A program made the translations under genes and the position numbers. A stretch of DNA of 64,000 nucleotides, taken from Botryllus schlosseri. Its lineage: Eukaryota. Position 1 is the first letter of the stretch. Every line of letters begins with the position of its first letter. The notes beneath the pieces were generated by a model. It saw only the letters and a program-made list of their open reading frames with translations. It ran no database searches and was not told the origin of the DNA. Of the stretch, positions 1 to 64,000 are shown in pieces. The stretch is from assembly GCA_051294905.1 (NCBI GenBank), contig CM119372.1, forward strand, positions 30,134,001 through 30,198,000, in the 5' to 3' direction.

Positions 1-838
1 GTAATTCTTTCAAGATATTATCCTTTTATTAAAAAGCAAATCACGAGATATCTATCACGAGATATCTATTATAGAGTAGGCTAATTTGTTCCGGGAAATC
101 TGAAGTGAACTATGTGGACATGGATATGAATTTGGAACTGGGATATTTAGATATCCCTGATTTGGAATAACACGGAGATTTGAAGACTTTGATCGGATTG
201 GTCGGAGTGAGATTTACCACGTTGTAAATCTGGTTTGGATTGGAGCCTGGAATATTTTATCATTTTCCATTTTTATTCGATGGTCGAATACCAGTATATA
301 GACGCCAGACACTACCATGTTTGGAATTGGATGTGGGCAGTGAACATGATGCGATGGAAATTTTGGATTATATTTTAACGTCAAATCTGGGATGGAATTT
401 GGATTTTAAAATAATAAATCCGCTTATCTATGTGTGGTCTATGTGCACAGTTCTTAACTTCTTACGGGGGTCATGGAATTCGTGGATTGCTGTCATTTAT
501 TGCTCCGAGTAATTTATTATTTATGTAGACCTATATAATAATCCTGATTGATATTTGAAATGATTCAGTTACTCACTACATACCTTACACGTGGCGCACC
601 AGGCCGTTGGCAGTAATATTCACCACTTCTTTTTATTCATCTATTTATAATATTATAATTATTATTAATAATATAATAATACTATCAACTCTCACGGACT
701 GTCTCAAAGTGCATTGAAAGACAACACTTAACACTGTAATCATGTCGCTATCCACCTAAAAGCCCTACGGTTCCATAAGAGAATACACTATATCGGTGCA
801 CTTTTCTTTATTACCGAAATGCACTATCGGTTTGCAGA

Positions 839-1000
839 TTACCACGGGTTCCTGTCAAAGCAGTGCCCATGCACGAATTCAAGCCTCATAGATATGTGAT
901 TGTTCCACGACAGAGGATAAATCCGAATGTATCGACATGACAGTACCGTTGGAAAGCGATTGTAGACTTTCGTCTCCTTGTCAGAATTCCCTGTGTAGAT
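839..1000 (-). CDS. Copy A exon 5 (discoidin C-terminal part, stop)
   Basis: IYTGNSDKETKVYNRFPTVLSCRYIRIYPLSWNNHISMRLEFVHGHCFDRNPW*; AATAAA on minus strand at 807-812. Confidence 0.92.
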   Translation of the reverse strand: MYTGNSDKETKVYNRFPTVLSCRYIRIYPLSWNNHISMRLEFVHGHCFDRNPW

Positions 1001-4000
1001 CTGAGAATAAAAAATAAAATTACCAATAGCATTCATTTCTAGACTAGTGTTTGTCAAATTTGTTAGAATAGTGGAACCATTCCGTATTTATCGAAAAATA
1101 GGCACACTCGAGTAGGCCTACTTGCGCATTGCCATTGTAAATAAGTGTATTTCGGCCTATACAAAAACACAGTTTCATCAATAATGTAATGCGAATCGGG
1201 CTGTTTCGCACGTCACAATTATAATAGTGTATGAATATCTCCCATCAATATTCGATTTTGAATGTGTTTCAACATAAGAGCGAAAAATCCTTGCTGGAAA
1301 AAGTATATCCAATCGGCTACATGTTGGGTACATAAAAGCGAGGATTGAAATCGCAATTACGTACTACAATTTGGAGATCCAAAATAGTTTTCTTCAATTT
1401 TACAGCCAGGTTCGGATGGCGAAACAACTATTTTTAATAACTGAATGAGGACTGGCTGTATTTATGAAGATTGATGTATCAAAAGATATATATAGTTGTT
1501 TGTTGTTTTATTAACGCTTATAATTGGCGCTTGCAACATCGTGGTTATTTGCGCCCACACAGTAAATTTCATAATCGCATAATGGCATGTCTTCATGAAC
1601 TTGAGTCTTTTTTTCGGCTCATTTGCTGCCTCCTTTCACGAGTTCGGCTCTCTCTTCGTCTGGGCTTTTCAATGCGCTGTATTACAGCGGGATCGGCGAT
1701 GAGGAGCCCAGATAAACCTCCGACACATAGAAATATGGCAGAGCCGAGACTCGAACCATCAACCGTCGATGTCGTGACTACAGTGTTTAACCAACTGCGC
1801 CACTCGCTTATATAGTAACTTGCAAACTACGAACTAGTGAGTACCGCCATTTGAGGACTTCGTATATTATATTTCTTTTTCTTTTTTCGTGTCGCACCAG
1901 CGAAATATAGTTTCAGCCATACTATGAATCAATGACGTCCGAGAATAGACATGAATGTAAATTACGTCAGCAGGTTATTTCATGTCGGTGACCAATGATC
2001 TGTGACTTCTCAATCACTTTCAATAACGTTTTTGTTTCTTGAAAATTCAACATTTCCAAGATTTCTATGCTAGTGGATTTCGTGGAATTCTAGCATGTGT
2101 AATTGGGTTTTCGAAGTATTATATTTCCTATGGTTCGGAGCTGAGAAGTCGCCAGTACTACAAGTTCGTAATCGTTAGTAAAATGCAAAATGAATATTGA
2201 ATGGGCCACCCAAATCGCTAACGTAAGCTATATACGACAATAAAACAGTATTCATTGGGACATTGGAAGTTGGAGTGGAAATATCGCGAAGATAGTCAAC
2301 ACGTAAATTGAAAGGGTTGGAGCAAATATTTTAAACAATGACATGACCTATTATTATCACGATGGCCATGCACTGCCCAGGTCAAATATTTGTAGGCAAA
2401 GGTCGCTATTCGCCACCTCACTTCTCTTTAGCCACGCAACAGATTGCGGGAATTCATACCGAATGGAAAAAGACAGTATGTTGATTTAATTTATTTAAAT
2501 ATATAATCATCCCTATATTTCCGTCCGCACATCTGATGTATAGTCGTGACGCAAAACTAAACATTGTTTTGATATGTGTCACTCAACTTATGTTTGAATA
2601 TACTAATAATAATTTGGGGTCGCGACTCGCGACCATGAAGAGCTTGGAAACCCCTGCACTCGATACACGGGAGCGTTTTGTAAGTGTTGCGCGAAGAGTT
2701 TGACAGGTTTTTATTGATTTATTGCATTTTTATCGTATATCAATGTAGTTATTTCGTATTTACAATTTGCTGTGCTGCTGTCCATTACAAATACAAAACC
2801 TAGGAATTACTTCAGCTGTGCAGCAGTTCCAATTTGGTATTATTGCGTCACATGGATCACAACAAAGAAAAAGCAAGCAACACATAACCCGGGGTCGGGG
2901 ACCTTTTTCGTCCGAAAAGCCATATTGCCGCTGTATGTTCCATTTCAACTCTCAAAGAGCTATACATGTCAATCAATTGTTACGTCACAATTGAAAATTC
3001 GGGACGTCATGTTCGCAGGGTTAGGATTAGGAACTCGGTACATGTGATTCGCCGTGTCCGCCATATTTCCCTGTAAAAACTGGTACCAATCATGCTGGTT
3101 GCATTATTTGAGCACGCGAAACTTGATTGACATTTTTCTTTTGCAAGTCACACATTTTAATTACATCGCCTCAGTTAAACGAGATCGTGGAGATAGTGTC
3201 TCACCAGTCGTCAGGATGAGTGAACGAAAGTTGCGAAACCTTCAATGATCATTGGTACATTTTATCGATGTTGATGAATGACTTCAATTAGAGAATTTTT
3301 GCTCCAAAAATCACGCAATTTGCTAATTTATTGTTCGCGTCACGTCTGTGATAGCGTATCATTTGTGATAGCGCAATTCATCGTAAGAATTATCATCGCT
3401 TAGAATTTATAATAAGGGATTTCACTCGAATGTAATAGTCGCACTGATTCCAAAAATATAAATATTGAGCGACTTCTCAATTCTCAAAGTATTCGCGGCA
3501 ACATAACGTTGCACTACACGTCTACATTTTAACGGTGGTACGAAAAAGCTACTTACCAATCAAGAACGTGGATAACTATGGCGCTGTTTGTAATTTGAAT
3601 TTGTGATTATTAACGACACTTCCACGCCAGTTCATTTCTCGCCGTACATCAGGACGACAATGTGCATTTATAAACTGCATTGTCATACAGGCGTCGCCAT
3701 GTCCGCTATTCTCTTTGATCAATAATCATATCGTGCAATCCAAGATTTCGAGTCGGGTAAATCGAATTTGGCAGTGATAATGGTCGCCGGCACGACATCA
3801 ACTTGAATTTGAGGATTTTGACAAGGCGGTCCGAACACCTAACCCTGAATATACGCCACTGTCTTGACCTCTCAAAGGCATGTTTCTACTGCGACGAGAA
3901 TAATTATTTTGGCTGTGATGAAAATTTACTAACAAGTTGCTGCAATATTGATAGATTTAGAAAAAAATTGAAATTTGGCAATGAGCCATATCGTAAGCCC

Positions 4001-7000
4001 AAAAGAGCCATATATGGCTCGGGAGCCATAGGTTCCCGACCACTAACATAAGGTCTAACAGACTATTTCATCAATATAGAAAAGGCAGGATAAATCTTAA
4101 CCTTGTCGAAATGAATGGATAATCCCCCATACCTGAATCGCAATCGAATACGGAGGAGAATTTAGGCAAAGCTTCTGATTTATTTGAAAATTTGAAAACC
4201 CTGTCAAAGGCCGGCCATAAAGTAAATCTTGTTAAACCGTATTGATTCGAAACATCCAGAACAGGCGAATTGTGATTGTCGCCTCCACATGGGAGTGTGC
4301 GCAAGCGTTCTAGGCGTTGATGGCCATTGGCGTGTTATGAGCCTGGACATGATCTCCGAGTTGCTGTGCGTAATGTTTTATCTCGGATAGACAAGCATAA
4401 GCGGAAGAAGCAGTCGTATTCTGGTGCTCTAACAACGACACAACTAATATTTACCAGTACATATGAATAACAATAGGTCATTCAGGAGCTGGGTGGTCCG
4501 TAGTGTAATCAGAGGTGGTCAGTAACGAAGTAGCCTACTTTTACTTTTTTGAAGTACCCAAGTAGTTTTCCTCTACTTCTGGTAAGTACTTACTTCTGGT
4601 ACTTACTTACTTAGCGCTATTTTCATTTTGTCAAGTAGAAGTAGTTTAGTCCACCGATAAGAAAGATAGCCTAAGGAATTTCGGGGCTGTTTTCACGTAG
4701 TACCAACATTTAATTTTCATAAAAGTCATGTAATACCCAGAATTTTCGTTGCGCTTCGCGCACCGTAGATATGGAGAGACAAATATGTCTTAACGAAAGT
4801 ATCGCTGAGTATAATTTAGATACCGGGTTGTGTGGTTCCGTTCACACCGCATTGTCACCAATACTAAGTATTTCATCACAGTAACTATGCCCCCCCCCCC
4901 CCAGAACGTTTGAAACCATCGTTTCGCAATCTAGTAATAACCTATTATACCTAGCAGCCCATGACGTGTCCTAATCTGGATAAGTGGACTTCGACTTTTT
5001 TTAGACGTTAGACCTGTTTTAGCAGACCACCATTGAAACTGTTTGGACAAAAGACATAAAATATATTTTCCGCTTTTTAGAAGTAGCAGGCCTATTTGTA
5101 TTTTTCTTTCAATTGCGAGTATTATACGTCGAGTTCTAATTATGGTTTCAGATCTATTGTCTGGAAAACATACATATTGAAGTATAAAAGCAATTGTAAA
5201 TGCCTTCTATTTTCCGAAAATGCAGCTATACACGATATGGCATTTTTATGATCTGCCATATTTTTAATTAAGGTATACTAATCGCGCAAAGTGTTAAAGC
5301 CGTATCCGACACAACTTCTCCGTATTGCTCTTCGACTGAACTATAATATGGGGGCGGTGTGCCATGCCATGATATTCTCTAAAATCGGGTGCTCGAGTAA
5401 ACAACGAATTAGTATTGCATTTCCATATCAATGCTATCATTAACATCCCATGATGTGGACGACTGCTTATTCTGTCACAAATTGATGCCTCCTGGGATGC
5501 ATCAATATGAATCAAGCTCACTACACCCTCCGTATAGCTCCATTTGCAGCTTTTGACAGTCCATGCGAACGAATTACGATAGTTTTCTCAACTGCTTACT
5601 TACTCGAGTAGATTTAAAGTCAATCAATTCTACTTCTACTTCAAGTAGTTTTAGGTTGCCAATTGAAGAAGTACTTCTATTCGTACTTGAGTAGATTTTT
5701 TCGTCGCTACTTCTACTTCTATTTGAGTAGCTTTTTCGACTACTTTGACCACCTCTGAGTGTAATAAATAACAAATTACTGGTACGCCATCGGAGAAAGT
5801 TAGAAAAACATTGAGCCATACTTATGTCAAGTCACCATTGCACCAACTGAGATATACCTTATCGGAGCCGCCGACTTGAATGGTTGTCAGACTGTCATCA
5901 TTCATACCACACGCCACTTTGTATTGGCGCACCCACTGATTGTACAACGTTGGACGCCCTTGCGTGATCACTCCTGCCACCTTTTTCACCGTTCCGAAGT
6001 CAACTTGTATCCATTCGCCGACTTTGTCTGTTTAAGAAGAGATGCACTTTGCTTACCAGTCTCAAAATCGTAACGAACTGGTCTTATTATTAACCAGCGT
6101 TGTGGGCCAGAGATCGGCAATGAGCATGAATTTTGATAGGAAGAAACCGGATTGTAAGATCTTGGCCGTATTTGGATCAGATTAGTATGTTCAACATTTT
6201 GGAAGTGGATTTGGAATCAGACATGGAATTTAAAATAATTATTAAGTGATCACTATAATATTTGAAAATATTCTTGGAGGTACACATCTTCAACATAACA
6301 ATAGAACCAAACCCTGTTATATTCGGCTAACACTCGTCAGGGGTAGGCATAATAGTCATCGACTAGTAGAGAATTTCCTCAAAGAGCTTTGTATATTAAC
6401 AATGGTGAGCAGAAGGCTTAGGGTTGGTACAAACTAGACTAGATTGCCGCATTTTCATAAAAGTTAATTGCAAGGCACATAAATGACAGAATTATCTTAT
6501 TGGAAATATGCCTATGGCCAGGTATGGCCTTGTAGGCTGTAGTAATTCAAGCGAAACGGTATGGTAGTTGAGCATTTTACAACGTGTTACGAACTCAGCA
6601 ACGGCGGTCGACAATTGGGGTAACGAAGGTATGTTGCCTTGGGCAAGCAATAAGCATGATTTCAAGAAGTGGCTAACTGTTACAATGCAACCTGATGATC
6701 ACTATCATATCCTATGAACTCATACGACTCTGTTAGCTAGATCTCATTTTACGACCGGTTACTGTTTTCTTCTTCATCCACCGTAGAAAATACGGTGTAT
6801 ACTTGTAAGCGTTCGGTGGACAGTTTCCAATATTCCTACGAGGAACGGTAGCTGTCAACCGTGTGAGCATTTCATAACGGCTGATTAAATGTTAAATAGT
6901 GCATTATGGATCAATCATCGCCGTATGCCCTGTTCAGCAAGCTACTACCGAATAAGAAATGGGAAAATTAACCTACTTTGCTTAGAAGACCATGAACCCC

Positions 7001-8279
7001 TGCTTTGCTCCGAAATTTGATTATCCAGGCGTGCTCGGTAATTCTCGTGGTCAATACCCCAAAAGCTTGAAGAGGTTATTGCAGAGTTTGGAATCAGTCC
7101 CGACTTCATCCCCATGTAACACACTGAAATAGTGTTCGTCTAATTCACCCTGACAAACAATGCAAAATCTCACAAAACTCACGTTCAAACGTCCCGATCA
7201 GACTTTGTAAACCTGCAAAAACAGAGTTGGAATTACATATCTCTTATAAATCGTGTATGTGCATCCCTATTTTGATTTATGTGTGAATGTCTCGGAAGTG
7301 GTTGGGTGAAATTGCCATGACAACTCAGCGATGCAGACCTCGTATTCACATCGCCGTTGGTCATTTTCAGTTAGTCAGGAAGATGCATACTATATTTTTA
7401 GAAACCGGCGAAGTTCTCCACACCACGTTCCAATCTACTTCTTCAAACTACATACTTGACTATTTTTCCCACCTGCAACATTTTACCTTTACTTGAATTA
7501 GAAAATAGCTATGGTAGCCTACTGCAACGATCCCTTATCGTCGAGCCATGTAATTTATATCTCGTGCGCTTACCGCGCCATGTATTGCCAATTGATTTGA
7601 CATCCTGTCGTAATTTACTAAAAGTATAGAATGCCACGATTCGACAGAATCGGTGAGACTCATTTGCTACACCTACTTGCATTAACGTCTGAAATAAACT
7701 TAGTATGTCTTGCGTAATATCGGTGGATTCAAGAGGATCTCGTACGCACAGGTCAGAAATTCCAGGCTACGTAGCAATTCAGCTAAACCTAATACCTTGG
7801 TTAGCTCTTTCTACTCCCAGGAACATCACTTCTACTTGTACTCGAATGAAAACTTTTCCATCCAAGTTAGTGTGCTTTTATGAGTATATATGGTATAGTA
7901 TTCCCTGGTCACAAAGAGTTTGTTTATATTGTCCAACTACGTTATCAAACCAAGCTGGTGGTATCTGTATCAGAACGTTGCAGAATTGAAACTGAAAGCG
8001 ATCACAGCCGGAAACACGAGGTCTCACTTATTATTCTTTGATAAATTTTCTGATTTATTTTGGGGTCGGTTTCAATACATCATTACAGCAACAATACAGA
8101 GTTACTCACGGCTTTAGCGTCGGGTTAATTGTTCCGGAACACCGAGAAACGTTTATTAAGTACATACTTTGATCGATCATCATTTGGCACTTTGCCCCGA
8201 CTGCATCATCCACTGGGCACTCGCTTGCTCTTGCACACGCATAGGTCACGATCACAACCAGCAACACTTTCAGATGCAT
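839..8279 (-). CDS. Copy A: secreted single F5/8 type C (discoidin) domain protein, 5 exons, 206 aa (retinoschisin/lactadherin-like)
   Basis: Exons 8279-8168, 7212-7183, 7123-6977, 6027-5858, 1000-839 (112+30+147+170+162 = 621 nt). All introns GT-AG with consistent phase. Protein MHLKVLLVVIVTYACARA.. (signal peptide-like), then LCYMGMKSGLIPNSAITSSS..ARLD..GSWSS..EWIQVDFG..VAGVITQGR..QWVRQYKV..IYTGNSD..RYIRIYPLSWNNHISMRLEFVHGHC, which are canonical FA58C motifs. Confidence 0.9.
1495..1808 (-). mobile_element. tRNA-derived SINE
   Basis: Minus-strand head GAGTGGCGCAGTTGGTTAA (A box)...GGTTCGAGTC (B box); core GTGTCGGAGGTTTATCT; AAC-rich tail. Confidence 0.7.
3770..3862 (-). mobile_element. Degenerate tRNA-like SINE head
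   Basis: AGTGGCGTATATTCAGGGTTAGGTG...AATTCAAGT; eroded A/B boxes. Confidence 0.35.
4510..5757. mobile_element. Non-autonomous hAT-type element (CAGAGGTGGTC termini)
   Basis: TIR CAGAGGTGGTC; TSD AGTGTAAT at 4502-4509 and 5758-5765; AGTAG-rich subterminal repeats. Confidence 0.85.
5858..6027 (-). CDS. Copy A exon 4 (discoidin middle)
   Basis: KVGEWIQVDFGTVKKVAGVITQGRPTLYNQWVRQYKVACGMNDDSLTTIQVGGSDK; AG/GT flanks. Confidence 0.92.
6270..6402 (-). mobile_element. Old solo Penelope pLTR fragment in intron 3 (also ~29185-29335 and ~46030-46190)
   Basis: Similar to 51480-51677, including CCCCTGACGAGTGTTAGCCGAA; same intronic position in all three gene copies. Confidence 0.7.
6977..7123 (-). CDS. 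Copy A exon 3 (discoidin N-terminal part)
   Basis: CYMGMKSGLIPNSAITSSSFWGIDHENYRARLDNQISEQSRGSWSSKQ; AG/GT flanks. Confidence 0.9.
7183..7212 (-). CDS. Copy A exon 2 (30-nt linker exon)
   Basis: ttttgcAG|GTTTACAAAGTCTGATCGGGACGTTTGAAC|GTGAGT; phase 1-1; conserved in B and C. Confidence 0.8.
8168..8279 (-). CDS. Copy A exon 1 (signal peptide + C-X9-C)
   Basis: ATG at 8279; MHLKVLLVVIVTYACARASECPVDDAVGAKCQMMIDQ; donor GTATGT; conserved in copies B and C. Confidence 0.85.
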
Positions 8280-8340
8280 CCTTTATTCGGTTCACCAGCA
8301 AACGAAGTAAAGATATAATTTGGGATCTCCCGGTGCCTCC

Positions 8341-8347
8341 TTATATA
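8341..8347 (-). promoter_or_regulatory. TATA box, copy A
   Basis: TATATAA about 62 bp upstream of the ATG; same position in B and C. Confidence 0.7.
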
Positions 8348-9516
8348 CCGTTTCCCGCACTGAAACATACAAAAAAATCGTGTGGTTTCATGTCGTGCGA
8401 TTTGCGCCGACAGAACGTATTGCCTCGCCAATTGTTCAAAGTAAATTTTCTCTGCAGAGGAATGAAAGATTAAATTAAATCTATGTTTGTGAATGCGCAA
8501 TGCAGACTCCTTTGCTTTTTGAGGAAGCAAGCTGATGATTGACAGGATAATGATTAGCTGCTTCCCAACGTCAATGCGGCGCCAACATTTCACAACGCTG
8601 ACCTACTGATATTCCATCATACCGAATAATTGACGGATATTGAGCTCGTGAAACCAGGCGCCTCCGAAAATGATGACTGCTCTCGTGCTCTTACATGACC
8701 TCATTCCGTCATTATGTGAGGGTTCGGGAAATTGTCACTCGCAATTTTCCTGTGACTATTTCGACGACTAAACATAGCCTAAGCCTACATCGGATTGATA
8801 TTTTTGCATAGAATAACTTGTATTCCTGAAGTAAGTGAAAACACAGCTACCATCATATTAAAAGCGGCACACAACATGCGACAAATTTTAGTGTACTTTT
8901 CATCCACACACCCGTTAATTCATATCCCGTGGCACAGACATAATGTTGGGTCAAATAAACTTGTTGTTTTGGGTTGCTTTTAGGTTGATTTGGATACAAC
9001 AGGATTTTATCTTACCTCAAGGACTAATATATAGGCTCACACGTAGCTAGTGTCACAGATTCATTTTATCGAGCATCAGTGGAGGTAGGATGATCAAGTC
9101 AAGTTCTGTAGCTGCTTCGATACCGGATAATTGTATATATCCTGTTTTTTATGCCAAAGTTCCATCATCGATCGTGGTTGTATTCAGACGGAAAACTCGG
9201 ACGACGAATTGTATTACGGCAGTGGTTCCCAACCAAGGGGGAAGTCCCCTCTTAGGGGAAATTTTGAAATTTTTCGGGGGGAATCTGGCTTTAGGGTTGT
9301 ATCGGAAGATACACTCGGTTCACAAGGTTTTTAGATTTTTATTGTAGAGCAGTTAAGTATGAAACTAGTTCTTTACAACTGTACGTTTCTTTGGCGGATT
9401 TTAAGGTATGTGTATGTTTAAATGCCTTCCATAGATATTACAACCCCTGATAACCTGAGGCTCATGAGACGATTTCGTTGGGCCCTTGACAGCCTCTCGA
9501 CCAAATTTCTACTAAG

Positions 9517-10466
9517 CAGTGTTGGGGTGACTCGAGTCATGACTTGACTCGAATCAGAGTCGAGTCAAGTTTTCGTGTGACTTGACTCGAATCGAGTCAC
9601 TTTGCAAAAATTTCTAGACTTGACTTGACTCGGCGCTTCAGAAATGTGGATTGACTCGTGACTGGGAGAAAAACTTACGAGTAAATTTCAAATCAATAAT
9701 AAGTAACGGTGTCGATTAAATCACCATATCTTGCATATATATGGATTGTTCGCGATACGCCAGTATTACTTGTGATCGCAAACCGTCATTCACTGATTGC
9801 ATGTTTCACTGATCTGCCATTGTTACATTACAAATACATTGACCTCGAATGAAATGATCACAGCTTACGTTGTCGTAAGAGTAGTAGATTAATCTAATAG
9901 CAACGTATCTCTATTTATTTGACGGTTCTGTGCTTACACTGCACAGTGCTCACCCTTACCAACTCTATTGTGTGATTCTAATAAAACAAATATAGTTCAC
10001 GCGTTTATTTTCTCATGGATGCGTAGATGGTGAGTGTATTGTAACATGTCAAGTTGTTTCAACTTCTTGAGGCTTCGCATTCCATCCTCTATTTTGGCTG
10101 ATAATAACAGACTGTAGCATGTAGCTATACAGTCACTCACGTGTTTTATTAGCAGTTCTACGTATTCATAAGCGATACAACGCGTTTTGGCATGTGTATT
10201 TATAACTTTATATTAGGTATTTGAATCAAGATATATGGCCTATTAATCTGTCTTTCACACAGTTAGCAAAATGTAATGATTTCGAATGATCACTCAAACT
10301 TCAACAAATCAATTTGACTTGAATTGTGACTTGACTCGTGAATTGACTTGACTTGACTTGACTCGAATCACCTACAAAAACGAGTGACTTGACTTGACTC
10401 GAGTCAAAATGTGCAATGATTCGAGATGACTCATGACTCGAAAGTAGTGACTTGATCCCAACACTG
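9517..10466. mobile_element. hAT-type MITE, GACTCGAGTC/GACTT-repeat family
   Basis: TIR CAGTGTTGGG; TSD CTACTAAG at 9509-9516 and 10467-10474. Confidence 0.88.
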
Positions 10467-11795
10467 CTACTAAGCAGGAAAAAGTCGAGCCGAATTCAGC
10501 GCAAGGCCGCTGGTGAAAATGTTTACCTATTTGAGCCAACATATGATCTAACGTGAAAAGCATACCATATTCATCGATTCAGCTCAAGGCCGTAGCATAG
10601 GCCGGACTTATTGATTTATTTTTCGTCAGCGGCTACCCGACCGGTAAAAACAGGTCAAATTTAGCTGTACTTTTCCAAAGTGTGGTACAATCTTCATTCG
10701 ACACAGTTCGGACATATCTGAATATGTTTGGCCATACATTGCTCAGTCAACAAATGGCTGTGCGCTAAAAAGCGCCTTTTTTAGTCACTGGCAACTTTTT
10801 CATAGGCGGGAATTTTTGCTCAAATATCGGACAAGTGCGACACGAGACGAAGAAGGTTGGGAACCACTGTATTACGGTGATGGTACATTCGTCATGAATT
10901 TCGTCAAAAATTTAGCTTTGAATTAGGGTTACCATATTTTGAGATCCGGGAAGGAGGACACTTTTCACCGGCTGAAAAGTTACCACAGCAGACGCGATTT
11001 TTTATATTTGTAGTGATAATTTCGTTGTCTTGAATAAAAAAAGTCATCTTTCCGATTTGACTCACGAAATACCTGCGCTCACCATATATTATCGTTTGAC
11101 ATCTTATTTATAATTGTCCGCGGAAAAAAAAATGTGGCTGCGAAAATTCGAAAAATATGGTTTTCAACTATAATATTCCGTTCGAAAAAAAGGCCGGGAA
11201 TATGCCAGAATTCTGCCAGAACATCTCACGTCATCTTGGCATTGCGTCGTATAGCACTCTGGGTGCTTTTCCGGCGTTGCGAACTACATACCGGGATCTT
11301 GGGAGTTAAGGGGGTTGATATGGAGTTGACAGTCACGCTTCATTGACTTGAAGTACTAGTTCAAGTTTACCACAGAAAATTACCCAAAACCGGCTTAGTA
11401 AGTTTGCACACGGCTCGATACATGACAAGAGAAAGCAAACCGCGTTACTTCAAGCTGTATAAGTGGGAGTAGGGGCTCGAATGTGTATTGACCTAATTAC
11501 CACGCCCCTACGGAAATGAGTCATATAAAATTTCATATTTCGATTTCAGAGCTGGATATTTAGAAAACTAGCATATCGCGTGTTTGTTTTTGAAAGAGCT
11601 ATCAAAACACCAAAAGTTTTTATCAGATTACTGGTCATCGCATCCCACACCGCTTTTCAATCTGTGTTTAGCTTCATGATTGATCGATATTCATTTTAAT
11701 ACAAGGCGACCAACAGACCATGCATATACCGCGAAGTCTCATACGAATATAAAACCATGATATTGATCAAGCAATGTATAATGCATAAAAGAGTA

Positions 11796-13020
11796 TTGCA
11801 CGGAGAGATAATCCTCAGTCTTTCTCCGAAAGCGGTTGTATTCATGTATCCATACAGTCTTTACCTAGGCCTATTTTACAAGTAAATATACGGCGTTAAC
11901 ACCTTCTGCCATCATCGCACAAGAACGATTTGTTCCGACTTTCCGACCTGTAAGCACTAAGTACGGGTTATATTACCGAGAATAATAGAACCAGATGACT
12001 GCAATGCAATCCGATGTCATTCGCACGGAACATAATGAGGTTGTAATCTTGCAAATATCAAAATCGAGCAACAGGACTATATCATAAAACTGAAAGTATA
12101 CAGTTTTGCACGGATAGATATTCCTCAGTCTTTCTCCGAAAGCGGTTGCATTCGTGTATCCATACGGATGAATTTCTCTTCACCTAGGCTGATTTTACAT
12201 GGGAATATACGGCGTTACCACCTCCTGCCATCATCGCACAGGAACGACTTGTCACGACTTTTCAACCTGTAAGCACTAAGTACGGGTTATTACCGCGAAT
12301 AACAGAACCAGAAGACTGCAATGCAATACGATGTCATTCGCACGGAACATAATGAGATTGTAATCTTGCAAACATCAAGATCGAGCAACAGGACTAACTA
12401 AAATTTTTGGCACGGATAGATAATCCTCAGTCTTTCTCCGAAAGCGGTTGCATTCGTGTATCCATGCGGATGAATTTCTCTTCACCTAGGCTGATTTTAC
12501 ATGTAAATATACGGCGTTACCACCTCCTGCCATCATCGCACAGGAACGATTTGTCACGACGTTTCAACCTGTAAGCAGTAAGTACGGGTTATTACCGTGA
12601 ATAACAGAACCAGAAGACTGCAATGCAATCCGATGTCATTCGCACGGAACATAATGAGGTTGTAATCTTGCAAATATCAAGACCGAGCAACAGGACTATA
12701 TAATAAAACTAAAAATTTTTGCACGGATAGATAATCCTCAGTCTTTCTCCGAAACGGTTGCATTCGTGCATCCATACGGATGAATTTCTCTTCACCTAGG
12801 CTGGTTTTACGTGGAAATATATGGCGTTATAGTATACTACCTCCTGTCATCATCCCACAAGATTTGTCACGACTTTCCAAGATATAACCTCTATAGGTAC
12901 GGGTTTGTACCGCGAAGAACACTCCCAGAAGACTGTAATGCAATCCGATAATATTAGCACGAAACGTAATGAGATTGTAATCGTTCAAATAGCGAGATAG
13001 AGCAATTATTATAAAACTCA
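11796..13020. repeat. Tandem array of four ~305-bp units
   Basis: Units start near 11796, 12106, 12408 and 12719 (TTGCACGGATAGATAATCCTCAGTCTTTCTCCGAAAGCGG). Confidence 0.92.
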
Positions 13021-14683
13021 TTGTTTCTGTCCGAGCGTTTCGCGCGACTTTTTGCGACACATTTGTCATTTTACTAATGAAGTGTCCCTATACTTCGCTG
13101 TCTTTTATATCTGCTTGATTCCATGACGCTGATATATCGGCCACAGACATCATGAAATGCAGATGTGGCCTATTCACTGGTCTGATCAGCAATGAGTTAC
13201 TTCTACCCATTCAAAAGTAATCCAGTAAGGTTTGTCTACTTGCGCTATGTACTCAAGCGGTGACATTTTCCCACAACTTCAACTTCGAAAGTTTAGCTGC
13301 CAAACTGCGTTCTGTTTATAATATAGTTTGCCAAGTGGAAATAAGTATTTGCATGAGTCTTCATCTCGTTCAGGAGTTATGGTGAGACATAGCCTCTTTG
13401 TCGCGGTAACATGACATAAATTCCCAGATTGCTCCCATTAGCCATTCTCTGTTCATCGCACGGATGCGTTGTGGAAATTGGATTACTATCACAGGCAGCT
13501 GACTGACAAACGTCGGCAACCCATCGTCTCCAATCTACTTCTTATTATTATTATTATTATTACTACTACATATTTGAGTACTTTTAAGATACCGCGACTC
13601 CTACTTTAAGTAGTTTCTACAAGTCGTGAAAGTCTCTACTTCTTTACAAGTATAGAGATTCGCGGGACTGCTTCTGTCTTCTACCCTAGTGTTATCAACA
13701 ACTATTTTAACTACTTCTGGTGAAATTGAATACTACTAAATAAGCTGAGATGAGATACTTTACTATAGCCTACATTCGCCGAATTCATTGACCGCATTTA
13801 TTGAATTTATGATCAAGTAGTGGTCTCTAACATAACATCGCAAGTTTTGCCTTCCTTAAACTTCAACAGAAGCTTGATCATTGATAGATACTACCACAGT
13901 GGCGCTTATACGAAGTTCACAATATATATTTGAGTTGCATACATATGTCGTAATTAAATTTACGGTTAATTTTGAATTTTGAAGGCTCGCCGGTCCGCAA
14001 CATTTGTTTTGTAGTTTTACCGTTCCGCGAGGTCAAAAAGGTTGAGAACCACTGATATATACGAAGTTATTTAACGTTACACGCAGTAAATGCAGTTCTT
14101 ATTATGTCAGATTACAGTTTTCACAAATCGTAAACGAATTTTTTCTGATGTAAGAAATGTCTTCATCGCATTCATAGACAAATACTTTATGCGTAAATCG
14201 ACTCAGTTGCACTACTCCCAGATCAACTTGTGGAAAAGGCAAATTTGCCACCATCCCAATAATTTTGCCTTTTCAGGGTGTAATCAGGGACGCATTATAG
14301 CTTGTATGTCGCATTTGTCTTAAAATTTCCGGGTCGACTCCTTAGATAATCCGCCATTGTTAGTAATCCTTTATACATGTGAAGAAAAGTTGAGTTTTGC
14401 GTTAATTCGTCGATACACAACAAAATCATACAACTTCGAGATGGTACGCAATAACAAAGAGGTTGAGAACCAATGGTTTACGATAGCGCCGACTCAGGCC
14501 ATAATAGGCCATAGTCCTGATGGCTGACGGCTGAATGCTGACTTTTCCAGTATCACCAAACAACTCAACAGGAACAATCAAATGTCATCATAATTCCATA
14601 AAATCTTTATCTTATGTCGATTTGCCAACAATTTTGACGAGGACTTGCAAGGGAAGATAAGCTTACGCCTTAACGGTCTAGGT

Positions 14684-14982
14684 TAGTGGTTCTCGAACTG
14701 GGGGCGCGCCCCCTTGCAGGGCGTGAAAGCATTGGAAGGGGGCGCGAAGCTGCTGTCAATCGAAAAACGTGATTCACCTCCGATTCATGGTTGTTGCTCT
14801 GTGTATAGTCCGAATTTCATATTTGAGAATCCTCTCATCAACAGTCATAACCTTCCGTGCCATCAAACAATCCTTAGGGATTGCTAGCATTCTGGTTGCA
14901 TTTTGTGATATGGCGATAAGGAGGGCGCGAAATTATTTACTATCATAAAAAGGTGCGTGTCTAAAAAGTTTGAGACCCACTG
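14684..14982. mobile_element. hAT-type MITE
   Basis: Termini TAGTGGTTCTCGAAC / GTTTGAGACCCACTG; TSD GTCTAGGT / GTATAGGT. Confidence 0.75.
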
Positions 14983-14990
14983 GTATAGGT

Positions 14991-15981
14991 CAAGGACATC
15001 AAACATACGACCCGCGGGCCGCATCCGGCCGCAAAGCAATTCTGAATAAATTATAAAATACTTGTGCCATCCAGCACATTCCTAGTAGACGTGAAAGGAG
15101 AGGAAAGGGCGTAGTTTATTTTTGTCATTGATGTTTTTGCGGCATATACACCGACTCATGATATACATACACACGACCTGTGCATATGCATACCATGTTG
15201 ATATTTTTAGTAGGAAATACTTAAAATTTATTTAAGGACACCAAATGTCGAGCATGCTCATTGTAAATAGATCACATCATCATTATTATCCGATAGTGAC
15301 TTTGTAATTTCACTCTAGGAGCAGGTCGGTGATATTGACACCCAATTCCGAGAAGATAACAATTGCACACTGAATTCAGAGTTTTATGGAAAAGTAGTCA
15401 AACAAGTAGTTATTCCCTGAAGCGAAGACGCCTGTGCGAAACCGTTATATGCAGGTTACATGGAAAATATAATGGTCACACAAAAAATAGAATTCAAATA
15501 CCCGTGGTCACAGTGCTCTATAATAACTTCTGACGCAAAAAATCCCATGACTCCAGAGAAACCCGTATCGCAAGTTAATGATAATGAACCAAATTCCAAA
15601 GCCCGCGTTTACAGTTGAATTCCTTGTATTTCTCATAGCGCATACGCAGGGCCAATGACAGATTACGACGCAGGAAGCATAGAATTATGTCAACTCACAT
15701 CCGATAAAGTAACTGTTTAAGCGGTTTTTAATTGTATTGAACCAGCCGACCTGTATATTTTGCCAATTCCGTGGTTTGCGACTAACATAGCGTTGCTAGA
15801 AGAGTAGGCCCACCTCCACAACCAGAAATACAGGATAATACTTTTGTAATGGAGTATTCAACAATGAAACAATGGCAAGGATTTTGAGGAAACATTTTTG
15901 AAACATTTTGACTGGTGCGGCCCGCGGGCGATCCGAAGGTCTGGATCCGGACCACGACGTCAGTTGAGTGTCGTACTCCCG
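14991..15981. mobile_element. hAT (Charlie-like) non-autonomous element
   Basis: GCGGCCCGCGGG/TCCGGCC subterminal motifs at both ends; TSD GTATAGGT / GTCTAGGT (15982-15989). Confidence 0.7.
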
Positions 15982-16192
15982 GTCTAGGTTAAACCGGACA
16001 TTGTATTCTTATAGCATCAGCTAGATTGATATTGACCGGGGTTTAAAAAACGGTTTCTACGCTTGCTACAGATAATAACTCAAAAACAGATTATACAGTA
16101 GCCAACACTTCAATCGGGCGGATTTGGTTTTTATGATACACTAAACATCAAATCTAGATATAGATGCGTCTGCTGAAATTTTAGCATTAGGC

Positions 16193-17380
16193 CAGTGCTT
16201 CCCAAACGGTGGGTCGCGAATAGGGCTGGGCAAAATGATTCGAGTACTCGAATCTGAATCGAGTATCAATTCTAATGATTCGAGTCGAGTAGTAGAAGAC
16301 GTTTTTTTCGAGCACTGAAATTATACGGCCTTCGTCACTCAAAGTTAATTTATCAAGCAGAATTAAAGTTACGATCCTATTTTCCACTTCGGTAGCCTTG
16401 AAACATTGATTGGCCGTATCGCAGCGTGCAAAACAAAGTAAAAAGCTAAGAACGTTACTAGAAATAAGTCATTTCCGAAGTCATGATCATCCCACAACAT
16501 TGTCACAAAGTGCAATGATATCGGTATGGTCGAAAAATACCTAAGTATCTTTAATGTGATGGATAACAAGCATTATATTATTTGTGGTGCCATAAAAGGT
16601 ACATATTCGAACTTTGTCATATTACATTCTGTTATGACATCATAATGAGTGATACTCGAATACTCGATTCGACTCGAAGCATAATACGTGATTCAGAATC
16701 GAATCACTCAAGTACTCGAATTTGCCCAGCCCTAGTCGCGAAGCTAATTTAGGTGGGTCGCGAAGAATTTGTAAATGTTTCATTTTTTTATTCAATTTGC
16801 GAAATAAGTTAAACTCCTTGTTTTCTCACGATCAGACGAGCGTTCTAGTATTGTCCTACAGCGTCCATAATAAGCGCCGCAAGCCACGTTCCCGTACTCA
16901 TAATAATTCGTGAGACGGATTTTCGTGACAGTCATTTTGATTGAACCGTGAATTTGGACCGTGCTGTGCTATTGCGTGTGCCTGAGAATTGGAATCTATT
17001 TTTTTTCTTCAAGGGCTTTGCGAAAGTTGATCGGAAAATCCAGCAATGCAGCCCGAGTTGCCGTCAGAATCAGCAAAAAGTTGCCACGATGTGAGTTACT
17101 GAGAATATCACTGTTTTCGACGTGAAGACAAATCACTGATTGAACGCGTGCTTACTGCTTTCTCGTTTGCAATCATCCGTTACTTATATTGACTCTTATC
17201 TGCTTGATGCACTTGTGTTCTCGAATTGTCGCGCAATGTCACTTGTCGCCGTTGTCGGCGTCTGTAGTCACATCGACACGACGCGTTGAATTACTTTCTC
17301 ATTCGTTCGTTCGTTGTGGGTGGTACAAATAAACTTGCATTAAAAGTGGGTCGCGAGCCGAAAAAGGTTGGGAAGCACTG
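16193..17380. mobile_element. hAT-type MITE (CAGTGCTTCCCAA termini) hosting a nested MITE
   Basis: TIR CAGTGCTTCCCAA; GGGTCGCG motifs; TSD eroded. Confidence 0.7.
16221..16734. mobile_element. MITE, TAGGGCTGGGCAAA family
   Basis: TSD GTCGCGAA at 16213-16220 and 16735-16742; second copy at 19289-19818. Confidence 0.88.
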
Positions 17381-17632
17381 CTTTGACAACGATGCATCAT
17401 TTATATCCATTTGGTTGATGTCAATAGTTATTGATTGTGGGTCACACCAGAGAGTCACTACGTAATCACAAATGAAAAGTTGAATATTTCGAGAAAACTT
17501 TCTAAAAAAGCAAATATATTTTTTGAAATTGGCAGGATGCACGCTCGTTTAGTGCTGACGAATTTCTTTTCATGCTGCTAGACTCAGCTAGAGTCATGCA
17601 GAAAGTGGCCCGAAGTTGAAATGGAAAGAATA

Positions 17633-17876
17633 TTGTCAACAAAATGAGTTCGTGTACCATCTGAAAATAGTACATTGAACGCTCTCGTATTCGAAATTTC
17701 ATGCTGGTGACGTTGCATTTTGTGATACAATAGTTGATATACCATTTTCTTTTAAATTCTCAACTAGCTGCTGACGATTACCCTTGACGAGGGTCAACCG
17801 AAATAGTCGGGTTCGTTGCAAAATGAATATACTATTCAATTGCATATTGAAGTTCTGGATCTCCAATAAGCTCTTC
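17633..17876 (+). mobile_element. Penelope-like 3' fragment / pLTR
   Basis: Encodes ..CQQNEFVYHLKIVH* as at 51002; ends in AGCTCTTC; TSD AAAGAATA; hammerhead-like motif at 17781-17811. Confidence 0.8.
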
Positions 17877-18359
17877 AAAGAATAATATATGAAAAGGTTT
17901 GCAGAGAAGAACCTACCACCAAGGTTCGTTTACGAACGCGAATCTCCAAATTTTCGAGGTTCACACACAGAACACGAACGTGAACCTCACGTTCGCACCA
18001 TCCCTAACACACAGATTGTTACAGTCAACATGAGCCAAAAGATTACTTTATTGGGAACTGTGCCTATTCTTCGTAAGACCTTGAATGCACCATTGCGCTA
18101 ATTTATAGCGTTATTTTGTATTCTTCAAGTTCAAACATCTCTACCGCTGGAGCACGAGCCTATTCTTCATCAACCGTATTTCTGTAATCTAATCTCGTCT
18201 TCATTTATTGCAGAGGAATAAAAATTAGGCTTTTTTCACGAAAATTTTAAAAATTTACTTCAATCTCTACATTTTACCTAGGGGGCTTTTTGCTCCCCGG
18301 ATAGGATATGTATTTACTAGTCTCACTGCGAGTGAATTATACAATAATATTTACAAAAC

Positions 18360-18401
18360 CAGGGATATATAGAATTCTATATAGAACTCTATATATCCCT
18401 G
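18360..18401. mobile_element. 42-bp hairpin micro-MITE
   Basis: CAGGGATATATAGA...TCTATATATCCCTG; TSD TACAAAAC on both sides. Confidence 0.8.
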
Positions 18402-18589
18402 TACAAAACGCGGCAATCAAAATGAGAGAAGCGATATGGGAGTCGATGGACATTGACAGCATGACACGTTGACTTCACAGCCCTTGTAGACTAGCTTTCT
18501 TTGGCGTCGCCATCCAGCTCTGGTCTGAAACCGACAAGCTAAGGATCCATTTTCGCAGCACATGAACAAACGCTTCCGACCTTGTACTA

Positions 18590-19276
18590 TCATGAAAAAT
18601 TCTTATACTCTCCGCGCCATTGCCCAATTATGTATAAGGCACTGTCGTAAATGAAATCCAATATTCCAATGCGTTTGTCCATATTACGTAGGCTTACCAT
18701 ACGTCCTCTTTTAAGAGGATTTGTCCTCTTTTTTGACTTTTTTGAAAGTGTCCTCGGAGGACGCCCTTTTGTCCTCTTTTTTGAGATTTTGTCCTCTTTT
18801 TTAGGATTTAGAGCAGATTTAGAGCAAATTGCGAGTGATATGCCATATATTAGCACAGACGTGAAGCTCCGACGGGTGAAAAACGGTGAATTTAGCTCTG
18901 AGCGAAAAGATGACCTTTTTTTATTTTTTATTTTTTAGTCATCCCCCTAGCAATGTGGGGAGAAAAACGGTATTTTTTTTTTTTTTTTCAGTCATCCACC
19001 TAGCAATGTGGGGAGTAAAACGGTATTTTGAGTTCTGAGCGGAGGAGATGACCTTTTTTTTTTTTTTTTTTTTTTAGTTAACCAGTCACAAAGTGGGAAA
19101 AATTAACCGGTTTTTTAGAATTCTACTCCGGTTTTGAAAGTTGGAAATTTATGAAAAAGTGTCCTCTTATTAGATTTCCAAAATATGGTAAGCCTAATAT
19201 TACGGAAAGGCCATATCGGCTGCAGATCACCAATGGTTTCAGTCATAGCAGTGGCCGTACACGAGTTCAAGCCTCC
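18590..19276 (-). pseudogene. Orphan relic of the last exon and 3' UTR of another discoidin paralog
   Basis: 19274-19227 reads RLELVYGHCYD*NHW* (cf. RLEFVHGHCFDRNPW*). 18590-18688 aligns with the copy B 3' UTR (AATATTCCAATGCG). Split by the MITE at 18689-19196. Confidence 0.75.
18689..19196. mobile_element. hAT-type MITE (TAGGCTTACCATA termini); relative at 47740-48112
   Basis: TSD ATATTACG at 18681-18688 and 19197-19204. Confidence 0.85.
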
Positions 19277-19288
19277 TACACTCTTAAT

Positions 19289-19818
19289 TAGGGCTGGGCA
19301 CAATGATTCGAGTACTTGAATCTGAATCGAGTAATTATTTTAATGATTCGAGTCGAGTAGTAAAAGACGATTTTTTCGAGTACTGAAATTATACGCTACC
19401 AGCCACCGAAAGTTATTTTATCAGCGAGAATTATGGTTTCGATACTATTTTCCACTGTGGAAGCCTTGAAACCTTGATTGGCCGTATCCCAGCATATGAA
19501 ACAGATAGTACAAAGCTACTAACTAATGTTACTGGAAATAACACATTTCCGAAGTTATTATCCTCCCACAACATTGTCACAAAGTGTATAGTGAAATCGG
19601 TAGGGTCGAAAAAATACCAAAGTATCTTTAATGTGATGGATAACAGGCGTTTTGTTCTTTGTGGTGGCATAAAAGGTATAGGCTACATATTTGAAATTTT
19701 ACATAGTACATTATGTTATGACGTCATGATGAGTGATACTCGAATACTCGACCCGACTCGAAGCATAATACGTGATTCAGAATCGAATCACTCAGGTACT
19801 CGATTTTGCCCAGCCCTA
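19289..19818. mobile_element. MITE, TAGGGCTGGGCAAA family
   Basis: TSD CTCTTAAT / CTCTCAAT; homologous to 16221-16734. Confidence 0.85.
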
Positions 19819-20492
19819 CTCTCAATGTGAGACAACAGTATCGCCATATTTTCCGTTGCTAGCAGCATAAACCGAGCGACTAACACTGACGAAATGAAAA
19901 ATCATCTTCTGCTCTCATTCAGGTGTAATCTTTATTTTGTACCAAGGATAATAATATAAATTCATAATGAAATGATAATGATCTCGGACAATATATCTAG
20001 GTCATCAATGAAATGTGTTCATATTGTGTTGCCACTCTGACATCATGTCAGGGCCCTGGGGCATGTCTCTCGTGTGTCGGGGTTATCTTCAGAACGAGTT
20101 GCAACTCGGACATACTGTTTGGGGTATGTCCGTGACCGGGTTGTGTCTGTAGTACGTCCAGACTGCGTCGTCACTGGGACATAATGTACGTGGTATGCCT
20201 GGAGTGTGTTCAGAGTTCAGACTGCGTTGTCACGTAGGCATAATGTCTGGAATGTGTTCCAACTGCAATGCCACTCGGGCATCATGTCTGGGTATATTTA
20301 GGGTGTTTCCAGAGTGTGTTCCCGCGCAGGTTCAAATCCTGCTCGCAGCGCCAAGTAATATATCTGTCTTCAGCCAAAACCCTAACATGCAGACAAGTGA
20401 TTGTGAGCGAAAGTCCTCTATTACTCGGATGACGCGAACTTAAATACGAACGAGAACACAAGACACCAATTATTTGGACTACGTATACCACA

Positions 20493-21114
20493 GGGATGAC
20501 TCGAGTCATTACTTGACTCGAGTCAGACTCGAGTCATCTTTTTCGTATGACTTGACTTGACTCGAGTCACTTTGCTAAAATGACTCGACTTGACTTGACT
20601 CGGCGTATCAGAAATGTGGATTGACTCGTGACTCGGAGCAAAAGTCAATTTCAAGTCATCAAGTAATCGGTGTCGATAAAAATCACCGTATCTTGCATAT
20701 CTTCCGGAATGTTCGCGAAACGCTGTTGTAGCCCGTGAGAGCGACCAATCATTCAATGATCGTGCGTTTTACTGGACCTCCATTGTACTCTCACAAATAA
20801 ATTGACCGCAAACCAAGTCATCGAAGCTGCAGATTTCGTTGTCGTAAACTAGTATAGTAAAGTAATTTAATAGCAAATAATCTATTTCTGTTCTCTGCTC
20901 TTACCTTAACCAAACCTCTTGTTTTATTAAAATTAAATTGGAATATAGTTCATATAGTTTTCAAACATTGGCGCAGGCTCGAATTGTACCATATAAATTT
21001 GTAAATGGGCAATCTATCGCATCTTATCAATTCGTTTCTCTATTCTCTATTTTGGCTGGTAACTATAAACTGAGGCTATGCAATTACTTAGGTAGTTTAG
21101 CGTGTATATTTAAC
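20493..21114. mobile_element. Truncated GACTCGAGTC-family MITE
   Basis: Colinear with ~9525-10150; cut by the element starting at 21115. Confidence 0.75.
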
Positions 21115-21464
21115 CAGAGGTGGTCAAAGTAGTCAAGAAAGCTACTCAAGCACAAGTAGAAGTAGCGACGAAAAAATCTACTCAAGTACGAGTAGAAGTA
21201 CTTCTTCCATAAGCAACCTAAAACTACTTGAAGTGGAAGTAGAATTTACTGACTTCAAATCTACTCAAGTAAGTAAGTAGTTGTGAAAACGATCGTAATT
21301 CGTTCGCATGGATTGTCAAAAGGTGCAAATTGAGCTATGCGAAAGGTGCCGAGCTTGATTAATATTGATGCGTACCAAGAGGTATTCAATTTTCGACAGC
21401 ATAAGCATTCGTCCGCATTATGGAATGCGAGCGTATTATCACCTATACTGTTGACAATCATGAT

Positions 21465-22818
21465 CAGGGCCGTAACAGCACTTCGTCAGCCCCCCCCAAA
21501 ACGTTGGTCATGGGCCCCCCATAGGGTGATAAACCGGACTTCTGGGGGGCTTCGCCCCCCAAATCCCCCTCAGCTTATACGTTGTTTACCCCTACTTATC
21601 ATATATATTGGCTGTCCGTTTAATGTGGAATCTTTTCTCGACTAGCCGCGCGAGGCACGAATATTTTTTTATGATTTATGATTGAATCGGTCAATATGAT
21701 CGAGAAATTGCACATATATTGCTATGAATTTTTATCCTTTCTCTGCTCACGTAATCAGATTTGCCGGTAGAGTGGAGTGAGGTGTGTTTGAAAAGTGAGG
21801 ACCACTCAATAATAATTAAATATCTTCGGGCGTATACCTGTTGGCAGGAACGAAACAGCACTTCGTCAGGCCCTGCAAAAAACTAGGGTCTTGTGCTCCC
21901 ATAGGGTGATAACCCGACCCTCCCCCCATCACGTTCTTCGCTTTTACCACGAAATTAGTTGTACTATTTAGTGAGCACGCGCCAAGCGCGAAAATTTTCA
22001 ATAATTCGTAATATAATCGGTCAATAAGATCGGAAATTTCATATATATTGCTATCAATTTCTTGTCCTCTCTGCTCGCGTTATCAGATTTACCGGTAGAG
22101 CTGAGTTAGGTGTCTTGGAAACTGTAGGGCCCGTAAATAATAGGCTAATTAAACATCTTCAGGCGGACGGACCCGTTGGTATGACTTGTTACATGATGTT
22201 ATTTCGTGACCTCCGCTATATCCAAAAATATGTGATCGCATCAATGTACTAAACTAAAAGACGCACAGGATTTCAAATTGGTATTTCTTCACTGGTATAT
22301 AATGTTTCCCTGCTGGATGGTATTTGTCTTGTGAGGTTCAGATTGCTAAGACAGGAACATTCGGCGTCAGTCATTTAGGCGCCTATGGACCAGGGATATC
22401 TAGAACTACCTCTAGTTCTAGATATCCCCGCTATGGACAATTAAACCTATGCGTATCAGCATAAGCGCAGTTCTTTTCGGCCAAGATTTTCTCGCTGCCG
22501 ATCATTCTGGCACATTTCTTTGAGTCGCATGTTACATGGCCCAAAACGTTATATCTTGGTGCGTCGTGGCGCGGTAATGGCCAACGCCGATATGCCCATT
22601 TCTAGAAATCTTGCGTATTTTTTCTTGGGTGAAGAGTACCCAATAATCAAGATATTTGACAAGCTGATATCGCGCGGAGCGCTACAAATTTTTGAAAAAA
22701 CTGCATAAATTTTCAAAAAATACTTTCTAATTTATGCTAATTCACGAAATAATTTTGGGCCCCCTTCGAGCTCAGCCCCCCCAATTGGGGGGTTTGGGGT
22801 GCGGCAGTTACGAACCTG
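21465..22818. mobile_element. hAT-type non-autonomous element inserted in the LINE RT
   Basis: Termini CAGGGCCGTAAC / GTTACGAACCTG; TSD ATCATGAT; internal duplication ~21470-21830 vs ~21850-22165. Confidence 0.85.
22391..22430. mobile_element. 40-bp hairpin micro-MITE
   Basis: CAGGGATATCTAGAACTA-cctc-TAGTTCTAGATATCCCCG; TSD CTATGGAC on both sides. Confidence 0.82.
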
Positions 22819-25800
22819 ATCATGATCAATGACCTTCCATCAAACATAGGATAAAAAGTGGGTCTTTATGCTGACGATTGTGAAATTTGGGAATCTGGTT
22901 TAGATATTAATGAACTCGCTGCTGATATTTAGTCTAGCTTGGATACATTCGTCCGATGATGTTCGAAATGGGGATTTGTGGTTTCGAGAGAAAAGAGTGT
23001 TGCTATGTTAATCACAAGAAAGCGCAATTTGGATGCACCAAGACTTCGGTTGGGTGAAGATGATCTAACATATGTAGACAATTTTAAATATCTTGGAGTA
23101 TACTTTGATAAGAGGTTGAACCACAAAATTCATATTGATTACGTTATAAGGAAGTGTGCCACACGCATAAACTCGCTAAGGATGCTTTCGGGTACCACCT
23201 GGGGCGGGTCTAAAGATATGTTGTTGATGTTATATAAATCATTGATTCGCTCGGTGATCGATTATGGAATGGAGGCCTACTTTTTTGCTCCTAAAACACA
23301 CCTTAAGAAAATTGAAGTGATTAGGAACCAAGCCCTGAGAATATGCAGTGGTGCCATGTGTAGTACGCCGGTCTGTGTACTTGAAGTTGAAAGCAATGAA
23401 ATTACTCTTCACATAAGGCACTGGTATGCATGTTCGAAATATCGATATCAATTGACCACCCAGCAGGACAATCCTACTTATTCGGTATTGCAAGAGTCGT
23501 GGGAGGATATGTACGCTCTTATGAATGAGCGATTCTCAACTTTCGTACCTTTACTCATGTTAATGCATTGTCTTGTGAGAATATTGCAGGAAACGTGATA
23601 CTATCGATACCACCGTGGGCAACATCAATTCCCGATGTAGATTCCTCACTATCACTCTCAATTCGTAAACAAACATCTCCAGAAACTGTCACAGTACTCT
23701 TCAAGGATCACATATCTGCCAACTATGAAGAACGCACAGAGATCTATACAGACGGGTCCAACACAGAAACGGGATACGGATATTCGGTGCACGTTCCTGC
23801 ACAAAATATAAGTATTGCGTGCTCGCTTCCAAGAATTCTCTCGATCTTCTCAGTGGAACTCATTGCAATCAAACATGCCCTACTATGGGTACGGCAAAGT
23901 CAAGTTACGAAAATTGCAACATTCAGCGATTCCTTGAGTGCATTGGACGCGATCAAACATTCTGGTGAGTGAAATTATTGAGCTGAATCATCAGTTACGG
24001 ACAGCAGAAATGACCATATCGTTTGTATGGGTGCCTGGACACTCCGGAATACGCGGTAATGAATCTGCAGATCAATTAGCAAGGGCGGGAGCCGCTAATA
24101 CACACATACGCTGGAATCATGCCATCCCACTCGCCGACGTACGGTCGTACTTGCTAAAGAGCTGCAAAGATGAGTGGGACCGCATCTATCAATCCACAGA
24201 TACTGGGAGAGCTTACAAAGATCTGCGACCCTCGGTACATGGCAGACTATCTGAAGTGGACACAAGATTCGCAAACTCGATTATGCTGCGGTTAAGAACG
24301 ACGCATTGCAGACTAAAGCACCATCTCAACAAGATCGGATGCGTCGACTCGCAACTGTGCGAAGCATGTGGTATTGCTGAAACCGTAGAGCATTATCTCA
24401 TGAATTGTAGAAAATATCGCTATCAAAGAGAATGCTTACGACACCATGCAGAGTCGAAGAATGTAAATTTCGACATGCGGACCCTACTGACTGATCCACA
24501 AGTACTGCGATATGTTGTTGAATATGTTAGATCGACGCGAGGAATATTGTACAACCTTTTTATGTGCAATGTGTACCTATATCTCCGTTATATATTATGA
24601 ACATTCTGTAGCGTTCAACTTGTTTCTGTCCGTGGCGCATAAAGCCTTTAGTTGTGATAAGCGCCACTCATGCCAATGTTTTTACCTATAATGATAATTA
24701 TAATGCGAACGAATTACGATCGTTTTCACAACTACTTACTTACTTGAGTAGATCTAAAGTCAGTCAATTCTACTTCTACTTCAAGTAGATTTAGGTTGCT
24801 TATGGAAGAAGTACTTTTGAGTAGCTTTTTTTCGTCGCTACTTCTACTTCTACTTGAGTTGCTTTCTTAACTACTTGGACCACCTCTGGAAATATTTGCC
24901 CCACTATTTACAAAGAATTCTCCATAACCATATCCAACGGCTTTGGAATACAGCACTCAACACTGCGTCATTGCCCCAACTGACTAAAAGGCCCTGTCAT
25001 AAGAGAATCGAATATTCCAATGCGCTGGTCTTTATAATGGAAAGACATTATTAGCGGGCAGATCATAGTGGGTTCTTGTCAAAGCAGTGACCGAGCACGA
25101 ATTCAAGCCTCATAGACATGTGATGATGCCACGATTGAGGATAAATTGGAATGTATCGACAGGAAAGTACCGTCGGAAAGCGATTGTAGACTTTCGTCTC
25201 CATGTCAGAATTCCCTGTGTAGATCTGAAAATAAAAAATAAAATTAGCAATAACATTTATGGTCTAGCTAGACAAGTACTTGACAAACTTTATTAGAATA
25301 GTGGATCCGTCATTATTTACCGAAAAATAGGCACATTCGAGTACTTGAACATGAACATAGTCATTGAAAATAACTGTATTTCGGCCTATAGCTTACAGGC
25401 TACATCAATAATGTGATGCGAATCGGGTTGATGGATTTCCTCAGATAATTTTACAAAGCATCTTTGCAACTTTGTTTTGCAAATCCCTATTATAAGGGTG
25501 TATGAATATCTCCAATTAATATTCGATTTCGAATGTGCCATTGTCACATCACGCATTTCACGGTCTGTGCTTCAAATTGTTACGTGATACGTTTCCGAAT
25601 CCCTAATCCGTAAAACAAGTCAATCAGAGTCCGTAATTACTATGAGTCATCATCACCCATAAAGGATAGACGGCATGTTAAAAAAGAAAGCCGAAAGCTG
25701 AAGTTAAAAAAAGGTTTGGGGCACTAAATATTTGTTTACTGGAGTTAGGGGTAGACACGTCTTTTTAGTGGTTAGTGGCGAGCAGGCCGATGTGTTTGGG

Positions 25801-27399
25801 GAATATAATTTATTTCGCGTCTCATGCACCCCCGAATCCCGTGGACCCTCGAATGCTTCACGGACCACAATTGAAGAATTTTGTTTTATACACTTGTTTT
25901 GTCGCTCCATACTCCTTTCAATTATTGTTGACATTGTTATCAAAATTTTCTTGAAAATCTATATTTTCGAAAGCCTAATTGTATTTTTGGCAATTTTGGT
26001 ATATATGGTTCCCGAAATGCCAAAAACAAATATTCCCGCCTATTTGTTACCAGTATGCATACATCCGCGCGCGTCACGGCCGAATAACTTATATATAGTT
26101 ACTTATCTAATTTCAGGTAACTTCGCCACTTCGATTAGATAGAGATATAAATCGTTCCGAAACACCTATACACGTTCCTGTATAGTCTTGATAGATAGAG
26201 GTTGACGAGCTCATCATTGCCTAAATGCTATTGCTGCGAGACTCTCACATGTAACGTCAGTAGGTTTAGGTTACGGTACTGACCATTTTTAGTAATCAGC
26301 ATGCCAAATATAGAGGTGGCTCACGAGACATTTTTAAGTCTTAATTTGGGGTCGCAACCATGAAAAGCTTGGGAGCCCCTGCACTCTCGTCACAGGAGCG
26401 CTTTGTAATTGGTACGTGAAGAGTTCGACGGATCTACGACGAATTTTGCAGGGATTGTGTGAACTCGAAGTACACGTTCGCGTTCTGTGAGTGAACCTCT
26501 GAAGTTTAAAGGTTCGCGTTCGCAAACGAACCTTGTTAGGTTCTAAACTGAACTTTTTTATGTATTACAAATTTTCACGTCATTATAACATCTTCTTTGC
26601 GTGCCTACTTCGGCCCAGTCTCTGCATGGCGCTGGCAGCATGAAATGAAATTCAGCACTAAATGAGCACGCACCTTGCCAATTTCCGAAAATATTTGCTC
26701 CAGAGTTCGCTCGGAATATTCAGCTTTACGTTTGTGAATCTTTTGTGACTCTCACTTAGGAGCTATACCCGCCATCACAAAATAGCAAGACAGAAACACA
26801 CTACATGTAGCAAGTCCGCGAATTTTGCTTAGTTAGTCAACCAATCAATTACATCAACGAAATTGTTATCAAGAATGCATCTATGTCTATATAATGTAAA
26901 AAATCCATCATTCGGGATCTATCTTGAATTCACAAGCTTATTGTATCATAAAAACCAAATCCATCCGATTGGGGAAATAGCAAAGGTCTTGTGAATCTCG
27001 CCTCCGCATGGGAGTGCGAGCAAGGGTTCTCGGCTATGATGGCTATTGTCTTCTTATGATACTGGACATGATCTCCGATGTTAGTTAGAGAACCATTGAG
27101 CTAATTATGTCAAGTCACCATTGCATCAACTGAAATATACCTTATCGGAGCCGCCGACTTGAATCATTGCCAGACTGTCTTCTGTCGTACCATACGCCAC
27201 TTTGTATTGGCGCACCCACTGATCGGTAGACGTTGGGCGCCCTTGTGTGATCACTCCTGCAACCTCTTTCACCGTTCCGAAGTCAACTTGTATCCATTCG
27301 CCGACTCTGTCTGTTTAACAGAAGAGATGCAATTTACTTACCAGTCCCGAAATCATTTTTTCATTTGGAATCAGACACAGAATTCAAAATTAGTTTCAA

Positions 27400-28350
27400 T
27401 TTCCACAAGACTTCTGAGTAATTCCAGTTGTTAGCGGATTCGGACTTGGATTTATCCATGATTCTGAAGAATCAACTATGTTACAACGGTATTCTTTGCT
27501 GGAGTGCTGCCTGCAAGAGAAAAATTGACCCACTCCAAAACATTCAACATCGAACTCTCTCTGTATCATTGCCAAGGCCCCAATGAGGCCTGGGTGTGAA
27601 ACTCATAAATCGCTACTCAAACGACTCGGTGTTCTAGACATAGAAGAGATGAGAAAGCGAGAAATCGCCACGTTTATGTATCAGATCCATTGCGGTCAGT
27701 GTCTCACAAATTTTAATGACTACTTCGTCTCATAATCAAATGCTCACAAGCAATGTTCCCTCTAATCTTTGACGTGTCTGCGCACACTCACCAACTCACT
27801 GCGCAGATCCTTGGACGACAGTGCTTAACGATCTAAATAAGGTCATCACTTTGGATTTTCTGTGCGCAACTTCGATTTCTGTGCGCAGAGACCGTGTCAG
27901 CACTGCGCATTTGCGCACGTGCGCAGCTTAGAGGGAACATTGCTCACAAGTACATCACGCGCGCGTCCTCGACGAGCAGCTACCACGTGATCACGATGGA
28001 ATACAAGAAAACGCATCGCTCCCTCAAGTATGCCGGATCTCAAGTGTGGATCAGCAGCTCACCGGCTAACTGACAGTCGCGAAGCATGTCCACTTCAAGT
28101 CAAAATACAAACAACTTCTGCTGAATGAAGACTATAGTTAGTCCTCAAGATTACCAGACCTCGATCTGACATATCAAACTCGCCTATCGACACATGCGTG
28201 ATTCATTTTCATCACTTATCGTTTCATGTTATCCCTCATCTCTTTCCATCCAGTGTACATGCCTCTATTTTGCATCGCCTAGGACCAGATGGGTGTCTGA
28301 TTTGAAGACAAATCCAAGCCGTTTCGACACCATCGTATTTCGTCATTGTA
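27400..28350 (+). mobile_element. 3' fragment of an L2/Crack-like LINE in copy B intron 3
   Basis: Paralog of 44370-45140; absent from copy A. Confidence 0.7.
27751..27942. mobile_element. MITE (CAATGTTCCCTC termini, TGCGCA-rich)
   Basis: TSD CTCACAAG; empty site in copy C at ~44710; second copy at 53591-53783. Confidence 0.88.
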
Positions 28351-30351
28351 TCTCAGTCTTGTGATGTTTTGAAATTATGAAAATAATAATGGACTGATAC
28401 CGATACTGAATTGTTTATTTATATCTGAATTTAAAAAAATCAATGTCGGACTATCTGTTGTGGTTATCTAATCAATCATTTCCATTTCCGGACTTCCTTT
28501 TCGATCTTAGATGAAGGAAATGCTTTCATATTAGCACTTTTCCGATATTTCAGGCCGATTAGAGATGCGCAGGATCAGGACTTGGGATTCCAGGAACAAG
28601 ATTCTGAATTTCGATCACTTTCTTAGTATATCTAGATTGCAGTTTGATTGCAATGCGGCACAAAATTTTAATACCTCATATCTGAACAATTGGTAAACTG
28701 GTCTTTTTGGAAACCGAACAAATAGTGAAGATGAGTGGTTCCCAGCGTAGGCGATATCGCCCCCAGTGGGCGATTTCGAGTAACAAGGGTGTGAAAATAG
28801 CGAAAATCTTACATCGTTCAGTGTTATATATTGAATTTAGACGAGAATTAAAATGCACGTGAAGATGGCTTATTCAGCATACGACGCAAAAATTGTCAGC
28901 TCGACCGAAAGTATGGACGCGGAATCCGGTTTTCCGAGGATCTACCCGAAAAATCACCTTTTTTTTAGTCAATTCTCTATCGATCAGAGGTATAGGTAGA
29001 TAAATTTCTTGTTTCTATGTTCTCTTTTTCGGATCCATAAATATGGGGAAAGGGGAAAAATTTGGGTCGGGCTTGATAAGGGGGCGATGAGTAGAAAAAG
29101 GTTGGGAACCAGTGATTTATATGAAACCGAGTTTTCACAGGATCCCGAAGATGTGTTATCACTGTATTATTTGAAACGATTCCCGGAGGTACAGAACCAA
29201 CAATATAACCAAACCCGAATACATTTTCGGATAATACTCGTCAGAGGTAGGCCTAATAGTCAGCGACCAATAGAGCTTTGTATATCTAAAATCGTTTCAT
29301 CAAAGACGTCACAGGCGAAAAAACTCGAATAATCGAGGTGAACAGATGGCTTAAGCTTATAAACGATCACTTTCTGTTGGCACAAACTAGACTAGATTGT
29401 CGCATTTTCATAAAAGTTAGCAGAAAGGCACATAAATGACAGAATGAACTTATGGAATGGTGCCTATGGCCTTGTGCGCTGGGGTTATTCAAGTGAAACG
29501 GCAGGTAGATGGACATTCTGCAACGATGTTTCAAGCTCAGCAACGGCTGTCAACAATTGCGGTAACGAAAGTATGTTGCCTAGGGCAAGCAACAAGCATG
29601 ATTTCAAGAAGTGGCTAACTGTTACAATGTCACCTTATGATCACTATCATGTACGCTCTGAACTCATATTATTTTGTTATCTAGATCTCATTTTTTTGAC
29701 TAGTTACTGTTTTTCCCTACGAAAATACCGAACATACGGTGTCCACAACAACGTTCGGTTAACAGTTTCCAATATTCCTATATGGCAGCTATCACCCGCG
29801 TGATCATTCCATAACGAACTAATAAATGTTGGATTATGCGTTGTGGATTATCATGCACCTTATTCTATATTTGGCAAGCTACTACCGAATAAGAAACGGC
29901 AAAGTTAACGTACTTCGCTTGGACGACCATGCACCCGTGCTGTGCTCCGAAATTTGATTATCCAGACGTGCTTGGTAATGCTCGTGGAGAAGACCTCAAA
30001 AGCTTGAAGTGGTTACTGCAGAATTCGGAATAAGTCCCGATTTCATCCCCATGTAACACACTGCAATGGTATTCGTCTAATTCAATATGACAAAAAAATG
30101 CAAACTGTCGTAACTTACGTTCAAACGTCTCGATCAGACTTTGTACACCTGTAAAACAGAGTCGGAATTATATGTCTATAACAGTGGTTCCCAACCGCCG
30201 GCATAGGAAGCTGGTAACGTTTCAACGGTGATGTCTCGGTTCATATTTCATCTTACCAAATTCATCGTTGATGTGTCACACGATGTGATTTTTGCCCAAC
30301 AATAGTATTCCCAGGGCGCAAACAGCCTGTTTATATTTCCCTACCACACAG

Positions 30352-32006
30352 CAGTGTTGGGATCAAGTCGCTGCCTCCGAGTCACAAGTCATATTGAGTC
30401 ATTGCACATTTTGACTCGAGTCAAGTCAAGTTACCAGTCAGGTAACAATTCAGGTCCATTTGTCCTTTCAAAGTACGAGGCATGCATTTTGCAAGCTATT
30501 AGAAATTCATTTATTTGAAATCGAGGGATGAATATAGAGTTAAATATATATGTAAAAGGCGCTATATAGCTCACGAATGCGTAGCACTGCTAAGCTACGT
30601 GTTCTATACCCTCAGTCTTCAATTATTATCCGTCCAAATAGAGAACAGGCCTAAAATACGAAACCTCTGATAGGGAAAACGGATTGACATGAGACATTAT
30701 CCAACTATACAACAGGGGTTCTCAACTTCCCTTGTATAACGGGCCGCATTTTCACACTAAAAGACGCCGCGGGCCGCAGAACTTGAACACCATATATTTG
30801 TGAACCACTATTAAATTTAGGTGATATTTTCGTTGCAGAGGTCATTATCACTTTGAGCTCTCAGTGCTATAAGAAGTCAGACGTTCGGGGACATTTCTGA
30901 GCAAACCAATCAACTCTTCTCCTTTCCTTCCATGACTGGGGCCTTACACCAATAGTTACTGAAGTCAGCTTTGTCAAATTGATGTTTTTCACTGGCCCCC
31001 TTCCCACGTTTGCGCCGTCAGTATTTCCTCTGGAAATATGTCCACTCTTATAAAACGCACCTGGATAATTAGCTATGTAATGTGTGTGCAGTGTGCACTG
31101 TGTGCAGTCGATGGATTCGTCCAATGCTAGGCTAAAGTAGTCTATGCGTGGCAACGTGTTTCAAAACATGCGATAAAAGATCGACTGAGATAGCTGTTAC
31201 TCTTCTGGTGACTGTTGAGTGTTGAATCAGACAACTGTAGCCTCGAAATTTGTCAGGTGATGTTGAAATTGCTGCTTAGTTCCGGAAACAGCGAATATTC
31301 GCACAGTACGTTAAATTTTTATTGAAGTCACACATTCTCTAGCAGACTCTTCGGTTTATCGATATTCCAAGCAATTTTGAACAATGCGTCCGTCACGTCG
31401 TCGGCAATTTTAAAAATGCCTCGAAATATGGATTGCTGGCAACGTTTTCTCTAAAATCACGCGATATGTATAACTCCAGATGAAACTATCGTGCTATCAT
31501 TTGAAGCTTCTAGGCTCGTTACAACAACTGTTCTTCGACAAATGTGTCACATCGGTCTTCCATAACGATACTGTACCAGTAGTAACTGCGTTCATATTGA
31601 AAGATGTCGCGGGCCGCAAAAGAATCGTCTGCGGGCCGCGGGTTGAGAACCCCTGAACTACAAGTTACTTTACTACTGCGACAACGTCGGCTGTAAGCGG
31701 TCGATGCATTTGTGATAGAACAATGACGTTTCAGTAAAACACAAAATCATTGAATGAATGAGATTTGTCTCTCTCACAAGTCACGCCAGCGTATCGAGAA
31801 CAATAGGAGCATTTGCAAAGTATAGAGCGATATTTATCGACATCGATTAATTGATGACATGAAATTGGCTCGTAATTTTTGCTCCGAGTCACGAGTTAAT
31901 TCGCATTTCCGAAACGCCGAGTCTAGTCAAGTCAAGCCAATTTTGTGAAGTGACATGAGTCATGTTAAGTCATACAAAAAAGGTGACTCGAATCATCCAA
32001 ACATTG
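30352..32006. mobile_element. GACTCGAGTC-family MITE in copy B intron 1
   Basis: TIR CAGTGTTGGGAT; TSD CCACACAG / CCACACAA. Confidence 0.8.
30713..31655 (-). mobile_element. hAT (Buster/Charlie-like) deletion derivative with transposase remnant
   Basis: TIR CAGGGGTTCTCAAC; minus-strand YFSLALDESID resembles the first catalytic Asp motif of Buster-type transposases. Confidence 0.8.
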
Positions 32007-32392
32007 CCACACAATCGAACCATGCTGGTGGTATCTGTGTTAGAACGTTGCTGAATTGAAGCTGAAAGCGATTAAAGCCGGAAATACGAAGTCGCACTTA
32101 TCTTCCTTTCATAAATTTTCTGATTGATTTCACGAAATTCACTTTACAGCATCAATGCAGAGCTACGCACGTCAGGTTAATTGTTCCGGAACACCGATAA
32201 ACGTTTATTCAGTACATACTCTGGTCGATCATCATTTGGCACTTTGCCCCGATCGCATCATCCACTGGGCACGTGCTGGCTCTTGCACATGCACAAGTCA
32301 CAATGACGACAAGCAACACTTTCAGATTCATCTTTTCCCAGGTTTACAAGTAAAACGAGGTAAAGTATACTTTGGGATCACCCATTGACTAC

Positions 32393-33070
32393 TTATATAC
32401 CGTTTCACGCCGCGAATCATTCAAGGAAGAAGTCGCGCAGTTTCATGTCCCCACGAGAAAGGACTTTCCAATCGGAAGGGTGAAATGAAATAGTGTTTAC
32501 CAATCAAAAGCAAAATCGCAAAAACAAATCGCGTGGTTTCATATTGCGGTACTTGCCCTACGAGAAGGAATTTCCAAATCGGCTGGCTGAATCAAATTGA
32601 CATTGTACAACCAAAGTAAAAACATTTTTCGCACGCGCAAAACCAGTGCATTTACATTTTTAGAAAGATATAACTGAAAGCTGACAAGCTGGTGATTAGA
32701 TATTCCATAATACCGATCAACTGATAATTAGTTGGTATTGAATTTGGGAAACTCGTCGTCATCGGCGATGATCACTGGTGTTACATGACGTAAAATCCGT
32801 CATTATGTCAGTAGTCGGGAAATTATTGCTCGTGATTATGACGTGGATATTTATGCGGACTCGCGGATGAATCTCTATTCATATTTTCGTAGCTAACGAA
32901 ATTTCCAGTAAAGTAAAGGGTACCCAACATGATGACGTGAGTTCATTTCTGTCATTATGCTAGCGATCGGGAAATTTTCACCCCGGATCGTGCTATCTTT
33001 GCGACTGGGCTTACATCGGAAGCTCGGATGAATCATTGTTATTTTTAGAAAACTAACGGACGTTTTCGAA
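32393..33070 (-). promoter_or_regulatory. Copy B proximal promoter: TATA plus duplicated kB-like/CRE-like modules
   Basis: TATATAA at 32399-32393; AGGACTTTCC, AGGAATTTCC, GGGAAATT x2, TGACGTAA/TGACGTG. Confidence 0.55.
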
Positions 33071-33939
33071 GTATGTTAAGACTATTATTACCTATCATAA
33101 TCGAAACGCCGCTATCATAGTATTAAAAGGGCCGTACAACACGTGAAAAATTCAATTGTACTTTGAATCCATGAATACATAGGTGTAATAATTCATACCC
33201 CGGGTATTCAGGAGTATAGTTAGGGTAAATACACTCAGTGCTTTGGGGTATACAACAGGATTTGGTCATACACAAAGACTAACATATCTGGGCAAATCGG
33301 GGATCTGGGCAAATTCAACATTTGCCTGGGTACCGATAATTGACTATGTGCACAATTGCATTAACCCATCATCCCAAACTCACCCTTACTCATGATTTTT
33401 TTTCGTCCACTACATGACAAAATGATATTATAGAGAAAATTATTCTAGTGGGTGATTATGACGAGCTCGCTTGTTATCGACTACCATGACAAAATTATGA
33501 TATCGAACAGACATTATGTAGCCTATGCAAGGGTGTCCACTGTAAAATCATCATAGGTTTGTAGACGTATATGCCTGTAAATTTTGCGATAAAGTATCAT
33601 TAATTGACGTTTGATGGTTTCTTCAAATTTAACTTCCCAGTGTGTAGTATTTTCTGAATTTAGCTCTAAGTCAATTATCAGAAATTCATCCAAAAATGGT
33701 GAACGATTGCTCATTACAGCAGTTTAGCAGACTGCTATGATGACGTGGAGTGATTTATAATTTATCGCATCCAATGTATGCGTACAACTGAATGCAATTA
33801 ACAATCCATCACGTATCATCAGGGTGATTATACAATCTCGCTCGCGATGTAGGAGTATATAGCATATAGCTTACGCAGAATCGGTTAAAACTAGTACCAA
33901 TATAGCGTGGCAAAGTAAAGTTATGACATTTGTATATCT

Positions 33940-34111
33940 GAAGAGCTTCTTGGAGGTACATAACTCCAACATATAATTGAATAGAATATTCATATTGAAA
34001 TAAACCCGAATATTTTCGGCTGACACTCGTCAGGGGTAATCGTCAGCAAAGTAGAGAATTGGAAAGAACATTGTATATCAACAATCGCATCCAAAAATAT
34101 GACGTCACCAG
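33940..34111 (-). mobile_element. Solo Penelope pLTR with hammerhead motif (34005-34036)
   Basis: Near-identical to the reverse complement of 51503-51677; absent at the paralogous site ~61725. Confidence 0.8.
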
Positions 34112-37100
34112 TGTCAATGGTAGTGGGATTCATTGTGACTGTTGACGCTCGTGAAAAATAGTTGAAGATTTATAAATATGTAAAGGCAATCCAGTGAACA
34201 CTAGTATCAGTCAGATAATTTTGTTGTGTTGCAACAATATATAACTGCATATGATCAGTGTAATCTATGGTCTGTTAATCCGGGAGTTTCCTTTTAAAAG
34301 AGTTGCCGGGAGGCAGGTTTTACCGTTCGCATCGTAGGGATTCATTTTGACGAAACCGACATTTCTGTATAGGGTTTACTGTACAAAAATGTAGTAGCCT
34401 GCGCTATTTGCATTTCAATTACAGGGGATAAAGATTTTCTGCTTCATCATTATTACTATGTGTTTGATAACTCACAGTTTAATGTCTCACGGATATCCTC
34501 ACAATGATTTATGATAACTATAGAATCGGAGTTTTGCATTTTTTCTCTTGCACATCTGTATTTTTCGGAAATTTCTAGGTGGGATTCCTAGCTCAGATAT
34601 ATTTCCATGTTGCGACATAATATATATGAGTATGAGCAGGCTTATGTAATACATTGTTATATCAAGAATTTGCTTCCAAGTTCCAACAGAGGCCCTCAGA
34701 GACAGTTTGTGCCCACAGTCAAATTGATAACCACAGTAGTCCCCACGTTCGATTAAACTCTAAATCATGATCAGTCCATGGACCTTCAGAATAAACATGC
34801 ATGTCACAATGTGACATTGTCACATTATCCTAGATGTCGTTTTTGCTGGATTTACATCATCGGAATCGGCATTTTTTTATTCGGTCTCATAACTATGTAT
34901 TCGATTATATAATCTAGAGTTACGGTGTAATGCGAACACTGCATAGCACCTCGACAAGCATCCGAAAAGTTCGACATCTGCATTGTTTCGAAAAATAGCT
35001 GCGAGTTACAATGTACTATTGACGTGTTTTTTAGGTTGTAAAATTTCGTCATTATTTTCTAAATGCTTTAGAAAACCATATAATACGAATCGTCGGACGA
35101 CTCGCCGAAGAAAAATGGCGTTACAGTACAGATGGCGAATTTAGCTAATAGCTAAACCAGAGGTCTCAAACACTCGGCCTGCGGGTATTTCTGTGGCCCG
35201 CGTTAAAACTTTAGATTTTCAAGTATTGGACAATATTACAGTGATACCTGTCTTTTTAATATCATTTGAAAACATAAAATTCACTAGAAAATCGCTTCAT
35301 AAACCTGGAACTACTCCTCACACTTCACGATCGCATCATCTTCAAACACTACAATTCAATGAGCGCCAAACCTGGGTAGGCTAGATTTGTCGCGGCTTAC
35401 TACGTAGTAAAAATATTGCAGGTAGCCTATTCGTCATACCCGCTATTTCGTCTTCAGCGCAACACCGATGGCCAATTGTGCGATTCGAAAAAGAATGATC
35501 ACTATACATTTCACACAACGGGACTGATGCGTATGTAAGCTGATCAATTTAACTATTTAGTGATCAAACGAATATATAGGAGACTCCAGAGGATAAAACG
35601 TGACCTTGCTGAACATGTCGATTTGGAGATGTGCCGAGCGGATCGACAAATTCTCTGGTCCGACTCCGATCCTGTTTTTCAATTCTCTGGTCCGGCTCCG
35701 ACCCGGCTGCGGCCGTATCAGGAAAAGTACTGATCCAGCTCCGATATGGCTCCGGCCAAAAAAGAAAAAGTTCGGACTGATATCCAATCCGGCTCCGGTC
35801 CATGCTCCGCATTGATTTGGAGGAGCACACGCCGCGGGACACCGTCTCCTCTTTGAATTAGACGAGCAAATGAACGATCTTCAGTGACAGTTTTTTTAAT
35901 CGTAGCGCGAAATTGAACATTGTGTTATTTTGCAAGCCAACGAATTGAAATTTAGTCCAGACCATGATCGTTTACTTCAGTAATGACTTGTGAACGTAAA
36001 AAGGGAGATATATAAAAGCAGGCCATGATGCCACCATAGTCCGTATACCATTGCCGTGACGCGAGCTACTCAATGCGTTGTTCGGACCCCTCGTGGTGGA
36101 TATAAGAATTACAATAGGAGATTGAATGCGCGCTTTCCAGTTAGTAATCATCCGTTAGTTTTTTATATTCATTCTTGTCTGCATGAGACACTGGTAATAT
36201 TGAATTATTGCGCAATATCACTTCTGAGCAAGTCGCTCGATTTGTTACTGACACAGTGTATTGTGCGCTTGTACAGTGCGCGGCGTTGAATTAAGTTTTC
36301 AAATACTTATGTAACACCTGATTCTCAGTGACACAAATTCTGTGTTCATTCGATTCGCTTGAAGGGAAACCTTCTCTGTTCTAGTCTTGATCGACACCGC
36401 GTGGACTGGCAACGAGATCACCAATATCGAATTTCAAACGGTTGGTTATGTGGTAGAAAGCGAATTTCTAATTAAAAGGTCACAACATGCGCTCCAGCAC
36501 TCGTATTGCTCTTGCTGCAGTTACTCTTGAATAATCGCACCTCATTAAATTCGACAGTATGACTTGATATTAACGAGTGCAGTGCCGCTATTAAAATGTC
36601 ATATCAATGTTTTAATGCTGTATGCAGCAATAGCATGGAGTGAAATGCGTTCTCTTGACGTCATTGACAGACGACACGGATTAATTATCACGTCCCGAGA
36701 CTTCGCATACACACACAAAATTACGGCTCTGTGCGACTGCTGCAACCGTTGTTATACCGACTACTACTCACTGGCTCTATTCAATAGTTTTCGGGACCGG
36801 AGCTGGAGCCAGAGCAGTAGTATCAATGAGCTTTGGATGTGGAGCCGGGGCTAATTTATGATAGATGAGAGCTCCAGGGCTGGAGCTGGAGCAGTTTAAA
36901 ATTTACGACTGCTCCAAAGCCCTGTTTTAAACAAATGCCAGACAAATATGATTTTAAGTTTAAGATTTTAAAATATTGTCATGATTTTCTAAATGCGTTC
37001 GAAACCATATATTATATATAATACGAATCTTCAGACGATTTACACCAGAACAAGGGATTTCAATCTTTTTTGGTCGTGGTTAATTTTCCGTTTGAAAATA

Positions 37101-39675
37101 TTCTGTGGGCCACCTCTTAGACCGGAGCAGTGGTTTTTAACCATGTCACCAGCGCCACCCTGGGAATGATCTGGATTTTAAAGGGGACGAAAACATTCAG
37201 GACAATATGGGGCGCTGCAGGGTTACGGGGGCGCCGAAGAAAAATGGTGTAGCAGTACAGGTGGCGTAGTAGTTGTTACAGGGATTCAATGTTTTATAGT
37301 TCTACATATGCTACATATGCTATTCTGAGATATCGTTGCAAAATTGCAAAATTCTGTCAGCCACGTTCAAACGTAACGAAGGTTGTCATCCTCAAGTGAT
37401 TTTATGCGCTCAATAATGTGATGTTTATTTCCTTCGGCATCATGTTTTTAACACGATGTGTGTGGTGTAGTAATTTGTCAGGCTTATATTGATTGCATTG
37501 AGACCTTTCTATAGTTCGTAAATGATTTAATATTTGTTTGTTTCTGCATTATGTGATGTTGTACCACGAGACACATCAATTACGAAGATGCATTAAACAC
37601 ATTTATAGATATAAAAGATAGCGACCTTGTCTGAAATGTATATTTATTATGATGAAGCAATGGCCACTTATATACGTAAAATACCATCTAAAATAAATTC
37701 ATTTGTTTCATTGCTGTGCATTAGCGGATTTGTGCACGATATACAAAACTCGGAACTTAGGCAACACTTGTATTTAAGAAATATTTTCATGTGGTAAAAT
37801 GACTAAGAGGCAGCCGTCGTCCACGCATGGTCAACTGAATTACATTAAGCAAGAACTGTTTCACTTTCGTCCATTCTATATACAGGTGATCTTGCGCCAG
37901 GACCGGATTTGTTAAATTAGGAATAATGTATATTTGAAATATGTCAATGTGATAATTTATCTGATATCGCTGGTGCATTATAAATGAGTGGATGGTATCG
38001 CATTTAGCTGCAGCTATAGGCCTACATCTCTATAGCGTCGAGGTCACTCGCTATAGCTTATTACTTATTTGCGAAATTTATGGCACGGCATCATTCTTCA
38101 CTGTTGCACTTTGTCGACACACCCTCCGTTTCAGTTCCATTTCTTTATATAGTAATTAAACATGGAAAATGTGATACGTCACCCATAAGTTTACCCTAAC
38201 CATACCTTTAAAAACAAAAACGAAAACAAAATGAGCTCGACCAGCAATAGTTTACGCGTAATAGCTACGTGATCACTCTGCATGAAAAACAATCAATGAA
38301 GTAATGTTATCATCAGCAAAAATTTTACCCAGTGCTTCTGGGTATACTGATTAAACTACGTGATGGAGCTGCTGACGTACTGCCGCTATTCTAGTGCAAG
38401 TGGGGGTATCGATCATGTTTCAAATGATTAAGCCCAAATGGAAGAATTGCGAGGCTCTGTAAAAACACTGATTGTTTTTTCTTTAAATCATTAATCAAGC
38501 ATGTTTGAAGATGGTGTGTTGTAAAACGTGATTTATTTGCAATGTAACCTTACTCACGGAAATGTGATTGCTCCACTCATGCAGATAAAGTCGAATCTGT
38601 CGACAAGTCCCTCCTGTCGTGGAAAGCGATTGTCCGCATTAGAGTTTCCCGTAAAGATCAAGATGCAAAATTTTCTACTTCAAGAACTTCGCTTCCACGG
38701 GTTTGAATTGAGCCAAATTTATTCTGCATCATTTGTTGAGGAAAAATAACAATTTCATGGGGTACCCAGTGAAATTTCAAAAAATCTATACGCTATTTCA
38801 ATCATATCGCTTTTACGGGATGAAATTAGGCCAAGTTTATGATGCAGCATTTTCATGAAACTTAAAACTTTCATTGCGCACCATGTAAAATTTGAAAAAT
38901 CGGTAAGTTATCGGTATAATTGGTGATTTTATTATTCTGGTTGTGCCTCCTACGTCAGAAATCCGACTTGACTTAACTTCGGTCACCCTGAAAAATCGTG
39001 TGACTTGACTTGACCCGAGTAAAATGTGCAAAGACTGGATATGATTTACCCCTCGAAAAATAGTGACATGTTCCCAACACCGTAAACCGGGATTGGAAGG
39101 ACTCGTGTAATGACGTAACTCAAGCCAGACTCGAGTTTTCTCACGACTTTTTTCACGCGACTTGATTTGAATTGACTGGGCGTTTCAGAAATGTGGATTG
39201 ATTCTACGGGATAATTTTACGCCAAGAATATAGATGCCTCGCATCACCATCAGACTGACATAAATCTGTCACTACATGGAAAACTAGACCAAGCACGTAA
39301 AGTGGCTGAACCAAGTCATTTTATTGATTATTATTCACCATCGGAATAACGTAATAAGTCACGCAAAATCCTAAGGAATCTGTTTAATTCGAAACTATAT
39401 ACGAGTTTCGTCTAGGTTTTGTGTTATTTTTTCATTTCGCACTGCCACGATAATGCAGCGAGTGATAAAAAGTTAAACCTCTTAATTATCAAGGCCTCCA
39501 TACAGAGTATTCGTGTGAACTCATGTTCGCATCACCGCTAGTAGGTATGATGCCGATTTTGAGAAGCTCGGTTGCTGTATCCTTATTGAGGTAATCCTTT
39601 TCAGATATTACCATTTTATTAAAAAAGCAAATCTTGGAAAATGACTGTGATCATATAGAAAATCTTCCTAATAAT

Positions 39676-39948
39676 GTCTTTGTTGTATTCATAGTGTTTT
39701 GTCGACTACTATGGTCATTTACACCAGGCCGATATTCTTTATTTTTAATCCGTAGCTGCCGATTTATAGCACGGCCCACTTCTAGGCTTTTATAAGAGAC
39801 CGCTTACACGAATGAGATGGCGAGGAGGAGCCTAAATGAACATCCACCACTTAGGTATAGGAATTCTGGAGTCGACCTCGGTCGGACTCAAACCCACAAT
39901 CCATTGGTGTTGCAGCTGGAGATTTTACCACTACGCTATCTCTCCACT
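39676..39948 (-). mobile_element. tRNA-derived SINE (same family as 56401-56679)
   Basis: Colinear reverse-complement match over head, body and tail. Confidence 0.8.
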
Positions 39949-40546
39949 CCGCACGAGGAAATGGGTCGGCCAAGACCGACATTTCATTGTAATTTCGAAT
40001 AATAGTAAAGTAACGACACTATTGGGATTTCGTCTATTGGTAGTGGTACTTGAAAATGCGACCACGGTCAACACAATGACTTGGACTCAGACTCGAGTCA
40101 TAATACCATGACTCGAACACGACCCGCAACTCGCTGACTTGGACTAGGACTTGACTCGGTGGTGAATTGAAAATGAGTCGACTTGACTCGAGTCAAAACT
40201 ATAAAAGTGAGATTGACTTGTGACTCGGAGCCTAGTGACTTGGTTAAAACCCTGCTATAGACGCCAGACACTACCGTGTTTGGAGTTGGATATTAGTAGT
40301 GAACAAGATACGATGGAAATTCTGGATTATATTTTAATATCATATCTGCAGCAGGATTTGAATTTTTAACCATTTAATCAGCTTATCTATGTATGGTCTA
40401 TATGTCCACAATTATTAACTTCTTACGGTGGTCACAGAATTTGTGGAAACTTGTCATTTATTGCTCCCAATTATTTAATATTAACTTATGTATTAATCCC
40501 GGTTGCTATTTTAAATGTATCAGTTACTCACTACTAACCTTACACG

Positions 40547-40950
40547 TAGGGTTGCATTTAAAACAAACGGGGTTTTAAAACACTTTGTTTAAAATATGTT
40601 GTAACCAGTGTTTTAAAAAATGCCTTTTTAAAAACAAAATTGTGTTTTTTTAAGATGTGAAATTATGCCATAATTTTGTAAATACTTTACAAAAAACATG
40701 TTGTATAAGGCTACGAACAATTACCATCCTGTGTAGCCGACGTGTATCGATATGGGATTGTTGGAACACGCAAAATAGTCGGTTCAACAGCAATAGTACA
40801 TATATTTCGTCAAATGAGCTATTTTTTCCCTATGTTTTCAATTTTTCAATGGCTTTAAAAACATAACAAACAATAAAAAAATGTTTTAAATTAGGGCCTT
40901 GTTTTACACATGTTTGTTTTAAATTGATTTTCGTTTAGAATGCAACACTA
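40547..40950. mobile_element. MITE (TAGGGTTGCATT termini); relatives at 55198-55554 and ~58360-58896
   Basis: TIRs present; eroded TSD CTTACACG / TTTACTCG; empty site near 584-591. Confidence 0.78.
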
Positions 40951-41008
40951 TTTACTCGTCGCGCACCAAACCGTGTGCGATGATAATCACCACTTCTTTT
41001 TTCATCTA

Positions 41009-41886
41009 TAATGATTACGGCGATTATTTTGACATATCAAAATGAGTCAACATTTCGTCAAAATCCTTGTGTTAGGTCAAAAAATTGTCAAAATTGTTTA
41101 CAAACTCAAAATTACTTTGCAACCTGCATTTTGTTTGTATCGCAGATGCATGCACTGTCGATGAACCATAGCCTATGCAAAGGCTATGGACGAGCTTATC
41201 ATTTGACATTTTACAGCTTGTAGTCTACTTTATAGCACTACCATTGTAGACGGCCCATTGTCTGCCTATTGTGAATTATAAACGGTCAAATAAAACATGG
41301 TGTTATGCTCAACCTCCCGGAATATCCTAACTGAACATGGACTGCGTGGGCATTGATTCTTTTATCAAGAAGCGCATGATGAAAAATTGTAATGAAGACA
41401 ACATTGTCACAATGAAGCAACACGGTGTGTCACCAGCAGTGTACACACAACTTCAGTGCTGCCAGCCGACAACTGCTGCTGTTGAACGTTCTTACTCCAT
41501 TCTTGGTAAGCTGCTTAGTAAGGACATGCAATTTCTTCCCGAGAAGGTAGGAAGCTATCTTTCGTAGGACTATAACAAATTTCTACCATAATGCGTGATG
41601 TAGCTACTGGAATCCTTCATAGGTCCAGGTTTCGTAAACATATATTTCTTTCACGTAAAACTTGTCAGCTTTTAAATCAAAAAAGTTCTTTTTCAGTCCA
41701 ACTGATTCGTAAGAACAGACATTTTTAACTAGAAATAAAGAAAAGTAATGTAATTCTAACGTTATGTGGGAAAACACCTAATTTACATAGATGAGGTCAA
41801 AATTAAGTTTTTTAAGGTAAAAACTGTCAAAATGTTGATTTTTAAGTCAAATGTTCCGTTTTCAGGTCAAAAACGTCCTACTATTA
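41009..41886 (+). mobile_element. Decayed hAT-like element with transposase C-terminal remnant
   Basis: CCQPTTAAVERSYSILGKLL resembles the hAT dimerisation motif (S..ER.FS); absent from the copy A 3' flank. Confidence 0.7.
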
Positions 41887-42067
41887 ACATATTTATTGTT
41901 AATCATAGTATCAACTCTCACGGATCGTCTCAAAATGCCTCGAAACGCTACACTTAACACTGTACTAATCTCCCTAACCACCTCCTACAGGCCCTCCAGT
42001 TCCATAAGAGAATTAACTATATCGGGGCGCTTCTCTTTATTACTGAAAGGCACTATCGGTTTGCAGA

Positions 42068-42229
42068 TTACCACGGGTTCCTGTCGAAGCAGTGACCATG
42101 CACGAATTCAAGCCTCATGGACATGTGATGGTGCCACGATTGAGGATAAATTCGAATGTATCGAGTGGAAAGTACCGTCGGAAAGCGATTGTAGACTTTC
42201 GTCTCCATGTCAGAATTCCCTGTGTAGAT
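42068..42229 (-). CDS. Copy C exon 5
   Basis: IYTGNSDMETKVYNRFPTVLSTRYIRIYPQSWHHHMSMRLEFVHGHCFDRNPW*. Confidence 0.92.
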   Translation of the reverse strand: MYTGNSDMETKVYNRFPTVLSTRYIRIYPQSWHHHMSMRLEFVHGHCFDRNPW

Positions 42230-45200
42230 CTGAAAATTGAAAATAAAATTAGCAATAACATTCATTGTCTAGATTAGTACTTGTCAAACTTTGCTAGGAT
42301 AGTGGATCCTTCAGTTTTTACCTAAAAATAGGCACATTCGAGTACTTGCACATAGTCATTGAAACTATTCGTATTTCGGCCTATAGCCTACAGAGACAAT
42401 GTTACATCTATAATGTGCTGCGAATCGGATTGATGGATTTCCTCAGGTATTTGTACAAAGCAATCTTGCAACTTTGTTTTGCAAATCCCTATTATAAGGG
42501 TGCATGAATATCTTCAATCAATATTCGATTTTGAATGAGCCATTGTCACATCACGCATTACACGGTCTGTGCTTCAAATTGTTACGTGATACGTTTCCGA
42601 ATCACTAAGTCGTAAAACAAGTCAATCAGTGTCTGTGATTACTATGAGTCAGCATCACGCATAAAGGATGAACGGCATGTCAAAAAAGCCGAAAGCTGAA
42701 TTTCAAAAAAGGTTTGGACCAATAAATATTTGTTTACTGGAGTTAGGGGTAGACATGTCTCATTGATGGTTAGTGGCAAGCAACAAAACAAAGCTGGCTA
42801 CTCTTACCACGTCGCTTACGGAAATGAACACACTTGCGCTCCAAAGCAGTACAAGTGTCGAGTGAGCCATAAAGAAAATAATATCCACCGTGACAACTAG
42901 CAAATTCAAAGTTTTATTTTTCGCAATTTTGGTATCTGGTTCCCGAAATGTCAATAACAAATATTCCTGCCTATTTGTTACCAGTGTACATATACATCCA
43001 CGCGCGGCACGGCTGAATAACTCATGGATAGGTACTATCTAATTTCAGGTAGCATAATTTCGCTACTTCGATTGGATAGAGATATAAATCGTTTCGAAAG
43101 ACCTATAGCACGTTCCTGTAGTCTTGATAGATAGGGGTTTAGGAGCTCATCATTGCCTAAATGCTATCACGGCCAGACTCCCACATGTAGGCGACCGATA
43201 GTAGGTTTACGTCACGGTGCTGACCATTTTTAGTAATCAGCATGCCAAATTTAGAGGTGGCTCACTAGACATTTTTAAATCCTAATTTGGGTCGCAACCA
43301 TGAAAAGCTTGGGGCCATTTCACTCATGTCACAGGGGCGCTTCGTAATTGGTACACGAAGATTTCCGACGATTTTTTCATTCTATTGATTGAATCTTTTA
43401 TTTTATGTCAATGCAGTTATTTCCAGGGATTGTGTGAACTTGAGGTTCACGTTCGCGTGTTGTGTGTGAAACTACGAAGTTTAATGGTTCGTGTTCATAA
43501 ACGAGCCTTGTTAGGTTCAGATCTGAACTTTTTTAAGTATTTTAAATTTTCACGCCATTATAACTTCTTTGCGTGTCTACGTCCGACAAGTCTCTTCTTG
43601 GCGCTGGCAGCATGAAATGAAATTCAGCATTACATGAGCATGCACCTTACCAATTTGCAAAATTATTTGCTCGAGAGTTCGCTCGGAATATCAGCTTTAC
43701 GTTTGTGAATCTTTTGATACTCTCAGGTATAGGAGCTTTACCAGCCATCACAACACAGCAAGACTGAAACACACTACATGTATAGGAATTCGGCGAATTT
43801 TGCTTAGTCAACCAACCTATTACATCAACGACATTGTTATAAAGAATGCATCCAAGTCTAAAAAAGTCGATCATTCGGGATCCATCTTGAATTGACAAAG
43901 TTATTGTATCATAAAAACCAAATCCCTTCGATCGGGGTGTTAGATACCGTCTTGTGAATCTCGCCTCCGCATGGGAGTGTGAGCAAGGGTTCTCGGATTT
44001 GATGACTATTGACTTTTTATGATACTGGACATGATCTCTGATGTTAGTTAGAGAAAAATCGAGCTCATTATGTCAGATCCCCATTCCATCGACTGATATA
44101 TACCTTATCGGAGCCGCCGACTTGAATCATTGCCAGACTGTTTTCTGTCATACCATACGCCACTTTGTATTGGCGCACCCACTGATCGGTAGACGTTGGA
44201 CGCCCTTGCGTGATCACTCCTGCCACCTTTTTCACCGTTCCGAAGTCAACTTGTATCCATTCGCCGACTCTGTCTGTTTAATAGAAAAGATGCACTTGAC
44301 TCACCAACCCCGAAATCATTTTTTCATTAGGAATCAGACATTAAATTTAAAATAAGTATCAATTTCCACGCGACTTCTGAGTATTTCCAGTCATTAGTGG
44401 ATTCGGACTTGGATTTGGCCATGATTCTGATGAATCAAATATATCACAATGCGGTATTCTTTTCTGGGGTTCTGCCAGCAAGAATAAAATCGAGCTACTC
44501 CAAAAATTCAACATCAGACTCTCCGTATCATTGCCAAGGCCCCAAGGAGGCCTGGATATGAAACTTTCAAATGGCTACTCTGCAGAAACGATTTGGAGTT
44601 CTAGACATAGAAGAGATGAGGAAGCGAGATATCGTCACATTTATGTATCAGATCCATTGTGGTCACTATCCAACCAATTTCAACGACTACTTTCTCTCAG
44701 AATCAAATGCTCACAAGTACATCACGCGCGCGTCCTCAACAAACAGCTACCACGTGATCACGATGGAATACAAGAAAACGAATCGCTCTCTCAAGTACGC
44801 CGGAACAGCAGCTCCTCGGCTATCTGACAGTCGCGAAGCAGGTGGAACAGCAGCTCCTCGGCTATATGACAGTCGCGAAGCATGTCCACTTCAAGTCAAA
44901 ATACAGGCAACGTCTGCTGAAGGAAACTAGTTAGTCCTCCTGATTACAGGACCTCGAACTCACATATCAACCTCGCCCATCCGCACATGTGTGATTCATT
45001 TTCATCACTTATCGTTTCATGTTATCCCTGATCTCTTTCCATCCAGTATAATGACTCTTATATACATCGCCTAGGACCAGTAGGGTGTTTGATTTAACGA
45101 CTTAGCCAAGTCGTTTCGACAACATCCTATTTTTCACTGTATCTCAGTCTTGTGATGTTTTGAAATTATGAAAATATTACTGGGCTGACACCGATACTGG

Positions 45201-48200
45201 ATTGTTTATTTATATCTGAATTTTTAAAGAAATTATGTAGGCCTATCTGCTGTGGTTACCTAATCAATCATTGCCATTTCCTGACGGACTCTTCGATCTT
45301 ATTTGAAAAAAAATGCTTTCGTAATAGCACTTTTACCGATATTTCAGGCCGATTATAGATGCGCAGGATCAGGACTTTTGGATTGCAACAGGAACGGAAT
45401 ACGCCATTTTTTGTTGTTGTTCGAATCCGGTTTCGCATTTATTGCGAACAAGATTATGAATTTCGATTACTTGCTTGGTATATCTTTATTGCAGTTTAAT
45501 TGCAATGCGGCATGAACTTTCAATACCTCATATCTTAGCAATTACTATTCAGGTCTTTTTGGATACCGATCAAATAATGTAGATCAGTGGTTCCTAACAT
45601 GGGCGATATCGTCCCCAGTGGGCGATTTCGAGAAACAAGGGGGTGGAAATACCGAACATCTTAGATCGTTCAGTGCGATATATTTAATTAACACGACAAT
45701 TGAAATGCACGCGAAGACGGCTTATTCACATACGACGCAAAATAATGCCAACTCGACTAAAAGTATAGACGCGGAATCTGGTTTTCCAAGCATCTACTCG
45801 AAAAAATGACCATTTCTTAGTCAATTCACAATCGATCAGAGTTAGACATAGATTTATTGTCTATATGTCTTTTTTCGGATCCGTAAATATGGGAATAGGG
45901 AATAAAGTTTGGAGCGAGCTTGATAAGGGGGCGAGGAGTAGAAAAAGGTTGGGAGCCAGTGACTTATATGCTACCGAGTTTGCATAGAATCCCGAAGATG
46001 TGTTATCGCTGTATTATTTGAAAATATTCCCGGAGGTAGCGAACTTCAATATAACAATATAACCAAACCCGAATATATTTTCGGATAATACTTGACAGGG
46101 GTAGACCTGATAACCAGCGACCAATGGAGTTTTGTATATCTAAAATCGTATCATCGAAGACGCCACTAGCAAAAAAAAATATAATAATCGAGGTGAACAG
46201 ATGGCTTAAGCCCGGGGTTCTCAAAGGGTGGGCCATGGCCCACTGGTGGGCCACAGGAGCATTTGAGGTGGGCCACAGAGCTATTTGGAAAATTTAAGAA
46301 TTAATTTAGGTTTAGTTTAGTTATATCTGTTATATTAATCTCTAAAAATATATTCATATTATCTAATTATACGTAGGGTACGTAAAGCTGTTCATCCGAC
46401 TCTGATGAGGCGTAGTGGCACGTATGGAGTCAGCATGTACAAGTTGAAAACGGTAGGGAGAAACGGCAGCTTTTTCCACTGGCTATGACAACCTACGGTT
46501 AACAGCCACTAAAATAATTTCGAGTATATAATAACTGTAAATGCTGAAGTAACAGAGTATTCCGGCAGGGTCATAGGCCGTATGCCGTTGAAAGGGGTGT
46601 TCAATAAACTCGGAATGAATTGTAATTGAGGTAGGCTATAGCTATATACTGTACTTAAGCAAGTCTTATTATTGTAAGATAAAAATAGCCATTATTACAA
46701 ATTATTAGCAACTTCTGATGGAGGTATCTGCACCACCGCAACGAATCGTAATGGACTGAGGATCTAGCGGAGTGCATTAATCTCTGGAGTCGGTTTAAAA
46801 TGTCCGCCCCGGAAATCATCGTACTTAACGTAAGAGTCACATGAATTGATTGTATCATTGGATTGAATATTCTGACATCGCAACTTCCGTTGGTTTGGTG
46901 CAAGACATACAATTAGCATTGTACAGCATGCATATTAAATAAATCTTTCTACACTTCTCTGTAGTACCTGATTGACCAATGAATCTTTTGAGGCTGACCC
47001 AAAATGATTATACTATTACCCACAATAGTGGAACTAAAATCCAAATCACACAGCGGATGCGTGGATTTAATCATTGTGTTTCGCGACGCGAATGGAGCAG
47101 CGGGCGATGATATTATACACAGAGTTTTAGCCTATGATCTACCAGGGCCGGAACTGCTGCACCCAAACCCCAATTGCGGGAGCTCGAAGGGGCCCAAGAT
47201 TATTTCGTTGGTTGTTTGTTGGAGGATATTTATAATACATGAAAATTTTTGTCGCGCTTTGCGCGATTTCATTGGCCGAAAGGTCCAAATATCAACAGTC
47301 AATTAAGAGAAAAATGTGCGTATTTTAGATAAATAGGCCTATCGGAGCGGTCTATTATCACGCATTGAACAGGATTATGAGTCCAAGATTAGTGGTGGGC
47401 CACAGCACATTTTCAAACATGAGAATGGGCCACGGCCTAGAACGGGCTGAGAACCCCTGGCTTAAGCTTAGAAGCGATCACCTTATGTTGTCACAGACTA
47501 GATTGTCACATTTTCATGAAAGTTTGCAGCAAGGCACATAAATGACAGAATGAACTTGAGAAATGGTGCCTAATGCCTTGTGCGCTGTTGTCATTCAAGT
47601 GAAACGGCAGGTATACATGAGCATTTAGCAACGTGTTAGAAGCTCAGCAACGGCTGTTGACATGTAGGGGTAACGAAAGTATGTTTTATCTAGGGTAGGC
47701 AATAAGCCTGGTTTCAAGATGTGGCTAACTGTTACAATTTAGGGTTACCATAAGTCCCCTTTTAAGAGGATTTTCCCTCTTTTTTGACTTTTTGGAAAGT
47801 GTCCTCGGTGGACGCCCAAATGTCCTCTTTTTCAAGATTGTGTCGTCTTTTATGAGAATTTTGGTTAAATATAGGGTGAAATTCGACTGAGATACAGTAA
47901 ATCAGCAGTGAAGTATCGCCCCGGCGGCTATTTCGGGAGCCGAGCCGGAAAGTTGACCTTTTTTTCAGTCAACCTACGGAGAATTGAATAAAAGTGTGAA
48001 TTTCAGGAGCCGAGTCGGAAACATGACTCTCTTTCGGATTTTGCTACAATATTGTAAGTCTAAAAATTTTGAAAAAGTGTGCTTTTCAGATTTCCAATAT
48101 ATGGTAACCCTATGCAAGGTCACCTCATGATCACTATCATACGCTCTGAACTCATATTATTTTGTTATCTAGATCTCATTTTTCGACGACTTACTGTTTT

Positions 48201-49118
48201 ATCCTACAAAAATACCGAACATACGGTGTCCACTACTACGTTCGGTGAACAGTTTCCAATATTGCTATGGTAGCTATCACCTGCGTGATCATTCGATAAC
48301 GGCCTATTAAATTTAAGATTATGCGTTGTGGATTATCATGCGGCTTATGCTATATTTGGCAAGCGACTACCGAATTAGAAACGGTAAAGTTAACCTACTG
48401 TGCTTGGACGACCATGAACCGGTGCTGTGCTCCGAAATTTGATTATCCAGGCGTGCTTGGTAATGCTCGTGGAGAGGACCCCAAAAGCTTGAAGTGGTGA
48501 CTGCAGAGTTTGGAATCAGTCCCGATTTCATCCCAATGTAACACACTGCAATGGTATTCGTCTAATTTAATACGACAAAAAACGCAAACTGTCGTAACTT
48601 ACGTTCGAACGTCCCGATCAAACTTTGTACACCTGTAAAACATCGACATCGATTAATTGATGACTTGAAATTAGCTCGTAACTTTTGCTCCTAGTCACGA
48701 GTCAAGTCGCATTACCGAAACGCCGAGTCATGTCAAGTCACACAAAAAAGGTGACTCGAGTCATCCTAACATTGTCACACAATCAAACCATACTGGTGGT
48801 ATCTGTGTTTGAACATTGCTGAATTGAAACTGAAAGCGATTAAAGCCGGAAATACGAGGTCGCACTTATCTTCCTTTCATAAATTTTCTCATTGCTTTCA
48901 CGAGTGGATTCAAACACAACTTTACAGCGTCAATGCAGGGCTACGCAAGACTTTGAGGTCGGGTTAATTGTTCCGAAGCACCGATAAACGTTTATTTAGT
49001 ACATACTTTGGTCGACCATCATTTGGCACTTTGCCCCGATCGCATCATCCACAGGGCACGAGCTGGCTCTTGCACATGCACAAGTCACAATCACGACAAG
49101 TAACACTTTCATATTCAT
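42068..49118 (-). CDS. Copy C: secreted single F5/8 type C (discoidin) domain protein, 5 exons, 206 aa
   Basis: Exons 49118-49007, 48632-48603, 48545-48399, 44273-44104, 42229-42068; open frame. MNMKVLLVVIVTCACARASSCPVDDAIGAKCQMMVDQSVQSLIGTFELCYIGMKSG...WHHHMSMRLEFVHGHCFDRNPW*. AATAAA on minus strand at 42036-42041. Confidence 0.9.
44104..44273 (-). CDS. Copy C exon 4
   Basis: RVGEWIQVDFGTVKKVAGVITQGRPTSTDQWVRQYKVAYGMTENSLAMIQVGGSDK. Confidence 0.92.
44370..45140 (+). mobile_element. 3' fragment of an L2/Crack-like LINE in copy C intron 3
   Basis: FMYQIHCGHYPTNFNDYF..HKYITR..SLKYAG resembles the ORF2 C-terminus of CR1-group LINEs; terminal hairpin at ~45080-45130. Confidence 0.72.
46212..47459. 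mobile_element. hAT-type element specific to copy C
   Basis: Termini CCGGGGTTCTCA / TGAGAACCCCTG; TSD GCTTAAGC; empty site in copy B at ~29349. Confidence 0.88.
48399..48545 (-). CDS. Copy C exon 3
   Basis: CYIGMKSGLIPNSAVTTSSFWGPLHEHYQARLDNQISEHSTGSWSSKH. Confidence 0.9.
48603..48632 (-). CDS. Copy C exon 2
   Basis: 30 nt, VQSLIGTFE, ttttacAG acceptor and GTAAGT donor. Confidence 0.8.
49007..49118 (-). CDS. Copy C exon 1
   Basis: ATG at 49118, hydrophobic N-terminus, GTATGT donor. Confidence 0.85.
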
Positions 49119-49179
49119 CTTTTCCCAGGTTCACAAGTAAAACGAGGTAAAATATACTTTGGGATCACCCGTTGACTCT

Positions 49180-49870
49180 TTATATACCGTTTCACGCAGT
49201 GAATCATTCACAAACAAGTCGCGCAGTTTCATGTCTTGGTACTTGCCCCACGAGAAAGAATTTCCCAGTCGGATGGGTGAAATTATCTAGTATTTACCAA
49301 TCAAAAACAAAATCGCAAAAACAAATCGCGTGGTTTCGTATCGCGGTCGGTACTTGCCCCGTGAGAAGGAATTTCCAAATCGGTTGGCTGAATCAAATTG
49401 ACTTTGTACGACCATAGTAAAAACAATCACCGAATGCGCAAAACCAGTGCATTTACGTTTTTAGGAAGATATAAGTGAAATCTAACCAGCTGGTGATTAG
49501 ATATTCCATAATGCCGATCAACAGATATTCCAGCGCATCGATAATTAGATGATATTTTATTTGTGAAACTTGTCGTCACCGGTTATGATCACTGGTGTTA
49601 CATGACGTAAAATCCGTCATTATGTCAGTAGTCGGGAAATTATTGCTTGTGATTATGACGTGGATATTTTAGCGGACTCGCGGATGAATCTTTATTCATA
49701 TTTTCGTAACTAGTGAAGTAAAGGGTACCCAAAATGATGACGTGAGGTCATTTCTGTCATTATGCCGGCGATCAGGAAATTTCCGCCCGTGATCGCGATA
49801 TCTTTGCAACTAGGCGTACATCGGAAGCTCGGATGCATCTTCGTTATTTTCAGGAAAACTAACGGACGTT
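49180..49870 (-). promoter_or_regulatory. Copy C proximal promoter: TATA plus kB-like/CRE-like modules
   Basis: TATATAA 49186-49180; AGAATTTCCC 49257-49266, AGGAATTTCC 49367-49376, GGAAATTTCC 49775-49784. Confidence 0.55.
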
Positions 49871-50550
49871 TTGAAGTATGTGAAGACCATAATTAACTAT
49901 CGTAATCGAAACGCCACAGGCATAGTAATAAAAGCGCCGTACAACACGTAACAAATTCCAATGAAGGACTACTTTTAATCCATGAATAGATAGATGTATT
50001 AATTCATACCCCGGTGAGTCACAAGTATATAGTTGGGGCCAATACACTTAGTGCTTTGGGGTACAGCAGGATTTTATCATGCCACATGGACTAACATATA
50101 GGTATACAGTATACACATATATAGTGTGGTAGATTCATTTTTGAAGCATCATTGGCTAGCTGATCAAGGAATATTCAGCATTTGCTTGGGTAACGACAAT
50201 TGTGTATGTTCACAATTGCGTTAACCCATCATCCCATACTCACGCTTCCCCATGACTTTTTCGTCTACCAAATGATAAAACGATATTCATTTTAATTCAA
50301 TGCGAAAAGAAAACTTTTTTAGTAAGTGATTATGGCGAGCTCGCGTGTAATCGAATATGATGACGAAATTACGATATCGAACAGACATATTATGTGGTAG
50401 TGGGATTCATTTTGACTGTTAATGTTCGTGAAAAAATAGTTCAAGATTAATAAAATTTAACAGTGAACACTGGCATCAATCAGATAATTTTGTTGCGTTG
50501 CAACAACACTAAACTGCATATGATCAGTGTAAACTATAGTCCTTCAAGCC

Positions 50551-50560
50551 GGGACTTTCC
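50551..50560. promoter_or_regulatory. Canonical NF-kB site GGGACTTTCC
   Basis: Exact consensus; the paralogous position in B is GGGAGTTTCC (34282-34291). Confidence 0.45.
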
Positions 50561-50837
50561 TTTTAAAAAGAGTTGCTCTGGGGCAGGTTTTACCGTTTGC
50601 ATCGTAGGAATTCGTTTAGCCGATACCAGCATTTTTGTACATAAATGTAGTAGCCTATACGCTATTTGAATTTAAATTACAAGGAATAAATATTTCAGCT
50701 TCATCATTTTTACTATGTATTTGATGGCTCACATTTTAATATCTCACGGCTATCCTCATGGTAATTTGTATTAACTATAGGATCGGAGTTATGCATTTTT
50801 TCTCTTGCACATCTGGATTTTTCCGAAATATCTATAG

Positions 50838-51677
50838 AATTAAATAGTATATTCATATTGAAATGAACCCGAATATTTTCGGCTGACACTCGTCAGGGGT
50901 AATCGTCAGCAACTAGTAGAGAATTGGAAAGAACATTGTATATCAACAATCGTATCACAAAATATGACGTCACCAGCATGAAATTTCGAATGAGAGAGCG
51001 TTCAATGTACTATTTTTAGGTGATACACGAACTCCTTTTGTTGACAGAGTTTTGGTTGGTGTATTTTGATAAAAGTTGATTCCAAGGCACACAAATGGAA
51101 TTGTGAACGGCCTCGACCTACGATTCGAAATCGGTCGTCTCGATAATTATTCGCACAAATCGGATTATCCAACAGATGTTTGCCGATGGCAGAATTAATG
51201 GCCTTTGATCGATCAGCATCAATCTTAAGGGGATGAGTTAAGGGTGAGCTTTTCACATCGCGTGACGCACGTGTTCTGATAAATCTGGGGACATGTTGGT
51301 TTATGCGGTCCTGCAGACGTCTTGACGTTCTTCCCACGTAGCCACAATCACAGTGGCACCTGGTCGAGGCCGTTCACAATTCCATTTGTGTGCCTTGGAA
51401 TCAACTTTTATCAAAATACACCAACCAAAACTCTGTCAACAAAAGGAGTTCGTGTATCACCTAAAAATAGTACATTGAACGCTCTCTCATTCGAAATTTC
51501 ATGCTGGTGACGTCATATTTTGTGATACGATTGTTGATATACAATGTTCTTTCCAATTCTCTACTAGTTGCTGACGATTACCCCTGACGAGTGTCAGCCG
51601 AAAATATTCGGGTTCATTTCAATATGAATATACTATTTAATTGTATATTGAAGTTCTGTACCTCCAAGAAGCTCTTC
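50838..51677 (-). mobile_element. Penelope-like retroelement, truncated, with inverted pLTRs and GIY-YIG endonuclease fragment
   Basis: (Y)VGRTSRRLQDRINQH..SAIGKHL..LESTFIKIHQPKLC; 281-bp inverted arms 50838-51118 and 51362-51642; TSD AAATATCTATAG; empty site in copy B at ~34570. Confidence 0.9.
51581..51612 (+). ncRNA. Minimal type I hammerhead ribozyme motif in pLTR (mirror copy on minus strand at ~50868-50899)
   Basis: CCC-CTGACGA-G..C-GAAA-ATAT-TC-GGG: intact core, 3-4 bp stem I, palindromic AATATT in place of stem III. Confidence 0.65.
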
Positions 51678-52377
51678 AAATATCTATAGGTGGGATTTCT
51701 ATCTCAGATATTTTGCCATGTTGCAACAATAGGCCTATATATCTGCGTATATGAGCAGACTTACGTAATATATTGTTATATCAAGAATTTGCTTCCAACA
51801 GAGACCCCCGGAGACAGTTTGGGTCCACAGCCAAGTTGGTAATCACAGTGGTTATCCCTAAGTTCGATTACACTCTAAATTCGTGATCAGTCCGTGGACC
51901 GTCAGAGTAAACGTGAATGTCGCACATTATCCCAGAAGTCGTTTGTCTCGGATTTGCATCACCGGAATCATTCCTGTAATCGAAAGTTACGGTGTAATGG
52001 ACACTGCACAGGAAACCCTCGAAAAGCTCCGTCAGAGTTCGAAATCTACATTGTTACGAAAACAAATATGTTTTTTAAATTGTAAAATTTTGTCATGATT
52101 TTCTAAATGCTTTCGAAAGCCATATAATACGAATTTTCGGACGTCTTGCACCTAAACATGGGTTTTCATATTTTTCGTTCATTAATTTCAAACAGAATTC
52201 ATCAATTATCAAAAGTCTTCGTTGCGCCGTCCGCGAAATATACTGACAAATTATTTAGTGTTTCCATGAATTCAGTGGTTTCTATATTTCATCTAGAATA
52301 TGTTTTACGCTTCACGCGCGTACTTTTAGATATCAAAATATCCCTTAACACAGTTCGATCACACTATACATAGGGGT

Positions 52378-53549
52378 CAGTGACGTGCGGTGAGGTTCAC
52401 GGCTGGTGAGGCACGCCCCCCCCCCCACACATGCAAAAGAACAACACGCACGTAAAGAGACTTGAAATGTGAATAACAAAAGCAGCGGGTATAGAGAGCA
52501 TTTTCTTTGCACACTGGTAGCCGTTGCAATTTCACATTGTATAATACATGTAGGACTGGTCGCTATTGTGCCCAATGGGCATGTTTAGACAAATAATAAT
52601 TACTATCTTTTAAAGTAGGCCTTCCGGTATAAATTATTCGAAGAACATGAAAAAAGCATCCTCAGTTACAAATTTTATTCAGTAAAAAAACACTAGATTT
52701 GCTGAATTTCGAAAGAAAATGCACTAGGTCAAGTCGAAATACACTAGATCTAGTGTTTAGGAGTGGCACCACTGCCACAAACAACAACGGAGGCTTTGTA
52801 AGTATGGCTATCACAATCACATACCGCAATGAACGGTTAAAGGGATTACAGTCGAACACAGCATAAAGGACACAAACAACGACAATGCAGCCTATGCAAA
52901 TAGCTATCACATACCACAATTTAACGTAGCTATGGGTGCAAAATACATAACAGCTACATAATAAGTATGGGAATGTATTGGCTTCGCATTACGCATTGGC
53001 CGTCTCTTCAATCTTATATAATTCCTACAAGACTGTTGGATTCCGAAATCGGTAGCGCGTTTCACTCGGTTTCGATTGTCCAATTGTTAGCGAATAATGC
53101 ATGAAGCAGATTCGTTTGTGCCTCACCTCGCCATTGTTTCTCTACGATGGCATTGTCTGTAATAAAGGCGAAGGTCACCTTCCTTGGCTATTTTTGGGGG
53201 TTCTGGTGCTCTGACACTGTTAATAGTTAGATTTTCGGAATCAGTGTGACTATAGCATTTCATTGACTCCAGTTATTAAGAATTCCGAGCTATTTATGAT
53301 GAATTGGATTGTTGCGGGCGGGTCGTGCCTCACCTGTGCCTCACCTCTCATTTCGCGCTGTATTTTTGAATAATAATGATGCAAATTGATGATGTTGGGT
53401 GAAAAAAATGTTTCAATTTAGTTATTTACGTGTGTAACATCAATATAATCATCGACTCATGGAGAGGTTTCACAATTTTCACTTAGGCTACTCATCCAGG
53501 CTACAGGTGAGGCACTGCCTCACCTGCCTCATTGGACCGCACGTCACTG
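52378..53549. mobile_element. hAT-type element (CAGTGACGTGCGGT termini)
   Basis: 14-bp perfect TIR; TSD ATAGGGGT / ATAGGGAT; GCCTCACC repeats. Confidence 0.85.
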
Positions 53550-53590
53550 ATAGGGATTGTCCCGACAAAATGTTTTGAAATAGTTATGAT

Positions 53591-53783
53591 CAATGTTCCC
53601 TCAAATTTTTAACAAGTCTGCGCACACTAACCAACTTACTGCACATACCCTGGAAAACAGTGCGTAACGACTAAAAAAAGGTCATCACTTCGGATAATTT
53701 TGTGCGCAACTTGGATTTTCTGTGCGCAGAGATCGTGTCAGCACTGCGTATTTGCGCACGTGCGCAACTTAGAGGGAACAATG
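53591..53783. mobile_element. MITE (CAATGTTCCCTC family)
   Basis: TSD GTTATGAT. Confidence 0.85.
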
Positions 53784-55197
53784 GTTATGATATATTGCAG
53801 AACACTGCGTTTCGAAATCTGGAAGCGTGGTTCTGTACCACTTGTGAGAGTGTTGTACATCACACATGCTTTAAAGCTTTCTGACCAGAATGATTAGCTA
53901 AATACAACGTAACCGAATCGGGGTGTGTACATTGGGCTCAAACCCAATAGGTATGAGCCCGTATACCCAACAGTTGTTATAAGAACCATGATTTTATCCC
54001 GAAAATGGAGTAGTCATCGGGGGCGATACAAGCGCGAAATATTTCGAATAATAGTCAAGTCCAAACCCGAAAATTCGATCGGTCTTTAATCTGTACCCCG
54101 TCGTATTTAGTACAGTTCTTGAAATATGAGGGGCACCAAATCATGAAAATTTCCGAGGGGGGTGGGAGAAAAAGGTTGAGAACCGCGGGTCTACTCGAAA
54201 CACCTCCATATCAGTTCATTGTATCGCAATCTTGTGGTGTTTTGAAAGGATGAATATTAATAACCATAAACTGAAATAGAAATGACTCGAAAATCTGTCT
54301 CCGCGAATCACGGCTCCTACCATATGATTCACAAAATTCACTTACAAGCGTACGTCAAGTCAGACCTTGGAATTCGGTCCGTATATTCAGTAAATGTATA
54401 TAGGGCCTAGGTTCATAATATCTCATCTCACGCTCACACTGTTTATTTTCAGAATTTGCGATGCCGATGTTAATAACGAAAATCACGGAATCAAACAGAA
54501 GTAAACATCAGCTAAGTAGCGAGAAATTAATTCCTGAAATGATAAATTTGATGCAAAAAGCGCAGTGAATGGCGAGCATAAAACAGGACGTTTTATTATA
54601 TCCACTTCTTTCTTGATATTTGCAACATTCCATCCTTATTACGTTCCGTGTAAATATCATCGGATTGCATTGCAGCTTTCCTGTGACCATACCTTCGGCG
54701 TCGAAGTAAGCGTCAGAGACAACACGTGACCGATGGTGTGCGTGATCTTGTCGATTACGCTATTCGCGGTGCAAGGACACCTTCGTATGCGATGTGATTA
54801 TCTGGCGTTTCTTGGTTATTTAAGCCGTGAGATAAAGACATGCGTTGGTAACCCCGAATTATACCAAGACTTACCATCTATCCACAACAGTGCCAGTTTT
54901 GATAGGATTCGGGTGAAGAGAAATTCAGCGCCTGTTGCTACATCGAACCACTTTTTAAGGACTGGATAGTGGATTTCCAATTCGTGCACTGGAAAATAAA
55001 CTCGATTTACGTGTTAAGGCTTGGCTTGGCAGTAGAGTAGCCAGACACTTAAACGTGAAACAATCTTATGATTAGTGTATGACGTAGTGTACATGAGTTT
55101 ACAACCACGGACTAATCCTGATTTGCATTCAAAACTGAACGGAATGTACTTGCTCTGCGTTACGTGTTGGCAGTCACAGCTAAACGACTCATGGCAC

Positions 55198-55554
55198 TAG
55201 GGTTGCATTTAAAGCAAAGTTGTATAATTATGCCCAAATTGTGGAAATACTTTGTAAAAAACATGTTGTATGAACCTACGGACGACTATCACCTATATAG
55301 CCGACGTGTGCGATATGTGATAGTTGAAAACCTCAAAATAGTCGGTTCAACAGCTATAGTACGTAGATATTTCGTCAAATGAGCTATGATTACCCTATAT
55401 TTTCTATTGTGACGGTCAATCCACTATGACGTCACAATTGAATATTCGTGACGTCATGGCTTAAAAATCAAAACAATAAAAAACATGTTTTCAACAAGGG
55501 CTTTGTTTTATAAATGTTTGTTTTCATTTGATTTTTGTTTTAAATGCAACCCTA
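55198..55554. mobile_element. MITE (TAGGGTTGCATT family)
   Basis: TSD CATGGCAC / CATGGTAC. Confidence 0.82.
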
Positions 55555-55766
55555 CATGGTACACTGTCGTTTTGCGAAGTCGCATTGTATCACTGCGTTA
55601 CGATTGTCGAATTATTAATCAACAACCAGCGAAGCATATTCTCCTTTGCCTTTGCCTAATGTTGATCATTTGTGTTCTCATTGGAGCTAACAAAGCCGAA
55701 TTTCACATTCCTTGGCCACATTCCTTGAGCCCCTCTTCCCCCGAAGATCCATCTCATAGACTAGAG

Positions 55767-57308
55767 CAGTGCTCTTCAACCTTTTTCGACGTGGTACACC
55801 CTTTTAACATTTGCTCAAAACTCGTACACCCCTGTTCATTAGGGGTCTTCAAAAATGACTTTTTTTCTCAAATCGTACTGGCTACTTGATAAAATTGTTA
55901 GGTTACCTAACTTAAGCCTACACACCAAATTTGGTTCAATTCCAACCAGTAACCGCATTGCTACGGGAGAAGAAAGTTTCTATTTATTACATAAAAATAA
56001 ATAACGAAAAATTTGAAATTTTGCTGTTCACCCCATGAAAGTATTAGGTTGTCCATAAAAACGATGTTCTTCAAATTTGGTTCAATTCCAACCAGTAGAA
56101 CGGAGTTATTGCCGTCAAAAAATTTGGATTTGAATAAAATAGTATTTGGTCACAGAGTCTCTTCGCAGCCAGTCAGGCCGCCCGCCACGCAAATTGGAAT
56201 TTATTTCGTGTCAGCCCAAAAACAGCATGACATTACGAACGATAATTATCCTAAATGTAACAGTATTGGGGAGAGAGTAGGTAAAGCTACTTGTGCAGAA
56301 GCGGTAATTCAGATCAGCGATGATAGCAGGCGCACCAGCCTACTGCGTATCAGGCCTGCCCCATACCACACACAGTCGATAGTAGCACGTGGGCTGCAAG
56401 GTGGCGAGATAGCGCAGTGGTATAACCCGCGGCTGCAACACCGATGGGTGCGGGTCCGAGTCCGACCAAGTTCGACTTCCGAATTCCGATACCTATTAAG
56501 TGTTGGAGGTTTACCTACTTCATCCGCGTCCGCTGTGTCTTACAAAAGCCTGGAGGTGGGCCGTGCTATAAGTCGGCAGTTACGGAAAATAAGAAGAATA
56601 TCGGCCTGGTGTAAATGACCATAGTAGGTTAGTCGACAATCACCATGAATACCCCAAAACAAACAACAAACAACAAACATGGGCTGCAAGAGATGTCAGT
56701 AACCTCAGATCGTATGCCGCTATGCACAGTCTATAGTCGCTAATTTTGCATCACTAATAACAAAATCCTGAATTACAAATGTATGGCGAAAGATTGGACA
56801 TAAAATAGGCATTTTTAAACAAAAGGATTTGATTTCAACATGGAAGCTGTTTCGACCGTGGCTGGCTACTTCACTTCATTTATGTGCATTGCGGTATTAT
56901 TATCGGGTAGGAAGTACCAATTCAAGAAGTCTGAGCTATCACGGCGGTTTCCTCAAAAATCACTTAAAGACAAATGACTAGCTGAACACATATTTGCTGC
57001 ATATACTTTCCAACACCAAACGGAACCATTGGTCTATTGCCGACCGCTAAATGAATATGAGAAATATTTGCTTATGACATCGTAATCAAGCGGTGTACAG
57101 TATTACACGTGAGATAACATCGTACTATATTGCTCATTAACCTGTGCGTCAACCTGTACTGACCCATAAACCTGCCTTTGTGATAGCTTGCCATCGGCTC
57201 ATTGTAATTCGGATCTGGTACACCCCTGTACACCCCATCCTATTGGTACACCCTTTGCAAATTCTGGTACACCCTAGGGTGTACGACAACCCCGGTTGAA
57301 GAGCACTG
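55767..57308. mobile_element. hAT-type element (CAGTGCTCTTCAACC termini) hosting a SINE
   Basis: 15-bp TIR; TSD GACTAGAG; GTACACCC repeats. Confidence 0.88.
56401..56679 (+). mobile_element. Full-length tRNA-derived SINE
   Basis: A box TAGCGCAGTGG, CTGCAAC anticodon-like loop, B-box-like GGTCCGAGTCC, (AAAC/AAC)n tail, TSD TGGGCTGCAAG. Confidence 0.85.
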
Positions 57309-57845
57309 GACTAGAGCAAAGGCCCTTCGCCCTTGTACAACCCTAGTATATTAGTATGACCAATACAGATGTCGGCTTTGTCTACTGGTACATTTCAATT
57401 GTCATGTCCTGTAACGCGCTGAACTTCAGAAATATAATATTACAGAGACTTGATGACTCGGACAGAGGAAGATACACTGCCTTCTATTACAAGGGATGTT
57501 GTTGATAACACAGTTAGACCAAGTCGATATTAACATAGTTCTGTTGTTACAAACGACTTTTCTGCGTTTGACAGATACATAACAAGTGTCAAGAATATGA
57601 AACTGCGTTGCCTTGCGGTAGAAAACTGTAATGCGTCAAAAAAGCCACTCGGTAGTTCTAGGTAGCCTAGTTCTGTGTATAACTTTTTTATTTATACTAG
57701 ACGAGTGATGAAAATCATAGGGAAGGTGGCCTACTTGAAATAAATAAAAGTCAAGAACTTTCAGCCGAACAGCGCAGAATATGACTGAATGCCAGCTCTT
57801 CAAATATGAAAATGCATCAAAAAAGTTACTTGTTAATATGTAGAC

Positions 57846-58267
57846 CAGGGTTGTGACCAAGTCACAGGGTTCCGAGTCACAAGTCAGCTTCACTTTTATA
57901 GTTTTGACTCGAGTAAATTCGAGTAATTTCCAAGTCACCACCTAGTAGAGTTCGGGTCGAGTTCGAGTACAAGTTTGATCGAGTGATATAGAATGGCTCA
58001 CATTCATAATATCGTAATGTTCCTCAGCCCTAACAGTATGGCTCTATTTCCAAGTACCAAGACTGATTGACGAAATCCCAATAATGTGGTGACTTTGCTA
58101 TTCGCCGAAGTTACAATGAAATGGCTATATTGGCCGTCCTAGTCTCGTGTCATATGACTTGGTTTGAGTCATGCACAATGACTTGAATACAAGTCGAGTC
58201 AATTGACAAATTGACTCGAGTCAATTCGAGTAACCAACAAATCGTGACTCGGGTCATTACAACCCTG
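57846..58267. mobile_element. MITE (CAGGGTTGT termini); partial copy at ~39950-40254
   Basis: TSD ATGTAGAC. Confidence 0.82.
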
Positions 58268-59949
58268 ATGTAGACTTTCGGTATTCGTGCAACAATAGCA
58301 TGAGATTAATACCAGTCGTTAAAAGTTCTGAGCTGCTAGTAATGAATAGCGCTGTCAGTAGCGTAGCATTTTAAACAAATGGTGTTTATGTCTTAAACAG
58401 TGTTTTAACATATTCCTATAAACAAGATAGTGTTGTTTGTCAAACGTTGTACAATTATGCCATAATTGTGTAAATATTATCGAAAAAACACGTAGCATGA
58501 TTCTGCGGAAGATTTGCACCTGGTATAGTCGACGCATACGATGTAGAGTGACTGGAACCCTCGAAATCGTATTCGGTTCAACATTTATAGCATGTAGTTA
58601 TTGACCATTGGTACGGAATCGATCTTCTAAGGATGATTACCACCGAGCGTAAAAACGCTGCATATTGATGTAATCCCGGTTAAAGATATTTTTAGTATGT
58701 TTATGACCGTGGTTAGAAGCCTTTCTCGTCTAAGGAGTCATATTTACTCTATATTTTCCGTTGTCAATGTCAATCCGCAGTGACGTCACATTTGCGCACT
58801 CGTGATGTCATGGCTAAAAAAAAAGTGTTTTAAACACAAGGGCTATGTTTTAAACATGTTTCTTTTAAATTGATTTTTGTTTTAAATGCAACCCTAGCTA
58901 TCACAGACGAGGCTTGGCCCGCTTGTGTCTTACCTTTTCTTTCGCTCTATATTTTTCAACAATAAACATGTATTTTAATAGGATTAATTCCGGGACCGGG
59001 ATCGGGCTGAAATTCTCGGATATCTTAGAAGTCATGCATGCAGATTGGAGACACGCACGCTACGAGAACGGTTTATGCGAGTGATACGAACTAAGGAACA
59101 GGCGTCAAAGTCTAAGAATTCGTGCATGGACACTGGACACTTCCATTCGTCCGTCATGCAATAGAACAAAGAGTCGGTTCCAAAATTCTGGTTTACTGAT
59201 AAATCAATCGAATCAAACTATCCACATGTCACAATTACCTTGTTTATTACTATAACAAACCCAGATAACCAGGTAACCGACGTCCACTCCAGAATTTCCG
59301 CCTAAATGTTGGTGGTGTTTTACAACAACCGTATAGTCACGTCGACATAAAAGGCGCTAGTTCCAATGCATCCTCGTCCAGGTTTACTGGTAATTTTCGG
59401 ATGCGTGATATTTTGCGACTATTACATAACAAAATAATTCAGAACTCCCACTTGAAGCAGGGCCAATGCCCTTTAGTCTGAGATGTGAGCCTCAGAATAT
59501 TTTTAAACGGGGAAATGGGCCACCATTAAAAAAACGGTTGAAAACCCATGTTCTAGTGCAAGTCGTCCGAAGATTCAAAATACATGTTTTTCTAACGTAT
59601 TTATATCAGCCGATTTAACCTTTACCAACTCCCGTGGAACACTTACGCTAATCTACAAGCTTTCGCGAACCCCAAATCTTCGCTAAGTCATAAAAACAAA
59701 TATATATCACAATGCACATCGAACTACAGATCTAATACATTGTTATAGTTTGTTGGTGCATAAAATGAGCTGTGTGCCGACATAATATCTAAAGAACAAA
59801 GCCAAAAAATTATAATTTCCACACAAAACGAAAAGAATGAAATAGTCATTGCGAGTCTCATGTTATCTCACAGATACCAGTTCAAAAATGGGAGGCTTCA
59901 CCTTGGAAGAAGTCATTATATTGTTCGGTCGAAACGCAAACGTGATAAC

Positions 59950-60440
59950 TTGGGCAAGTTTTTGCAACTTTTGTAACTTTTTCTTACAGCTTCCGGGAGC
60001 TTCCTATATACTCGGAAGATATGTAGAATGCTGTTATGAGTTGTTTGAAGGAATCTTATAGTGCAACTTTTTGCAACTTTTGTCCATTTTTTTCATGCAA
60101 CTCTTTGCAACATTTTGCAACTTTTTCGATCTTTCTTGAGAGTTTTTTCGATTTTTCATGCAACCAACTTTTTACTGGAAATATTTGGCAGTATTACGGG
60201 TATTTCGGGAGCTGAGAAGGAAAGTTGACCTTTTTTTAGTCAATCAATAGAGGATGCGGATGGAAAACTGTATTTTGGGAGTGGAACTGGGAAGTTGACC
60301 TTCTTTTTTTTAGTCAACCTAGCAAAATATGGTCTTTTAGTGCAACTTCTGCGAAAAAATAAATGCAACTTTTTACTACAACTTTTGTCAAAAATAAATG
60401 CAGCTTTCCACGGAATTAACTGCAACAAAGACTTGCCCTA
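59950..60440. mobile_element. MITE with TGCAACTTTT repeats
   Basis: Termini TTGGGCAAGT / ACTTGCCCTA; TSD GTGATAAC. Confidence 0.82.
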
Positions 60441-60671
60441 GTGATAACAATTGCTTGATTGCAAGTGAGGATGTAAATATTGGAGATAAAATTGGCATTT
60501 GAGTATGACTTGGCTTCAATTTTGAATCCCAACATACCCTGTGTACATCATTGCACAATACGTACCACCTCAGCAGTCTTAATTCAACTACTGATCGGAC
60601 CTCCTCATTGCCTGCAAACAACGATGGCCCAAGACGGGTGTATATATTCACAAATAATATGTATGAGTTGA

Positions 60672-60728
60672 GTGTGTGTGTATGTGTTCGTTAGTGTGTG
60701 TATGTGCGTGTGTGTGTGTATGTGTGTG

Positions 60729-60766
<38 letters not shown>
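60672..60766. repeat. (GT)n microsatellite
   Basis: Imperfect GT dinucleotide run. Confidence 0.95.
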
Positions 60767-60768
<2 letters not shown>

Positions 60769-62699
60769 AACCCCTAGTGGTAAGAACCACTGATTTATAC
60801 AATCATGTAAACACTAAACAACTGACAAAACACATTCAAACATATCAGTTGGCGTTCATTTACCAAGTCAATAGTACATTTGTATCGCGCAGCAATACAT
60901 CGCAACAATGCAGATTTCCAACTTTGATGGTGCTTTCCGGGGATGGTCCGGATTACAGTTCGACTTTCGATTATAGGACTGGCGATAAAATTGACGATTC
61001 CGGTGATGCAAGTCCAGGACAAACGACATCCGGGATAATGTGACATGCATGTATATTCCAAAGGTCAACGGACAGATCAAGAACTCGGGGTATTGTGTAA
61101 GGTGAGGATAACCACTTTGATGACCAACTTATTTGGGTGCCGAAACTGTCTCTGAAGGAAACTGTCTCTGAAGGAAATTTCTTGATGTAACAATATATTA
61201 TATTGGTCTTGTCATATGCAGTTACGTGTTGTTGCAACACGATTAAGTATCTGAGAGAGGAATCCCACCTGCATATTTCGGAAAAACCCCGATGTGGAAG
61301 ATAAAAAACACAAAACTCCGATCCTATAGTTATCACAAGTTACTATGAGGATCGCTGTGAAATAATACAGTGTGAATCATAGATAGTGATAATGATGAAG
61401 CAGAAATCTTAGTTACCGATTGTAATTTCAATTCAAATAGCTCGCACTGCATTTTTTTTACATAAAACCCTACAAAAATGCTGGTCTCGCATCAACGAAT
61501 TGCTACGATACAAACTTTACAACCTGCCCCGGGGCGACTCTTTTAAAAGGAAACTCTCGGATTATCAGACTATAGATTAGACTGATCATATGCAGTTACG
61601 TATCGTTGCAGCACATCAAACTTATCTGACTGCGGATACCATTGTTCGTTGGATTGTCTTTACATTTTCATAAATCTTCAACTGTTATTCACAAACATCA
61701 ACAGTGACAATGAATCTCACTATGACACAGATATACAATCGCCATAAATTTACTTAGTCACTTTAAATTGGTATACATGTTTTAAACGGTTCCGCGTAAC
61801 ACCGCTATATGGCAAGCGAGGTTGAATAATCATCTTGATGATGTGATGGATCGTTAGTTAGGTACATTAGTTACACACATTGAATGCGAAAATTACTCCA
61901 CTTTTCTAGTAGCCTGGTAAACAGCAGTAGCCTAATATGCAATTGCTGTTCATCATTTTGCGATGAATTTCTGGTAATTGACTTACAGCTAAATTAAGAT
62001 CATACTACCCATAAGGAAGTCGAATTGCAAGAAATTCATCAACGTCGTCAATTACTGATACTTCATTATAGAATTTACAGTCATATGTCTACAAATGTAT
62101 ATGATGATTTTACTGTGGAAAACCGTTGCATATACATAATATGTTTGTTTGATTTGATTGATTTGGTCATCGCATTCGATATCACGCGAACGCGTCCTAT
62201 TCACTCCCTAGAATCGTTTTCTATTCGCTTTGAATTAAAATAATTATCTTTTATTGTAAAGTTTATTGTGAACAAGAATCCATTCATGTGGAAAGGTGAG
62301 CATGGGATGTAGCGTAAATCTAATTGCGCACAGATAGAATTATTGATATCCAAGCAAATGCAGAATTTGCCTTGATCAGCTGACCACTAATGCTCCAAAA
62401 ATTGAACATATGACACTATATTTGTGTATGCCTTTCTATATATGTTAGTCCTTGATGCACCCCAAAGCACCAAGTGTATTGTCCTCCACCACTTGTGACT
62501 ACTGACCTGAGTGTGAAATATGCAGTGCTTTACAACCGGTATGCCACGGTACACTAGCGTGCGGATTGGACTGCTCAGGGGTGCCGCGACAAAATGTGGT
62601 AAACAAGGTTGACGTATAACAAGAATTATGTGTAATGCGATACCATTAACCGATGGGAGAATGTCGAAACGACAAAGTACGTCTCTCAATTTTGAATCC

Positions 62700-63005
62700 T
62701 CCTCACTCTAATGCCATGTGTTTGATCTCTATCTTTCTTGTTTTAGGCTTCCTCGCTCTTTTCATTCTCTTTCTTTGAATAGTCCTCAATCGGGTCTTTA
62801 CTCTTTTACCGCTTTTGTACGGACGCTATGAGCACAGCAACGTAGGGAAGAGAACTTCAGATAAACCCCCGACGCAACTTGCTACTACCAAGAATAAACA
62901 ACCGGGGCCTCCACCGTCAATGGTGGTGGAACGCTAACCTGCCCACATATAGCATATATAGCGTTTGGGTACAACGTACCAACGCTACTCGCCACTCAGG
63001 GAACT
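62700..63005 (-). mobile_element. Degenerate SINE sharing the GTCGG(A/G)GGTTTATCT core
   Basis: CAGATAAACCCCCGAC matches ~1709-1724; eroded head GAGTGGCGAGTAGCGTTGG; boundaries approximate. Confidence 0.45.
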
Positions 63006-63020
63006 CGAAGGGCTATAGGG

Positions 63021-63651
63021 CAGTATTGGGAACAAGTCACTACCTCCAAGTCACAAGTCGATTTTTCGAAGTGACTCGAGTCAAGTCAACTCATCATTCA
63101 AGTCAAATTGAATTTTTGAAGCATGAGGGGTGATTAAAAGTCATACATTTTGCTAGCTACTTGAACAAATTGATGATGCAACACTGAATACACTACCCAC
63201 CTACAACTCCGTGAGATACAGTTTAAGCATGATCCTGTTGCTAACTAATATGAAGGCATAAACTACGACTCGCTCGATTGAAATCAAAGGATGATTGTCA
63301 AAGCTGAGCCCTGCGCAATGTCAGCACTGATCAGTCTAAGTAACAGAGATACATTGATATAAGATCAATATCCCACTTAGTAGTATAGTAGTACTATAGT
63401 ACGACAACATAAGCTGTAAGCTATGATCATTTCCGGTCATTTTATTTGTGACGTAAATATGGACAGTATCGGGAACAATCCGAACTTACACAAGCCGATT
63501 ATACTTGATGACTTAAAATTGATTAGGAAATTCTGCTCCGAGTCACGACTCAATCGACATTTCTGAAACGCCGAGTCAAGTCAAGTCATTTTTGCTACGT
63601 GACCCGAATCAAGTCACAAAGAAAATGTTGACTCGAGTTATCCCAACATTG
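63021..63651. mobile_element. GACTCGAGTC-family MITE
   Basis: Termini CAGTATTGGG / CCCAACATTG; TSD CTATAGGG. Confidence 0.85.
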
Positions 63652-64000
63652 CTATAGGGTCCGGCAAACCATTTTCCCATTGATCAGGTTCCGCGGGGTC
63701 GAAAGGTCGAGAACGACTGAAATAAAGCATTTATGGCATAAAAGTACATTGGAATTTGTCACGTGTTATACGTCTCGCTTTTATCACTATGACTTCGACA
63801 TTTCGATCCTTAATGATGGTTAATTATAGTCTTAACATACTTCGAAAACGTCCGTTGAGTGTTATGAAAATAACAAAGCCTAGTCGCTAAGATTTCCACA
63901 TTATTATCAATAGCGAAAATTTCCAGATCCCTGGCATATCGACAGAAATGACGTCATGTAACATTAGTCATCTTTTCGGGTACCTTTTACTTTACTTGAT

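Follow-up and report, generated by a model that had tools for sequence, protein, structure and literature searches.

Gene models, spliced RNA reads and phylogenetic analysis establish that the analysed window, a 64,000-nt stretch of the Botryllus schlosseri genome, contains a real cluster of genes for small secreted surface-binding proteins that arose by recent duplication, and that these genes represent a collagen-less form within a known, little-studied tunicate family. Their best explanation, an even call in our judgement, is that of secreted oligomeric agglutinins or opsonins whose hydrophobic spikes contact membranes or glycans.

Organization of the cluster and state of its copies

Self-comparison of the window recovered one unit in three direct copies, approximately 24 and 17 kb apart, and, at the right end, part of a further copy in inverted orientation (Table 1). 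Gene models drawn from canonical GT/AG boundaries placed genes A, B and C on the minus strand, each with five exons of equal sizes (112, 30, 147, 170 and 162 nt), intron phases 1, 1, 1 and 0, a second intron of 57-59 nt and a CDS of 621 nt (206 codons). Nucleotide identity amounts to 88% between A and B, 89% between A and C, and 93% between B and C. As the sequence-only reading had proposed, two genes are intact and one carries a nonsense codon: the frames of A and C are open, and that of B is interrupted by TGA at codon 69.

Table 1. Coordinates of the features of the cluster, in positions of the window
Feature	Position	Strand	Description
Gene A	839-8279	-	Five exons, open frame
Gene A exon 1	8168..8279	-	Signal peptide, C21-X9-C31; A's 5'UTR and exon letters among X14 reads
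Gene A exon 2	7183..7212	-	30-nt micro-exon, helix/neck; 82-85 reads carry its letters between those of exons 1 and 3
Gene A exon 3	6977..7123	-	F5/8 C domain start, spikes 1 and 2 (F68-W69)
Gene A exon 4	5858..6027	-	F5/8 C domain, spike 3 (L124-Y125), C136; PF00754 E 1.4e-10
Gene A exon 5	839..1000	-	Domain end, C175, C200, stop; PF00754 E 1.1e-7
kB consensus site	8322..8331		Between TATA box and ATG, A-specific
Upstream module in A	8690..8760	-	kB half-site AATTTCC and TGACG/ACGTCA half-CREs
hAT-like non-autonomous element	9220..10869		15-bp inverted ends, 8-bp target duplication
Relic 1	19198..19278	-	Exon 5 tail and 3'UTR start, 79% identity
Gene B	25063..32331	-	Exons 32220-32331, 30119-30148, 29914-30060, 27141-27310, 25063-25224
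Premature TGA of B, codon 69	29996..29998	-	TGG (Trp) in A and C
Upstream module, other copies	~32780-33000 (B), ~49600-49810 (C), ~63900-63960 (D)		Twice in B and in C, once in D
kB consensus site upstream of B	34282..34291	+	Homologous site in C at 50551-50560; degenerate in D
Relic 2	38553..38633	-	Decayed exon 5 middle, 73% identity, frameshifted; new relative to the sequence-only reading
Gene C	42068..49118	-	Exons 49007-49118, 48603-48632, 48399-48545, 44104-44273, 42068-42229; open frame
kB consensus site upstream of C	50551..50560	+	Same ancestral site as that of B
Copy D, inverted B/C upstream region	60864..64000	+	Matches B 32904-35026, C 49712-52059

Besides its stop codon, B carries an R179P replacement in the core strand RYIRIYP and a change of the first polyadenylation signal from AATAAA to TATAAA, and is probably a young pseudogene or a null allele. 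A reading of the TGA as selenocysteine was dropped, the conserved Trp having been replaced through one transition. Both the 3' relic and the inverted upstream stretch of another copy, as claimed from the letters alone, proved to be real: relic 1 scored 68.9 bits and the additional relic 2 scored 45.5 bits, against a best score of 33.7 in 30 shuffled windows, and the upstream DNA of copy D is 76-82% identical to that of B and C. The ATG of D would be expected on the plus strand near 64400-64430, some 400-430 nt beyond the edge of the window; any coding part would fall outside, and D is not callable as a gene from the window alone. A putative third relic (56815-56859) was rejected (E 0.86).

The deduced proteins share one plan, namely a signal peptide, a C-X9-C segment (C21-X9-C31 in all three), a short helix and one F5/8 type C (FA58C) domain, which bears out the architecture first read from the sequence. 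The signal peptide was identified by visual inspection (basic n-region, h-region of 10 residues, A-X-A at 16-18) and leaves a predicted secreted protein of about 188 residues. Exons 4 and 5 of all three copies match PF00754, five of the six above the curated cut-off of 28.2 bits and exon 5 of B at 23.8 bits. Exon 3 aligns with the factor V and lactadherin C domains (PDB), its F-W-G falling on F-W-G of factor V C1 and on W27-G of C2. Protein A has Cys at positions 21, 31, 49, 136, 175 and 200; C49 and C200 are present in all copies, and the C136/C175 pair is kept in A, with one of its Cys lost in B and both in C. A Cys pair of the same spacing, 39, occurs in six of the 13 relatives listed. Spike 3 reads L124-Y125 in A and S-T-D in B and C, and the mature proteins have pI values of 8.2 (mildly basic), 6.1 and 7.7 for A, B and C, respectively. 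The hydrophobic moment of the helix was not above that of shuffled sequences (p = 0.12-0.15).

Transcription and selection

Reads of four of the 24 listed runs were mapped onto gene C at 85% identity. In RNA run X14, of which about 6% was read, spliced reads covered intron 4 (n = 549) and intron 3 (n = 335), and 85 reads ran from exon 1 through the letters of exon 2 into exon 3; none of these three joints was found in DNA run X1. The predicted splice junctions are thus borne out by RNA. Approximately 95% of the X14 reads are of A type (769 of 769 at 48409, 840 of 844 at 44128), and loose read ends in this run correspond to exon 2, exon 3 and the 5'UTR of A, so the junctions are established for A-type RNA and not for transcripts of C itself. 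Depth at exon sites reached 844-955 in X14 versus 5-10 in X18 for comparable numbers of letters read, a roughly 100-fold difference which may reflect tissue, stage or genotype. The remaining 5% or so of the X14 material (60 of 1276 reads at 44227) carries letters absent from A, B and C, and the same letters recur in all ten X18 reads, in an X5 contig and in part of the X1 DNA. A fourth expressed type, distinguished by its letters at C positions 44227 and 44260, therefore exists outside the window; it is perhaps copy D. X5 also contains spliced sequence, and its depth sums, taken at two positions, suggest three spliced types, one of them B-like. At codon 124, two indel patterns occur in X14 at about 1:1 (351 and 334 reads) and may correspond to spike 3 with Leu and with Phe.

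All pairwise dN/dS values are below 1 (A-B 0.35, A-C 0.42, B-C 0.22), which indicates purifying selection; within the domain, the A-C value of 0.73 is not different from 1. These data bear on whether only A matters, with B and C being drifting duplicates or two haplotypes falsely assembled in tandem. Such a situation would fit the prevalence of A-type reads in X14, where a single diagnostic site leaves at most 4 of 844 reads for B or C, as well as the stop in B, the B-C identity and an X1 contig depth that does not separate paralogues from alleles. The B-C value of 0.22, however, denotes selection since the two split (p = 6e-6, dS 0.17), B being under selection until recently; moreover, B and C differ in insertions, a relic lies between them, and the X5 depth sums would point to a spliced B-like contig. 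That only A matters, or that B and C are a false duplication, is the least probable of the alternatives considered here.

The earlier claim of spike-loop divergence held in part. When the spikes are delimited by conserved anchors, they hold an excess of A-C replacements (9 of 26 positions versus 17 of 126 elsewhere, p = 0.014), but the enrichment was lost within family-variable columns (9 of 23 versus 10 of 37, p = 0.24). For the three sequences available, spike pN was 0.211 versus a pS of 0.061, a difference that was not significant (p = 0.16), and the values for all ligand-end loops were 0.194 and 0.199. A loop at the opposite end of the domain is nearly as variable (p = 0.06). Spike changes are thus enriched, but not beyond relaxed constraint.

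Position within a tunicate family and probable loss of the collagen stalk

The nearest proteins are 'lactadherin-like' entries of Styela clava, Clavelina lepadiformis and Ciona (e.g. XP_039261982 and XP_039256811), with domain identities to Styela members of 44-52%. The window genes were placed in a domain tree of 42 rows, hand-picked from the hits and excluding unnamed multi-domain and metagenome sequences. They group together (99/95) within a Styela plus window clade (96/90), itself inside a tunicate clade (100/99), and stand apart from the MFGE8/EDIL3, CPXM, echinoderm, coral and amphioxus rows. A Styela protein of 209 aa without collagen, P0197, is sister to them, on a long branch and with unstarred support (90/89). 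No one-to-one orthologue was found among the sampled proteins. The description of the genes as a lineage-specific family consequently needs qualification: they do form a clade of their own, but the family is tunicate-wide and mostly collagen-bearing. Birth-and-death turnover, also proposed earlier, is upheld by the two relics, the nonsense copy, the further expressed types and this lineage-specific clade, and relatives likewise show tandem expansions on common contigs.

Wider searches recovered further members of the family. A search with exon 4 recovered one of 13 candidates, Styela P0001, and yielded no protein of this organism. Among the 150 matches listed from a profile search of 1.84 billion representatives, eight are single full-length family members, three of them new; the same search was crowded with multi-domain proteins. 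The ESM Atlas cluster containing the family comprises 59 proteins from chordates, about 257 aa long, and a metagenome scan yielded two distant loci in 234 stretches, which were left out of the comparisons.

The 20 tunicate members from outside the window (at least 14 from Styela, five from Clavelina and one from Ciona) share with the window genes a signal peptide, an N-terminal Cys/helix region, a single F5/8 C domain and a displaced C-terminal G-x-C. In 18 of them, however, the Cys segment is followed by 7-10 Gly-X-Y triplets and a longer helical neck; the window genes lack both of these and have C-X9-C. Their N-terminal segment aligns ambiguously, either to the neck or to the pre-collagen Cys segment of the relatives. 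No run of four or more Gly-X-Y was detected in any frame of the window, and hence no hidden collagen exon; the reads join exons 1, 2 and 3 directly, leaving no collagen between them. Since the window genes are nested among collagen-bearing tunicate members, loss of collagen from a collagen-bearing ancestor would be the parsimonious explanation. Styela also has collagen-less relatives, P0197 and P0019, and the AU test neither demonstrated nor rejected a single origin of all collagen-less forms (p = 0.125). The collagen of the relatives scores 16-20 bits in nine of ten proteins scanned, below the Pfam cut-off of 27.2, and for this reason their automatic 'lactadherin-like' names are misleading. 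With a pLDDT of 58, the model of P0005 obtained from AlphaFold was of low quality and served solely for helix 75-95.

Upstream DNA and candidate functions

A motif scan with twelve patterns and four window sizes (p values uncorrected) placed five of the six kB matches (GGGRNNYYCC) of the window in the 2 kb preceding the three ATGs, against 0.56 expected and none of 100 shuffles reaching this number. They represent three independent loci, as two matches overlap and two derive from one ancestral B/C site. One of the loci is A-specific and near the start site; another lies in an end of the hAT-like element, which inserted 940 nt upstream of A and carries the kB site 9239-9249. A looser kB match occurs upstream of C at 49775-49784. 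Full CREs are not enriched (two of nine upstream, p = 0.20), and the AP-1, ISRE, STAT and C/EBP motifs showed no upstream enrichment in the window scan. TGACG half-sites are enriched (28 of 131 within 2 kb), the copies being homologous and the word common in local repeats. The kB sites are not conserved across all copies, and conserved columns are more frequent in intron 3 (501 of 688) than in the upstream DNA (425 of 737), so that common promoter blocks are no proof of function. Of the kB/CRE-rich promoters initially described, the kB sites near the ATGs therefore stand, at three independent loci of which one is transposon-borne, and the full CREs do not; the label 'immune-type promoter' is suggestive.

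For the agglutinin or opsonin favoured above, the N-terminal Cys pair and short helix would hold subunits together and so provide multivalence, and the discoidin heads would attach to glycans at surfaces or to the anionic membranes of dying cells and microbes. The likely contacts are hydrophobic spike tips, F68-W69 in spike 1 and L124-Y125 in spike 3 of A; according to PMC11098723, the factor V C2 spike tips W26/W27 and L79 enter PS membranes. A would then bind membranes or hydrophobic glycan faces best, and B and C, with S-T-D, would differ. The fold and the hydrophobic spike 1 are common to the C domains of MFG-E8, EDIL3 and factors V/VIII, but MFG-E8 and EDIL3, which belong to another clade, combine EGF repeats with RGD and two C domains, whereas the A, B and C translations contain no EGF, no RGD and a single C domain. 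With neither EGF/RGD nor collagen to call integrins or MASP, the proteins would act by multivalent cross-linking rather than signalling, as agglutinins, opsonins or wound-plug proteins. The copies would have diverged in spikes and promoters, A gaining two kB sites, one of them via the transposon insertion.

Alternatively, the genes may encode constitutive structural or adhesive proteins (tunic, mucus net, glue, scaffold), like retinoschisin (RS1) or echinoderm nectin, with kB sites being incidental, which we consider unlikely, albeit the strongest of the competing explanations. The overall plan is that of RS1 as given in PMC4728063 (signal peptide, short Cys-bearing segment, one discoidin domain, short tail), and the terminal disulfide C49-C200 resembles its C63-C219. 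The same text describes an intersubunit C59-C223 disulfide; these ring-forming Cys have no equivalents in the window genes, which also lack a second RS1-type loop disulfide. Because a Cys is missing both from the tail and from the position four residues ahead of the domain, the RS1 octamer bond as described there is impossible. Abundance in a single run (X14), one transposon-borne kB site and promoter blocks that are not specially conserved would also suit a structural protein, as would the MFGM marker reported from Styela endostyle zone 7 epithelium in an atlas that cites Sc-lactadherin (PMC10980280). Fast gene turnover and collectin-like relatives nevertheless fit recognition better.

A role in reproductive or developmental recognition (in the gamete coat, at larval settlement or during bud resorption) instead of an antimicrobial one is improbable. 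It would account for expression that differs by copy and run and for the spike variation, including the two codon-124 forms of X14, and vertebrate lactadherin has a role in sperm-egg binding; positive selection, on the other hand, was not detected.

For agglutination or opsonization, an immune role is plausible, and circumstantial support for it, not tied to the window genes, may be drawn from other work. The title of Guo et al. (2019, PMID 31140104) calls Styela Sc-lactadherin an 'agglutinating glycoprotein'. According to PMC2527998, an allorejection library of B. schlosseri contains five FA58C ESTs, GenBank FF339598-FF339602, two of which were up in RT-PCR, and PMC5465252 credits ascidians with MBL, ficolins, MASPs and C3. 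The Botryllus proteome includes a 'lactadherin', mentioned without detail in PMC12491926.

The collagen-bearing relatives raise a broader question. Collectins and ficolins bear a C-type lectin or fibrinogen head, in place of the discoidin head found here, and a collagen with a MASP-binding Lys motif, whereas collagen is entirely absent from the window genes; the comparison extends to C1q. A MASP-site-like PGKxG motif, recognized from residues only, is present in 14 of the 18 collagen-bearing relatives; its Xaa is mostly Arg, not aliphatic as in defence collagens, and in four Clavelina members Arg replaces the essential Lys. The word GRPGKRG is also a heparin-binding site in ColQ, which makes the MASP-like motif a lead only. 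It is conceivable, though doubtful, that tunicates possess unrecognised defence collagens with a discoidin head, the window copies being a MASP-uncoupled branch of inducible opsonins or competitors and possibly the source of the allorejection FA58C transcripts. In such 'discoidin collectins', the PGKxGP collagen site would couple lipid or glycan recognition to MASP/C3. Among the listings of open-access papers covered by our search, no description of the collagen-neck-discoidin plan in tunicates was found, and the main text of PMC7540406 and PMC12212465 gave no match for the terms sought.

If the genes are merely structural, the cluster would be an ordinary lineage-specific discoidin expansion. 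If the defence-collagen interpretation is true, the collagen-neck-discoidin family would extend the defence collagens by a new kind of head. The collagen-bearing relatives are a more interesting lead than the window genes themselves, which offer a natural comparison, with and without a stalk, with a hydrophobic or a polar spike 3, and with a kB site acquired via a transposon.

Collagen-discoidin proteins outside the tunicate clade

P0023, predicted from a JGI contig, shares the plan of signal peptide, collagen, neck and F5/8 C domain; in the domain tree it lies on a long branch outside the tunicate clade. A second collagen-discoidin plan, separate from the tunicate one, was observed in four Branchiostoma proteins (P0218, P0220, P0221 and P0223), comprising an apparent N-terminal membrane anchor, a coiled coil, an RYRR site, 11-12 Gly-X-Y triplets and an F5/8 C domain, and lacking the PGK motif.

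Repeats around the discoidin gene copies

Repetitive features between and upstream of the discoidin copies (A, B and C)
Feature	Position	Strand	Details
Tandem array	11790-13030		about 4 units of 300-315 nt each
LINE remnant	22960-24600	+	frameshifted; RNase H and weak zf-RVT matches, reverse-transcriptase-like tail
Inverted repeat	50833-51647		perfect, 286 nt, 243-nt spacer; upstream of C

The RNase H match of the LINE remnant was recovered by Pfam profile scan (E 2.9e-8), and its tail was recognized by eye. The inverted repeat is a Penelope-like insertion, overlapped by a weak GIY-YIG fragment (51002-51373, minus strand, E 0.026) and harboring two of the nine full CREs of the window. Self-comparison revealed several homologous, non-collinear blocks (70-80% identity) shared by 38658-40950, downstream of C, and 55217-58896, which may represent dispersed repeats or the remains of another unit.

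Introns, upstream DNA and the micro-exon

Across A, B and C, the introns showed a three-way likeness of 73-78%, compared with 58% for the upstream DNA, which may reflect gene conversion of the gene bodies or remodelled promoters. Different repeats are inserted before the acceptor of micro-exon 2 in B (at 30182, 34 nt before it, with the same end as the hAT-like element upstream of A) and in C (at about 48642, some 10 nt before it), and these insertions could affect splicing of the micro-exon.
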